Assembly: GCF_963921235.1 (NCBI RefSeq) | Contig: NC_086105.1 | Location: forward strand, 102,734,001 to 102,798,000 | DNA length: 64,000 nucleotides | Reading direction: 5' to 3' | Origin: Mobula hypostoma | Lineage: Eukaryota | In this document: in pieces, positions 1-64,000 of the stretch | Layout of the letters: every line of letters begins with the position of its first letter | Position numbering within the stretch: the first letter of the stretch is position 1 | The notes under the pieces: model-generated | Databases searched by the model: none | The model's input: the letters and a program-made list of their open reading frames with translations, nothing else | Told to the model about the DNA's origin: nothing | Position numbers and translations under genes: made by a program

Positions 1-2150
1 TCCTCGCCTCGCCTCAAGTCTCCGGCCTCCAGCCTCGCCTCGGGTCTCCGACCTCCAGCCTCGCCTCGCCTCGCCTCAAGTCTCCAGCCTCCAGCCTCGA
101 GACTCACCTCGCCTCGCCTTGAGTCTCCAGCATCGAGCCTCGCCTCGAGTCTCCGGCCTCCGGCCTCCAGCCTCGCCTCGCCTCAAGTCTCCGACCTCCA
201 GCCTCGCCTCGCCTCGAGTCTCCGGCTTCTAGCCTCGCCTCGCCTCGCCTTTAGTCTCCAGCCTCCAGCCTCACCTCGCCTCAAGTCTCCAGCCTCCAGC
301 CTCGCCTCGAGTCTCCGGCCTCCGGCCTCCAACCTTGCCTCGCCTTGAGTCTCCGGCCTCCAGCCCCACCTCGCCTCGAGTCTCCGGCCTCCGGCCTCCA
401 GCCTCGCCTCGCCTCGAGTCTCCGGCCTCCAGCCTCGCTTCACCTCGGGTCTCCGGCCTCCAGCCTCGCCTCGCCTCGCCTCAAGTCTCCATCCTCAAGC
501 CTCGCCTCACCTCGAGTCTCTGGCCTCCAGCCTTGCCTCGCCTCAAGTCTCCAGCCTCCAGCCTCACCTCGCCTTGAGTCTCCGGCCTCCAGCCTCCAGC
601 CTCACCTCGAGTCTCTAGCCTCAGCCTCACTTCGCCTCGAGTCTCCGGCCTCCAGCCTCCACCGCGAGTCTCCGGCCTCCAGCCTCCAGCCTCGCCTCGC
701 CTCGATTCTCCAGCCTCGCCTCGCGTCGGGTCTCCGGCCTCCAGCCTCGCCTCGCCTCGGGTTTTCTGCCTCCAGCCTCGCCTCGCCTCAGGTCTCCGGC
801 CTCCAACCTCGCCTCAGGTCTCTAGTCTCCAGCCTCACCTCTAGTCTCCAGCCTCCAGCCTCGCCTCTAGTCTCCTGCCTCCAGCCTTGCCTCGCCTCAA
901 GTCTCCAGCCTCCAGCCTCGCCTCACCTCAGGTCTCCAGCCTCCAGCTTTCAGCCTCGCCTCTAGTCTCCTGCCTCCAGCCTCGCCTCTAGTCTCCAGCC
1001 TCCAGCCTCACCTGTAGTCTCCTGCTTCCAGCCTCCCGCCTTGCCTGTAGTCTCCAGCCTCCAGCCTCGCTTGTAGTCTCCAGCCTCCGGCCTCCAGCCT
1101 CGCCTTGCCTCGAGTCTCCAGCCTCCGGCCTCCAGCCTCGCCTCGCCTTGCCTCGAGTCTCCGGCCTCCAGCCTCCAGCCTCACCTTGCCTTGGGTCTCC
1201 GGCCTCCAGCCTCACCTCGCCTCGGGTCTCCGGCCTCCATCCTCGCCTTGCCTCAGGTCTCCGGCCTCCAACCTCGCCTCAGGTCTCTAGTCTCCAGCCT
1301 CGCCTCTAGTCTCCAGCCTCCATCCTCGCCTCCAGCCTCCAGCCTCGCCTCCAGCCTCCAGCCTCCAGCCTCCATCCTCACCTCCAGCGTCCAGCCTCAC
1401 CTCTAGCCTCTAGTCTCCAGCCTCGCCTCCAGCCTCCAGCCTCGCCTCCAGCCTCGCCTCTAGTCTCCAGCCTCGCCTCCAGCCTCTAGCCTCGCCTCTA
1501 GTCTCCAGCCTTGCCTCCAGCCTCCAGCCTCGCCTCTAGTCTCCAGCCTTGCCTCCAGCCTCCAGCCTCGCCTCGCCTTGCCTCGAGTCTCCGGCCTCCA
1601 GCCTCCAGCCTCACCTCGCCTTGGGTCTCCGGCCTCCAGCCTCACCTCGCCTCGGGTCTCCGGCCTCCATTCTCGCCTTGCCTCAGGTCTCCGGCCTCCA
1701 ACCTCGCCTCAGGTCTCTAGTCTCCAGCCTCGCCTCTAGTCTCCAGCCTCCATCCTCGCCTCCAGCCTCCAGCCTCGCCTCCAGCCTCCAGCCTCCAGCC
1801 TCCATCCTCACCTCCAGCGTCCAGCCTCACCTCTAGCCTCTAGTCTCCAGCCTCGCCTCCAGCCTCCAGCCTCGCCTCCAGCCTCACCTCTAGTCTCCAG
1901 CCTCGCCTCCAGCCTCCAGCCTCGCCTCTAGTCTCCAGCCTTGCCTCCAGCCTCCAGCCTCGCCTCTAGTCTCCAGCCTTGCCTCCAGCCTCCAGCCTCG
2001 CCTCTAGTCTCCTGCCTCTGGCCTCCAACCTTGCCTCTAGTCTCCAGCCTCCAGCCTCGCCTCATCTCCTACCTAGCCTCTAGCCTGAAGACTCCAGCCT
2101 CTAGCCTCTTGCTGAGCCAAGCCGTCTCTAGCCTCTAGCCTCCAGCTTCA
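1..2150. repeat. C-rich tandem array of CCTCG / CCTCCAG / AGTCTCCAG units, with a ~430-bp higher-order duplication (~1128-1557 vs ~1558-1987)
   Basis: Short units are directly visible. Identical peptides in ORFs 1191..1406 and 1549..1836 end 430 nt apart. The array is open at the window's left edge. Confidence 0.95.
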
Positions 2151-2427
2151 AGCCTGTAGATTTCTACCTCGTCCTGCCTGCCTGCCAAGCCTCGCCTTTG
2201 CCTTATTCTGGGGTCCAAGCCAGAGGCAAGACCCAAGTACTGGGTCCTTGTCCAGTCTCTGGCTCAGAGTCGAAGCCTGGGCTCCTAGATCTTTTGTCCA
2301 GTGCTGTTCCAGTTTCTTGGTTTTCCTGTCCATGTCCTTGCCATGGCCCTGTATCCTAGTCCTGTCCCTAGTACTTCAGTGTCTGTGTCTTGCACTTGAG
2401 TCCATTCCCAGCCATGACCTTATGACC
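2150..2427 (+). mobile_element. 3' end of an LTR, same family as the solo LTR at 11130-12204
   Basis: The reverse complement of 2200-2425 aligns by eye to 11130-11380 (e.g. gagccagagactggacaaggaccca; cactgaagtactagg). It ends in atgacc rather than atgaca. Confidence 0.75.
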
Positions 2428-2559
2428 GTAGCAGAGCCACCTCTGAAATAAAACGAAGGATGTAAAGGAAGGGAAAAGAATTACTTCATGACCTGCCTTG
2501 ATGATGTTGCCCTTGGAAGCGTTCTTTGCTTGTGCCAGCTTCCAGAGGTCCGGAAAACT

Positions 2560-3030
2560 TAAGAGTATGGATCAGTACATGGACCTTTGGTTCTTGTGAC
2601 CATTACAGAGAGACAAACAGGAATGGGTGCGTAATGACTCAGGCTTTCAAAATTTTAGAAAAGACGGGGGTGGGGGCAAAAGAGGTAGATATGTTGCGCT
2701 ACTAATCAGGGACAATATCACAGCTACACTCGGAGGCTCGTCCATTTAGTCATACAGATAGAACAGAAAAATAGGAAGGGTGCAATCACTTTGGTGTGAT
2801 TGTACTACAGACTCCCCCACCCCTTGCCACCACCCCCACCCAACAGCCACCAGGCACTGAGGAACAGATATACAGGCTGATTAAAGAAAAGTGTAAAAAC
2901 AGTAGGGTTGTTGTCATGGGGGATTTCCACTTCCTCTATTCAAAAAAAAGAGACCTTCTGGGTACAAGAAGTTTAGGTGGGGCAGAATTTGTTAGGTGCA
3001 TCTAGGAGGGTTTCCTAAATCAATATGTAC
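2560..3030 (+). mobile_element. Degenerate CR1 LINE ORF2 endonuclease fragment
   Basis: Translation includes RVVVMGDFHF and EEQIYRLI, similar to the CR1 at 44190+. Confidence 0.7.
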
Positions 3031-3345
3031 AGTAGGTAGAGTCATAAAGAAGTACAGCCCATCTAGTCCATGCAGTAAGCACTTAAACTGCCTACTCCCA
3101 TCGATTTGCACCGGGACCATAGACCTCCATACCCTTACCATCCAAACTTTGCTTAAACGTTGAAATCGAGCTCACCCTCACCACTTGTGCTGGCAGCTCA
3201 TCCCACACTCTTGCGACTCTCTGAGTGAAGAAGCTTCCCGTCATGTTCCCTTTAAACTTTCACCTTTTACTCTTAACCCATGACTTCTAGTTGTAGACCC
3301 GCCCAACCTTTGTAGAAGAAGCCTGCTTACGTTTGTCTTATCTAT

Positions 3346-3806
3346 CATCATCATCAGGTGCCATGCCCAGTTTGAGCTTTGACTACCATAGCCCACACTC
3401 TCCTGTTTCGGGTCAAGTGGATCAATTCATTGGTATTCATTTCCAATTCTCTGGCTGCTGTCTCCATCATCATTTGTCTTTGTCTTCCTCTTGCTTTCTT
3501 CCCTTCAATCTTTCCCATAATTACCATGCATTCTAACTCCTCTTTCCTAATCCCATGTCCAATGAAGTTACGTTGCCTTTTCATGATCTCATACATTATT
3601 TCTCTTTTTGTGTTTGCTCTGTTCATGACATCCTCGTTATATATTTGTTTCATCCATGATATTCTTTGCATCCTCCTCAAAAACCACATTTCTGCTGCTA
3701 CAATTCGTTTCCTCATGTTACTAGATATTGTCCAACGTTCTGAGCCCAGATAAACATAACATTTCAGTTCTCTGAGGTGGGTTGTCATGCCTAGTTTAGT
3801 ATTGGC
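3346..3806 (-). mobile_element. 5'-truncated RTE-clade LINE 3' end inserted into a CR1 3' fragment (~3040-3860, minus)
   Basis: AAEMWFLRRMQRISW...GKIEGKKARGRQR is a typical RTE C-terminus. It has an (ATC)n tail and a 9-bp TSD cttatctat at 3337-3345 and 3807-3815. Confidence 0.85.
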
Positions 3807-4059
3807 CTTATCTATACCCCCTATAATTTTGTATACCTTTATCAAATCTCCTCTCAATTTTGGAGGGCAGAGCTTAATCATGATGGTGCTAAACGGCAAC
3901 TTCTTTGCTTGTATCTTCACAAACAGCTCTATTTCCATCTTTATTATCTCTATTTTTCCTTTACAGGGTACCTTTGAAGACCCTGACCTGGAATTACATG
4001 CTGATTTTGAATTTTTGCGGGAATGGAACTCTGGGGTTTCATGATTGGCCATTATTCGA

Positions 4060-5500
4060 TACACTTCTTTCTGTGATGACGTCAGGATGTTTCGAGATCC
4101 GACTCTTCTTGATTCGCTTCACAGTAGGCAAACTCTCTGTTGCATCTGTGTGTGCATCTATGAGCCATTGATAGTGGTCGGTGGCAGTCTCTTCCTCCCC
4201 CCTTTCCAGTGGGCTGAAGCGATTTCTCACCTCCACTGTGTACTGGGCTTGAAGAATAGGATAGTCGATCTTCTCCTTGGGACCTGTGGCTTTGGGTTGC
4301 CGCAGGCTCAGTTACACTTGCATTGACACTACTCTGTGGTCAGAACTGACCGAGTTGAAGGTGCTGTAGGCTTCTGCGTTGATCACACAATTACTCCATT
4401 TTGTTCTTATGAGGATGTGATCGAGCTGTTTCCTGTAGATGGAGGCTCTGTTTTCATATGTCCACAGTTTACCAGCTCGCTTCTTGAATTGTGTGTTGGC
4501 GACAATGAGACTATGTTCCTGGATGAAATCAACTAGATATTGTCCATTTCTGTTGGTAAAGACTTGGTATGAGTATGGAACATCTTCCAGTCTGACCTGG
4601 GCATTAAAATCGCCGAGCACAGCCAGGAAGTTATGTGCCGGTATTGAAGTGACAGCTTCGTGAAGTTTACTGTAGAAGGCTTCCACCTCCTTCTCCTCAC
4701 TGCAGTTGTGCGGGGAGTAATAGATGATGACAGAGGTTGCCAGGTTTCCATCAAATTCCGCAGTAAGGATCCTGTCACTGACAGAGACTACGCCCCTCAG
4801 CGCCGCCTTTGCCTTGCGGTTCAACATCAATCCTACTCCACCTTGTGCTGACATCGTCGTTGGCTCTCTCCATGCAGTCGAGATGATGAGGTGCATCCCC
4901 TCTACCTCTGTGAACCTTATCTCTTCGTCAGGGTGTACATGACAGTGTTCTTGGATCCCCAGGACGGAAATCTTGTAGCTGCTTGCCTGTGATGCCAACT
5001 CTGTTCATCGAGGCAAGAGGCAGATGGTGTTTGCGTTGAAGGTTGAGATGATCGTTTTTACCTTACAACGCAAAAGAGGCGCAGTTCACTCAGCCCCCTG
5101 TTGGACACAACCCTCCCCGTGGGGTTTGAGGTTGCATCTTCATACTGTCTGTCTAGGCCAGGGTCTGGGCGTTCCACAGAGTTTCTGAGCACTCCCGGCT
5201 CTGGAAGTACAGGGTTTGTTAGGTTGTCTGTCATCATAATGCCTTACAAGCAGCGAAACGAAAGACTGTGTGGCGCGCCACTCCTCACACAGACGGTAGG
5301 TGGCCGTTGACTTACAAAGAGTTCATCTGCCCTTTGACAGGTTTTGTTTTTAGTCCTGCTGGGTGCCTACACACCCTCCTCCCTGGTTAACCGAAGTGCA
5401 CCAGGGGGTGTACCAGTTGAGTCGCTGACAACCCGACCCGAGACAGGTAGTACTGGGCTACGTGGTAACAGTAGCAAGGTAAGGCCCTGACCTGACCTCC
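4060..5500 (-). mobile_element. 5' part of an RTE-clade LINE (5' UTR, APE endonuclease, linker), 3'-truncated
   Basis: ORF 4312..4998 has the APE motifs GIQEH, GGVG, YSPHN, LGDFNA, QLDHIL and SDHRVV. It continues through a stop into QYTVEVRNRF (ORF 4039..4236). Confidence 0.85.
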
Positions 5501-7285
5501 AATCTACTTTCCTGATAAAATTCCTCAAAAAACAATAAGATTGGTTAGACATAATCTACCATACAAGAAGTCATGCTGACTATCCTTAATCAGTCCGTGT
5601 CTATCCAATTACTTATATATCTGGTCCCTTAGAATATCTTCCAATAACTTCCCCACAACTGATGACATGCTCATCTGCCTATGATTTCCTGGTTTATTTC
5701 TAGAGCATTTTTAAAACAGTGGAACAATATTGGCTATCCCCCAATCCTCTTGTACCTCTCCTGTCACTAAGGATGTTTAAAGTATCTCTGCTAGTGCCCT
5801 GGCTATTTCTGTACTTGCCTCCCATGAGGTCCAAAAGAACATCTCGTCAAGCCCTGGGGTTTTAGTCACCCTGACTTGCCTCAGGGTAACAAACATCTCC
5901 TCCTCTGTAATCTGGACAGGGTCCGTGAAAATGATGCTGCTTTGCCTTACTTCGATAGGCTCTGTACTTATCTCCTGAGTAAATACAGATGCCGAGAATT
6001 CAGTTAAGATCTTCCCCCATCTGTCTTGGATTACCATTCTGGTCTTCCAGAGGATGAATTTTGTATCTTTCAATCGCTTTGCTCTTAACATGCATGTAGA
6101 ATCTCTTGGGATTCTTCTTCACCTTGTGTGCTAGAGCAACTTCATGCCTTCTCTTAGCCTTCCTGATTTCTTCTTAAGTGTTCTCTTGCAGTTCTTGTAT
6201 TCCATAAGCACCTCATTTGTTCCTACTTGGCAATGCCTGCAATGTACCTCCCTTTTTCTTAATCAGGGCCACAATATCTCTTGAAAACCAAGGTTCCCCA
6301 CACTTGTTATCTTTACCTTTTACTGTGACAAGCACATTCAAGCTTTGTACTCTTAATTTTGTTTTGAAGGCCTCCCACTTTCCAAGTACACCTTTGCCAG
6401 AAAACAGCCTGTGCCAATCCACACTTGTCAGATCATATCTGATACTATCAAAATTGGCCTTTCTGCAATTTAGAATCTTAACCCACATACCAGACCTATC
6501 TTTTTGCTTATTTTATTTGAAACTAATGGCAGTGCGGTCACTGGCTGCAAAGTATTCAGCTACACAAACTTCTGACACCTGCCCTGTCTGATTCCCTAAT
6601 AGCAGATACATTATCACATGCTCTTTCATTGGGACTTATTGATGAAGGAAACTTTGCTGAACACATTTGACAAGTTATACCCCATCTAGTCCTTTTACAG
6701 TATGGTAGTCCCTGTCAATATGTGAAAAGTTAAAATCATCTACTGTAGCAACTTTATGTTACTTGCAAAGGTCTGCGATCTCTTTACAAATTTGTGCTTC
6801 TAATTCCCTAGGACTGTTGGGTGGCTGGTAGTATAACCCCATTAACTTGGTCACACACCTTTCTTATTTCTCAGCTCCACCTGCAACACCTCTCTAGTGA
6901 CTCCAGTCTGTCCAGATGGAGCACTGCCATGGCATATTCCCTGACTGGAAATGCCACCCCTCCTCCTTCAATCCCTCCCAATCTGTCACGTCTAAACCAA
7001 CTAAACCCCAGAATACTGAGCTACCAGAACTGCCTTTCCGACAACCAAGTCTCACTAGAGGCTACAACGTCACAATTCCAGGTGTTGATCCATGCCCTGA
7101 CCTCATCAACCTTTCCTGTGATACTTCTTGCATTGAAATATACGCAGATCAGGATATTAGTTGCACCATGATTAATTTTTTCATTCCTGATTTCGTATGA
7201 GGTGTTACCAACATCTGCCTCCACAACCTCTCCACTAACTGTTCTGGTTCACTGGTTCCCACACCCCTGCAACTCTCGTTTAATC
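5500..7285 (-). mobile_element. CR1 LINE copy A, 5' half of ORF2 (degenerate)
   Basis: CVYFNARSITGKVDEVRAWI...SETWL endonuclease start; KANFDSIR; TPGLDEM...EIARALAEI. Confidence 0.8.
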
Positions 7286-10200
7286 CATAAGAACCATAAG
7301 ACAATAAAACATAGGAGCAGAATTAGGCCATTGGGCCCATCAAGTCTGCTCCGCCACTCAATCATGGCTGATACGTTTTTTACCCTGCTCAGCTCCACTC
7401 CCCAGCCTTCTCCCCGTAAACTTTGATACTGCGACCAATCAAGAACCTATAGAGCTCTGCCTTAAATATATCCAACAACCTGGCCTCCACAGTCATCTGC
7501 AGCAACAAATTTCACAAATTCACCACCCTCTGGCTGAAAAAATTTCTCTGCAACTCTGTTTTAAATGGACGCCCCTCTATCCTGAAGCTGTGCCCTCTTG
7601 ACCTAAACTCCCCCAGCATGGGAAACATCCTTTCCACATCTAGTCTGTCTATGCTTTTCAACATTTAAAAGATTTCAATGAGATCCCATCTCAACCTTCT
7701 AAATTCCAGAGAGTACAGAACCAGAGGCATCAAACATTCTTCATAGAATAGTCCTTTCATTCCTGGAATCATCTTTGTGAACCTTCTCTGGATCGTCTCC
7801 AATGCCAGCATATCTTTTGTAAGATGAGGGGCCCAAAACTGTTCACAATACTTAAGGTGAGGCCTCATCAGTGCCTTATAAAGCCTCAGCATCACATCCT
7901 TGCTCTTGGAATCTAGACCTCTTGAAATAAATGCTAACATCGCATTTGTCTTCCTCACCACCGACTTGGCCTGCAAGTTAACCTTTAGAGTGTTCTGCAC
8001 AAGGTCTCCCAAGACCCTTTGCAGCTCAGATTTTTGGATTTTCTCCCCATTTAGAAAATAGTCTCCCCATGTATTTCTACTACCAAAGTGCATGACCATG
8101 CATTTTCCAACATTGTATTTCATTTGCCATTTTCTTGCCCAATCTTCTAATCTTCTGCAGCCTACCTGTTTCCTCAACATTTACCTGCCCCTCCACCAAT
8201 CTTCACATCATCTACATTTTCTAGAACCAGACTATTTTCCAAATGGGGAGAAAATCCAAAAATTGACAACAAAGCCACCTATTCCATCATCTAAATCATT
8301 GATATATAGCATAAAGATGAGTGGTCCCAACACTGACCCCTGCAGAACAGTACTAATCACTGGCAGCCAACCAGAAAAGTATCCTTTTATTCCCTCTCAC
8401 TGTCTCCTACCAATCAACCATGCCAGTAACTTTCCTGTAATACCATGGGCCCTTAACTTGGTAAGCATCCTCATGTGTGGCACCTTATCAAAGACCTTCT
8501 GAGCATCCAAATATACAATATCCACTGCATCCCCTTTATCTATCCTATTTGTAATCTCCTCGAATTCCAACAGGTTCGTCCGGCAGGATTTTCCCCTAAC
8601 GAAATCATGCTGACTTTGTCCCATCTTGTCCTGTGTCACCAAGTACTCCATAACCTCATTCTTAACAACTTCCAAACCACTGAGGTTAGGCTAGCTGGTC
8701 TATAATTTCTTTTCTGCTACCTTCCAACTTTGTTAAAGTGTGGAGCGACATCTGCAATTTTCCAGTCCTCTGGCACTATGCCAGAGTGTAATGATTTTTG
8801 AAAGATCATTACTAATGCCTCCACAATCTCTATGCTACCTCTTTCAGACCTTTGGCGTGCAGTTCATCTGGTCCGGGTGACTTATGTACTCCCAGGTCTT
8901 TCAGCTTTTTGAGCACGTCCTTCCTTATAATAGTAACTGCACTCACTTCTCTGCCTCACACCCTTCAACAGCTGGCACATTGCCAGTGTCTTCTAACGTG
9001 AAGACTGATGTAAAATACTCACTTGGTTCATCTGCCGTCTCCTTGTCCCTGTTATTATTACTCCGGCCTCATTTTCTAATCTTTCTATATACGGTCTCAT
9101 CTCTGTTTTTTTTTTACATACTTGAAAAAGCTTTTACTATCCACTTTGATATTTTTGCTAGCTTGCTTTTATATTTCATCTTTTCTTTCCTGATGATCCT
9201 TTTAGATGCTCTCCGTAGGTTTTTAAAAGCGTCACAATCCTCTATCTTCCTGCTAATTTTTGCTTTGTTGTCTGCCCTCTTTTGTTTTTAGATTAGCTTT
9301 GACTTCCCTTGTCAGCCACGGTTGTACTATTTTTCCATTTGAATATTTCTTCATTTTTGGAATACATCTATCCTCATTTTTCCCCAGAAACTCACGCCAT
9401 TGCTGTTCTGCTATCATTGCTGCCAGCAGCTCCTTCCAATTTACTTTGGCCAACTCCTCTCTCATTCCGCTGTAATGTCCTTTACTCCACTGAAATACTG
9501 CTCTGTCAGACTTTACTTTCTCCCTATCAAATTTCAAGTTGAACTCAATCATATTGTGATCACTGGTTCCTAAGGGTTCTTTTACCTTAAGCTCCCTAAT
9601 CACCTCTGATTACATAACACCCAATCCAGTATAGCTGATCCCCTAGGAAGCTCAACGACAAACTGCTCTAAAAAGCCATCTCATAGACATTCAACAAACT
9701 GACTCTCTTGAGATCCATTACTAACCCAATTGTCCCAATCGATCTGTATGTTGAAATCTCCCAAGACTACCAATACATTGCCCTTTTGACATGCCTTTTC
9801 TATTTCCTGTTGCAATCTGTGGTCCACATCCCAGGTACTGTTGGGAAGCCTGTATATAATTGACATCAGGATCCTTTTACGCCTGCAGTTTCTTAACTTA
9901 ACCCACAAGGATTCAACATCTTCCTATCCTATGTTACATCTTTCTACTGATTTGATGCTATTCTTTACAAGTAGAGCCATGCCATCCCCTCTGCCTACCT
10001 CCCTTTCCCTCCAATATAACATGTAACCTTGGACATCCAGCTCCCAACTACAATCGTCCTTCAGCCATGATTTAGTGATGGCCACAACGTCAAACCTGAC
10101 AATCTGTAATAGTGCATCAAGATCGTCCACCTTATTTCTTCTATTCTTTGCATTGAGATATAACACTTCGAGTACTGTATTTGCTATCCTTTTTGATTCT

Positions 10201-10980
10201 GCATCCCTAATGCATTGATACTCACCCTGCTGGCTACAATTTGTCCTATCATCTGCTTGCCCTTCCTGACAGTCTGATTTCATGCTATCTTTGCTTTTTT
10301 ACCATCAGTCCTATCCTGAGTCCCTTCACTCAGATTCCTACCACCTGTCAAATTACTATAAAACCTCCCCAACAGCTCTAACAAACTTGCACACAAGATA
10401 TTGGTCCCCCTTGGGCTCAGGAACAACCCATCACTTTTGTACAGGTCATACCTCCCCCAGAAGAGATACCAATGATGCGAGATCTTGAAGCCCTGCCACC
10501 TGCACCAGCTTCTCAGCCACGCATTAATCTGCTAAATCACCCTGTTTCTACCCTCACTGGCATGTGGCACAGGCAGTAATCCAGAAATTACTACCCTGGA
10601 TGTCCTACTTCTCAGCTTCTGCCTAGCCCTCTAAATTCTTTTCAGGACCTCTTTGCTTTTGCTTCCTATATCATTGGTATCAGCATGTACCAAGACATCT
10701 GCTTTACCCTCCAAAATGTGGATGTGATCAGAAATGCCCCTGACCCTGGCACCTAGGAGGCAACATATCATTCAAGTGTCCTGTTCACGTCCACAGAATC
10801 TACTCTGTTTCCCTGACTACTGAGTGCCCTATCACTGCGGCTCCCCCTCCTCCCTCCTTTCTTTCTGCATCACGGACCTATGCTCAATGCCAGTAACTTG
10901 GGCTCCATGGCATTCCCTTGGGAGGACATCCCCCACAACAACATCCAAAACAGTATACTTATTATTGAGGGGAGTGACCC
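7286..10980 (-). mobile_element. CR1 LINE copy B, near full-length and degenerate, nested in copy A
   Basis: The 3' tail (cataagaa-type repeats) is at ~7286. Motifs include LYKALMRPHLKYCEQFW, VYLDAQKVFDKVPH, LGTSDHNMIEF, VLGDFN and LYLNAK, broken by many frameshifts. Confidence 0.85.
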
Positions 10981-11129
10981 CACTATTCAGCATTAACAAA
11001 CTTTCCCACTAGGACTCTAGCCCCCTCTTGTTCAGGTGCAAAATGTTCCTTCTGTACAGGTTCCGCCTTCCCTGGAAGAGAGGCCAATGATCCAAAAATC
11101 TGATGCCTTCCCTCCTGCAGCAACCCCAT

Positions 11130-12204
11130 TGTCATAATGTGGGCACTGGGAGCAGACCCAAATGCAAGTACTTCAGTCACTGAAGTACTAGGAACTGGAC
11201 TAGACTAGGCTTAGGAACAGGACAGGACACAAACTAGGAGCTAGGACATTGGCTAGGCAAGCAGGACCAGGACAAGGAACTGGGAACTAGGAGCCTGGGT
11301 TTGGACTCCGAGCCAGAGACTGGACAAGGACCCAAAACCTAGATCTTGACTCGGGCTCGGACCCCGGAACTAGGCAAGGACATGACATGGTCTTGGGAGA
11401 CAGGACTAGGCAAGGCTACAGGACAGAACGAGAGACTCCTGGGCAAGACTAGGGAACTCCAGCACAGGGCAAAGCACATGGACAGGACAAGAACACGAAG
11501 CCTTGACTTGGTACTGAGGAACAGCCGAACCTTGGACTTGGGACAACAGGAACGCAGAGCACAGAGCCTTGGTCTTCTGGAGGGCAGGAACACAGAGCCT
11601 TGGACTTGAGAGACAGGAACACAGGGACATGGAACACAGAGCCAGGACCCCTCCTTAGGAGCAGGACTTGGGGCCAGGGCTCTACACAGAATGCTGAACA
11701 CTATGAGACAGATCCCAACACAAGGTAGCGGCAAACAGCCAGACCTACCTAGCAAAGGCGTGGACACAGAGACAGTTCCAACTCAATAGGGACAGTTCCT
11801 TATCTTGACAAAGCAAGGCTCTAGTCCCACTCTAGTGGTAGTACTTGACAAGGTTGCAGGCAAGGCTCCAGAAGGAAGCAGAAAGGAAGGGAACAGTCCA
11901 ACCTCAGTGTAACAGCAAAGACAGCCTGGTTTACCCAATGAAGGCAAGGACGGGAAGGGACAGATCCAACCGCAGGGTAACAGCAACGATGGCCTGACTT
12001 ACCCCACAGAGGCGAGGACAGGATACTGACAAGACAAACCAGCAACCACACTCAAACCCAGGGCCACTTATACTCCCAGCACCAAGATGAGCATCAGGTG
12101 CCTATGATTAAGCCCAACTGAAACAAGGGACAGCCGGACGACCTGGAGTCTGAAGTTCACGGACCGTGAACCGGAACGTGGACTTCACGGACCGGACCAT
12201 GACA
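11130..12204 (-). mobile_element. Solo LTR (1075 bp), Gypsy-like termini
   Basis: TGTCAT...ATGACA inverted ends and a perfect 5-bp TSD CCCAT (11125-11129, 12205-12209). A TATA-like TATAAG lies on the minus strand near 12070. No coding sequence. Confidence 0.9.
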
Positions 12205-13300
12205 CCCATAGCTACATGTTGAACTCTATAATCTTCCTAGTTCTGGCCTCACCAGCATGTGACACAGGTAGCAATCCTGAGATCACAACCCTGGATGTCC
12301 TGCCCTTTAACAGCACCTAACTTCTGAATTCCCTGTGCAGAATCTCATCACTCATCCTACCCTTGTCATTGGTACCAATGTGGACCACGACTTCTGGCTG
12401 TTCATCCTCCCACTTAAGAATGCTAAGGTTGTGATCTGTGATGTCCTAGACCTGGCACCCGGGAGGCAGCTTACTATCTAGGAATCTCATTCTCGCCCAC
12501 AGAACCTTGTGTTTATTCCCCTAACTAACGAATCACCACAGCACTTCTCTTCCTCCCCCTTTCCTTCCGAATCACAGAGCCAAACTCAGTGCCAGAGACC
12601 TGACTCCTGTGACTTTCCTGTGCTTGGTCATGCGCCCCCCCACAATGTCCAGTGTGGTATACCTGTTGTTGAGGGGGATGGCCACAAGGCTATTTAACAC
12701 CTTTCCCCTTACTGACTGTCACCCAGTTTCCAATGTCCTGCACGTTGGGTGTAAGTGCCTCTCTAAACTGTGTGTTCTATCTATCACCCCTTCAGCTCTC
12801 TGAATGAGCCAGAGTTCATCCAGTTCCATCTCCAACTCCTTAATACAGAGTGTCAGAAACCACAGGTGGACACACCTCCCAGTTGTAGTTGTCAAAGACC
12901 CTGGAGGTCTCACTGTTTTCCCACTTCCCGCAAGAGGAGCATTTCACTGTCCTGCCACACATCTCTACTGCCCTAGCTGAGCAGATATAAAGAAGAGATG
13001 GAAAAAAATCTTTACCTAGAGCTGTTCTTCTTTTGCTTTCTCTGACTGAAGCCTCCCTTCGCTAAAGGCTCGAAAAGCTAAATCCTCACTGACTCTGTCC
13101 ACTGCAGTGCTTGCCCCTGCTTTTCTTTAATTTGCTAGTGCTAAACAATCCCAAATATCCATTGGTCACAGGTCAAAGCTCAATTACACAGCTGTGATCC
13201 GCCATTGCCTTTTCTACTCAGTCTGTGGACCTGAGTAAAATCCCCTCCTCTCAAACTTCTGATGTCCAGATTGATTGCTAATCAGAGCTCAATGAACAAA
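12205..13300 (-). mobile_element. CR1 copy A ORF1 and 5' region (continues from ~10985-11129 across the LTR)
   Basis: Reverse-strand VVVHIGTND at ~12365-12391 is the SGNH/GDSL esterase motif of CR1 ORF1. A coiled-coil-like stretch IKELEMELDELW is also present. Confidence 0.7.
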
Positions 13301-13480
13301 GATCAAAACAATGTTGACACGGAGAACAACAACAATCAATTATGTGCATTAATTTTATATTCTCACAAAAAGTGTTTACAATACTACACAAATCCTAAAA
13401 ACCACAATAGTTGCTCATGTGAGGATGACCAGGAGGGATAAACCTACCCACACATATCCTTATCAATCTAGTTTTTAAAA

Positions 13481-14158
13481 ATTAGATTAGATTAGATTAG
13501 ATTATGAGGACACTCAGTCCTCATTTATTGTCATTTAGAAATGCATGCATTAAGAAATGATACAATGTTCCTCCGGTGTGATATCACAGAAACACAGGAC
13601 AGACCAAGACTAAAACTGACAAAAACCACATAATTATAACATATAGTAACAACAGTGGAAAGCAATACCGTAATTTGATAAAGAGCAAACCATGGGCACG
13701 GTCAAAAAAAAGTCTCATTAAGTCCCGATAGCCTCATCATCACAGATGGTAGAAGGGAGAAACTCTCCCTGCCATGAACCTCCAGCGCCGCAAACTTGCC
13801 AATGCAGCACCCTGGAAGCACCCGACCACAGCCGACTCTGAGTCCGTCTGAAAACTTCGAGCCTCCGACACCAAGCACTGAGCACCATCTCTGCCGAGCG
13901 CTTCGACCCCGTCCCAGCCGCCAAGCAACAGGCAAAGCCAAGGACTCGAGGCCTTCCCCTCCGGAGATTCTGGATCACACAGTAGCAGCGGCAGCGAATC
14001 AGGCATTCTAGAAGTTTCACCAGCTGTTTCTCCGTGCTCTCACGTTCGTCTCCATCAAATCAGGATTGTGCACGGCACCCTACTTGACAGATAACAGATA
14101 TTCATCACCGAAGTGGCCGCTGCGCATTGCGTCATGCCGCCATCTTCTCCTCTCCTCT
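13481..14158 (-). mobile_element. Short non-autonomous retroposon with (TCTAA)n tail and GC-rich 5' part
   Basis: (attag)n plus tttatt at the left end. The reverse strand begins gaggagaagatggcggc. The CpG-rich body contrasts with the flanks. Family not identified. Confidence 0.55.
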
Positions 14159-15546
14159 CAAGTACACTCATCCATGAAATCTCAGTTCTTTCCATTGGAG
14201 AAATTAAGTCCAGTCATCGAAGAGAGGTGACCCATTTCACCATAATATTACAACCATATCACCTTATCATTTTTATTGCCCTTAGAAATAATAACACTGA
14301 ACATAATGTGCTCAACCAATGTTCTAAGCTCAGAACCTGCATTACTTTGTTAAAAGTATAGAGCTGTATGTGGGGTTGTGATTGCATGGAAACTTTCAAG
14401 GTCAATTCAATGAATGGAAACTTATAATCACAGCTCAACTGCTGCCATTTGTTTTTAACTTCCTGATCTAATGTAATAAACTTCGCAATGATCTGAATCT
14501 GCTTGATAAAGTTTGGGAGTATATCGGGACAGTGTTGGAGCAGAAACTGAATATGCTTAAAGTTGATGTTTAGGAAGAAGCACAGCATCCAAATTCAATG
14601 GTGCATGTTGGAATCATTGTTACGTGTAGTCAGATACAGGAAGACATGTTCAGAGGTGTAGATCACCATGGTTGTGGTGAACATAAACATGGGATGACTG
14701 TAGCATTACTGTAAATGGGTGTTTGATGGTTGGTGTGAGCTAAATACCAATTTTCATGACATATGACGCTATAACATTATAAACTTAAGTAGAGTTGACA
14801 GGTAATGAATATTACAACAACAGATTAGAGAGTGTAATGTCAGGATAGTTGAACCCAACTTTAATAAACAATAATTTTACTTACTCAAAATTCAAAGCAA
14901 GTTGTTGTGCTGGTGTGGGGGATGGGGCAGGGGTGATCACAATTCACTCTGGTAATAGATGGAAGGATCCGTGAGAATTTTCTCAAATCTTCAAGCTGGT
15001 CTCCAGTCACTGTGCATTCCAGTGGTCTTTAACTCTCAGACTATTCCACATTTTAATTCAAGGTATAGTCCCCCATTTGCTCCTTCGCACATCCAACCGC
15101 TCAGGTCCAAGGAGGATGGAGCCTTCTGACAGACTCTCCTCAAGAAATATCTGTTTTTCCATTCTCTGCTTGTGCCTTTTTGCTGAATCAACAGTCTAAA
15201 AGCGTTGCTAAGATTCTTAAATCTTCCCTGACCCCTTCACTGCCTGTGAGAAAGTTTGAAGATGTGACTCTTCACAAATGATGAGAAGCATTGAGCCAAT
15301 GTGATAATTGTCTTTGACTAAGGTGGCATTGCCTTGTCAGAGAGAACAATATGTTGTTAATCTCCAAACCTTCCTTGACCACGAGTAAGAGGAGCGGCTT
15401 CTTCGGGTGTCCTCCACTCATCCTCACTCTTCTAGTATAAAGAGGGCATGAGTGGATTGAATGGATGTTGTGCTAGTCAGGCAACGCCGTCAGGAATGGA
15501 ATGGCCAGGCATTCATGGAACATGCAGTTCATTCTGTTTGCAGTTG

Positions 15547-16387
15547 TGTCACATGACCGGCAACAATGAATATAGAATCGAGTCAGGTTTTATAAAAACA
15601 AGCAAACATTTATTAAACTCTGCTCAAAAATAACAAAATGTATTTAAACGACTAACTTAACTGGAAGTTAACTGCTATACAGCAATTCTGGAACAATTCT
15701 TAAAAGAGTAAATGTGAAAACAGTTCTTAAAGTGGTAAATTCAAACAGAGTACTTTGAATGGTAAATTCGAAAGTCCAAGACATTTATACAGTCAATTAG
15801 GAGAGACTTTCCTGAAGTAAAGAATTCCTCGAAGATGTCACATTACTGCTGATCCCAGCCAGAACCTGGCTTGTCCACAGGGTTCACAACGACGGAAATG
15901 AAACGGTTTAAAGGAACTGACCTTTTCCTCTAGAGAATAGACACTGTACTATCCTTCCTACTTTAGCAGGGGATATCTTAGTTGCAGGTCACTTTTTCTT
16001 GAACAAAGATTCAATAAAGGTCGATCCTCTCCAAAACCACCAAACGATATCAGCTTTACTCGACTCAGCGAATTCCTGTACTTTGATAAGGTCCTCACTC
16101 GCCAATACTACTTACAATAGAAAGTAGAACTCCACTTTAAAACAAAACTGCGTCATAAGCCGAATATGCAGCAAAACGGAGTATCTAACACAAAACTGAA
16201 CTGAAAACTAACTGCGTCACATCAGGGATCTCCTTTATATACCTGTTGAGAACAGGTCATCATGTGACCTCACTGGCAGGAAAGTTACATCATGTGACCT
16301 CCGCAAGACCGTTACATCATCTTCATAAGACACTCAATTACATCATGGTCATAAGACAGTTACAAGACATCCATGAGGTATGTAACA
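15547..16387 (-). mobile_element. Solo LTR (841 bp)
   Basis: TGTCACAT...ATGTAACA ends and a near-TSD (gttg/attg). AATAAA (~15610) and TATATAAA (~16235) lie on the minus strand, with internal (t)tacatcatgtgacctc repeats. Confidence 0.75.
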
Positions 16388-16554
16388 ATTGTGTGATGAG
16401 AAATGGGTGAGCCCCTGAAGGAACATCGAATGAAATGAGATGTGGAGATTGTGCCAGTGATGTTTTGGAAGTGAGTGAGAGAGTGCAAGGGCCGTAATAA
16501 TGAGGGGATGAATGTGTAATCAGATCATGAATGCTGTTCAAACTGACATGAATT

Positions 16555-17070
16555 CCTTAGGTCACATTTGGAGTATTGTAAGCGGTTTTGGTCATTGCAC
16601 AGGGAGGTATAGAGGCTTTGAAGAGTGTGCAGAAGAGGTTCACCACGCTGTTGGCAGGATGTGGGCAAAAGGAGAGGTTGGAAGAACATTTGTAGGCAGA
16701 GGGTGACTTGAGAGGTAGATAAAATTGAGATTCACAGACAGAGTATATAGTGAGAGTGCAAAATCCAGGACAATCATGTTAAATATTAGAGGGCGAAGCT
16801 TTAACATGAGAAAGATTGTTTAAAGCAGATTTACAAGGCAGGGTGTTTTATGCAGAATGGTAGATGTCTAGTGTGTGCTGCCAGGGGTGATTATTGAAGA
16901 AGATGCAATAACAAATTTAAAAAGCATTTAGAGAGGTATTTGAACAAATAGGGAATGAGGAAAGATAAGCATGTACAGGGAGGTGCGATTAGTTTAAATC
17001 AGCATCATGGTGAGCATCGACATTGTGGGCCAAAGGTCCTGTTCTAGTGCTGTACTTTTCTGTATTCTAC
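16555..17070 (+). mobile_element. Old CR1 3' fragment
   Basis: cacatttggagtattgt...cagaagaggttcacc (HLEYC/QRRFT-like), followed by a CR1-type 3' UTR. Confidence 0.65.
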
Positions 17071-17549
17071 CTGCTATAATACATTATTTATGAAAAGTCT
17101 GGGTGTTACCCTGGTCATCAAATCTAATGAATCGAAACTATATGTGGTACTGTTGTACAAAAATTGGCTAATATGGATGGTGTTAGGAGAATCAGAGAGG
17201 TGTTACTGGATGTGTGGGAGGATGGGTACAGAAAATCTAGTATTTCTGTAATTGTTCTGATAGTTGACAATGTGTCAATAGGCTGAATGGCCTGATACTT
17301 TGTTATGAAATGTGAGAAATATGTGAGAAATTGGCTTTTGCTTTTCCCCAAAGTACAGCAGTTAATTTATTTCTAAATTACTTCAGCAGATGAAAAATGC
17401 TTTGACCTGTCCCGGGACAGTGAAAGGTCCTACAGTATTCTTTTTTAACACCAAACCATTGTTCATCTCAACATAGTGTAAATCATAGATTATTAAATTT
17501 TCATTCTCTAGAAATGAAGAATTTACCTCTGTGAGAGAAATATTGTTTC

Positions 17550-17555
17550 TTTATT
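17550..17555 (-). terminator. Polyadenylation signal of beta-1
   Basis: AATAAA 200 nt after the stop, conserved in beta-2 (55877-55882). Confidence 0.8.
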
Positions 17556-17754
17556 GAATAAAGGAGAATGCTTACAGACATTTTCCAAACATTGAGGAAA
17601 GTTACCATACAAAGGGGAATATTGTGCCAATTTACATTAGCATGACTTGAACCTGATGTTACACAAGTCCTTTAAGCAAACAACACATTGTAGATGCTGA
17701 TAATACAGGTTTTCATCGCATTTTTGAAGGTGATGGAGGATGCGGCTTATAGAT

Positions 17755-19105
17755 TTAATGGTAGTTGCTGGAGAGAGCTTCTATCACCAATTTAAAAAAC
17801 TTGTACACAGCTTCATGTTCCTCTGGTCCAAATGCTTTTTTATCATGAAGAGCGAGTTCAACAATGAAGGCGTGGCCGAGAAGCTGTGCAGAAAAACAAT
17901 CATTATCCAACATTGAAACAAAAACTGGAAAGCAAAATTCAAAGCTCAGCTGACTTCATACAGAACAGCCCAGAAGGAGACCATTTTATCAACTGGTTCT
18001 ATGTCAATTCTCAGTGATGCAAAAACAATTAGGCCCCACTTTTTAACTGTGCCCCGACATCGTATTCTGGTCTCATGCCCAACAAAGCCCTTTTCATTCT
18101 GTCTGCCAAACAGCAGCTAATTAATTTAAAACACAACAAACTAGAGCAAACTCTCTGCAGACAACACCGGATGTGAGGATTATACCTGTGAGGAGCAGTG
18201 AAGTAGAAAACAATTCTGCATCTGTCAGATGTTGAATAAAAGGAACTTGAAATCAGCTGTGTTCCTGTGCAATCCTGTCTAATCTAGTACATGAATTGTC
18301 GAGTGAGCATCCTGTGTAAATAGCTCTCATTAAAGTGATTAAATTTTCTAACCTGTGAACCTTATCCGGATCTAATTCTCAGGGAAAACTAGAGAAGCAC
18401 TGCCTTTTCCTCAGCAACCAGGTGTTCTTTTCCCTGGAATTAAATCCACGATGCTTGGTTGCCATGTTTGTTACGACTCTGTAATTAGGAAATATTTATC
18501 GCAACCCTTTAGCAAAAATGTACACATCCTAAAAAGATCGGTTTCTACCTTAAAGTTTTGAGTGTCCACTCCGATTTTTTGATGTTTACTGCTGAGTTCA
18601 TAGAAATTAGTTTCGATACTCTTCAAGTCCTCAATTGCAGTGTTCAGAGCCTTTAACACTTTGTCTGCATGAGCCTGAACACCAGGGTCACCGACTGCAA
18701 AACGACCATTGAAATTTTTAAATAGTCTGGTCGTCCAGGGATAGACTGCAAATACCCTAGAAAGGAAAAAAAAACAAATTGCCCAGTTTCTTTTCTGATA
18801 AGTTAGAATTAACTTATTTCTCAAAGCTCATTACTGAGGAAATTTTTATCAAGAGTTGCGTATCACTGGGTTAGACTGGAACCTCAGTGCGGTTCCTTTA
18901 CCCTACGACAACATCTAGGCAAGCTTAGAAAATTTAAAAACCTTCACTGGAACCATAGTTGAGAATATAGTGCATGATTTAAACACAAAACAGAAAATAC
19001 ATTTTCATCATACCTTGCCAAGGCTTGGGCAGTTATCATCTTCTTATCCAAAAGGTCCCATTTGTTCGTGATGTATTGTTCCTGAGCCTTTGTTAAATTC
19101 ACCAT
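17755..19105 (-). CDS. hbb: Haemoglobin beta chain, copy 1; complement(join(17755..17883,18549..18756,19014..19105)); 142 aa
   Basis: Spliced protein: [146 protein letters not shown] introns of 257 nt (phase 2) and 665 nt (phase 0) sit at globin positions. It has VYPWT, CD1 Phe43, distal His60, proximal His89 and C-terminal YH. Confidence 0.97.
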
Positions 19106-19177
19106 TTTTTGGTTGTTAAGCTCTCACTGTCACTACCTGCACAAGAAAGCTGTGTTGACATGGAGTTTTGATCTCAC

Positions 19178-19301
19178 TTTTATAGGCTGCAATAGGGCTC
19201 ATCTCAGACTAACACTTAACTGTAATAGGCTGACCACTAGTAGGTTAGATACACTTTCCAAGAGAGGGCAGCAACCCTTCTGTATTTGTGTGTTAAGATA
19301 A
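19178..19301 (-). promoter_or_regulatory. Beta-1 promoter: TATAAAA (19178-19184) and GATA site AGATAA (19296-19301)
   Basis: The TATA box is 73-79 nt upstream of the ATG and is conserved in beta-2. Confidence 0.8.
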
Positions 19302-20089
19302 ACACTTGCTGAACAATTGCTTGTCTGAGCCTCACGTCTGCCCACACAATGCAAAGAATCATTCTCTAGTTTTATTGAATAATAATTCAATACATTCATT
19401 TCCAAACTGTAGTGCTCTTTCATTGTTAATTGAATTTCACTTCTACACGTCATTCTGCTGGCTAAAATTTTTCATTAATTAATATTGTTATTTTTTAGAA
19501 GTTAATATGATTCTAATGTTGGAATCAAATCCATGTCTGTTCTGACATAACTTGAATAATCTTCTCATCTATATAGATATGGGATTGTACCAAGGGAAAA
19601 CTGATGACAAACTTACATCATTACATTAAGGCATGATTATTTTGAAATGCTGGGCTACACAGTAATGTGTACTTCATGGTCCCTGAGCTCTGACTGATGA
19701 TTCTGCTATCAACATTCACTGAGTAACTAACAGTACTTTACATCATCAGTGGGTAGATTTATGAGTTTGGTAAATGGACACACATGGACAAAGCTCTATT
19801 TCTGTTTTGTGTGTCCATCCAATGTTGAACCAGCCGTGAGCATTGACAAACTTACTGTAGGTGGAATGTAAACATGAAAAGACCAATGCGGGAAAATGTG
19901 GGTTCTCAACAAACAAAGATGTGAGACTTTATAATGAGAAATAATAAAATGTCAGTGGAATTAAGCAAATGTCTCCTGTCTGTTTGTGTATTGGATTTTC
20001 AATAAGATTTTGATATGTTTATGTTCAGGTGAAGATAAACAAGGACAGCTCACATAGAATTTGGGGGTCACTGTGTCCTTGAGAGTTGT

Positions 20090-20805
20090 TTAACAAATGG
20101 AAAACAGAGTAGAGAAACAGACCCCTCATAGATAGCCAGGCTGCAGCTAATGGGGTCCAACAGGGATCGGTGCTGGATTCCAAGCATTTACAATGTCTAT
20201 TAGCAGTTTGTCTGAGAAAACCTGATGTAACTTTTCCATATTTGCTGATGATAGAGACCTAATTGGGAATTTCTGTTCAGGCTGCATCTGGAGTATTGTA
20301 TTCAGTTCTGGTCACTCATCATTGGAAGGATGTGTAGGCCATGGAGAGGGTTCGGAAGAGGTTTACCAGTGTGCTGGCTGGATTGGAGAGAATGTGCTAT
20401 AAGGAGAGTGAACAGATGAGAATTGTTTTCAGTGGAGTAGGAAAGGGATGACCTGACAGAAATTTATAAAAATATGAGAGGTGTTAATAGAGTAGACAGA
20501 CTTTTTGCCCAAAGTTGAAATGTCCACTACTGGAGGACATGCATTTATGGTAAGAAAGGAAAATGTAAAGGAAATGTATGGGATAAGTTTTTTTAACAGA
20601 GTAGTGAGTGTTGGCGCTGTCTTACCATGAGTGGTAGTGGAGGTAGATACGATAGAGGTGTTGAAGACGCTTTAAGAAAGACACATAAATGTGCAGAGAA
20701 CAAGGGATACGAACAACATGCGGACAGAATGGATGAGATATCACTAGCTTAATTAGTTTGGCTGAAGGGCCTTTTCTTGTCCTGTACTGTTCTAGGTTCT
20801 AAAGC
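20090..20805 (+). mobile_element. Old CR1 RT/3' fragment shared with the duplicate block (~58310-59010)
   Basis: ggggtccaacagggatcggtgctgg (GVxQGSVL), tttgctgatgat (FADD), catctggagtattgt (HLEYC). Confidence 0.7.
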
Positions 20806-21699
20806 CTTGGTAAAATGACAGCTATGTTATTGTTCACAATTTTGGACACTTTGTTTTCTTAAAAAGACATGTTCACTCTTAAGGTGTTTTGCAAAGTTTC
20901 ACAGGACCAGTTAGAATATCAGATGTGGATTAAAAAATGCACAACAATAATGAACCAACATGCTAATTTACCAGTTTAATTTAGAGAAAGTCAGAAATAC
21001 TCAAGAAGTCTGTAAATTTTCCTTTTTCTCAGCCACTTGCACAGCCTGACCTGTGAGTAATTCCAGCATTCTGTTTCTGAAGTTTCCAGCATTTGCAAGT
21101 GTTTTCGATTATCAGATGTGTGGGTGCTCACCACTGATAGTACAATGTTAAGTACATTTTCTACTCAGTAAATGAAGTAGCCCATTCTGCCATAAGTAGC
21201 TGGTAACATTCACGTCACCAAGTGCCAGGTAACAAGGACCTCCTTGCATGCAGAATTTTATCCTTGTGTTCATTACTAGTACAAAATTGCCTAACATTAC
21301 CATCCTGTGTATCATGACTGACCAAGTACTGAACTGGATCAGCTACAAAAGTACTGTGATAAATGAGTTGGTCAGACCCTGGCTTTGCAACGGCAAGTGA
21401 CTCAGTTATACCACAGTAAAACCTTTCCACCTTCCAAAGGTACAATTCTGCAATGTGATGGAATGCTCCCAATGTTCTTTTTGTATTTTGTTAGTTTTTT
21501 TGTGTGGGGGTGGGGGGGATGTTGGGTGGTTGAAGATTGTGTTGCTTTTTTTTTGTGTGCAGGGGGTAGGTTTGCTGTTTCTCTTTGGATTTACTTCCAC
21601 GGTTTTCTTTGTTTCATGGCTATCTGTAGAAGAAGACCCACAGAGTTGTATACCACATACATACTCTGATAACATATGAACCTTTGAAACTTTGAACAG

Positions 21700-23820
21700 T
21701 GCATTGAGGTAATACATGGTAAAGCAATAACAGAATGCAGAATAAAGTGTTACTTTCACCAAGAAAATGCAATGCAAGCTGACAGTAAGATGCAAGGCCA
21801 CAGTGAGGTAGGTTGTGAGGTCAAAGGATCATCTTATTATGGTACTGCTGAGTGCCCTTATAACTGTGGGGTATCGTCTGCCCTATGGAGGGTGGAGAAG
21901 AGAGCATGTCAGGGGTGAGTGCAGTCCTTGATTATGTTGGCTTCTTTACCAAGGCAGCAAAAGGTGTAGGTAGACTCCATGGAGAGGATGCTACTTTTTT
22001 TTCTGTGCTAAATTTTGGTCACAACTCTGTATTTTCTGCTGATTATTGGGAGAGCAGTTGCCACACCAACCTGTGATACATCTGGATAGGATGCATTCTA
22101 TGTTCTATCAATAAAAACTAGTGACGGTCCGATGGGCCATGCCAGATTTCTTTAGCCTCCAGAAGAAGCTGGGATTTCTTGGCCATGGTGGAACTAGGAG
22201 CCTGTTGGTGATATTCACTCCTGGGAACTTGAAGCTCTTAACCTACTTGATCTCAACACTGTTGATGTAATCAGGTGTGTGTGCACCACCCACCCTCGTG
22301 AAGTCAATGACCAGCTCTTTTGTTTCACTGACATTGAGGGAAAGATTGTTGTCATGACAGAATGATACTAGACTCTTACTTTATTCAGTTTATTGTAATT
22401 TGAGATTCGGCTCACTGTGCTGGTATCATTTGTAAACTTGTAGATGGAGTTAGAGCAGAGCCTGGCTACACAGTTGTGAGTGTACAGAGAGTAGAGTAGG
22501 CTACCGCTGATGAAGCCTTGTGGGCCGCCAGTGTAGAGAATAATGAAGATGGAGGTAATGCCACCTACCCTTACTGAGTGTGCTCTGTTGGTTAGGAAGT
22601 CAGGTTGTGAGCTGAAGACAGGGTAGCCCTGTGACATTGATGGTCCTCTGTTCATGTGTTCATTCTGAAGCTGAAACAGCATGCTACAACTCTAGAGAGT
22701 CACCAGCATGATTTAGAGTGGGAAGGTCAGGGAAGCTTCTATGGTTCCTGGTGATTATACCTGTGGGAAGTGTGTTCAGTTGCAGCTGCTGACTGACCGT
22801 ATAGAGTGACTGGGGCTGTAGATGAATCAAAAGGATGAGATACTGCAGACAGAATTGAGAGAGATGGGTAGAAGGTTAAAATGTAGGAGCAGTAGGGTTA
22901 TAATCCCTGGGTAACTCCATGTGTTGTTTCCTAGTGAGCGTGGGAATAGGAGGATAGGGTTGATGAATGTGTGGTTGATGAACTGGTGCAGGTCTGAGGT
23001 ATATCTTGGAGTGTTGGGATATCATTCAGGACAGGGATCACCCGTACAAGAAGGACACATCGCAATAGGCTTCCTGCTGGAGGCAATTGCTAAAGTTACT
23101 TGGATGGGTTTGAACAAGTTGAGCAGGATATGGATCCAAAAATGGTTATGCAATCAGTGAGGAAACTGAGGTAACTATAGAGGCTAAATTGAACAAATCC
23201 AGCCAGCAGGAGCAGGACAAGAAGCGAGGAAGGTTTGATCACCTAAACTGCAAGAAGCAGAACAGGCTGATGTATCTTCGGATATCTTTGGCATGTGGGA
23301 TTGTGATAGTATATCTACTACAGAAATATGAGACAGTGAGTGGATATCATTTGTTTGGATTTTCAGGAAGCCTTTAACAAGGTCTGGCACACAAAGGGGC
23401 TACTCTGGATAAGTGATAAAGTACAAGTATAGATAGAAAGATGGTTGATTGCCAGAAGTCGGAAAGTTGAGATAAAGGGTACTTTTCGGGATGGCTGCTG
23501 GTGACTTTTGGAATTCCAAAGGGGTCAGTGTTGGATTTGCAGCTTTTCACTTCATACAATAATGATTTGGATGGAACTGATGATATTGTGGCTACATTTG
23601 ATAAGCGAAGGAACAGGCTATAGCCCTGAGGCAAGTAGTCTGTAGAATGACCTGGACAGGTTGGGAGAGTGGGCAAAGTTGAGGGAGATGGGATACAGAA
23701 TAGTGAATGTGAGGTTATACACATTAGAAGAAGAACAACAGACTATTTTTCTAAATGGGGAAAATTTTCAGAAATCAGAGGTGTAAAGTGACTTAGGGTT
23801 CCTAACTTAGAATTCCTTCA
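21700..23820. mobile_element. Mosaic of old Rex1/L2-like (minus, ~21700-22610) and CR1 (plus, ~22720-23820) fragments shared with the duplicate block
   Basis: DFLTNRAHSVRVG...GGPQG...LYSLYTHNC in ORF 22368..22682 is paralogous to ORF 60609..60917. Confidence 0.7.
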
Positions 23821-25340
23821 TAGAAACATAGAAACATAGAAAATAGGTGCAGGAGTAGGCCATTCGGCCCTTCAAGCCTGCACCACCATTCAGTATGATC
23901 ATGGCTGATCATCCAACTCAGAACCCTGTACCAGCCTCCCCTCCATACCCCCGATCCCTTTAGCCACAAGGGCCATATCTAACTCCCTCTTAAATATAGC
24001 CAATGAACTGGCCTCAACTGTTTCCTGTGGCAGAGAATTCCACAGATTCACCACTCTCTGTGTGAAGAAGTTTTTCCTAATCTCGGTCCTAAAAGGCTTC
24101 CCCTTTATCCTCAAGCTATGACTCCTCGTTCTGGACTTCCCCAACATCGGGAACAATCTTCCTGCATCTAGCCTGTCCAATCCCTTTAGGATTTTATACG
24201 TTTCAATCAGATCCCCCCTCAATCTTCTAAATTCCAACGAGTATAAGCCTAGTTCATCCAGTCTTTCTTCATATGAAAGTTCTGCCATCCCAGGAATCAA
24301 TCTGGTGAACCTTCTTTGTACTCCCTCTATGGCAAGGATGTCTTTCCTCAGATTAGGGACCCAAAACTGCCAACAATACTCCAGGTGTGGTCTCACCAAG
24401 GCCTTGTACAACTGCAGTAGCACCTCCCTGCTCCTGTACTCGAATCCTCTTGCTATAAATGCCAGCATACCATTCGCCTTTTTCACCGCCTGTTGTACCT
24501 GCATGCCCACTTTCAATGACTGGTGTATAATGACACCCAGGTCTCGTTGCACCTCCCTTTTTCCTAATCGGCCACCATTCAGATAATAATCTGTTTACCT
24601 GTTTTTGCCACCAAAGTGGATAACTTCACATTTATCCACATTAAATTGCATCTGCCATGAATTTGCCCACTCACGTAACCTATCCAAGTCACCCTGCATC
24701 CTCTTAGCATCCTCCTCACAGCTAACACTGCCGCCAGCTTCGTGTCATCCGCAAACTTGGAGATGCTGCATTTAATTCCCTCATCCAAGTCATCAATATA
24801 TATTGTAAACAACTGGGGTCCCAGCGCTGAGCCTTGCGGTACCCCACTAGTCACTGCCTGCCATTCTGAAAAGGTCCCGTTTATTCCCACTGTTTGCTTC
24901 CTGTCTGCCAACCAATTCTCTATCCACATCAATACCTTATCCCCAATACTGTGTGCTTTAAGTTTGCCACTAATCTCCTGTGTGGGACCTTGTCAAAAGC
25001 CTTTTGAAAATCCAAATATACCACATCCACTGGTTCTCCCCTATCCACTCTACTAGTTACATCCTCAAAAAATTCTATGAGATTCGTCAGACATGATTTT
25101 CCTTTCACAAATCCATGCTGACTTTGTCCGATGATTTCACCACTTTCCAAATGTGCTGTTATCACATCTTTGATAACTGACTCTAGCAGTTTCCCCATCA
25201 CCGATGTTAGGCTAACCGGTCTATAATTCCCTGGTTTCTCTCTCCCTCCTTTTTAAAAAAGTGAGGTTACATTAGCCACCCTCCAATCCTCAGGAACTAG
25301 TCCAGAATCTAAAGAGTTTTGAAAAATTATCACTAATGCA
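23821..25340 (-). mobile_element. Young 5'-truncated CR1 LINE (RT domain and 3' end)
   Basis: [31 protein letters not shown] and LYKALVRPHLEYC lie in three frameshifted ORFs, with a (CATAGAAA)n tail. The empty site is seen at ~62503 in the duplicate block. Confidence 0.95.
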
Positions 25341-26828
25341 AGGACAATTTGCAGGTGAGTCAATAGTAAAGAAGTGAATTAGCATTCATTTTGGAAGGAT
25401 TAGAATATAAAAACAAATACATAATGCTGTGGTTTAAGTCATAGGTCAGACTGCATTTGGAATATTGTGAGCAATTTTGGATCCTGTTGCTAAAGAAGAG
25501 AGCTTGGTAGGGTCCGGACACTCAGAAGAGTGATCACAGGAATGAAAGGCTTAATACATGAGGACACAATTTCTATGTATATTAAGAGAAAAATGGGTAA
25601 AAGATTAGAGTATTTTCCCTTTAGTAATATATATATATATATACAGCTACAAGTAAAGAGTACAGTCTTAAATGTGTATTTCTCATCTGTCTTTACTGTG
25701 GCAAAGGATATGAAACCTGGTGAGTTCAGGGAGAATTTCAATGATATCCTGAAGCATATTGACATACTAAAGACGAGGCATTTGCAGTCAAAGCTCATAA
25801 TACATAGTGTATATATCTCCAAGATACTGATATCAAGTTGCTCTAATCACAGAAGGAAAATTTGCTTCTTAGAGTGGACTTTCAGGAAATATATTGCAAG
25901 AAATTTTGGCGTTGCATAAACCAATTGAATGTTCCAACTTCAGTAATTCCTTTATCCACAATGATATTGAAAGAGATAATAATGATGATTTTGTCTCCTG
26001 GATGTTGAATTTTTAGGATTATGTGATCGCATATTTAAAGCTGCATTGGTAATTCTGTTTTAGAAAACAAAATGCTTTTTCAGGATTAAGTTTTATGGAG
26101 AGCCAGAATTACTTTTCACATTTTCTCTGGAGTGTAGACAGCTGAGGGGTGACCTGACAGAGGTGTATAAATCAAGAGGGGAATCAATGGGTGGTCATAG
26201 TGTTTATCCGAGTGTAGGACAGTCTATACTCAGGCACCAGAAGAGAAACTTTTTCACACAGAGTGGAGGGTATATGAAATGAGCTAGGAGAGCAAGCTGT
26301 AGAGACATGTATTATTACACTGTGGAAGAGACATTTAAACAGTTCCACTGTTCGAGATGGTTTACATGGATATGAGCCAAATGTGAGCAAACGTGAGTGA
26401 CTAGGTCAGATAGACATTAGTTGGTATGAATGAGTTTGGCTAAGTGGACTGTTCCCTTGTGGTATAAATCTATATTTTAACTGTAAAGCTTGCTTTGGGT
26501 AGTGAGTCATGATATGTTGTTGAAGTATAAAAGCCATACGGAAATATTTCGATCTCCTCTTTCAAATATTTTGCTGTTCAGAATCTGAACTTGATTCATT
26601 TACAATGGATTGAAAAGTAACTTCCATGCAAACAGACGTTTGTTGGCTCAATGCTTTTATGTCCAAGTTCTTTCTCCACTTTGTTGTTATCTAGTGATAG
26701 AGGTAAACAGACCCTGCAGTATTGTTTGTGTTCTTGTAAGTGGACATATCTGACAGATATATTTCTGAAATTGTGTATACATAATAAATCAGCCACAGCA
26801 AATGATAAAGCATTAACAAAAATGAATG

Positions 26829-26834
26829 TTTATT
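26829..26834 (-). terminator. Polyadenylation signal of alpha globin
   Basis: AATAAA 100 nt downstream of the TAG. Confidence 0.7.
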
Positions 26835-26933
26835 TAGTTTAGTTTACCAATTATGCCAAAATTTAATCAATGACAAAATGTGGAATTAAATGTTGATCTC
26901 GCTGTTGTTCACCGTAGTTTGTCGATTGCGTCT

Positions 26934-27888
26934 CTAACGGTACTTGGAGCTCAATTCATGTGCGAGCAACTCAAGGAATTTGTCGACAGCACAGTGGGTT
27001 GCAGGGGTGAACGCAGGCAAGTAAATGGCCAGGGTAACTGTGATACAATCAGCCAACAGCTGTAAAAGAGAAAAATTATAAAAATGAGGCAGTGTTAGTA
27101 TTCGCAACTCATGATTTTACCCATCAAATGAATGTTGGTTGTTTGTACTTTGACTGCTTTGCTGTGTATCGTGTAGAGGGAAAAAGTATTCCCTGCAAAG
27201 CTGAACAAGACTACACTTCTAGATAGCTGAAGCTGCAACTAAATAAAGTTGAAAGTTCAGAGTTGCTGATCTAATCACAATATCATAGTTTGTGTAATGA
27301 CAATGAGGAAGAATCTGTAAAATTGTTACATACCTGAAAGTTATGAGGATCCACGAGAAGTTCTTCACCATGTCTCTTGGCAAGCTTTTCCAGATGTTTA
27401 CTCAGGTTGTCCACGTTGTGGGCTGCATCCGCCACAGCTTCCATGACAATGCGACCATGTCTTCTGACAGGCTGGTCAGAGGCTTTGTAGCCATTGAATT
27501 TCGGGAAGTACGTCTTAGCTTGAGGGTGGATCTCAAACAACCTTCAGAAACATGGAAAATGAAGGCAGAAATTATGTTCCAACACAATATACACTACATC
27601 TCACTTAGGATTAAATTCCATTATTCTCCAGACAAGTAATCACATTATTTTGGAAAAACTTCAATCCTATGCAGAGAATATCTTCGTACACTTATTAATG
27701 GTCTCAATGTGCAAGGGAAATGCAAAGAAATATTAACAATTACAAATAATAGCTGAAAATGCAATAACTATACTGTGAATCTAAGAAAATTACCTAGCTA
27801 AAGCATCGGCACCCAAAGTTTCAGCATTTGCCTTTATGTGGTGGCCTAGTTCTTCTATAACCTGTTTGTTGGGGCCAGAGAGTACCAT
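26934..27888 (-). CDS. hba: Haemoglobin alpha chain; complement(join(26934..27059,27334..27541,27794..27888)); 142 aa
   Basis: Spliced protein: MVLSGPNKQVIEELGHHIKANAETLGADALAR/LFEIHPQAKTYFPKFNGYKASDQPVRRHGRIVMEAVADAAHNVDNLSKHLEKLAKRHGEELLVDPHNFQ/LLADCITVTLAIYLPAFTPATHCAVDKFLELLAHELSSKYR. Alpha hallmarks are MVLS, PQxKTYF, VDPxNF, DKFL and SKYR. GT-AG introns are 252 and 274 nt. Distal His60, proximal His89. Confidence 0.97.
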
Positions 27889-27955
27889 TGTTGCTGAGTT
27901 TTCACTTTTTCAGATCTCACAATAACCAGGAGATGCCTCTGGCTTGATGAGTCCA

Positions 27956-28157
27956 TATTTATTGTAATTCACACTGAGCCACACCCTCTCCACCCCACTT
28001 TTCCCATTGGTTGACAATAGTGAATAGAGAACCAATCGTCTGTTTCACATATAACTGTTGGCAAAGATATCCTGTCCAGAAGAGCTAAACACTACCTGCA
28101 CATATTTCACTTGATGCACACATGTAAAGGTTTAGTTTATTGCCATATAAGTTATCA
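27956..28157 (-). promoter_or_regulatory. Alpha-globin promoter: AATAAATA TATA-like box (27956-27963), CCACACCCT (27979-27987), CACCC (27991-27995), CCAAT (28006-28010; inverted copy 28032-28036), TGATAA (28152-28157)
   Basis: Motifs read directly. Their spacing from the ATG is typical of globin promoters. Confidence 0.75.
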
Positions 28158-28218
28158 GTAAATGCACATTAATAGTCATTAATCAATATGTGTTTCCAAA
28201 CTAACCCTGTTATAATAA

Positions 28219-28341
28219 TCCCTTACTCACTCTTCCTTCAGTTAGTCCTGACGAAGGGTCTCGGCCTGAAACGTCGACTGCACCTCTTCCTGGAGATGCT
28301 GCCTGGCCTGCTGCGTTCACCAGCAACTTTTATGTGTGTTG
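28219..28341 (+). mobile_element. 123-bp Penelope-derived short insertion with 13-bp TSD
   Basis: TSD cctgttataataa at 28206-28218 and 28342-28354. The body matches the 3' repeat of the Penelope-type copies at ~30950 and ~47980. Confidence 0.85.
28243..28280 (+). ncRNA. Minimal type I hammerhead ribozyme motif
   Basis: TAGTC-CTGACGA-AGG(GTCTCGG)CCT-GAAAC-GTC^GACTG. Core CUGANGA at 28248-28254 and GAAA at 28268-28271, with predicted GUC cleavage after 28275. Stem I is UAGUC/GACUG and stem III is the palindromic ACGU. Confidence 0.8.
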
Positions 28342-29530
28342 CCTGTTATAATAAGTTTAATTTGTTTTATCGTTATTTTGATCTGGGTCTTACATTGAAT
28401 TCATCTATTCAAGTTCATCCTCTTCCCCCTTAGTCTTTTTATTTCACAACTTGCGCAGGGGGACATGGTTTTCCAAAATCACAAGACACCTACTGTGTAC
28501 ACTGCACAGAAACCGATTGGGCAAAACAAGTTATAATGTAACCATAATGGACCAGGAAGTGTGTAGGTCTGGAATCACATGTATGTTATGCATTAGCATA
28601 TGGCTGAAGTACTTGGTTACTTCCAAGTCTATGAAAGGTGTCAGAATGTGAAGACCTGAGGGTGGCCAGGACAACTTTGGAATATTGGTCTGGAATTTCA
28701 TAGACATGGGTGAACTGAGCTGATGTTACAGGCAGATTTGGAGAAGGGAACTCTACTGTGAGCTCAGCTCGGGTTTAAGGTTACAGGTCTGACCAAACAG
28801 TGGAAGGGAGACCGATGAAGTCAGTGATCTGGTATCAGAGATGTGCAGCCAAAGATTTTTAGTTCTTCCCGAAGCTCAGTTGGAGCAAAGTTCTATTCAC
28901 TCATTGCCAGACATCAAATAGCTAGTGTGACTGAACAAAAGCAGGGGAAGAATCAATGGAGCTACAAAGAAATATAATATTGTGTGTTATTGTACCTATT
29001 CTGCATTTAAATTTTCCTTGTTTTCTGAAGATAGGCTGATAGGTAAACTCCAGTCCCACTGTGGCTGAGTTTGAAGGCAGTTTTATTGATCACCAACATG
29101 TTACAGTGCGGAAGGAGCTGTGTAAAAAGGCAGTACTTCTCAGTGTTCTCATGAAAGATGGATTCAAATGTTGATTAAAATTCCTTCAACTTGTAAAAGT
29201 GCTTCTGACAAATGAATGAATAAATATACAAGCAATTATATAGAGGCCTACCATATGTTGAAGATTAATTGCTTAACAACACAATAGTAAGTAATCAGTA
29301 AGTAAGTACTGATATCTCAGAGCTAGAAATAAAGTGTCAAACCTAATCAGGTGGGACATAACAGAACCTAATGCGTTTTTGAAGTCACTGAGAAATATTT
29401 AGAACAGGTTATTTGAAGAAATCTATTTTTTTTTAAATCTTTTCATATTTAATTGAAATAATTTTGTGATTGGCCTGAATTAAATCTGAAATTGTGTGTA
29501 ATAATGATCTAACAATATCTACTGAATATA

Positions 29531-29718
29531 CAGTGCTTATAAAAAGTATTCAACCAACCCCCCCCCCCCGGAATTCTTCATGTTTCATTGTTTTACAACA
29601 TTGAATCACAGTGGATTTAATCTGGCTTTTTTTCACACTGATCAATGGAAAATGACTCTTTCATGTCAAAATGAAAAAAGATCATGACAAAGTGATCTAA
29701 ATTAATTACAAATACAAA
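29531..29718 (+). mobile_element. Tc1/mariner terminal inverted repeat fragment
   Basis: TA|CAGTGCTTATAAAAAGTATTCAACC start is typical of fish Tc1 TIRs. No partner TIR or transposase was seen. Confidence 0.65.
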
Positions 29719-29719
29719 G

Positions 29720-30300
29720 GCTTTAGACATTGGTGAGAAGGCACTTGGAGAATTGTGAGCAGTTTTGAGCCCCTTATCTAAGAAATGATATGCTGGCATT
29801 GGAGAGGGTCCAGAGGAGTTTCATGAGAATGATTCCAGGAATGAAAGAGTTAATGTATGGGGAGCGTGTGATGGTTCTAGGCCTGTACTCACTGGAGTTT
29901 AAAAGAATGGGGGGGGGTATATCATTGAAAACCTATTCAATATTGAAAGGTCTAGGTAGAGTGAATGTAGAAAGTATGTATCTTATAGTGGGTGAGTCAC
30001 AATCCAGGGGTCACAGACTGTGCATATACAAACTTCCATTAAGAACAGAAATGAAGAGGAATTTCTTTAGTCAGAAGGTGCTGAATTCATGGAATTCCCT
30101 GCTAGAAATGGTTGTGGAGGCCAAGTCATTCAGTACATTTAAAACAGTGGTTGATGGGCTCATCATTAGTCATGGCATCAAAGGTTATGGGGACAGGTCA
30201 TGATAGTGGAGTTGAGGAGGATAATAAATCAGCCACGGTGGAATGGCAGAGTAGTGTCTTTGATCCGAATGGCCTAATTCTGCTCCTAGAATAATGGACC
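29720..30300 (+). mobile_element. CR1 3' fragment
   Basis: LERVQRSFMRMIPG...LGLYSLEFKRM...RNFFSQKVLNSWNSL. Confidence 0.85.
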
Positions 30301-30302
30301 AT

Positions 30303-30700
30303 TCAGAAATCTGATGGTGAAGGACAAGAAGCTATTTCTGAATCATTCAGTGTGGTCTTCAGGCTCTTGTACATCCTCGCTGGTGACTGTACTGATATGA
30401 GTGCATGTCCCAGTTGGTGAGAGTCCTCAGTGATGGATGCCATCTTCTTGAGGCATTGCTTCTTGAATATGTCCATGATGGTGAGGACTATTGTGGCAGT
30501 AATGAGGCTGTCAGAGTCTATGACACTCTGTAGCCTTTTGCATTTTTCCACATTGGAGCCACTGTACCAAGCTATGATACAACCAGTCAGAAAGCTCTCC
30601 ACCATCCAACTGTAGAAGTTCGTAAGAATATTTAGTGGCATTCCAAATCTCTTCAAACTCCAAAGTACAACTGTTGGTGTTCCCTCTTCATGATTCTTTG
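30303..30700 (-). mobile_element. Rex1/Babar-like LINE 3' fragment
   Basis: KRFGM...TNFY...ESFLTGCIIAWY motif. Confidence 0.75.
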
Positions 30701-31090
30701 TGGCCTTCTTTTTATTCTTAACTTCTCCCTGCTCCCTCTTCTATTCCCCATTATGGCCTCTTCCCGCTAATCCTCACCTGCCTATCACCTCCCTCTGATG
30801 CTGTCTTTCTTCCCTTTCTCTCTTCTCACTTATCTGATTCCTTCCTCTTCAGCCCTTTATATTTTCCACCCAGCTGACTCCACCAATCACCTTCTAGCTT
30901 GTCCTCCTTCCCACCCCCTACCTTTTATTCTGGCATCTTCTCCCTTCCTTTCCAGTCTTGCTGAAGGCTCTTGGCCCAAATTGTTGACTGTTTATTCATT
31001 TCCATAGATGCTGCCTGATCTGCTAAGTTCCTGCAGCATTTTGTGTGTGTTGCTCTGGATTTCCTGCATCTGCAGAATCTCTTATGCTTA
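30700..31090 (+). mobile_element. Penelope-like 3' repeat with decayed hammerhead
   Basis: Pyrimidine-rich tract resembling 36215-36430, then agtcttgctgaaggctcttggcccaaattgttgact (mutated core) and gatgctgcctga...tgtgtgttg. Confidence 0.65.
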
Positions 31091-31749
31091 TATATTATTT
31101 AGCTGTCTATCTAAGCAACCATCTATCTATCTATATATCTGCAGTTTTTACAATCAGAAGTAGAGCAGTTGTCAAACTAAGCCATGGTGCATCCAAATAC
31201 GATTGATAGAAATTGATCAGGACAAGTCCATTTTTTAATCCCTGAGGAAGTAGTGGTGAACTTTCTCGGCCATGATGGACGAGGACAAGATATAAGAAAG
31301 ACAAAAAAAAACTATTCAACATTTACTTTATTCGTCTGATGCATCACAGCTTGGTTTGCAACTGGTCTGACCAAGACAAATAAAAATTGCTGAGAGCTGA
31401 GATGGCAGCCCAGTCCTTCATGGAAACCAGCCTCCTCTCTGTGGACTCTGTTCACACTGCTCCCGATGTCTTAGGAAAGCAGTCAACATCATCAAAAACC
31501 CCACTCCACCTCAGTCATTCAATCGTTCAGAATGATTTATTTGGATGGCATGCAAAAGAAAGTTCTTCTCTATTACCTCAGTATATGTCACAATAATAAA
31601 TCAATTACAAACTACACATTAAATGCTGAAGCAAAAAAAAAACTTATTGGAGGAAAAATATAATCCACAATGTAGGTAACTTCAGAAATAATGTCCATAA
31701 AGCAGGAAATATTGCAACTGGAAAAGAATCTTAAATACAATAACTCAGC

Positions 31750-32380
31750 TGGTACAACTGCAGCACAACAGCTTCAATGACCCAGGTTCAATCCTGACCT
31801 CTAGTCCTGGCACGTGGCCAAGTGGTTAATGCGCCCATCTAGTGATCTGAAGGTTGCTATTTCGAGCCTTGGCTGAGGCAGCGTGTTGTGTCCTTGAGCA
31901 AGGCACTTAACCACACATTGCTCTGCGACGACACCGGTGCCAAGCTGTATGGGTCCTAATGCCCTTCCCTTGGACAACATCGGTGTCGTGGAGAGGGCAG
32001 ACTTGCAGCATGGGTAACTGCCGGCCTTCCATACAACCTTGCCCAGGCCTGCGCCCTGGAAGCCTTCCAAGGCGCAAATCCATGGTCTCATGAGACTAAC
32101 GGATGCCTAAAAAGTACTGACTCTGTGAAGTATAGGCACTTTCCCTGTGACCACACGGGATTCTTTCGGGTGCTATAGTTTCTTCCCACATTCCGAAGAC
32201 ATGCGGGAAGGTTAATTGGCTATTGTAAATTACCCTTAGTTCAGCTCCGTGGTAGACTTGATGGAGATGTAGAGAGAATAGGGTTAATCATAAAATTAAA
32301 CTAGTTTGGAATACATTGATGGGAAAATTAATCTAGGTGGGAACTAGCATGGATTTGAAGGGGAAACTGTTGCTTTTCTG
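31750..32380 (+). mobile_element. V-SINE-like element interrupted by a younger tRNA-derived SINE (~31804-32113)
   Basis: The inner element has box A TGGCCAAGTGG, box B-like TTCGAGCC and gtgtccttgagcaaggcacttaacc. The outer has ggttcaatcctgacc, then a V-domain-like cgggtgctatagtttcttcccaca. Confidence 0.7.
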
Positions 32381-34399
32381 TGTCTTAAGGAAATATGGAA
32401 TATACTTACATACTTTAAAGGATCACTGTTTCTAGACATTTCTTTATAGCAATACAGCAAAACGGTGGATGAAAATAGTTATTGAAAAGAAGTTTGAAAC
32501 AAGTGAATTCTTGTGAAATTTTCAAAGGACCATAATTGAAGACTCCAAAAGGGCAGAAGAACCAAAAGTGAGGGAAAGTGGAGACTGACCTGTGGATGTT
32601 ATGTTTATTTAACAATTATGTCTTACAGTGCCAGGAAGAATGTGGCCAGTTGGACTTATTGTGGATCAAGATTGAAAGTGAATTTTGAAATGATCACAAG
32701 TTACAGAGGGACAGAGATTTTCAAGTAGAAGTCACAAATAAATTTACAATTTTATATCAAAAGACTGGTTCTTTCTATTCTACTTTCAAACATAAAGGTA
32801 TTAAACCAGTGCATCAGAGTGAAGAAGACATGTGTGTCCTCTGCACTAACGATTTAAACACAAACAAGAGAAAATCCACAGATGCTGAAAATCCAAGCAA
32901 CACACACAAAATGCTGGAGGAAGTTAGCAAGTCAGGCAGCATCTATGGAAGAGAGTACAGTCAACATTTCAGGCTAAGACCCCTCAATTTAAATATTTAA
33001 CATTTAAACGATTTAAACATTTAGGATTTTTCAATGTATAGTCCACAACATATGACTTTTCACCCTCTTACTGCCCTCCTTATCCGAGCATAAAGTTATT
33101 CTGCTAAGACCATTAGGTAAACATGTGTCCAGTAATCATTATGTTAGGAGGTTTATTTTCATTCATGGAATCACAGAGTAATGCAAAACTGGAAGATGCA
33201 GTTTACAGCACAAACCATGTAACATGGAACAGTACTGCACTGGACCAAGCCCCTGGTCCATGATGCTGTGCTGAATTAATTAATATAATGACTCTAATTA
33301 AAATAATCCCGCTGTCCTCACATTGTCCACATACATTGATTCCCTGCAGTTTGTCCCAAAGTAACTGTACCAAGGGAAAGCAAAATATTGCAGTCGCTGT
33401 TAGTCTGAAATAAAAAAAAAACAAAGTGTTGGAGTTACTCAACAGAGTAGGCAGGCAGCACTTGAGCAAAGAAAATATATCAATGACCTCTCATTAAAAC
33501 TGGAAAAGTGGGAAAACAAGCATGTTTCAGGTTTCAGAGTGGAGAGACCAGAGGGAGAATCTGAGCTAGGGTAGAGGTGATTTCTCTCCAGTATTCACAA
33601 ATGTTGAGTTTCCTGGAGGAGATGAATGAAGATAATAGAGAGACAAATGCTTCCTTTGAATTACCTATAGTTTTCACACACCTCCATCTCCACACCTACA
33701 CTCTAGACACCCAAAATGAATGTTCATCGACATTGTCTGGTTTCCAATCAACTCCAGTCTACAGCCACTGGAAAAATATTGTTTAGGCTGCATTTAAGAT
33801 ATTCAATCTATCATCCACGTTCATGTGTGAAGATACTTAGCTGGTGAAATTAATATTTGTGCTGCATCTTAACTCCAGAATACACACTAACAGTATATAA
33901 TAGGGCAAAGACAACCATGAGTTAACATAAACTTATGTTTACATGAATTATAGATAACTTATAATGTACAAAAATAAGCAATACTAGTGCAAGATTGAGA
34001 GGGAAAAACAACAGATCAGTGTACCAATGATATCTCTTCCCTAATCTCAAATGTATAATTACAGCAGTCCTCTTTGACTTCCTTTTCGAATATATGTTGT
34101 ACCATTGTACAATAAATAGGTGGGACTGAATTGTCAGCTGCTCTGTATTTCTCTTAAATATTTCCATTTTTTTCACAGTAACTCATTTTATTCTGCGGCA
34201 AAAATGCAGAAATACACAATTATGCAACTCATTCTCTTTGTACAATTTCTTTAATATTGAAGCCATATCTATTATTTCACTTAATGAAGAATATAATTAT
34301 ATAATATGTAACTTCAACTGTTAAATTATTTTAAATTAATCAAAGTTAAAGCCTTGAAAAAAACTGGTTTAACAATGCAAAACTATGAAAACCTAAAGT

Positions 34400-34850
34400 G
34401 ATATGATAGCTGATTTAGACGCCTGATGTTATTAATGCTTACAGTTATTTGGGCTACAGCTTGTTAAAACATTTGGAAAAGCTGTTTTGGATCATCAGAA
34501 GTTCAGAGATGGGGGGTGTAGATTATCTAAAGACATCAGCTTCTTGGTGTGCCTAGATATCTGCAGGTTTGAAAAGTGTGGGACAAAGGATAATTACACT
34601 TATTTTTCTGAGAACAACCTTTCCAAGATAAAGAACTTAGCTTAAGATCACAAACAACTTTCTCTCCATATAGGGCTACCTTCCAATATTTGGTACAATG
34701 ATTCAGCGAGTTGCAGCTGAACATTTGTTGATGAGTCATTGGAACTTTATCAGCTTTGAAGTGATGAATATACACAATAGACCATTTCCAGAACATCCAA
34801 GTGCACGAGTCTTGCAGATGTATGATTGGGTACAACTCAGTTATCAACCG
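34400..34850. promoter_or_regulatory. Candidate erythroid enhancer, copy A
   Basis: WGATAR at 34404, 34523, 34626, 34747 and 34841. TGATGAGTCAT at 34729-34739, E-boxes at 34714 and 34815, GGGTG at 34514. Confidence 0.5.
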
Positions 34851-35112
34851 TTGGTCCAGCCTTAAGCAAGTTGAACACCGTATTTCAATATTTACAAACT
34901 GATTATAACAGCAGACTTCAATGGTAGAACTCAGGACATTTACTGTGCATATATTTTTACCAGTATATATCTAGCTTAAAGTGAAGCTAGAGAGAATAAA
35001 GCAAATATAACTGAATTTGATGCTAGATTATTTCTTAAAGTTGCAGGTGTTGGAGTATTCTTCAGTCTCCCATGTTTCCTCACGTGGACAGGTGAGAGAT
35101 CCAAAGAACAGA

Positions 35113-36430
35113 AACTAAACCCATCAACTCTAGAGAACTCATAGTTCCCTTACCCTACTCTACTATTTCTACATCCTACCCAACTACGCCTGCCTTTTTG
35201 TTGGCTATTTAGAACATGTTCTAAGCCTTCACTGGTAATGCTTCCCAATGCTTCCTGCACTACATTGATGACTGCATGGCTGTGTCATCCACCCGTGATG
35301 GGCTTATCAATTCAATCGACTTTGCCTCCAATATCCACCCCACTATAGGTCCATTTCTGACACCTCCCTCCCCTTTCTCAATCTTTCTCTCTCTCCATCT
35401 CTGGAGACAAGTTGTCTACCAACATCTTCTATAAACCTGCTTATTCCCTCTTCCCAACCTCTCAGCTATAAAAATGCTATCCCATTTTCACAGTTCCATT
35501 GCCTCCACTGCACCTGTTCCCAAGATGAGGCTTTCCTTTCCAGAACATTAGAGGCGTCCTTCTTTTTCAAAGAACGGGGTTTCCTTTCCTCCAGCATTGA
35601 TGCTGCCCTAACCCACACCTCCTCCATTTCCCAGATCATCTGGGCTCACCTCATCTTCCTGCTGCCTTAACAAGAATAGAGTTCCTCTTGCTGAAACCTG
35701 CACCCCATGAGCCTCTGAATCCCACACATCATTTTCTGCAACCTTCGCCATCTTCAATGGAATCCTCTGTGATTCCCAGAGGAACATCTGCTTTTCACAG
35801 GGATTGTTCCCTCTGTGATTCCCTTGTCTATTTGTCCCTGTGCACTATCTTCCCTCCTGGCACATATCCCTGCAAGCAACATACATGCTTAACTTGCCCA
35901 TTTGCCTCCTTGCTTGCCCAACACTTCATCGGTGAATCTGTTGCGGTTATCTATCTTATCTGGTGCTCCCAGTATGGCCTCATCTATATTGGTGGAATCT
36001 GATGTAAATTAGGGGACCACATTGTTGGCACCACTGTCCCAACCACCAAAAGCAAAATTTCCCAGTGCCCAACCATTTTAATTGCCATTCTCATTCATGT
36101 TCCAACATGTTAGTCCACGGGTCCTCTTCTGCAACAATGAGGCCACTCTGAGGGTGGAGGAGCAACATCTCGGAATGAACATCGATTTTTCATTCCGGAA
36201 AAATAAATATTTGCCCCTCCCTTTTCTTCTATGCCCCACTCTGTCCCTTTACATCTTATCCTCACCTACCTATCACATCCTCCTGGTGCCCTCCTTTTTC
36301 CCTTTCTCTCATGGCCCACTGTCTTCCCTTATCCGATTCCTTCTTCTCCAGCCCTTTACCTTTCCCACCCACCTGATTTCAGCTAATCCTCCTTCCCCTC
36401 CCACCACTTTTATTCTGGCATCTTCCCCCT
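35113..36430 (+). mobile_element. Degenerate Penelope-like element (RT and GIY-YIG remnants)
   Basis: tacattgatgactgc (YIDDC), ttctataaacct (FYKP) and VIYLIWCSQYGLIYIG (GIY-YIG). Confidence 0.8.
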
Positions 36431-37106
36431 TTGCAGAAGGGATCACATTGCAAGGACTGAAAGGATTGGAAAAAGTGCAAGTAAACCTGGAAAGAGAAAT
36501 TAAAGATCAAGGTCAAATGCAAGTTACACAGGGTGTAAATACCTTGAAAATTAGTTTCTTGTTACAACTGTGTACCTTGTAGCCTGAACAAAGTCACTGG
36601 AGACACACTGAAATGAGTGGAGATAAAAGTGTTTTATTCAAGAAAAATGAACAGCAGGCATCATATTGAGATATTCTTGGATGGAGGTTTCGTGGCCCAA
36701 TATCACATGACATTTTTACATACTAAAGGTCAAAGGTAACGACAGGACAATTCTACAGTTACAATGTATCTACAATACTTCATTGAATTACATGCAGTTT
36801 TCACACATCTCCTTCAACCCAACACCCCAGACACCCAAAATGAATGTTCATCAGCATTGTATGGTTTGCAATCAACTTCAGTCCACAGCTAGAAGAAAAC
36901 TATTGTTTTGGCTGCATTTTAAACATTAATCTATCTTCCGCCATCATGTCTGATGATAGGTTGCTGTTGAAGTTAATATTTGCTCTATAACCTAACTCCC
37001 AAATATACACTAACAGTATATAACAGGGCAAAGATAAACATAAGTTAATACAAACACAAATTGTACATAACTTACATGTGCAAAATATAGAACAAAATAA
37101 GTAATA

Positions 37107-38013
37107 TTTTATACTTTATACTTTATTGTTGCCAAACAATTGATACTAGAATGTACAATCATCATAGCAATATTTGATTCTGTGCTTCCCGCTCCCTGGA
37201 ATACAAATATTAAATATTAAAATATTAAAAATAGTAAATATTAAAAAGTTAAATTATAAATCATGAATAGAAAATAGAAAACTGGAAAGTAAGGTAGTGC
37301 AAAATAACCGAGAGGCAGGTCCGGATATTTGGGGGGTATGGCCCAGATCCGGGTCAGGATCCGTTCAGCAGTCTTATCACAGTTGGAAAGAAGCTGTTCC
37401 CAAAACTGGCCGTACGAGTCTTCAAGCTCCTGAGCCTTCTCCCAGAGGGAAGAAGGATGAAAAGTGTGTTGACTGGGTGGGTCGTGTCCTTGATTATCCT
37501 GGCAGCACTGCTCCGACAGCATGCGGTGTAAAGTGAGTCCAAGGACGGAAGATTGGTTTGTGTGATGTGCTGCACCGTGTTCATGATCTTCTGCAGCTTC
37601 TTTCAGTCTTTGACAGGACAACTTCCATACCAGGTTGTGATGCACCCTAGAAGAATACTTTCTACGGTGTATCTATAAAAATTAGTGAGGGTTTTAGGGG
37701 ACAGGCCAAATTTCTTTAGTTTTCTCAGGAAGTAAAGGCGTTGGTGGGACTTCTTGGCAGTGAACTCTGCTTGGTTGGACCAAGTCAGGTCACTTGTGAT
37801 ATTGACCCTGAGTAACTTAAAACTTTTGACCTGTTACACTTGTGCACCACCGATGTAAATTGGATCGTGCAGTCTGTTACTCCTTCTGAAGTCAACAACC
37901 AATTCCTTTGTCTTGCTGACGTTGAGGGATAGGTTATTGTCTTCGCATCATGACACCAGGCTCTTAATTTCCTCTCTGTACTCAAACTCATCATTACCCG
38001 AGATGCAGCCTAC
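37107..38013 (-). mobile_element. 5'-truncated Rex1/Babar-like LINE
   Basis: (TAAAGTA)n tail and TSD AATA (37103-37106, 38014-38017). Translation LPSGRRLRSLKTRT...NSFFPTVIRLLN. The empty site is in copy A at ~33980. Confidence 0.9.
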
Positions 38014-38125
38014 AATACTAGTGCAAGATTGAGACAAGAAAGATTAGTTCACTGTACCAATGCTATCTCTTTCCTAATCTTAAATACATAATTACAACAG
38101 TCCTTTTTGACTTTCTTTTCAAATA

Positions 38126-39988
38126 CCAGTCGCTACATGGAATCCAGGCATGAACTCCGGAAAGCCATTAAGGGCGTCAAGAGGCAATATTGAGCCAAGT
38201 TAGAAGTCCAGACTGACCAGAGGGATGCCAGTAGACTATGGCAGGGTCTGAATGAGATCACTGGGCACAAAGAAAAGGCTGGGAATATCAATAACTATGG
38301 CGCTTCTCTTTCTGGCGAATTTAACGTATTCTACGCAAGATTCGAACAGAAGAGGAGCGTCCCGCTCCTGGTGGCATCAAGATTCATCGTCACCGAGGAG
38401 GACGTTATCTTCCTGAAGATAAATCCAAGGAAGGCGACAGGCCTAGATGGCGTCCTGGGAGGGGTTCTCTGGGCCTGTGCAAGCGAGCTAGCTGGATTGT
38501 TTGCTGACATCTTCAACTGCTCCTTGCTTCAGTCTAAGATCCCCTCTTGTTTTATGAAGGCAACGATAATCCCAGTGCCGAAGAAGAGCAAGGTGGCATG
38601 CCTGAATGACTATCGACCTGTGGCTCTGACATCAATTGCTATGAAGTGCTTCGAGCGATTGGTTATGGCACACATCAACCACAGCCTACCGGTCAACCTC
38701 GACGCTTTGCAATTCGCCTATCGGAGCAATAGGTCAACGGCAGATGCCATCTCTCTGGCCCTACATTCCTCCTTAGAACACCTGGAGAATAAAGACGCAT
38801 ACGTAAGGCTCCTTTTCATTGACTACAGCTCTGCCTTTAATACCGTCATTCCAAATAAACTGATTTCTAAGCTCCGGAACCTGGGCCTTAGCACTCAAAT
38901 CTGCAGCTGGATCTTCAACTTCCCCACAGACAGGACCCAGGCTGTAAAAATAGGGGACAAGCTCTCCTCTACAATCACTCTGAGCATGCGGTGCCCCACA
39001 AGGCTGTGTACTCAGCCCCCTGCTGTACTCACTGTACACCTATGTTTGTGTAGCCAAGTTTCCATCGAACTCAGTATGTAAGTTTGCTGATGACACAAAA
39101 ATTGTAGGCCGTATCTCAGGTAATGATGAATTTGAGTACAGAGAGGAAATTAAGAACCTGGTGGCATGGTGTGAAGACAATAACCTATCCCTCAACGTCA
39201 GCAAGATGAAGAAATTGGTTGTTGACTTCAGAAGGAGTAGCGGACCGCATGACCCAATTTACATCAGCGGTGCGCAAGTGGAACAGGTCCAAAGCTTTAA
39301 GTTCCTCGGGGTTAATATCACAAATGACCTGACTTGGTCCAACCAAGCAGAGTCCACTGCCAAGAAGGCCCACTAACGCCTTTACTTCCTGAGAAAACTA
39401 AAGAAATTTGGCCTGTCTCCTAAAACCCTCACTAATTTTTATAGATGCATTGTAGAAAGTATTCTTCTAGAGTGCATCACAATCTGGTATGGAAATTGTC
39501 CTGTCTAAAACCAGAAGAAGCTGCAGAAGATCATGAACACGGTGCAGCACATCACACAAACCAATCTTCTGTCCTTGGACTCACTTTACACCACACGCTG
39601 TCGGAGCAGTGCTGCCAGGATAATCAAGAACACGACCCACCCAGCCAACACACTTTTCATCCCTCTTCCCTCCGGGAGAAGGCTCAGGAACTTGAAGACT
39701 CATATGGCCAGATTTTGGAACAGGTTCTTTCCAAATGTGATAAGACTGCTGAACGGATCTTGACCCGGATCTGGGCCGTATCCTCCAAATATCCGGACCT
39801 GCCTCTCGGTTTTTTTTTGCACTATCTTACTTTGCATTTTTCTATTTATGATTTATAATTAAAATTTTTAATATTTACTATCGATTTGTAATCCAGGGAG
39901 TGGGAAGCGCAGAATTAAATATCGCTGTGATGATTGTACGTTCTAGTATCAATTGTTTGGCGACAATAAAGTATAAAGTAGAAAGTAT
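38126..39988 (+). mobile_element. 5'-truncated Rex1/Babar-like LINE with RT domain (frameshifted)
   Basis: NDYRPVALTSIAMKCFERLV, LQFAYRSNRSTADA, LFIDYSSAFNT and KFADDT. Tail aaagtataaagta, TSD AAATA (38121-38125, 39989-39993). Confidence 0.93.
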
Positions 39989-40394
39989 AAATATATAATC
40001 ATACCATTATACAATAAATAGGTGGGGCTGAATTGTCAACTACTCTGTATTTCTCTCAAATATTTCCATTCTTTTCACTGTAACTCATTTTATTCTGCTG
40101 CAGAAATACAGAATTACGCACATCCATTCTCTTTGTACAATTTCTTTAACATTGAAGCAGCATTTATTATTTCACTAAGAGATGAATATAATTATATAAT
40201 ATCTAACTTCATCTGTTAAATTATTTTTAAATCAATCAAAGTTAAAGTCTTGAAAAAACTGGTTTAATGATGTAAAACTATGAAAACCTAATGTGATATG
40301 AAAGCTGATTTAGATACCTGTTATTTAGGCTTCTGTTTGTAAAAACATTTGGAAAAGCTTTTTTGGATCATCTGAAGTTCAGAGATGTGAAGTG

Positions 40395-40730
40395 TAAACT
40401 ATCTAAAGACTTCAGCTTTTTGGTGTGCCTAGATATCTGCAGGTTTGAAAAGTGTGGGACAAAGGATAATTGCAATCATTTTTCTAAAAGCAACCTTTTT
40501 TCAAGATAAAGAACTTGGCTTAAGATCACAGGCAACAACATTTTCTCCATATAGGGCTACCATCTAATATTTGGTGCAATGATACAGCGAGGTGCAGCTG
40601 AACATTTGTTGATGAGTCATTGGAACTTTATCAACTTTGAAGTGATGAATATACACGATAGACCACTTCCAGAGCACACAAGTGCACGAGTCTTGCAAAT
40701 GCATGATTAGGTACATCTCAGTTATCAACT
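40395..40730. promoter_or_regulatory. Candidate erythroid enhancer, copy B
   Basis: WGATAR at 40399, 40504, 40628 and 40722, TGAGTCA at 40613-40619, and CAGCTG retained. All are at positions homologous to copy A. Confidence 0.5.
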
Positions 40731-42029
40731 ATATTCAAATTGATCCAGCCTTGAGCCAGTTGAGAACCATGTTTCAATATCTACAAAATGATTATTATAA
40801 CAGCAGACTTTAATGGTAGAACTCAGGACATTTACTGTGACTGTTTGTTACCAAAATATTTTTATTTTAAAGTGAGGCTATATGGAGAGATTAAAGCAAA
40901 TGTAATTGAATTTGATGCTTGATTATTTCTTAAAGTTGAAGGGTTTTGGAGTATTATTCAGTCTCCCGTGTTTCCTCACCTGGACAGGTGGGAGATCCAA
41001 AGCACAGAAAAGAACAATGGTATAGTTGTGGTTGGGATGGACAGGAAGATGTTAATGGTGGATAGAGTCAAGTAATGAGCATGATTGAGCAGAAATGGTT
41101 TGGATATTCTCATGTTTATAGAGCATGGACAGAGGAGGCTAGAAGGCATACATCAGATCTGTGGGTAAACACGAACTCAGCAGCTGACTGACTGAGACTG
41201 GGATGGTGTTGTTTGGGAATGAGCACCTAATGGTCACAGGATGCATGAGAAGGTGACCTCAAAACTAAATCTGACACCAAGGATGTTGAGTTTTAGACAG
41301 CTGCCAGCAGAAGGGATGGAGTGAGATACTGGAGAATACAGTGACAAAGGCCAAAAAAAATCTTCAATCTTCTCAATGATTCAACTTGTCAGGATGTGCC
41401 CTTTGTATTAAAGTATATGTCAACAAAAGTGCATTTCATCCAGACTAACACAGTGAGCAAAAAATGTAATTGAGTCCATTAACAAACTGATCAACTGATA
41501 ATATAGTGGTCCTAAATTTAGTGATTATTTAGGGGAGCCAGGTTGCTCTTGCCTTGAATATATAACCTCATTGATTAATCTGCTGCCAAGCAAGGCTAAT
41601 TTTCTGTACTCCTGATATTAAAATCAATAAAAAGCAAAACAAATGCCTAAGATTGAATGACAATGTTATCTGTTCAAAATATAAAAACAAAGAAATTCAA
41701 ATTGTACCAAACTACCAATAAATGTTTGAAGCAAATTTTTATTCATTTGATAATAGAAATTAGGCAAGACATCTCACAACTGAGAGGCAATGGAGGATTC
41801 CTGAGAAATGGCAGTGAGGTGTGGGGTCAGTGTTGCTGGGAGATCTGACAGTATGTTCTAGAAAAGGCTGAATGCTGGGTTATCCAGTGAGTGCGTTTAG
41901 CAGGAGTTCCCTCTACCAGTAAAGTATAAAGTGCCGTCAGATAAAACTGCATTTACATTCAATCTTCTTTGTTTTTATATCTTAGTTTTGACCTAACTCT
42001 GTCACCTGTTAGAGGACAGGTAGAGCTAA

Positions 42030-44190
42030 ATTGAGGAAAATATTTCCATGAGTTACCATTCCTTCTGACCTTGCCATCTCTGAGGCAGAATATTCTGTCC
42101 ATAGCAAGGGCCTTAACTTTGTCCCCCTTTGCCCAGACCGCAGTCAGTTTCGCACTCGCCATGATGCTGAGCGCTTCTCCTGTTGCTTCTGTCTTCTTCG
42201 GAATCCCACACCATCCCACACCAATGACTCCTTCTCCCACCTTCAAACGTCTTCTTCTTGAACACCCCACTCTGGTCCTCTGCCTGCTCTGGATCTTGTC
42301 TTCTCTAATTGCCGACGAGACCACAAGCAGGTCAGCTTCAGCACTCCTCCTTCCTCCTTGAAACTTACAGCCTCTGAACGCACTACCCCCCGCTGTCCAC
42401 AATTCCAAACTTACCTTCAAGCCAGCAGACATAAGGGGGCTGTTGTAGTGTTGCAGACTGACCTCTACTGTGCTTCTTCTTAGCCTGCCCACGGACAGTC
42501 TATACATGGCCCAGACAGAACTGGACACATTTTTGCGCCTTGTTGTTGAATTCAGCAAGTTCTGCAACAGTACAGGGTTCCTCCAGTGATGGGCATTGCA
42601 GGAGATGTTGCATAGTTTGTGGCTCAGTTCCACATTCACAAGTTGTTGGGCTGGTTGTATATCCCCATTTGCTTAGTGACACCTTTGAACAACCTACACC
42701 AGTCCTAAGTCTGTTAAGGCACTTCCAGGTTGCCCTGGGAGAAGGCTTTCATCCGGTGGAATTTCCATCGTTGGGCGTTGTTTGAGACTGGCGAGCCGGG
42801 CTTTCCACAAGGCGATGCGGGCTTCAGATGGGGTTGATTGTAATGGAATAACACTGTTCATGAAGCTCTTCCTTGACTTTAGGCGGTTGGGTGTAAGTGT
42901 ATGACCATATAGAGGGTGCCTCTCATCTGATGTTTGACAGAGTCGTCTTTTCCTGCTGGCTACCATTCTTCTTATATCGGGACGGGGGGGGGGCGATACC
43001 CGCCAGGATATATAGGCTGTTGGTGTTTGTTGGTTTTAAACAACCTGTGATAAGTTGAAAGCTTGCATTCAGAATGGCATCCATCTTCTCAGCATGAGTA
43101 GATCTTTCCCATGCAGGGCAGGCGTATTCGGCAGTGGAATAGCAAAGAGCAAGTTGCACTAGCTCGCAATGTTTTCGAGCTTGCTCTGCCATGCTGAGAT
43201 CAAGTGGCAGCTCTCAGACGCCTCCTCTTACCTATCCCTTGAAAAAGGACCCCACACAGAACCATCAGGTCATTGTCTCTGGCATCATCACTAAACTCAT
43301 CAACTCTAGAGAACTCATAATTTCCTCACCACACTGTGCTCATTTCTACCGAACAATGCCTGCCTTTTCATTGGCTACGTAGAACAGCGCATGTTCTAAG
43401 CCTTCACTGGTAATGCTTCCCAACTCTTCCTGCACTACATTGACAACTGCATGGTTGTCATGCACCCATGATGAGCTCGTCAATTTAATCAACTTTGCCT
43501 CCAACATCCACTCTGCCCTTAAATTCACTTGGTCCATTTCTGACACCTCCCTCCCCTTTCTTGGTCTCTCTGTCGCCATCTCTGGAGACAAGTTATCTAA
43601 TGCCATCTTTTATAAACCTGCTGATTCCCTCTTCCTACCCTGTCTCCTGTAAAAATACTATTCCCTTTTCTCAGTCCCTTTGTCTCCACCGCATCTGTCC
43701 CCAGGATGAGGCTATCCTTCCCAGAACATCAGAGATGTTCTCCTTCTTCAAAGAGCAGGGTTTTCTTTCCTCCACAACTGATGCTACTCTCAGACATATC
43801 TCCTCCATTTCCTGGACATCTGCACTCACCTCATTTTCCTACCTCCTTAACAGGAATGGAGTTCTTTCTGTCGTCAGCCAGACCACATGAGCCTATGAAT
43901 CCCACACATCATTCTCCGCAACCTCCACCATCTTAAGCAGGATCCTATCACCTAACACGTCGTTACCACACCTCCACTCTGCTTTCCACAAGAATTATTC
44001 CCTCTGTGATTCCCTTGACTATTTGCCCTTCCCCACTAATCTCCCTCCTCGCACATATCCCTTCAAGTAACAGATATGCTATACTTGCCCATTTATCACC
44101 TCCCTTACCCATACAGTCCTTGGAGATGAGGCAACACTTCAGCTATGCCTGTTGGGGTTATCAATTGTATCCGATGATCCCAATGCGACC
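42030..44190 (+). mobile_element. Degenerate Penelope-like element (paralogue of 35113-36430), interrupted at ~42497-43185
   Basis: tctgaggcagaa...agcaagggccttaactttgtcccc (SEAE..SKGLxFVP) and DPTQNHQVIVS. The RT remnant is collinear with 35113+. Confidence 0.75.
42497..43170 (-). mobile_element. Non-LTR retrotransposon 3' fragment (Vingi/I-group-like)
   Basis: ALCYSTAEYACPAW...ITGCLKPT and a C-terminal zinc-knuckle CECGTEPQTMQHLLQCP. Confidence 0.7.
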
Positions 44191-46570
44191 TCCTCTATAT
44201 TTCAAAAAGAACTGACAAGGACGCAAAAGAGGTTGGGGTGTGGCATTGCTAATTAGGGATAGTGCCATGGCTACAGAAAAGGAGGAATTCATGGAGGGAT
44301 GGTCTACTGAGTCAGTTTGGGTGGAAGTCAGAAACAGGAAAGGGGCAATAACTCTACTGGGTGTTTTTATAGACCCCCCAATAGTAACAGGGATATCGAG
44401 GAGCAGATAGGGAGGCAGATTCTGGAAATGTGCAATAATAATAGGGTTGTTGTGATGAGAGATTTTAACTTTCCTAATATTGATTGGCATCTCCTCGGCG
44501 CAAGTGGTTTAGGTGGGTGGAGTTTGTTAGATGTGTTCAGTAAGGTTTCCTGATGCAGTATGTAGATAAGCCAACTGGAAGGGAGGCTGTACTTGACCTG
44601 GTATTGGGAAATGAACTTGGTCAAGTGTCAGGTCTGTCAGTGGGAGAGCATTTTGGAGATAGTGGTCACAGTTCTATCTCCTTTCCATAGCATTGAAGAG
44701 GGATAGGAACAAACAAGTTATGAAAATGCTTAATTCCAGTAAGGGGAAATATGAAGCTATCAGGCAGGAACTTGGAAGCATAGGTTGCAAGCAAATGTTC
44801 TCAGGGAAATGCATGGCAGAAATGTGGCAAATGTTCAGGGAACATTTGCATGGAGTTCTGCGTAGGTATGTTCCATTGAGGTAGAGAAAGAATAGTAGGG
44901 TTAAAGAACCATGGTATACAAAATATTTAGAAAATCTAGTTAAGAAGAAAAGAAAAACTTACGATATGTTCAAGAAACTAGGTGCAGTTAGAGCTTTAGA
45001 AAATTACAGAATTTTTAGGAAGGAGCTTATGAATGGAATTAGGAGATCCAGAAGGGGCCATGAGAAGCAGGCAGAATGGTTAGCAGGATTAAAGAAAACC
45101 CCAAGGCATTCTACAAGTATGTGAAGATCAAGAGGATGAGCTGTTTGAAAAAAGAACCAGTCAGGTGCAATAGTGGAAATTTCTGCATGGAGTTGGAGGA
45201 GGTAGAGGAGGTACCTAATGAATACTTTGCTTCAGTATTCATCAGGGAAAAAGACTGGGCCAATTTGGGGATAACTTTCAGCAGACTGAAACGCTTGAGC
45301 ATATAGACATTAAGAAAGAGGATGTGCTGGAGTTTTTGAAAAGCATTAAATTAGCTAACGCACTGGGACTGGATGAGAAATACCCCAGGCGAGGGAGGAG
45401 ATTGCTGAACCTCTTGCGATGATCTTTGCATCAACAATAAGGACAAGAGAAGTACCGGAGGATTGGAAGGTTGCAAATGTGGCTCCCTTGTTCAAGAAAG
45501 GGAGTAGAGATAACCCAGGAAATTATAGACCAGTGAGTCTGACTTCAGTGTTGGGCAAGTTGTTGGAGAAGATCCTGAGAGGCAGGATTTATGAGCATTT
45601 GGAGAGACATAATCTGATTAGGGATGGTCAATATGACTTTGTCAAGGGCAGGTCATGACTTATGAGCTGGATTGAATTGTTTGAGACTGTAACAAAACAC
45701 ATTGATGAAGGTAGAGCAGTAGATGTAGTGTATATGGATTTCAGTAAGGCATTTGATAAGGTTCCCCATACAAGGCTCCTTCAGAAAGTAAGAAGGCATG
45801 GGATCCAAGGAGACATTGCTATGTGGATCCAGAATTAGCTTGCTAACAGAAGGCAAAGAGTGGTTGTAGATGGTCTGTATTCTGCATGGAGATCAGTGAC
45901 CAATGGTGTTCCGCAGGAATCTGTTCTGGGACCCCTCTTCTTTGTGATTTTTATAAATGACCTGGATGAGGAAGTAGAAGGGTGGGTTAGTAAGTTTGCT
46001 GATGACACAAAACTTGGGGGTGTTGTGGATAGTCTGGAAGGTTGTCAAAGGTTACACCGAGACATTGCTAGGATGCAGAACTGGGCTGAGAAGTGGCAGA
46101 TGGACCAACCCAGATAAGTGTGAAATAGTTCATTTTGGTAGGTCCAATTTGAATACAGAATATAATATAAATGGTAAGACTCTTGGCAATGTGGCAGATC
46201 GGAGAGATCTTTGGATCTGTGTCGAAAGGTCACACAAAGATGCTGCACAGTTTGACAGTGTTGTTAAGAAGGTATCTGGTGTGTTGGCATTCATCAACCA
46301 TGAGTCTGAGTGGGGAGATAATGTTACAGCTATACAAGACCTTGGTCAAACCCCACTTGGAGTACTGTGTTCAGTTCTGGTCACCTCACTACAGGAAGAA
46401 TGTAGATACTATAGAGAGAGGGAAAGGAGATTTACAAGGATGTTGCCTGGATTGGAGGGCGTACCTATGAGAATAGGTTGAGTGTACTTGGCCATTTTTC
46501 CTTGGAGCAACAGAGGATGAGAGGTAGCCTGATAGAGGTGTATAAGATGATGAGGAGCATTGATCGTGTA
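44190..46570 (+). mobile_element. Degenerate CR1 ORF2
   Basis: FYRPPNS, DFNFPNIDW, PGNYRPVSLTSV, GVPQESVLGP, KFADDTK, PHLEYCVQFW. Confidence 0.9.
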
Positions 46571-46592
46571 ATAACTTCTCTACAGTTGCTAG

Positions 46593-46824
46593 ACCCCTCT
46601 ACTGTAGGTAGGCAGTAATAAACCTCTCTACTATCACTGGACATTAATAGACCTCTCTACTGTCGCAAGGCAGTTATAGACCTCTCTACTGTCGCAAGGC
46701 AGTTATAGACCTCTCTACTATTGCTAGGCAGTACTAAACCCCTCTACTATAGCTGGACAGTAATAGATATCTCTACTGTAGGTAGGCTGTAATAGATCTC
46801 TCTGTTATAGCTAGATACTAATAG
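46593..46824. repeat. Minisatellite, 8 x 29 bp (consensus ~ACCTCTCTACTGTNGCTAGGCAGTAATAG)
   Basis: Units start at 46593, 46622, 46651, 46680, 46709, 46738, 46767 and 46796. Confidence 0.9.
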
Positions 46825-47914
46825 ACAAAGAAAGAAACTGACCAAAAGCCACCTTAACCTTTGTCTCTTCTCACCGAAGCCTCAAGAGCCAAAGCCACAA
46901 GCTCCACACTCTAGTACCAGCCCACTCACAGAACTTTCTCTCCCACAATGACTGCTCAATTAAACCTCACACCTTTTTCTGGGCCTCTGTCAAGTGACTA
47001 ATACACAGCGACATCACAAGCCTGCCAAAATGTTTCAAAAGCCCCACTCACATTTTAATCCTCACACTCAGCTCACTCACTTCCAAACAAGAGACTACTT
47101 GTGATATGTACCATGAGCTAGTACAAATACGATGATCCAAATGGCCTCCTCTTATGCTGGATGGATATATGAAAAAATGGTAAATATGAGGAACATTGTT
47201 TTTGTGCTAACCTGCAGAAAATACAGAGAAAGTCAATGGTTGATATCAGTGCTTATGGAATCCTGATTTACAAGCAGCCCTGGTTGTACATTGGACCACC
47301 TGGATACAAATATTGTATAAGCCACTCACTTTAGCCCAGTCCTTATCATCAGCCAGAATGTCCACCAAACCCCACTTCCCAGTTTATTGCTCCACCGCCT
47401 TTGACATCCTCTGTAAAGGGTTAAATGGTTTACAGTTTGCGAGGTTTGATTGTAAGACGGGTAATTTTTCTGCACTCTTTATTTAATATTTTCCTTACAT
47501 TTCCTATGGTAACTTATAGTGCATTTTACGTATTGCTCAGTACTCCTGCTACATAACAACAAATTTCATGACATATGCTGCAACAATAAACCTAATTCTG
47601 ATTCTGATTCTGTAATTCTAAAGCCCTAATGCACTACACATGGGAGAAGTGGCTGATATTTGCTGCAGCTACACTGAATGAGTTGGAGGCGAATAAATTA
47701 AGGGCCACTATAAAAGTGAAAATCAAAGCGATGAACTTAAACCTGTGAGGCTGCAGCCCTACTTGTTGTGAATCTCAGATGGAAACTCATTGGAAAACAT
47801 TACTCTTTGAGTGTATTGTACCTGCTGCAACTGTGATCCAAGTCACCGGAGAGGCACTCAAGCTGATGATATAAAAGTCTTTACTCAGCCCATTAAACAA
47901 GCATTCTCCTGGAG

Positions 47915-48110
47915 AAACACACACAAAATTCTGAAGGAGCTCAGCAGGTCAGGCAGCATCTCTGGAAAAGACTGATGATGGAGTCCTGATGAAGGGTCTC
48001 GACCCAAAATGTCGACTGCTTACTCTTTTCCATAGATGCTGCCTGGCCTGCTGAGTGTTGTGTGTTGCTTTGGAATTTCAACATCTGGAGATTTTCTTGT
48101 GTTTGTGATT
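47915..48110. mobile_element. Penelope-derived short element with inverted arms and a decayed hammerhead
   Basis: Arms at 47940-47971 and 48024-48055. Core agtc-CTGATGA-agggtctcgaccc-AAAAT-GTC-gact. Confidence 0.75.
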
Positions 48111-48869
48111 CTTCTGGAAACACTCTTGCAAGAATCTCACAAAAACGTAAGTATGTACATCACATTTAAACAGTTGGGTGGGTATGTACAATAAGCTGTG
48201 ACGCATGGCTTCAGTATTAGAGTATATGTAAGGGTGTAGCGATACTTAAGTTACCTAGAAACCATAATATGTAGAGCTTGCTGGCAAGGTGTAATGGCAT
48301 TTGCATAACATAAAGCAGAGTGTAAGAGTAGTGGTGAGGCAGCCGGAAAATAACTTAAAACATTTTCTTAGCATTGTCCTTGTGCCTTTTGGTGCTGCTT
48401 TTGAGTTAACATTTATCCCACCAGTGTTCACAATGAACTTTACAATTTCCTGGATCCTTATTCTTTTAGGACCTTTCTCTATCTCTTCACACCATCCTTT
48501 GTTATCTGCAGTTGTTATGTTACACCATGGGCCCTACCAACCTTCCTACAAATTTGAAATGACTGCTGATAGTAATTAGAGGCCATAACCACTTCCCCAA
48601 TAAGATGAATCATCATGACCTTAATCTGAGCCAATGATGTCCACCCAGTGGTATTGCACCCTATGGATATGATCCAATGCAACGAACAATAGAGTCATTG
48701 ACTAGACACTTCCATCACAGAAGTGAGGTGGGTCACAAATCTGAGACACAAGAGATTACAGATGCTAGAATCTGCACAAAAGAACTGAGCTGCAGGTGAA
48801 ACTCAGTGGGTTAAGCAGTGTTTGAAGACGGAAATAAACAGTCAACATTTTTGTCAAGACCATCATAAA

Positions 48870-49365
48870 GAATTGAATTGAATTGACTTTATTGCTTACA
48901 TCCTTCATATACATGAGGAATAAATATCTTTACGTTATGTCTCCATCTAAATGTGCAATTTATAGTAATTTATAATATATAATATGTACAAAACACAGTC
49001 AATATAACATAGAAATACAATTGCATCAGCAGAAATTAATCAGTCCGATATCCTGGTGGAGAAAGCTGTCCTGGAGCCTGTTGGTCCAGGCTTTTGTATT
49101 GCGGTAACATTTCCCAGATGGTAGCAGCTGGAATAGTTTGTGGTTGGGGTGGCTTGGGTCCCCAATGATCCTTTGGGCCCGTTTTACACACTTGTCTCAC
49201 TTGTCTTTGTAAATGTCCTGAATAGTGGGAATTTCACATTAATAGATGTGCTGGGATGTCCGCACCACTCTCTGCAGAGTCCTGCATTTGAGGGAAGTAC
49301 AGTTCCCATACCAGACAGTGATGCAGCCAGTCAGGGTACTCTCATTTGTGCCCCTGTAGAAGGCT
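48870..49365 (-). mobile_element. Rex1/Babar-like LINE 3' fragment
   Basis: (aattg)n tail plus tttatt. The body (gatgcagccagtcaggg, ttcccataccagacagtg) resembles the other Rex1-like copies. Confidence 0.65.
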
Positions 49366-49461
49366 TTGGCCAAAGGTTTTGGGCTCAGAAAGGTTCGGTT
49401 TATGAGAGACAGGGTGTCAGCTGCATCAGAGTGTTAAGATAAAGCCAGACGTATGAGTATT

Positions 49462-50655
49462 ACATAGAACATAGAACATAGAATAGTACAGCACATTACA
49501 GGCCCTTTGGCCCACAATGTTGTGCCAACCCTCAAACCCTGCCTCCCATATAACTCCCCACCTTAAGTTCCTCCATATACCTGTCTAGTAGTCTCTTAAA
49601 CTTCACGAGTGTATCTACCTCCACCACTGACTCAGGCAGTGCATTCCACGCACCAACCACTCTCTGAGTAAAAAACCTTCCTCTAAAATCCCCTTGAACT
49701 TCCCACCCCTTACCTTAAAGCCATGTCCTCTTGTATTGAGCAGTGGTGCCCTGGGGAAGAGGCGCTGGCTATCCACTCTATCTATTCCTCTTATTATCTT
49801 GTACACCTCTATCATGTCTCCTCTCATCCTCCTTCTCTCCAAAGAGTAAAGCCCTAGCTCCCTTAATCTCTGACCATACTGCATACTCTCTAAACCAGGC
49901 AGCATCCTGGTAGATCTCCTCTGTATATTTTCCAGTGCTTCCACATCCTTCCTATAGTGAGCCGACCAGAACTGGACACAGTACTCTAAGTGTGGCCTAA
50001 CCAAAGTTTTATAGAGGTGCATCATTACATCACGACTCTTAAACTCTATCCCTCGACTTCTGAAAGCTAACACCCCATAAGCTTTCTTAACTACCCTATC
50101 CACCTGTGAGGCAACTTTTAGGGACCTGTGGACATGTACCCCTAAATCCCTTTGCTCCTCCACACTACCAAGTATCCTGCCATTTACTTTATACTCTGCC
50201 TTGGAGTTTGTCCTTCCAAGGTGTACCACCTCACACTTCTCCGGGTTGAACTCCATCTGCCACTTCTCAGCCCACTTCTGCATCCTATCAATGTCTCTCC
50301 GCAATCTATGACAATCCTCTACACTATCTACAACATCACCAACCTTTGTGTTGTCTGCAAACTTGCCAACCCGCCCTTCTACCCCCATATCCAGGTCGTT
50401 AATAAAAATCACGAAAAGTAGAGGTCCTAGAACCGATCCTTGTGGGATACCACTAGTCACAATCCTTCAATCGGAATGTACTCCCTCCACCACCACCCTC
50501 TGCCTTCAGCAGGCAAGCCAATTCTGAATCCACCTGGCCAAACTTCCCTGGATCCCATGCCTTCTGATTTTCTGAATAAGCCTACCATGTGGAACCTTGT
50601 CAAGTGTCTTACTAAAATCCATATAGATCACATCCACTGCACTACCCTCATCTAT
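49462..50655 (-). mobile_element. Young 5'-truncated CR1 LINE
   Basis: ORF 49615..50460 has GIPQGSVLGPLLF, KFADNTK and LYKTLVRPHLEYCVQFW, with a (CATAGAA)n tail. Confidence 0.93.
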
Positions 50656-50659
50656 AATT

Positions 50660-52150
50660 ACAGTAGAGTAAAGGGAATTACAGAGACATGAGAGAGGAGC
50701 TGGCCAAAGTAGGACACTAGCAGGAATGATCGCAGAACAGCAATGGCTAGAGATTGGTGGTGGCAACTCAAAAGGTACAGGATAGATACATCCCAAAGAC
50801 GAAGAGTATTCTAAAGGGAGGATGATGCCGTCGTGACTGACAACAGGAGTCAAACTCATCTTAAGAGGAATAGAGAGGACAAATAATATTTCAAAAATTA
50901 ATGGGAAGTTAGAGAATTGGGAAGCTTTTTAAAACCAATGGAAGGCAGCTAAAAAAGCCATCAGTAGAGAAAAGATGAAATATGAAGGTAAGCTAGCCAA
51001 TAATACAAAAGGGGTTACCAAAAGTTTTTTTCAGATATGTGAAGAGTAAAAGAAAGGTGAAAGCAGATATCAGATTGCTGGAAAATGATGCTGAAGAGGT
51101 AGTAATAGGGGCAGAAGAACTGAGTAAGAATTTAGCACCATTCTTAACTGTGGAAGACATTATTAGTATGTCAGAAATGTGTGGGTCAGAGGGAGAGTGA
51201 GTGTAGTTGCTATTACTCAGGAGAAGGTGCTTGGGAATCTGAAACTCCTGAAGGTAAGTAAGTCACCCAGGCCAGATGGACTCTCCTCAGGTTCTCAGTG
51301 AGGTAGCTGAATAGATTGTGGAGTCATTAGTAATGATCTTTCATGAATCAATAGATTCTGGAATGGTTCTGGAGGACAGGAATATTGTCAGTGATACTCC
51401 ACTCTTTTAAAGGGAGGGGGCAGAAGAAAGCAAATTATAAGCCAATTAGCCTGACCTCAGTGGTTGGGAAGATGTAGGAGTCCATAATTAAGACTGAGGT
51501 TTCGTGGTACTTGGAGGTACATCGTAAAATAAGCCAAAGTCAGTATAGTTTCCTTCAAGGGAAATCTTTCCTGGTAAATTTGTTGGAATTCTTTGAGGGC
51601 AAGATGGATAAAGATGAGTCGGTTGATGTTGTTTATTTGGATTTTCGGAAGGCTTTTGATAAGGTGCCACACATGAGGCTGATTTAGAGCATAAGAGCCC
51701 ATGGTATTACAGATAAAAATACTAGCATTGATGGAAGATTGACTGACTAGCAGGAGGCAAAGAGTGGGAATAAAGAGGGCCTTTTTTGGGTTGGCTGCCT
51801 GTGACTACAGGAAAGATATTAGTATCAATAGAAGATTGATTGACAAGCAGGAGAAAAAGAGTAGGAATAAAGAGGACCTGTTTTGGTTGGCAGCTAGTTT
51901 CTAGTGATGTTCTGCAGGGGTCGCGGTGGGGAAGGCTTCTTTTCATGTTGCAGATGATATAAAGATAGGTGAAGAGGCAGGTGGCATGACAACTTATATA
52001 TATTGGGAAAATGGATAAAGAAGTGGCAGATGGAATATAGTGTCGGGAGGTGATTGGCCATGCACCTTGGTAGAAAGAATAAAAGTGTAGACTATTTTCC
52101 ATACAGGGCAATAATTCAGAGTTGTAGAACGTGCAGAGGGACATGCTAGT
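50660..52150 (+). mobile_element. Degenerate CR1 ORF2 with an internal ~97-bp tandem duplication (~51705-51900)
   Basis: tatttggattttcggaaggcttttgataaggtgccacac ([13 protein letters not shown]) and a repeated gaagattga...gaataaagagg segment. Confidence 0.75.
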
Positions 52151-52274
52151 GCAAGGGACAACAATGTCAGAATTACAAAGGAAGTGCTCTGCAGATGGAC
52201 AATAAGCTGCAAGTCTATAATGAGGTAGTTTGTGAGGTTGACCATTAACTGCATGATACAAGTGGACTATTTCA

Positions 52275-52805
52275 TAGTTCAAAGGTTCAAAGTAAATTTA
52301 TTGTGAAAGTACAAATATGTCACCAGAAATAATCCTGAGATTCATTTTCTTGCAGGCACACTCAACAAATCCAAGAATCATAATAGAATCAGTGAATCAC
52401 CACACTCAACAGGGAGGACAAACAACACATGAGTAAAAGACAATGAACTGTGCCAATACAAAGGAGAAAAAAACAATAAGTACTGAGTACAGGAGATGAA
52501 GATTCCTTGAAAGTGAGTCCAAAGCTTGTGGAAAAAGTTTAGTGATGGGGCAAGGCAAGTTGGATGAAATTATTTCCATTAGTTCAAGAGACTGATGGTT
52601 GAAATAATAACTGTTCCTGAACCTGGAGGAGTGAGTCCTGAGACTCTGTACCTTCTTCCTGAAAGCAGCAGTGAGAAGAGAGCATGATTTGGGTGGGGTG
52701 GAGTCTCTGATGATGGATGTGACTTTCCTGCAACAGTGTTCCATGTAGATGTGTTGAATGGAAGGGAGGACTTTCCCCATGATGGACTGGGCCGCATTCA
52801 TCATT
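52275..52805 (-). mobile_element. Rex1/L2-like LINE 3' fragment
   Basis: AQSIMGKVLPSIQHIY...HPNHALFSLLLSGRRYR. Confidence 0.75.
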
Positions 52806-53643
52806 GTTCTTATAGTCTTTTATATTCTCATAACAAATGGAATAGTAACTATCCTTGATCCTAATGGTACCTGCTTTCAGGCTTTTGATTCTCCTGTTTG
52901 ACAGGAGAGGAGATAAGAGAGCACGTTAAGGCAAAAGCAGTTGAAGATTTTTTTTTAAATCACATTTAGTGTAAACCCAGACTTTTCATTCAATGTTGAA
53001 ACACTTAATTCTATCAATTCCTCGCTATGGCTGGAACATTTATTTACAAAGTGCAAATGTTCATCGCCAGCTCCCACAAAACACATCACATCCATCCTTC
53101 ACATTCAACTCTAAGTTCTGGGAATAGAGAGGTTGTAATTGTGGTTCTTTCTCCATGGGTCATCCTTTCCTGATTTACTCACAATTCTGAGGCAGTGCAG
53201 GGTCTTTTGCTGGCTACTGTCTGATTTACATCATGCTCACAGGCAGTATGTCCAGATGACCCACTATCAGTACTTGCCCTCTGTTCCCACACCAGCAGTC
53301 ATTTCTGGCACCAGAGAACAAGCAAGTGCATCCTTTCCTGGCTCTGAAATCAATTTTAAAAAGCTTAGCTTTATTTGTCACATACACATTGAAACATTCA
53401 GTGAAATGCCTCATTCACGTCAAGTCAAGTCAAATCAGCAAGGATTATGCTGGGCAGCCCACAAGGATCACCAAGGTTCTGGTACCAACATCGCATGCCC
53501 ACAATTGACTAGCCCTAATGCATAGGTTTGGAATGAGGGAGGAAGTTAGAACCCCAGGAGGAAATGCACGCAGACTCGAGGAGAATGCACGAGCATCTTG
53601 CAGACAGCGAGGGGGAATCAAATCCAAATCTTACAGCTGGGCA

Positions 53644-54579
53644 TGTAAAGTGATGGGATTTGTGAGGGGATCGTGCAGTGCCCCTATTAACTGTTTGAAG
53701 AGAGACAGAGAGAGACATTCATCACTGATGGTTTGTTTGGAAAGGAGAGAGAGATGAAGATTAACAGTGGACTGTCACTTTAAGGCATTGGAAGTAAGTT
53801 TGGATTTCTACTGAATTTAGAGATGGAGACAGCACCAAGCAGCTCGAAGGTTGCTATGGTGACTAAAGGCAGATTGTTGATGTTACTTTCAAGGACTTGG
53901 TGCCTGCTTGCACTCCTTTACAGACAAAGGAGGGAGGGACTCTTTGAATGACAGGTGATGCTCAGCCTGGTGAAATAAATGAGAGGTCAGATAATACAGA
54001 CCTCAGACACATGATCTGGACACTGAATGAGCATTGTTGTGCCCGCAGGAAAAATTTGTTTTGGAGGATCGATCAGGCGGATCGATCCAAATTGCTATTC
54101 CATTGGTGCAGAAGGGGTTGACTGGTGGGGAGTTGTCTATGTGTCCACCCTCGCCTGGTTGATAGCTCCACCACAGAAGACCGGTCCCCCTGGTTAATGT
54201 CACAGTTGGTGACTTGTAAAGGATTTCGGAGGATTGACGGCATCAGCTCACCTGAAGACTCAACTCACTTTCTCTCTCTCTCCATCACTACTCAACTAAA
54301 TACCACAAACTGAACTGAACTGAACTTTACTCAACATCATAAGACTGTATCTTTTTACCCCTAGACATAAAGTAGCTTGGTTTTTTCATACATATGTATA
54401 TTCCACACTTACTGATTTACTTACTTATATATAATCATTGCTAACCTGTTTGATTTATTTACATTTATATTACTGTATTGTGTAGTCACTAATAAATATT
54501 ATTAGTTTATAGCAATACGAGACTCCAAAGTGTTTTCCATCTCTGCTGGTTCTTTATCCCCGTCACGGGGTACGTGACA
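53644..54579 (+). mobile_element. Probable solo LTR (~936 bp)
   Basis: TGTAA...GTGACA ends, AATAAA at 54491, and a terminal hairpin ccccgtcacgggg. The TSD is not clean. Confidence 0.6.
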
Positions 54580-55876
54580 CATTAAATGCTAAGCCTCTGT
54601 GCCATTACATTTTTATAGTATATTAAAAATGGTCTTAAAACCAAAGCGCATCTTTGAGCATATGAACCACTGGCTTAATCACATGGAACTCTGAAATCAG
54701 GAGCTTGTGAGCTGTGACAATGTGCAGTGATATCCATTAATGTAGATGTTGGTGGTTTCTGTGACAGAGTGCATCTTTACTTTGCTACAGCTGGTGATCT
54801 AGAAATAAACACTTAATTTGTTTTCACTTCATTCCGATGGGGCCACAGTGAATGGCGGTGTTCATAAGATAGGGTTCATCTCTCTGTAGATTAGAATATC
54901 AGATTGTGAAGGGTGACCAGTGGAGGAAAGAACCACAAATGCATCTCCTCCATTCCTAGAACTTAGAGCTGAATATAATGGATGGATGTGTTAAATGGAA
55001 GCTAGAGCTGAACTCCCACATTTTGAACATAAGTGTACCAGCTTTGCTCCACCTCCACATCACACCCTGTTGCAGCAACAGATGAGCATTTCTAATTTTT
55101 GATGAAATATTTTTGATAATTCAGATAGGCCTCTGTTTACTTTCAACATAAGTGACGTTTCCAGCAATGAAACTTGACAGTGTTTTACAATGATCTGCAC
55201 ATATCTGGTCTGAGTGTGAAAGACCACAACCAAAGCTATTGTGGACACTTTCCTTATTTTAAAGTAGACAGTTGTTGGATTTTCATTCTCTGCACCTGTT
55301 GTTTTAAACTAAAAATTGTATTAATTTATTCTATTCTGTATGCTATAATACATTTTCTAAACAAAAGTGTGGGTATTATCCCGGTCATCAAATCTCTCTT
55401 AAAAATGGCCCACTGATGAATAATTAAATCATTGCTCTGTATAGAGAATCTTTTTATAATTCATCCCAACTATGTGGTACTTTGGTACAAAAATGGTCTA
55501 AGATGTGATGGTGATGGGAGAATGGGGAGGTGTTAATGGATTGTGTGGGAGGATGACTACAGAAAATCTAAGATCTTTGGAAATACTCTGAGGACTGACA
55601 GTGTGTCATTGGGCTGATAACTTGTTATGAAACGTGAGATAAAAGTGAGAATTTGGCTGTTACTTTTCCCCAAAGTACATCAGTTAGTTTACTTCTAAAT
55701 TAGTTCAGCAGATGAGAAATGCTTTGACCTGTCCTGGGACAGTGAAAGGTCGAACAGCACAATGTCTGCTTTTTAACAAAAAACCATTGTTCATCTCAAC
55801 ATTGACCAAGTCAAAGATCTTTTAATTTTATTCTCTAGAGATGAAGAATTTACTTCTGTGAGAGAAATGTTGTTTC

Positions 55877-55882
55877 TTTATT
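55877..55882 (-). terminator. Polyadenylation signal of beta-2
   Basis: AATAAA ~205 nt after the stop, homologous to 17550-17555. Confidence 0.8.
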
Positions 55883-56087
55883 GTAGCAAAGAGAATGCTT
55901 ACAGATATTTTTCAACTTTTGAAGAAAATGACCATACAAAGAGGAGTATTGTGCCACCTTTACATTAGCATGACTTGAACCTGATGTTACACAATTTCTT
56001 TAAGCAAACAATGCATTGTAGATGCTGATAATACAGGTTTTCATTGCATTTCTGAAGGTGGTTAAAACCCTAATGCAGGTTATAGAT

Positions 56088-57348
56088 TTAATGGTAGTTG
56101 CTGGAGAGAGCTTCTGTCACCAGTTTAAAAAACTTGTAGACAGCTTCATGTTCCTCTGGTCTGAATGCCTTTTTATCATGAAGGGCGAGTTCAACAATGA
56201 AGGCCTGGCTGAGAAGCTGTGAAGAAAAACAATAATCATACAACATTGAAACAAACCTGGAAAGCAAAACTCAAACCTCCAAAGACTTGATACAGAATTG
56301 CCCAGAAGGAGTCCATTTTGAACTCTGGGTCGATGTCAGTTCCCAGTCTTGCAAATACGTTGGGCCCCACCTTTTTCCTTGTACCCCGACATCATATCCC
56401 TATTTCATGTGCCCATCAAAGCCTTTTTGACTCTTTTTGACAAACAGTAGCTAATTAACTAGAAGCACAGCAAACTGGAGCAAACTCTCTACAGACAACA
56501 CCCAATGTCAGGATAATTTCAAAGTCCCTGGAGCAGTGAAGTCAAAAACAATCCTTCATCTGTTAGATGTTGAATAAAGGGAAATTGAAATCAACTTCTC
56601 AGGAAAATTTCAAAAGGACTGCCTCTTGCACAGTGAGCAGATGTGCTCTTTTTGCCTGCAGTTTAGTCCATGATGCTTGGTTGTCATGTTTGTTACGACT
56701 CTGTAATTGAGAAAAATCTATAGCACCCCATTTATGAAAATTTGCACATCCTAGAAAGATTGGTGTTTACCTTGAAATTTTGAGTGTCTACTCCGATTGT
56801 TTGATGTTTACTGCTGAGATCATGGAAATTGGTTTCAATACTCTTCAAATCCTCAATTGCAGTGTTCAGAGCCTTTAGCACTTTGTCTGCATGAGCCTGA
56901 ACACCAGGGTCACCGACTGCAAAACGGCCATTGAAATTCTTAAACAGTCTGGTCGTCCAGGGATAAACCGCGAATACCCTAGAAAGAGAAAAACAAATTG
57001 CCTAGTTTCTGTTGTGATAACTTGGAATTAATTAATTGCTCAAAGTTCATGATTTAGGACCTTTTTATCAAATAAAGAGTTGATTTTCTTGTGGGTTTAA
57101 CTAGAACCTCAGTGCAGTGTTGAATACTAATTCCCTCACCCAATGACAACATCTAGGCAAGCATAGAAAATTAAAGAGCCTTCACCAGAACCATAGTTGA
57201 AAATACAGTGCATGATTTAAACATAAAACAGAAAATACATTTTCAACATACAGTACCTTGCCAAGGCTTGGGCAGTTATTGTTTTCTTATCCAAATGGTC
57301 CCATTTGTTCGTGATGTATTGTTCCTGAGCCTTAGTTAATTTCACCAT
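56088..57348 (-). CDS. hbb: Haemoglobin beta chain, copy 2; complement(join(56088..56216,56771..56978,57257..57348)); 142 aa
   Basis: Spliced protein: [146 protein letters not shown] introns are 278 and 554 nt. It is 132/142 identical to beta-1. Confidence 0.97.
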
Positions 57349-57418
57349 TTTGGCTGTTAAGCTCTCACTGTCACTGCTCACGCAAGAAAGCTGTGTTGAT
57401 CTGGAGTTTTGACTTCAC

Positions 57419-57425
57419 TTTTATA
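57419..57425 (-). promoter_or_regulatory. Beta-2 TATA box (TATAAAA)
   Basis: 71-77 nt upstream of the ATG and homologous to 19178-19184. Confidence 0.8.
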
Positions 57426-60400
57426 GGCTCCGAAATGGCTCATCTCAGGCTAAAACATTTCTGTAATAGGCTGATTACATGATGGGTTGGGCACACTTTC
57501 CAAATGTGGGCTGCAACCCTTCTGTGTTTGTGTGTTAACACTTGCTGAACAATTGCTTGTCTGAGCCTCACTTCTGCCCATCCAACACGAAGAATAATTC
57601 TCCAATTTTGTCGAATATTAATTCAATACATTCATTTTCAAACTGTAGAACTCTCTCCTTGTTAGTTGAAATTCAGCTTTTACACTTTTTCATTAAATAA
57701 TACTATTTTTCAAAAATTAATACATTTCTGATGTTGAAATTAAATCCATGACTATTATAATATAGCTTCATTAATGTTCTCATCTGTAAAGATATGGGAT
57801 TATAGCAATGGAAAACTTATGACAAACTTACATCAGTAAATTGAGACAAGATTATTTTGAAATACTGAGCTACAGCAATAATGAGCACTTCATGGTCCCT
57901 GGGGTCTTTCTGACTGATGACTCTGCTATCAACGTTCACTGGGTAACTAATAGCAATTTGCATCGTCTGTGGGTAGTATTATGCATTTGGTAAATGGACA
58001 CATATGGACAAAGCTCTATTTCTGTTTTGTGTGTCCATTGAATAGAGAACCAGCCATGAGCATTCACGAGTTACTGTAGGTGAAGTGTAAACATGAAAAG
58101 ACCAATGAGGGAAAATGTGGGTTCACTACGAACAAAGATCGGAGACTTTATAATAGGAAATAATAAAATGACAGAGGAACTAAACCAATGTCTCCTGTCT
58201 GCTTAAGTATTGGATTTTCAATAGGCTTTCAATAAGGTTGTGTTCAGAAGATAAACAGGGACAGCTCACATAGAATTTGGGGGTCACTGTGTCCATTGAG
58301 AGTTGTTTAACAAATGGAAAACAGAGTAGAGAAACAGACCCCTCATGGATAGTCATGCTGCAGCTAATGGGGTCCATCAGGGATCAGTGCTTGGACCCCA
58401 AACATTTACAATGTCTGTTAACAGTTTATCTGAGAAGACCTACTGTAACATTTCCAGATTTGCTGATGATAGAGAACTAATTGGGAATTTTCTGTTTAGA
58501 CAGAACTAGAGTATGATATTCAATTCTGGTCACTCATCATTGGAAGGATGTGGAGGCCATGGGGAGGGTTCAGAAGATGTTTATCAGTGTGCTGGCTGGA
58601 TTGGAGGGAATGTGGTATAAGGACAGTGGACAGATGAGAGTTGTTTTCACTGGAGTGGAAGAGGGGTAACCTGACAGAACTTTATAAAGTTATGAGAGGT
58701 TTCGATAGACTAGACAGCCAGTGTTTTATTGCCCAGGGTTCAAATGTCTACTACTGGAAGGCTGCATTTATCGTAAGACGGGGAAGTTCAATAGGTTTTT
58801 TTTAACGGAGTGGTGAGTGTTGTTGCTGTGTTACCATCAGTGGTAGAAGAGGTAGATATGATAGAAGTGTTGAAGAGGCTCCCTGAAAGACACATAAAGT
58901 GTACAGGGAACGAGGGATATGGATCACATGCAGGCAGAATGGATTAGATGTTGCTAGCTTAATTAGTTTGATTGAAGGGCCTTTTCCTGTCCTGTATTGT
59001 TCTAGGTTCCAAAACCTTGGTGAAATATCAGAAATGTTATTGTACAAAATTTTGGTCTTTGCTTTCTGAAAAAGACATACTAGATCTTAAGGTGAGTGCA
59101 AAGTTTCAAAGGACGGGTCAGAATATCAGATGTGGATGAAAAGCGCAGGTATTGATATAGCCACAAGTACAGCCTGAGCTGTTGAGTAATTCCAGCATTC
59201 TGTTTATGAGGTTTCCAGCATTTGCAAGTGGTTTTGATTGTCAGATGTGAGGGTGCTTACCAGTGATAGCACAATGTTCAAATACATTTTCTACTCAGTA
59301 AATGAAGTAGCCCATGCCTTGATACAACAATCCTCATAAAACATTATACTGTAAGTAGCCGGTATTATTCACATCAGGAAAGTACCAGGTAACAACAATC
59401 TCCAACAAGATGTCATGCAGACATTGGTCCTTGTGTTCAAGAGCATTCTTATCATTGAGTCCCACCATCAACATCCTGGGCATCTCCACTGACCAGGTTC
59501 CAAATTTGATCAGATACAGAACTACTCTGGATGCGTGAACGGGGCAGACACTGGCTATGCAATAGCAAGAGACTCACTAATACCATGGTAAAAAACTTTC
59601 CGACTTTCACCAAAGGTACAATTCTGCGTATGATAGAATACACCCCACTTGTCTGAATGAGGATGGCCCCATCAGCACAGAAGAAGCTGCTCACCACCAT
59701 CCACACTTACACACCAGCTTGCCTGAATGTTCCTCCATCAGCCATCCATGCACCCTGTCCTCTCCAGCCACTGCAGCAGTCGTTGCACAAAGCTGCCCAC
59801 AACTCCAGCTTCAGCTGCTCTGCTTCTGTATTGTCCCTTTAAGAGACAAAACACAATGGATCTATTGCTAAATTGATAAATCAGTTTGCTATTGTCACAT
59901 GTACTAAGATAGTCTGAAGCAATAACAGAATGCAGAATAAAGTGTTACTTTTACCAAGAAGGTGCAGCGCAAGTCGACAATAAGTTTCAAGGCCACAATG
60001 AGGTAGATTGTGTGGTCGAGAGATCATCCTACTACAGTAATATTCAATACCCTTAGAACTGTGGGGTAGAAGCTGTCCTTGAGCCTACTTGTATGTGCTT
60101 ACAAGCATTTGTATTGTCTACTCTATGGGAGGGTGGAGAAGAGAGCATGTCTGGGGTGAGTGGGGTGCTTAATTATGTTGGTTTCTTTAGCAAGGTGGTA
60201 AAAAATGTTGGTAGACTCCATGGAGAGGATGCTGGTTTTTGTTCTGTGCTAAATTCTGGTCACAACTCTGTATTTTCTGCTGATTATTGGGAGAACAGTT
60301 GCCACACCAACCTGTGATGCATCTGGATAGGATGCATTCTATGTTCTATCAATAAAAACTAGTGACGGTCGGATGGGACATGCCCGATTTCTGTAGCCTC

Positions 60401-61170
60401 CAGAAGAAACTGAGATTTCTTGGCCATGATGGAACTAGGAAACTGTGGGTGATATTCACTCCTGGGAACTTGAAGCTCTCAACCTACTTGATCTCAACAC
60501 CGTTGATGTAATCAGGTGTGTGTGCACCACTCACCCTCGTGAAGTCAATCACCAGCTCTTTTGTTTCACTGACATTGAGGGAAAGATTGTTGTCATGACA
60601 GAATGTTATTAGTCTCGTACTTTACTCAGCTTATTGTTACTTGAGATTCGGCTCACTGTGGTGGTATCATTTGTAATGATGGATTTCGAGCAGAACCTGG
60701 CTACGCAATTGTGAGCGTACAGAGAGTACAGTGGGGTATCGCTGATGAAGCCTTGTGGGCCGCCAGTGTTGACAATAATGAAGATGGAGGTAATGCTACC
60801 TACCCTTACTGAGTGTGCTCTGTTGGTTAGGAAGTCAGGTTGTGTGCTGAAGACAGAGTAGTACTGTGAGATTGATGAACCTCTGTTCATGTGCTCATTC
60901 TGAAGCTGAAACAGCATGCTACAACTCTAGAGAGTCACCAGCACGATTTACAGTGGGACACATTACATACTGAGTCTATGTCTACTTGATTTAAATAACA
61001 CTAGAGAGACATAGATTACTAGTATTGCACATGAAAATGCAGGAAAGAAATTTCTCAGAGTTGTTTCATTGTAAGTCAGAGGCTTTGCTTGGAGACACTT
61101 CAGTGAGGAAGTTGAACAAGGGTCAGGTAAGATGGAAGTGAGATCTTTTCCATCCGTCCATAGTCTTAGT

Positions 61171-61346
61171 AGCCGGCTGGTGGCATAGTGGCATCAGCAT
61201 TGGACTTCGGAGCGATTCCATCCGTGCTGAGTTGAGCGTCGTTAGCAACTCATAAAAAGGAAATTGCCTGCTACAGAAACATCAACAACAAAAAGTTGCT
61301 GGCCTATGCTCTCTCTTGAGTTTAGAAGGCAATTTCCTTTTCCTTC
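61171..61346 (+). mobile_element. 176-bp SINE-like insertion with 10-bp TSD
   Basis: TSD tagtcttagt at 61161-61170 and 61347-61356. The head has a tRNA box A-like TGGCATAGTGG. Confidence 0.8.
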
Positions 61347-62724
61347 TAGTCTTAGTGATTCAGGGATGGCTGTCAGGACAGTTGTGCGTACATCCTGCAG
61401 AACATGGGAAGGTCAGGGAAGCTTCCATGGTTCCTGGTGATTATACCTGTGGGAGGTGTGTTCAGTTGCAGTTCCTGACTGACTGTATAGAGTGACTGGG
61501 GCTGTAGATGAAACAAAAGGATGAGATACTGTAGAGGGAATTGAGAGAGATGGGTAGAAGGTTAAAAAGTAGGAGCAGTAGGGTTATAATCCCTGGGTAA
61601 CTCCATGTGCTATGTTGTAATGAAATAGCAGGATAGGGCTGACGAATGTGTAGCTGATGAACTGGTGCAGGGAGACACACACCTCGAAATGGTGGGATAT
61701 CTTCCAGGACCGAGATCACTTATACAAGAGGGACACATTGCAATAGGCTTCCTGATTGAGACAATTGCTAGAATTACTTGAATGGGTTTGAACAAGTTGA
61801 GCAGGATATGGATCCCAAAGTAGTTACGCAATCAATGAAAAAGCTGGAGTAAATATAGAGGTTAAAGTGAAAAACTCCAGCCGGCAGGAGCAGGACAAGG
61901 AGCGAGGAAGGTCCAACCACCTAAACTGCAAGCAGCCTGATAGGCTGATGATTTCGGAGCACCTTTGGCATGTGGGATTGTGATATTATATCTCTTACAG
62001 AAACATGATACATTGAGTGGATATCATTTGTTTGGATTTTCAAAAAGTCTTTAACAAGGTCTGACACACAATGCTGCTACTCTGGATAAGAGATAAAGTA
62101 CAAGTATAGATAGAAATGTGGTTGATTACCTTAGAAGTCAAAGATTGGGGATAAGATGGTGCTTTTCACAATGGCTGCTCGTAACTTTTGGAATTCCACA
62201 AGGGTCAGTGTTAGATTTCCAGCATTTCATCTTATACAATAATGATCTGGATGAAGAAAATTATGATGTTATGGCTACATTTGATAAGTAGAAGAACAGG
62301 CAATATCCCAGAGGCAGGAAGCCTGCAAAATGACCTGGAGAGGTTGGGAGGTTGGGCAAAGAATAAGCAGATGGAATGTAGAATAGGAAGTGTGGGGTTA
62401 TACACATTGGTAGGAAGAACAAAAGACTATTTTGTAAATGAGGAGAAAATTCAGAAAGCAGAGGTGTAAAGTTACTTGCGATTCCGAATCCTGAATTCCC
62501 TCAAGGTTAATTTACAGGTTGAGTCAATAGAAAACAAGACAAGTGCAATATTAACATTCATTTTGGGAGGATTAGTATATAAAAACAGATACGTAATGCT
62601 GAGGCTTTATAGTCATGCAGAATGATGCAAGAACATCAGGCACATATATGTATATAGCTAGGGTGTCAAAGGACTGTATTTCTCAATAAGGAGCAGAGAG
62701 CAAGTTTGTGGATCTCGAGGGACT

Positions 62725-63548
62725 AATATCAGAATTAGAATCAGGTTTATTATCACCGGCATGGGAAGTGAAATTTGTTAACTCGGCAGCAGCAGTTCAA
62801 TGCAATACATAATCTAGCGGGGGAAAAAAGAATAATAATAAATAAAATTTTAAAAAATAAACAAGTAAACAATTACGTATATTAAATTCATTTTTAAAAA
62901 ACATGCAAGAACAGAAATACTGTGTATTTTTTTAAAAAGTGAGGTAGTGTCCAAAGATTCAATGTCCATTTAGGAATCGGATGGCAGAGGGGAAAAAGCT
63001 GTTCCTGAATTGCTGAGTGTGTGCCTTCAGGCTTCTGTACCTCCTACCTGATGGTTACAGTGAGAAAAGGGCATGCCCTGGGTACTGGAGGTCCTTAATA
63101 ATGGACACTACCTTTCTGAGACACCGCTCCCTCAAGATGTCCTGGGTACTTTGTAGGCTAGTACCCAAGATGGAGCTGACTAGATTTACAACCATCTGCA
63201 GCTTCTTTTGGTCCTGTACAGTAGCCCCTCCATACCAGACAATGATGTAGCCAGTCAGAATGCTCTCCACGGTACAACTGTAGAAGCTTTTGAGTGTATT
63301 TGTTGACATGCCAAATCTCTTCAAACTCCTAATAAAGTATAGCCACTGTCTTGCCTTCTTCATAACTACATCAATATGTTGGGACCAGGTTAGATCCTTA
63401 GAGATCTTGACACCCAGGAACTAGAAACAGCTCACTCTCTCCACTTCTGATCCCTCTATGAGGATTGGTATGTGTTCCTTTGTCTTACCCTTCCTGAAGT
63501 TCACAATCAAGTCTTTCATCTTACTGACGTTGAATGACTGGTTGTTGC
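62725..63548 (-). mobile_element. Rex1/Babar-like LINE 3' part, absent from block 1
   Basis: KKARQWLYFIRSLKRFGM...ESILTGYIIVWYG with an agaatc-type tail. It interrupts the old CR1 shared with 25340-25560. Confidence 0.85.
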
Positions 63549-64000
63549 TGCAATTTTGGGTCCTTTCTCCAAGGAAGGGTGTAGTAGATTGGAAGGGATC
63601 CAGAAACTCACAAGAAAGGTCATAGGAATAAATGGCTTGACATTTGAGAAGTGTTAGATGTCTCTGCGCTTGTACTCAATGGTGTTCAGACTAATAAGGA
63701 GCTATCTCAATGAAAACTATCAGAGACTGAAAGGCCTGGACAGAGTGGATGTGGAGAGAATGTTTCCATTAGGAGGAGATAATTGGATCCAAGGGCATGC
63801 CTTCAGAATTTAGGCTTGTCCCTTTAAAAGCGCTGAGGAGGAATTTCTTCAACCAAAGGGTAAAAAGAGGACATGGGATATCCTTGGCAGATAAAGTGGA
63901 GATGATTCTTCACCGTTTCTGTGCATATTAATGGAAAAAAAGGGAAAAGGTAGTGAGTATTTCCCCTTTAGGATCAGTGTGGCAAAGTATGTCGGGGTTA

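What the first reader, a model, noticed from the sequence alone, without database searches (positions are those of the whole stretch)
17060..64000. Co-oriented (alpha-beta) cassette repeated ~38.2 kb apart; a second alpha gene is predicted just beyond the window
Seen: in transcriptional order the genes run beta-2, alpha, beta-1, all on the minus strand, and the beta ATGs are 38,243 nt apart. Similarity between the blocks continues through shared ancient TE junctions up to the last bases (63910-63972 matches 25562-25625). That point is only ~1.3 kb short of the alpha stop codon in block 1. Inference: the duplicated unit is a 5'-alpha-beta-3' pair, so an alpha-2 gene should lie near 65.3-66.3 kb unless insertions intervene. 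Known: amniotes separate the alpha and beta clusters, and teleost pairs are often head-to-head. A head-to-tail alternating array bears on the ancestral gnathostome arrangement and would keep alpha:beta dosage balanced on duplication.
Basis: partly seen in the sequence, partly recalled or inferred. Interest (0 to 1): 0.7.

Follow-up and report, generated by a model that had tools for sequence, protein, structure and literature searches.

The report
Duplicated alpha-beta haemoglobin gene pair, devil ray
This is part of the haemoglobin gene cluster of the lesser devil ray, where an alpha-plus-beta gene pair was copied as one block; the predicted second alpha gene exists just past the window, but the layout is already annotated and published.

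Summary
Observation confirmed and prediction correct, but the finding is already known. The window comes from a Mobula hypostoma chromosome (GCA_963921235.1).

**Genes.** Three intact three-exon globin genes lie on the minus strand:
- beta-1, 19105-17755
- alpha-1, 27888-26934
- beta-2, 57348-56088

The two beta ATGs are exactly 38,243 nt apart.

**Duplication.** Blocks 17053-23820 and 55322-62503 are about 83% identical in non-coding DNA and about 93% in coding DNA. Beyond later LINE insertions, weak collinear matches run to 63971.

**The predicted alpha gene.** Gene coordinates on record for the assembly place a 142-aa alpha-like globin (XP_062913467) 8,888 nt upstream of beta-2 on the same strand. 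That corresponds to 66236-65284 in extended window coordinates. The alpha-1 to beta-1 spacing is 8,783 nt.

**Age.** The giant manta has 1:1 orthologues with the same spacing, so the duplication predates the split of the two Mobula species.

**Prior work.** Walt et al. 2026 (GBE, PMC13023373) already describe the co-linear alpha-beta pair as the basic duplicating unit of cartilaginous-fish haemoglobin clusters. They list these four genes.

**What remains.** These two units are parallel, whereas the paper says units duplicate in anti-parallel orientation. Beta-2 looks expressed in the available runs, which are probably RNA; beta-1 and alpha-1 do not. The balanced-dosage idea fails genome-wide (12 alpha to 8 beta). 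The scan holds no notes on other DNA that bear on this.

The parts
17755..19105 (-). beta-1 globin gene (XP_062913464, GeneID 134351319): exons 19105-19014, 18756-18549, 17883-17755; 142 aa
   Evidence: ORFs and splice sites. Exact protein match in NCBI. Pfam Globin, E 9e-23.
26934..27888 (-). alpha-1 globin gene (XP_062913465, GeneID 134351320): exons 27888-27794, 27541-27334, 27059-26934; 142 aa
   Evidence: Pfam Globin, E 7e-28. Best solved relative is stingray Hb alpha, 1CG5_A, E 2e-62.
56088..57348 (-). beta-2 globin gene (XP_062913466, GeneID 134351321): exons 57348-57257, 56978-56771, 56216-56088; 142 aa. It shares 132/142 aa and 398/429 nt with beta-1.
   Evidence: Aligns end to end with 1CG5_B, E 7e-58.
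17053..23820 (.). Block 1 of the segmental duplication: 3' flank, beta-1, and 4.7 kb of beta-upstream (beta-alpha intergenic) DNA
   Evidence: Self-BLAST. Identity by segment: non-coding 74-90%, coding 92-93%.
55322..62503 (.). Block 2 of the segmental duplication, the counterpart of 17053-23820. It includes a 451-bp block-2-only insertion at 60954-61404.
23821..25338 (-). LINE fragment (reverse-transcriptase ORFs) present only in block 1. This post-duplication insertion interrupts the block homology.
   Evidence: Matches other LINE copies at 7290-8818 and 51325-51785. RVT_1 hit for 24582-24932. Absent at 62503 in block 2.
25339..25624 (.). Continuation of block 1 homology beyond the LINE insertion: an old shared LINE fragment at 25339-25564, then unique DNA at 25565-25624
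62502..63971 (.). Continuation of block 2 homology at 62502-62616, 63550-63648 and 63911-63971, separated by block-2-only TE-like sequence
   Evidence: The offset of the last segment (38,346) equals the alpha-2/alpha-1 offset derived.
19179..19184 (-). TATAAA box of beta-1, 79 nt 5' of the ATG. The beta-2 equivalent is at 57425-57420. An AATAAA-type box for alpha-1 is at 27963-27958.
   Evidence: The proximal beta promoters are 91% identical over about 330 nt.
17550..17555 (-). AATAAA poly(A) signal of beta-1. The beta-2 signal is at 55882-55877. The alpha-1 signals are at 26867-26862 and 26834-26829.

Best explanation
The window covers part of the haemoglobin cluster of the lesser devil ray, Mobula hypostoma. 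A unit made of an alpha-globin gene followed about 8.8 kb downstream by a co-oriented beta-globin gene was duplicated en bloc in direct (head-to-tail) orientation.

On the minus strand this gives 5'-alpha-2 (just outside the window, about 66236-65284), beta-2, alpha-1, beta-1-3'.

Each gene keeps its own TATA-type promoter and poly(A) signal and remains under purifying selection, so the duplication added haemoglobin isoform genes. The event predates the split of M. hypostoma and M. birostris.

After it, LINE and other insertions broke up the intergenic homology. Unequal crossing-over between dispersed repeats is the inferred mechanism; it is not shown here.
For: **Shown**
- Three intact genes, their strand and their spacing.
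- Kilobase-scale homology of blocks 17053-23820 and 55322-62503 at about 83%.
- Collinear continuation to 63971.
- A 142-aa Globin gene, identified as alpha-like XP_062913467, lies 8,888 nt upstream of beta-2 on the same strand. The alpha-1 to beta-1 spacing is 8,783 nt.
- Offsets of 38,346-38,350 nt agree at three independent points.
- None of eight other cluster globins has a called gene within 10 kb on either side, so the tight spacing is specific to these two units.
- M. birostris has near-identical proteins with consecutive accession numbers. Beta-1 differs from ..584 at 2 aa, with the clade supported 100/99. Beta-2 differs from ..586 at 3 aa, alpha-1 from ..585 at 3, and alpha-2 from ..587 at 4.
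- In M. birostris a globin gene lies 8,933 nt upstream of ..586 on the same strand.
- For beta-1 against beta-2, dS is 0.28, dN is 0.032 and omega is 0.11.
- Promoters and poly(A) signals are intact.

**Published**
- The co-linear alpha-beta pair is the basic duplicating unit of cartilaginous-fish haemoglobin clusters, and these genes are listed (PMC13023373).
Against: - No DNA beyond base 64000 could be read, because the sample's file was too large. Homology across alpha-2 itself and its flanks is therefore inferred from gene coordinates and protein identity (135/142 with alpha-1), not from an alignment.
- The alpha protein tree is unresolved. At protein level alpha-2 is closer to alpha XP_062913469 (2 differences) than to alpha-1 (7 differences). 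This could reflect gene conversion or a further duplication.
- Two of the three post-LINE matches lie in old LINE sequence and could partly reflect family similarity.
Confidence: 0.9

Rival explanations
1. Only the beta gene and about 5 kb of its upstream DNA were duplicated. Alpha-2 sits upstream of beta-2 for an independent reason, such as a separate alpha duplication or an insertion of the beta block next to an existing alpha.
For: Strong BLAST homology stops at 23820/62503. Alpha-2 protein is closer to XP_062913469 than to alpha-1.
Against: Homology resumes after a block-1-only LINE insertion and stays collinear to 63971. Alpha-2 lies at the same offset (38,348-38,350) as that last match (38,346), and the alpha-to-beta spacings are 8,888 and 8,783 nt. 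No other cluster globin examined has a partner within 10 kb.
Confidence: 0.05
2. The units are much older. Their similarity is kept up by repeated gene conversion (concerted evolution) rather than reflecting a single duplication date.
For: Walt et al. discuss concerted evolution in elasmobranch globins. The alpha paralogues are very alike, at 2-10 differences, apart from the divergent XP_062913473 at 16-23.
Against: Non-coding identity is fairly even, at 74-90% over about 7 kb including introns and distant flanks. There is no near-identical tract. Beta dS of 0.28 is not lower than the non-coding distance of about 0.19. Beta-1 has kept a separate 1:1 orthologue in M. birostris.
Confidence: 0.04
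3. The second block is an assembly artefact, that is, an uncollapsed haplotype or a false duplication.
For: None specific. This is a general risk in repeat-rich long-read assemblies.
Against: The blocks differ by about 17% in non-coding DNA and carry different TE insertions. Both beta proteins have distinct orthologues in an independent assembly of M. birostris with the same spacing. Beta-2-specific words occur in independent runs while beta-1 words mostly do not.
Confidence: 0.01

Closest known systems
Co-linear alpha-beta globin unit of cartilaginous-fish haemoglobin clusters (Walt et al. 2026, Genome Biol Evol 18:evag058, PMC13023373; elephant fish, whale shark, lesser devil ray and others)
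   Same: Same species, same genes (GeneIDs 134351319-134351322) and same basic unit. The alpha gene lies upstream of a co-oriented beta gene, and the cluster expands by duplicating that unit. Some duplications are shared between giant manta and lesser devil ray.
   Different: The paper says units duplicate in an anti-parallel orientation. The two units seen here are parallel, as direct repeats about 38.3 kb apart. Their supplementary figure could not be viewed to see whether it already shows this.
Stingray (Hemitrygon/Dasyatis akajei) haemoglobin, PDB 1CG5/1CG8
   Same: Alpha-1 (E 2e-62) and beta-2 (E 7e-58) align end to end with its chains A and B. Distal and proximal histidines and the short beta chain are conserved.
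   Different: These are paralogues or orthologues from another myliobatiform genus. Beta-1 is 65% identical to the 1CG8 B chain.
Linked alpha-beta globin loci of other non-amniote vertebrates, such as Xenopus, with the head-to-head pairs of teleosts as the contrast (own knowledge, not tested here)
   Same: Alpha and beta genes lie on one chromosome in one cluster.
   Different: Teleost pairs are often divergently oriented. Amniotes have the two families on separate chromosomes. Here the units are head-to-tail and, according to Walt et al., lack the adjacent Nprl3 gene.

Membership tests
Vertebrate haemoglobin alpha/beta globins (Pfam PF00042) | Significant match to the Globin domain over its full length | tested here: met
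   Beta-1 E 9e-23, beta-2 E 1.5e-22, alpha-1 E 7e-28, alpha-2 E 6e-28. All are well above the 22-bit cut-off.
Vertebrate haemoglobin alpha/beta globins (Pfam PF00042) | Three-exon, two-intron gene with canonical GT-AG introns and an intact reading frame | tested here: met
   All three in-window genes have a 429-nt CDS and GT...AG at both introns.
Vertebrate haemoglobin alpha/beta globins (Pfam PF00042) | Distal (E7) and proximal (F8) histidines | tested here: met
   Both are conserved in the alignments to 1CG5 chains A and B.
Vertebrate haemoglobin alpha/beta globins (Pfam PF00042) | Assignment to the alpha versus the beta subfamily | tested here: met
   Best solved relatives are the alpha and beta chains of stingray haemoglobin. 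NCBI names match. Walt et al. classify them as HbA and HbB.
Co-linear alpha-beta unit of cartilaginous-fish Hb clusters (Walt et al. 2026) | Alpha gene upstream of a beta gene on the same strand | tested here: met
   Alpha-1 to beta-1 is 8,783 nt and alpha-2 to beta-2 is 8,888 nt, same strand in both.
Co-linear alpha-beta unit of cartilaginous-fish Hb clusters (Walt et al. 2026) | Cluster expansion by duplication of the whole unit | tested here: met
   Block homology plus equal offsets at beta, at the intergenic DNA and at alpha. The alpha-2 DNA itself was not read.
Co-linear alpha-beta unit of cartilaginous-fish Hb clusters (Walt et al. 2026) | Duplicated units lie anti-parallel to each other | tested here: not met
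   The two units in and next to this window are parallel, with all four genes on the minus strand. The orientation of the remaining units could not be read.
Co-linear alpha-beta unit of cartilaginous-fish Hb clusters (Walt et al. 2026) | Cluster flanked by Aanat2/Rhbdf1 and Luc7l, with GbY at one end and Nprl3 elsewhere | not testable with these tools
   No flanking gene lies in the window, and record coordinates and DNA outside the window were not provided. This is stated only in the paper.

The most novel reading that the evidence does not exclude
The two parallel alpha-beta cassettes may be separately regulated expression units. Beta-2, and perhaps alpha-2, would supply haemoglobin in the sampled (probably adult) tissues. 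The alpha-1/beta-1 cassette would be silent there and might be embryonic. On this reading, en bloc duplication created stage-specific, co-regulated alpha-beta pairs in a lineage whose cluster lacks the Nprl3-linked enhancer. The parallel orientation would also be an exception to the published anti-parallel expansion rule.
Probability: 0.3. Interest if true: 0.4.

Novelty: already known. Interest (0 to 1): 0.15.

Why it matters
It matters little beyond confirmation. The genes are annotated in RefSeq. A 2026 paper already describes the co-linear alpha-beta pair as the duplicating unit of cartilaginous-fish haemoglobin clusters, including this species.

Two leads remain. Adjacent units here are direct rather than inverted repeats. 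The two cassettes may also differ in expression, which bears on how haemoglobin switching is organised in a lineage where Nprl3 and its enhancers are not next to the cluster.

Tried and rejected
- **DNA beyond 64000.** The look-up of encoding contigs returned gene positions but no DNA for either Mobula assembly, because the file was too large. No dot plot of the extended locus could be made, and no alpha-1/alpha-2 nucleotide comparison.
- **Positions of other cluster genes.** Record coordinates were not given. The order and strand of the other 13 cluster globins could only be guessed from GeneID order (A B | B A B A B A B A | A B A A B A B). That guess is not used as evidence.
- **Co-duplication trees.** The beta tree resolves the beta-1 orthology (100/99). 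The alpha tree is unresolved.
- **More globins in the window.** tblastn at E up to 10 found none.
- **Rfam.** The whole window gave no match at gathering score.
- **Expression.** The runs holding beta-2 words are only guessed to be RNA. Laying them on alpha-1 gave exon-only coverage, which supports RNA. The pieces were 60-nt contigs with 2-3 mismatches, probably from paralogues, and exon 1 and the 5' part of exon 2 were uncovered. Because contigs drop variants, absence of alpha-1 and beta-1 expression is a hint, not a result.
- **Gene conversion.** Considered as the cause of the coding similarity and rejected, because dS is not lower than the non-coding distance.
- **Assembly artefact.** Rejected on the 17% divergence and the orthologues in M. 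birostris.
Full report
**Source and genes.**
The window has no N runs and about 42% G+C. Exact look-up of the three spliced proteins identifies it as a 152-Mb chromosome of Mobula hypostoma, the lesser devil ray, assembly GCA_963921235.1. All three genes lie on the minus strand. Each has three exons, GT-AG introns and a 429-nt reading frame.

| Gene | Span | Exons | Accession |
|---|---|---|---|
| beta-1 | 19105-17755 | 19105-19014, 18756-18549, 17883-17755 | XP_062913464 |
| alpha-1 | 27888-26934 | 27888-27794, 27541-27334, 27059-26934 | XP_062913465 |
| beta-2 | 57348-56088 | 57348-57257, 56978-56771, 56216-56088 | XP_062913466 |

All three match Pfam Globin far above threshold. They align end to end with the alpha and beta chains of stingray haemoglobin 1CG5, and both haem histidines are kept. 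tblastn at a very loose threshold finds no further globin exon in the window. Each gene has a TATA-type box 75-79 nt upstream of its ATG and poly(A) signals downstream.

**The observation.**
The two beta ATGs are exactly 38,243 nt apart. Self-BLAST gives five collinear direct segments linking 17141-23820 with 55471-62503 at 72-86% identity.

Identity by segment:

| Segment | Identity |
|---|---|
| 3' flank | 83% |
| Introns | 78-85% |
| 4.7 kb upstream of beta | 74-90% |
| Coding exons | 92-93% |

For beta-1 against beta-2, dS is 0.28, dN is 0.032 and omega is 0.11. Both copies have therefore been under purifying selection. The coding similarity is not due to recent gene conversion, because dS is not below the non-coding distance of about 0.19.

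**Past 23820.**
Block 1 carries a 1.5-kb LINE fragment at 23821-25338 that block 2 lacks. It has reverse-transcriptase ORFs and resembles other copies in the window. Homology resumes after it in three segments.

| Block 1 | Block 2 | Identity | E-value |
|---|---|---|---|
| 25339-25442 | 62502-62616 | 79% | 7e-19 |
| 25471-25562 | 63550-63648 | 71% | 2e-9 |
| 25565-25624 | 63911-63971 | 77% | 8e-7 |

Block-2-only sequence separates these segments. The first two lie in an old LINE fragment and also match other copies, though only at 61-67%. The last is unique in the window.

**The prediction.**
DNA outside the window could not be read, but gene positions on record for the assembly could. With beta-2 as anchor, a 142-aa Pfam-Globin gene of 953 bp lies on the same strand, and its start is 8,888 nt upstream of the beta-2 start. 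Looking up the alpha-like protein XP_062913467 returns the same pair from the other side.

In extended window coordinates this alpha-2 gene spans 66236 (ATG) to 65284 (end of stop). The offsets from alpha-1 are 38,348 nt at the ATG and 38,350 nt at the stop. These agree with the 38,346 offset of the last in-window match, so the two blocks stay in register across the unseen 1.3 kb.

The alpha-1 to beta-1 spacing is 8,783 nt. Eight other globins of the cluster have no called gene within 10 kb on either side. The tight spacing is thus a shared property of just these two units, which supports duplication of the pair as one block.

**Age.**
The giant manta, M. birostris, has near-identical counterparts with consecutive accession numbers.

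| M. hypostoma | M. birostris | aa differences |
|---|---|---|
| beta-1 | XP_072125584 | 2 |
| alpha-1 | ..585 | 3 |
| beta-2 | ..586 | 3 |
| alpha-2 | ..587 | 4 |

Within M. hypostoma, beta-1 and beta-2 differ at 10 positions and alpha-1 and alpha-2 at 7. The beta-1/..584 clade has 100/99 support. The alpha tree is unresolved. In the manta assembly a 142-aa globin gene lies 8,933 nt upstream of ..586 on the same strand. The pair of pairs therefore predates the split of the two species.

**What is already known.**
Walt et al. 2026 (PMC13023373) analysed the RefSeq genome of this species. They report that the basic unit of cartilaginous-fish haemoglobin clusters is a co-linear alpha-beta pair. 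[quoted passage not shown]

They also report duplications shared between giant manta and lesser devil ray. The cluster is said to be flanked by Aanat2/Rhbdf1 and Luc7l, with GbY at one end, while Nprl3 lies on another chromosome. Their table lists GeneIDs 134351319-134351322 as HbB, HbA, HbB, HbA, which are exactly the four genes discussed here. It gives 12 HbA and 8 HbB for the species.

The finding is therefore a correct rediscovery. The dosage-balance idea does not hold at genome level.

**Residual points.**
- **Orientation.** The two units here are direct repeats, not anti-parallel. I could not view the paper's supplementary figure or obtain the strands of the other units, so I cannot say whether this is an exception or just a simplification in their text.
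- **Expression.** Sampled 31-mers of beta-2 exon 2 are held at 1.00, 0.81, 0.75 and 0.75 in four small runs of one 2024 study. Beta-1 exon 2 reaches only 0.11-0.22 in runs of that study.
- **Alpha-1 in those runs.** Laid on 26500-28400, the four runs cover only parts of exons 2 and 3, at very high depth, and never the introns. This fits RNA. The pieces are 60-nt contigs with 2-3 mismatches, and exon 1 is bare. The signal probably comes from alpha paralogues rather than alpha-1.
- **Reading.** This hints that the alpha-1/beta-1 cassette is quiet where beta-2 is active. That fits the paper's remark that few paralogues are used after embryonic stages. Contigs cannot prove absence.

**Verdict.**
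The arrangement is real, old, conserved in a sister species, functional by sequence criteria, and already published. Interest is low.

Noticed in passing
window 28216-28345: A short high-copy element just upstream of alpha-1. In each of four probable RNA runs about 1,000-1,900 contigs were laid on 26500-28400; the listed pieces and loose ends show many on this element, running on into different flanking sequence. It contains a CUGACGA...GAAAC core. No Rfam hammerhead family matches it even at E up to 1; the only hit is a sub-threshold chance match to a bacterial sRNA model.
   Followed up: partly
window 33646-44111: The spacer between the cassettes has its own duplications. 33646-35920 is repeated in pieces across 36774-44111 at 77-85%, and an inverted pair lies at 37104-38016 and 39988-39101 at 88%. 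The motif content was not examined.
   Followed up: no
window 1-2200: A G+C-rich (68%), strongly C-skewed degenerate minisatellite with nested periods of 7, 31 and 69 nt, based on the GCCTCCA unit.
   Followed up: no
window 4315-4998, 24582-24932, 38371-39078, 49618-50460: Scattered LINE fragments with endonuclease or reverse-transcriptase ORFs. Several copies are 60-72% alike and account for most other self-matches in the window.
   Followed up: partly
outside the window (M. hypostoma cluster): Alpha-2 (XP_062913467) differs from alpha XP_062913469 at only 2 residues but from alpha-1 at 7. This suggests a further duplication or gene conversion among alpha genes to the right of the window.
   Followed up: no

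Follow-up and report, generated by a model that had tools for sequence, protein, structure and literature searches.

A tandemly duplicated module with selectively conserved motifs between devil-ray globin genes: a candidate erythroid enhancer for the haemoglobin cluster of batoids

Where do cartilaginous fish keep the switches of their globin genes? Alpha-globin enhancers of lampreys and bony vertebrates lie inside Nprl3, and this linkage is said to date back more than 500 million years (PMC11933693); in cartilaginous fish, Nprl3 is reported on another chromosome, unlinked from the haemoglobin (Hb) cluster (2026 survey, PMC13023373). The same survey asks whether new regulatory elements are at work in cartilaginous fish, or old ones acting in trans (PMC13023373). 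Here we analyze a 64-kb window (the whole stretch of Mobula hypostoma DNA presented above), for which a sequence-only reading had proposed an enhancer between globin genes, doubled by local duplication.

The alpha-globin gene of this window encodes a protein identical to Mobula hypostoma XP_062913465.1 (142/142 residues), and its promoter carries two CCAAT boxes, CACCC boxes (GGGGTGG and GGGTGTGG), an ATAAATA and a GATA site, with one stretch (28026-28081) 88% identical to both skates used for comparison. Because the gene is on the minus strand (Table 1), copy A of the proposed enhancer falls 6.6-7.0 kb upstream of it, close to the ~6.5 kb first estimated. Both copies are located between this gene and beta-like globin gene 2, which is itself inside a duplication (17141-23820 / 55471-62503), and not in an Nprl3 intron. 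The larger ORFs of the window were searched for domains, and only retroelement ones were found.

Table 1. Features of the 64-kb window discussed in the text (".", no strand assigned).
Feature	Position	Strand	Basis
Beta-like globin gene 1, downstream of alpha	17755..19105	-	gene search
Alpha-globin gene, three exons, nearest downstream target	26934..27888	-	protein match
Alpha-globin promoter	27889..28175	-	sequence inspection
Copy A low-copy block: flank block plus module, extending ~260 bp rightward	33979..35114	.	contig depth
Flank block A, AT-rich conserved non-coding, adjoins module A	34090..34440	.	sawfish and skate alignment
Module A, conserved motif module	34495..34860	.	motif scan, skate alignment, nhmmer
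High-copy transposon fragment duplicated with copy A	35115..35903	.	summed depth 1e3-1e5
Retroelement insertions splitting copy B	37104..39988	.	inverted self-match, Pfam, depth
Flank block B, paralogue of flank block A	39998..40335	.	sawfish alignment
Low-copy block of copy B	40002..41010	.	self-BLAST, pairwise alignment
Module B, tandem paralogue of module A	40371..40760	.	motif scan, alignment, nhmmer
2.28-kb insertion in copy B, at junction of low-copy block and transposon fragment	41011..43289	.	absent from copy A
Copy B partner of transposon fragment 35115-35903	43290..44094	.	self-match, alignment
Beta-like globin gene 2, upstream of both modules	56088..57348	-	gene search, self-match

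A motif scan of copy A (34400-34850, GC 0.38) returned five WGATAR sites (34404, 34523, 34626, 34747 and 34841), TGAGTCA at 34732 within TGATGAGTCAT (34729-34739), CAGCTG at 34714 and GGGTG at 34514, in line with the inventory of the sequence-only reading (five WGATAR, TGATGAGTCAT, CAGCTG and a CACCC). In module A, a CACCC box is found at 34512-34520 and a composite of GATA and half-E-box, TTATCT-N8-CAG, at 34523-34539; the module also contains the conserved block ATCTGCAGGTTTG..., TGATGAGTCAT as a MARE-like site, and the TTATCA GATA sites at 34747-34752 and 34841-34846. Copy B (40330-40740) retains, as had been stated, four GATA sites (40399, 40504, 40628 and 40722), TGAGTCA (40613) and CAGCTG (40595), and the described change from TTATCT to CTATCT, which still fits WGATAR, is seen at 40399, so that the module B composite reads CTATCT-N8-CAG (40399-40415). 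Its MARE-like site lies at 40610-40620, and its CACCC box is lost through GG>AA at 40390-40391 (it reads AAGTG). In both copies, TGATGAGTCAT keeps the AP-1 core intact and has the C of the Maf half-site changed relative to TGCTGASTCAY. A 103-aa ORF (34536-34847) was rejected as a coding gene, as it has no Pfam match and is broken by indels in copy B and in the skates; an Rfam search of the module gave no match, and no consensus RNA fold was found.

The duplication is real: self-BLAST and pairwise alignment match 34100-35114 to 40002-41010 (85%), and a second segment, 35114-35903, to 43290-44094 (79%). Across three related species (>=80% likeness), the copy A block had a summed contig depth of 22-106 with 2-6 contigs per site, where single-copy contigs have ~8-17 and the neighboring DNA reaches 1e3-1e6. 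On this contig depth, a high-copy repeat was rejected for 34076-35060, and the low copy number that the sequence-only reading had wanted checked holds. Very high-copy stretches do lie nearby (32697-33090, 35258-36439 and 37031-38015), and two pairs of transposon fragments accompany both copies on matching sides, 35115-35903 / 43290-44094 (19% diverged) and 33646-33932 / 36774-37055. In copy B, a retroelement insertion split off a piece of the block, left at 38013-38125; there, inverted arms of ~900 bp (37104-38016 and 39101-39988, 88.5% alike, summed depth 1e5-1e6) enclose a reverse-transcriptase ORF on the plus strand (38371-39078; Pfam RVT_1, E = 5e-14), and the layout of 37104-39988 resembles that of a putative Penelope-type element. 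The 2.28-kb insertion has no other match within the window, and its 226-aa ORF no Pfam match.

Between the two copies, the core is better conserved than the co-duplicated transposon parts, as had been judged by eye (10% vs. 19% substitutions, P = 3e-5), and the same applies to the whole low-copy block (10-12% vs. 19%, P = 2e-4). However, an elevated identity of the core over its immediate low-copy flanks was not significant (10.1% vs. 11-12%, P = 0.28). Derived changes, polarized by the skates, number 12 substitutions in B, and 12 substitutions plus 2 indels in A. The lower divergence ends exactly at two transposon insertions in B, a step which gene conversion limited to the uninterrupted block also predicts.

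Motif density did not exceed a shuffle at the scale of the window. The five WGATAR sites of copy A compare with 1.58 expected locally (P = 0.018), but six regions of the window reach at least five per 450 bp, the densest being 30760-31231, and 98% of block-wise dinucleotide shuffles of the 64 kb held a cluster of at least five GATA sites (35% with an AP-1 site too). A third window combining GATA, AP-1 and CAGCTG lies partly within a LINE reverse-transcriptase ORF (49365-49867), and the CTG-N8-AGATAR pattern is common by itself (16 instances in the window).

Alignment to other ray Hb loci, the comparison proposed along with the enhancer, yielded a unique skate orthologue: in the Hb cluster of two skates, the module has one match only, and this match is reciprocally best (BLAST E 1e-7 to 5e-11; nhmmer E 1e-12 to 1e-16). 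Searching the whole window with the skate module by nhmmer recovered A (E = 1e-12, 34504-34803) and B (E = 3e-13, 40387-40749) and no others. No further copy was found in the window, nor any nhmmer match in L002, L003, L005 and L006, and among the six loci compared, each holding locus has one copy and the other four none; a search within 10 kb of the one electric-ray alpha gene examined did not find the module, and the sawfish locus (L002) stops exactly where it would begin. In thorny skate, the module is upstream of alpha2 in the same orientation as in the ray, the upstream regions of the two genes being collinear. It is placed between two alpha genes, with alpha1 transcribed divergently at a distance of 4.3 kb, and 48 kb separate it from the flank block.

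Conservation within the module is selective for motifs. The ray motif positions chosen by the sequence-only reading are identical in the skates at 35/40 and 36/40 (88-90%), whereas identity over the remaining positions of the module is 53-54% (P <= 5e-5 by permutation, estimated at only ~P = 0.01-0.02 if 71% is taken as neutral identity). Both skates have a perfect NF-E2/MARE, TGCTGAGTCAT, at the place aligned to ray TGATGAGTCAT, and TGCTGAGTCAT is the only full MARE in each 21-kb skate locus; also kept are one TTATCA site, the CTG-N8-AGATAR composite, its spacing (within the 7-9 bp of E-box/GATA composites) invariant in 4/4 sequences (ray A, ray B and the two skates), and the CACCC box (GGGTG(TG)), which ray A shares with both skates and ray B has lost. 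Three sites on the original list are not ancient: the skates lack AGATAA (34626) and CAGCTG (34714), and TGATAG (34404) was gained in copy A alone. Some GATA sites turned over between ray and skates while density was retained, the skate modules holding 5 and 4 WGATAR sites vs. 0.55-0.67 expected (P = 0.0004 and 0.0014) in sequence GC-richer than the ray's.

Alignability alone is not evidence of constraint, since alpha-globin introns (57-71% ray-skate identity, vs. 53-59% for the module overall) and several other collinear blocks align as well, the aligning total amounting to ~10% of the 7-kb upstream region. The skate-skate comparison is likewise uninformative on constraint, the two being 95-97% alike everywhere. 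The share of core k-mers in related species was 0.54 vs. 0.38, and 0.18-0.26 vs. 0.07-0.10, for a 5.9-kb stretch (39 words, control with repeats). Beside the module, flank block A is 77% identical to the sawfish alpha1 upstream region (L002 5-414) and 64% to that of thorny skate alpha2 (L006 2574-2879; 73% over 34254-34420), to which it is collinear, with one 18-base run invariant; flank block B is 80.5% identical to L002 4-338. Flank block A has no erythroid motifs except the A-specific TGATAG, and no RNA structure was found when looked for.

How else might these observations be explained? The module could be neutral leftover DNA, with slow cartilaginous-fish evolution preserving the alignment, chance supplying motifs in AT-rich sequence, and gene conversion keeping A and B alike. 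The window-scale shuffles, a core no more alike than its flanks, introns and other collinear blocks that align equally well, and a divergence change coincident with the insertion points in B all agree with such a history, which we nonetheless consider unlikely: conservation within the module is concentrated at motif positions chosen beforehand, the aligned skate site is a perfect 11-bp MARE, GATA sites are strongly enriched in the GC-richer skate sequence, and merely a tenth or so of the upstream region can be aligned. Less probable still is an old low-copy mobile element, present in the globin cluster by chance and forming a composite element with the mid- and high-copy pieces that flank it. 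The 2-6 contigs per site in three species fit the expanded Hb cluster itself, module-holding loci have a single copy each and the other four none, the module keeps its order and orientation with respect to the orthologous alpha gene, and terminal repeats or coding capacity were not seen; these points stand against the transposon fragments carried on identical sides by both copies and the 48 kb between module and flank block in thorny skate, which such an element would accommodate. A transposon origin of the module would also be compatible with enhancer function.

The module could also be conserved for a different regulatory role, located in the globin cluster but driving none of the globin genes: an enhancer of another GATA/AP-1 cell type (other blood lineages, endothelium), a boundary, or the promoter of an unannotated non-coding transcript. 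The pairing of GATA with TGAGTCA is not restricted to red cells, the ray has an ordinary AP-1 site in place of a full MARE, and flank block A, which lacks erythroid motifs, is at least equally conserved. The N8 composite, the CACCC box and the perfect skate NF-E2 site together nevertheless make an erythroid signature, and the module stays beside alpha-globin genes in two orders. Neither an Rfam match nor a conserved fold or ORF was found, and no contigs covered the module in a single putative RNA run of unspecified tissue (uninformative by itself). We judge this alternative to be quite unlikely as well.

Overall, we lean toward the module being an erythroid enhancer of long standing in the haemoglobin cluster of batoids. 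The intra-cluster enhancer first suggested finds support here through low copy number, the skate orthologue and motif conservation, and not through the arguments with which it was put forward. From these sequence features we infer factor binding, enhancer activity and target genes as follows. GATA1, acting together with the TAL1 complex in precursors of red cells, would bind the CTG-N8-AGATAR composite and the TTATCA sites, a bZIP dimer of NF-E2/small-Maf type the MARE (perfect in skates, one mismatch in the ray), and a KLF1-type factor the CACCC box; the bound module would then loop to the CCAAT/CACCC/TATA promoters of the neighboring alpha and beta genes. The block would have been tandemly duplicated in the devil-ray lineage, after the sawfish split and before the Mobula species diverged, and transposons may later have landed around both copies, inside neither.

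Because the skates keep the same sites, the module is a good candidate for a switch used by cartilaginous fish in place of the Nprl3 one. It is tempting to speculate further that module and flank block together form the main, LCR-like enhancer of elasmobranch Hb clusters, being either the ancestral Nprl3-intron enhancer, stranded by the move of Nprl3 to a different chromosome, or its replacement; we regard this broader scenario as rather doubtful, and if true, the tandem doubling would go with the very large globin gene expansion of devil rays. In either case, the question raised by the survey (PMC13023373) gains a concrete element for its testing, with known coordinates and conservation across two orders. 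As an enhancer, the module would also show what becomes of such an element in a gene cluster that grows and takes up transposons.

Among known systems, the nprl3-intron enhancers of lamprey and fish are ancient and erythroid, and control the globin clusters linked to them, according to work cited in PMC13023373. These are defined by their position inside nprl3, and the ray module lies outside that definition. Mammalian MCS-R2 (HS-40) has a compact core of ~300-350 bp with several GATA sites, NF-E2/MARE and CACCC, conserved mainly at factor sites. The module resembles it in site combination, in core size and in lying upstream of alpha-globin at a distance of a few to tens of kb, but MCS-R2 is in an Nprl3 intron, whereas the ray module is between globin genes in a clade with Nprl3 elsewhere (PMC13023373). 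MCS-R2 also has two MAREs, the module one, with a mismatch in the ray. In the core of beta-globin LCR HS2, sites for MARE, GATA, CACCC and E-box occur together, with the GATA/E-box composite typical of GATA1-TAL1 complexes among them, and the module has the same combination, composite included, its MARE being only MARE-like in the ray. HS2, however, carries MAREs in tandem and is one element of a multi-site LCR at a great distance upstream of the amniote-specific beta cluster, while in the ray the MARE-like site is single and the module itself has been duplicated in tandem, in a cluster of mixed alpha and beta genes. The chicken beta/epsilon enhancer is erythroid, lies between globin genes and is common to those flanking it. 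Although its lineage and locus are unrelated and no kinship in sequence is expected, which limits the comparison to position and logic, the thorny skate module is also placed between two globin genes, in this case divergent alpha genes.

The window, free of runs of N, carries one alpha and two beta-like globin genes, each of them encoded on the minus strand (Table), and both beta-like genes lie inside a large duplication. The encoded alpha protein is identical to Mobula hypostoma XP_062913465.1 (142/142 residues), and the alpha promoter contains CCAAT, CACCC and TATA-like boxes plus a GATA site, so that the expected partners of an enhancer are present. Hemoglobin (Hb) clusters are greatly expanded in mobulid rays, the giant manta having 20 alpha and 9 beta genes (PMC13023373). 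Intron 1 of the alpha gene is conserved as much as its exons (71% identity and only 2 gap positions vs. both skates, 81% vs. sawfish), and intron 2 far less (42–57% vs. skates); the conservation of intron 1 could come from an intronic regulatory element or from gene conversion. For 28100-28450, Rfam returned no hammerhead match at gathering score or E<=1, and the sole match, a sub-threshold PrrB/RsmZ, looks spurious.

Upstream of the alpha gene, every motif named by the sequence-only reading was found in its place in copies A and B, and the tandem duplication it described is real, with four matching pairs of pieces in the alignment. Copy B is interrupted by three insertions; once these are taken out, A and B sit side by side as tandem repeats. 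In contigs of three related species, breaks at 34097-34100 and a joint of 36773 back to 33646 point to the presence of a B-type copy and of the tandem junction there too, and the duplication thus predates their divergence.

Table. Positions of the features of the window (coordinates of the window unless a locus is named).
Feature	Position	Counterpart	Remarks
Beta-like globin 1	17755-19105		minus strand
Alpha-globin	26934-27888		minus strand
Alpha-globin intron 1	27544-27795
Beta-like globin 2	56088-57348		minus strand
Duplication with both beta genes	17141-23820	55471-62503
Module, A and B	34495-34860	40371-40760	candidate enhancer
Duplicated piece	34100-35114	40002-41010	85%
Duplicated piece	35114-35903	43290-44094	79%
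Duplicated piece	33646-33932	36774-37055
Duplicated piece	33979-34092	38013-38125
Insertion 1 in copy B	37104-38016		~900-bp arm
Insertion 2 in copy B	38371-39078, then 39101-39988		RT ORF (Pfam RVT_1 E=5e-14), then inverted second arm
Insertion 3 in copy B	41011-43289		2.28-kb piece
Flank block, A and B	34090-34440	39998-40335	also sawfish L002 5-414, thorny skate L006 2574-2879
Blocks collinear upstream of thorny skate alpha2	28026-28174, 31623-31710, 32335-32441, 34092-34132, 34254-34419
More short unique collinear blocks upstream of alpha	28354-28995, 29365-29514, 31623-31710, 32335-32441, 32516-32581		29388-29429 is 88% vs. electric ray
Short repeat	32697-33090		extremely abundant
Inverted copy of part of short repeat	30962-31072	32879-32986
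Tandem array	1-2108		GC-rich (0.68), strong strand skew, GCCTCCA-type 7-bp units, higher periods 26, 31, 38, 69 bp
29-bp tandem repeat	46590-46826		~8 copies (TAGACCTCTCTACTATCGCTAGGCAGTAA), higher-order periods 58 and 87 bp

When contigs from three related species and one putative RNA run were aligned to 32500-38400 (at least 80% likeness), summed depth over 34076-35060 was 22–91 with 2–6 contigs per site (single-copy contigs there are ~8–17 deep), vs. 1e3 to 1e6 in neighbouring 32697-33090, 35258-36439 and 37031-38015, and ~2e3 at 33485-33878. This rules out the module as a high-copy repeat and confirms the low copy number that the sequence-only reading had supposed. The putative RNA run had zero contigs over the module. 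The short repeat of the Table has a summed depth of 1e5–1e6 in the three related species and is abundant in the putative RNA run too, with thousands of contigs ending at 32895-32950.

Within this one genome, the copy-A motif cluster exceeds chance only weakly. Locally, WGATAR sites number 5 in copy A vs. 1.58 expected (P=0.018) and 4 in copy B vs. 1.21 expected (P=0.027), the latter being no independent observation since B inherited its motifs from A. Regions with at least five sites per 450 bp number six in the window, and such a cluster turns up in 98% of block-wise dinucleotide shuffles, so that at window scale the motif density does not exceed shuffle; the share falls to 35% when an AP-1 site is required as well, and to 7% with CAGCTG too. 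The ray TGATGAGTCAT is itself an AP-1 site, with the MARE GC missing on either side.

We compared the module with six alpha-gene loci with 10-kb flanks (thorny skate L001 and L006, little skate L004, sawfish L002 and L003, electric ray L005). Only L004 (E=1e-16) and L001 (E=1.5e-15) were matched, once per skate (L004 5060-5399, L001 5347-5689). In the other direction, a skate query against the entire 64-kb window returned two places only, module B (E=3e-13) and module A (E=1e-12). In thorny skate the two alpha genes lie head to head, 60 kb apart, with the module between them, 4.3 kb from alpha1; its orientation relative to alpha2 equals that relative to ray alpha, and the alpha2 upstream region is collinear with the ray. 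Within 10 kb of electric-ray alpha, sawfish alpha2 and skate alpha2 the module was not found. The first 414 bases of sawfish locus L002 match flanking sequence at 34034-34440 (76% to A, 80.5% to B), and L002 stops at the very point at which the module would start.

The flank block adjoining the modules is AT-rich, non-coding and kept in ray, sawfish and thorny skate (there 48 kb from the module), with an 18-base run AAAACTATGAAAACCTAA invariant across the three; no erythroid motifs or RNA fold were found in it. The further collinear blocks are common to ray and sawfish, electric ray or thorny skate, and more regulatory elements may be among them. In the skates, another GATA-dense stretch is found ~2 kb upstream of alpha1 (L001 7620-8127, L004 6997-8371), and an isolated extra alpha-globin exon 2, probably a pseudogene fragment, 2.2 kb downstream of that gene (L001 13163-13369, L004 13080-13286; 64–70% identical to ray protein).

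In a four-way alignment of ray A, ray B and the two skates, the invariant runs lie at CACCC (GGGTGTG), CTATCT-N8-CAG (a CTG-N8-AGATAG composite on the opposite strand, of invariant spacing), the block ATCTGCAGGTTTG, the MARE and CTTTATCA..TTTGA.GTGAT. At the MARE position the skates carry TGCTGAGTCAT, a full NF-E2 consensus and the sole one in each 21-kb skate locus. Using only the motif positions named beforehand from the ray, 35/40 and 36/40 were identical in the two skates, vs. 151/281 and 150/281 of the remaining positions (P<=5e-5 by random placement of same-size intervals), the skates being too close to each other to inform on constraint between themselves. The sites thus kept are GATA 34523, GATA 34747, the MARE and CACCC; AGATAA at 34626 and CAGCTG at 34714 are conserved in neither skate, and the GATA at 34404 arose in copy A only. 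The TTATCT/CTATCT difference between copies also stands with its direction reversed, CTATCT in B being ancestral and TTATCT in A derived when polarised by skates. The skate modules are more GC-rich (0.48) and yet contain 5 and 4 WGATAR sites, far above the 0.67 and 0.55 expected (P=0.0004 and 0.0014, respectively); the ray has no WGATAR at the positions aligned to two of these sites, so that individual sites have been exchanged without loss of density.

These observations lead us to lean, on sequence comparison, towards the module being an old erythroid enhancer that belongs to the Hb cluster of batoids and was doubled in the lineage of devil rays. Survival without selection has to be set against this. 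The whole module is 53–59% identical between ray and skates, vs. 28% on average and 41% at most for unrelated DNA aligned likewise, and does not exceed the alpha-globin introns (57–71%); since introns and other collinear blocks align too, alignability shows survival, not constraint, and the motif test drops to about P=0.01–0.02 (our binomial estimate) if neutral per-site identity is 71%. The core had also been thought better conserved between copies than the transposon-like parts of the duplication. Its A-B substitution divergence (10.1%) is indeed below that of the transposon pieces copied along with it (18.8% and 19.0%, P=3e-5) but not different from that of the immediate low-copy flanks (11.0% and 12.1%, P=0.28), which themselves differ from the transposon parts (P=2e-4), a gap that persists with CpG sites left out. 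The entire 1-kb low-copy block, not the motif core specifically, is therefore unusually alike; its edges coincide exactly with two large insertions in B, and gene conversion limited to uninterrupted homology would explain this likeness equally well as constraint. Polarised by skates, A has 12 derived substitutions and 2 indels and B 12 derived substitutions, similar numbers that show neither copy to be decaying faster. Neutral leftover DNA plus gene conversion is, with the motif positions kept as they are, an improbable account of the whole.

A conserved element with another function is, in our view, slightly less probable still, and a low-copy mobile element of old date seems very unlikely.

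Our full-text literature searches found no globin enhancer described in cartilaginous fish; a 2026 paper states that in these animals Nprl3 is not linked to the Hb genes and that the regulation of Hb is an open question (PMC13023373). If an enhancer, the module would be one of a known kind, from a clade and a position that are both informative. Its mode of action would be like that of HS-40 or LCR HS2, through GATA1/TAL1, a KLF factor and a dimer of NF-E2 type, and its position sets it apart from the Nprl3-intron enhancer family.
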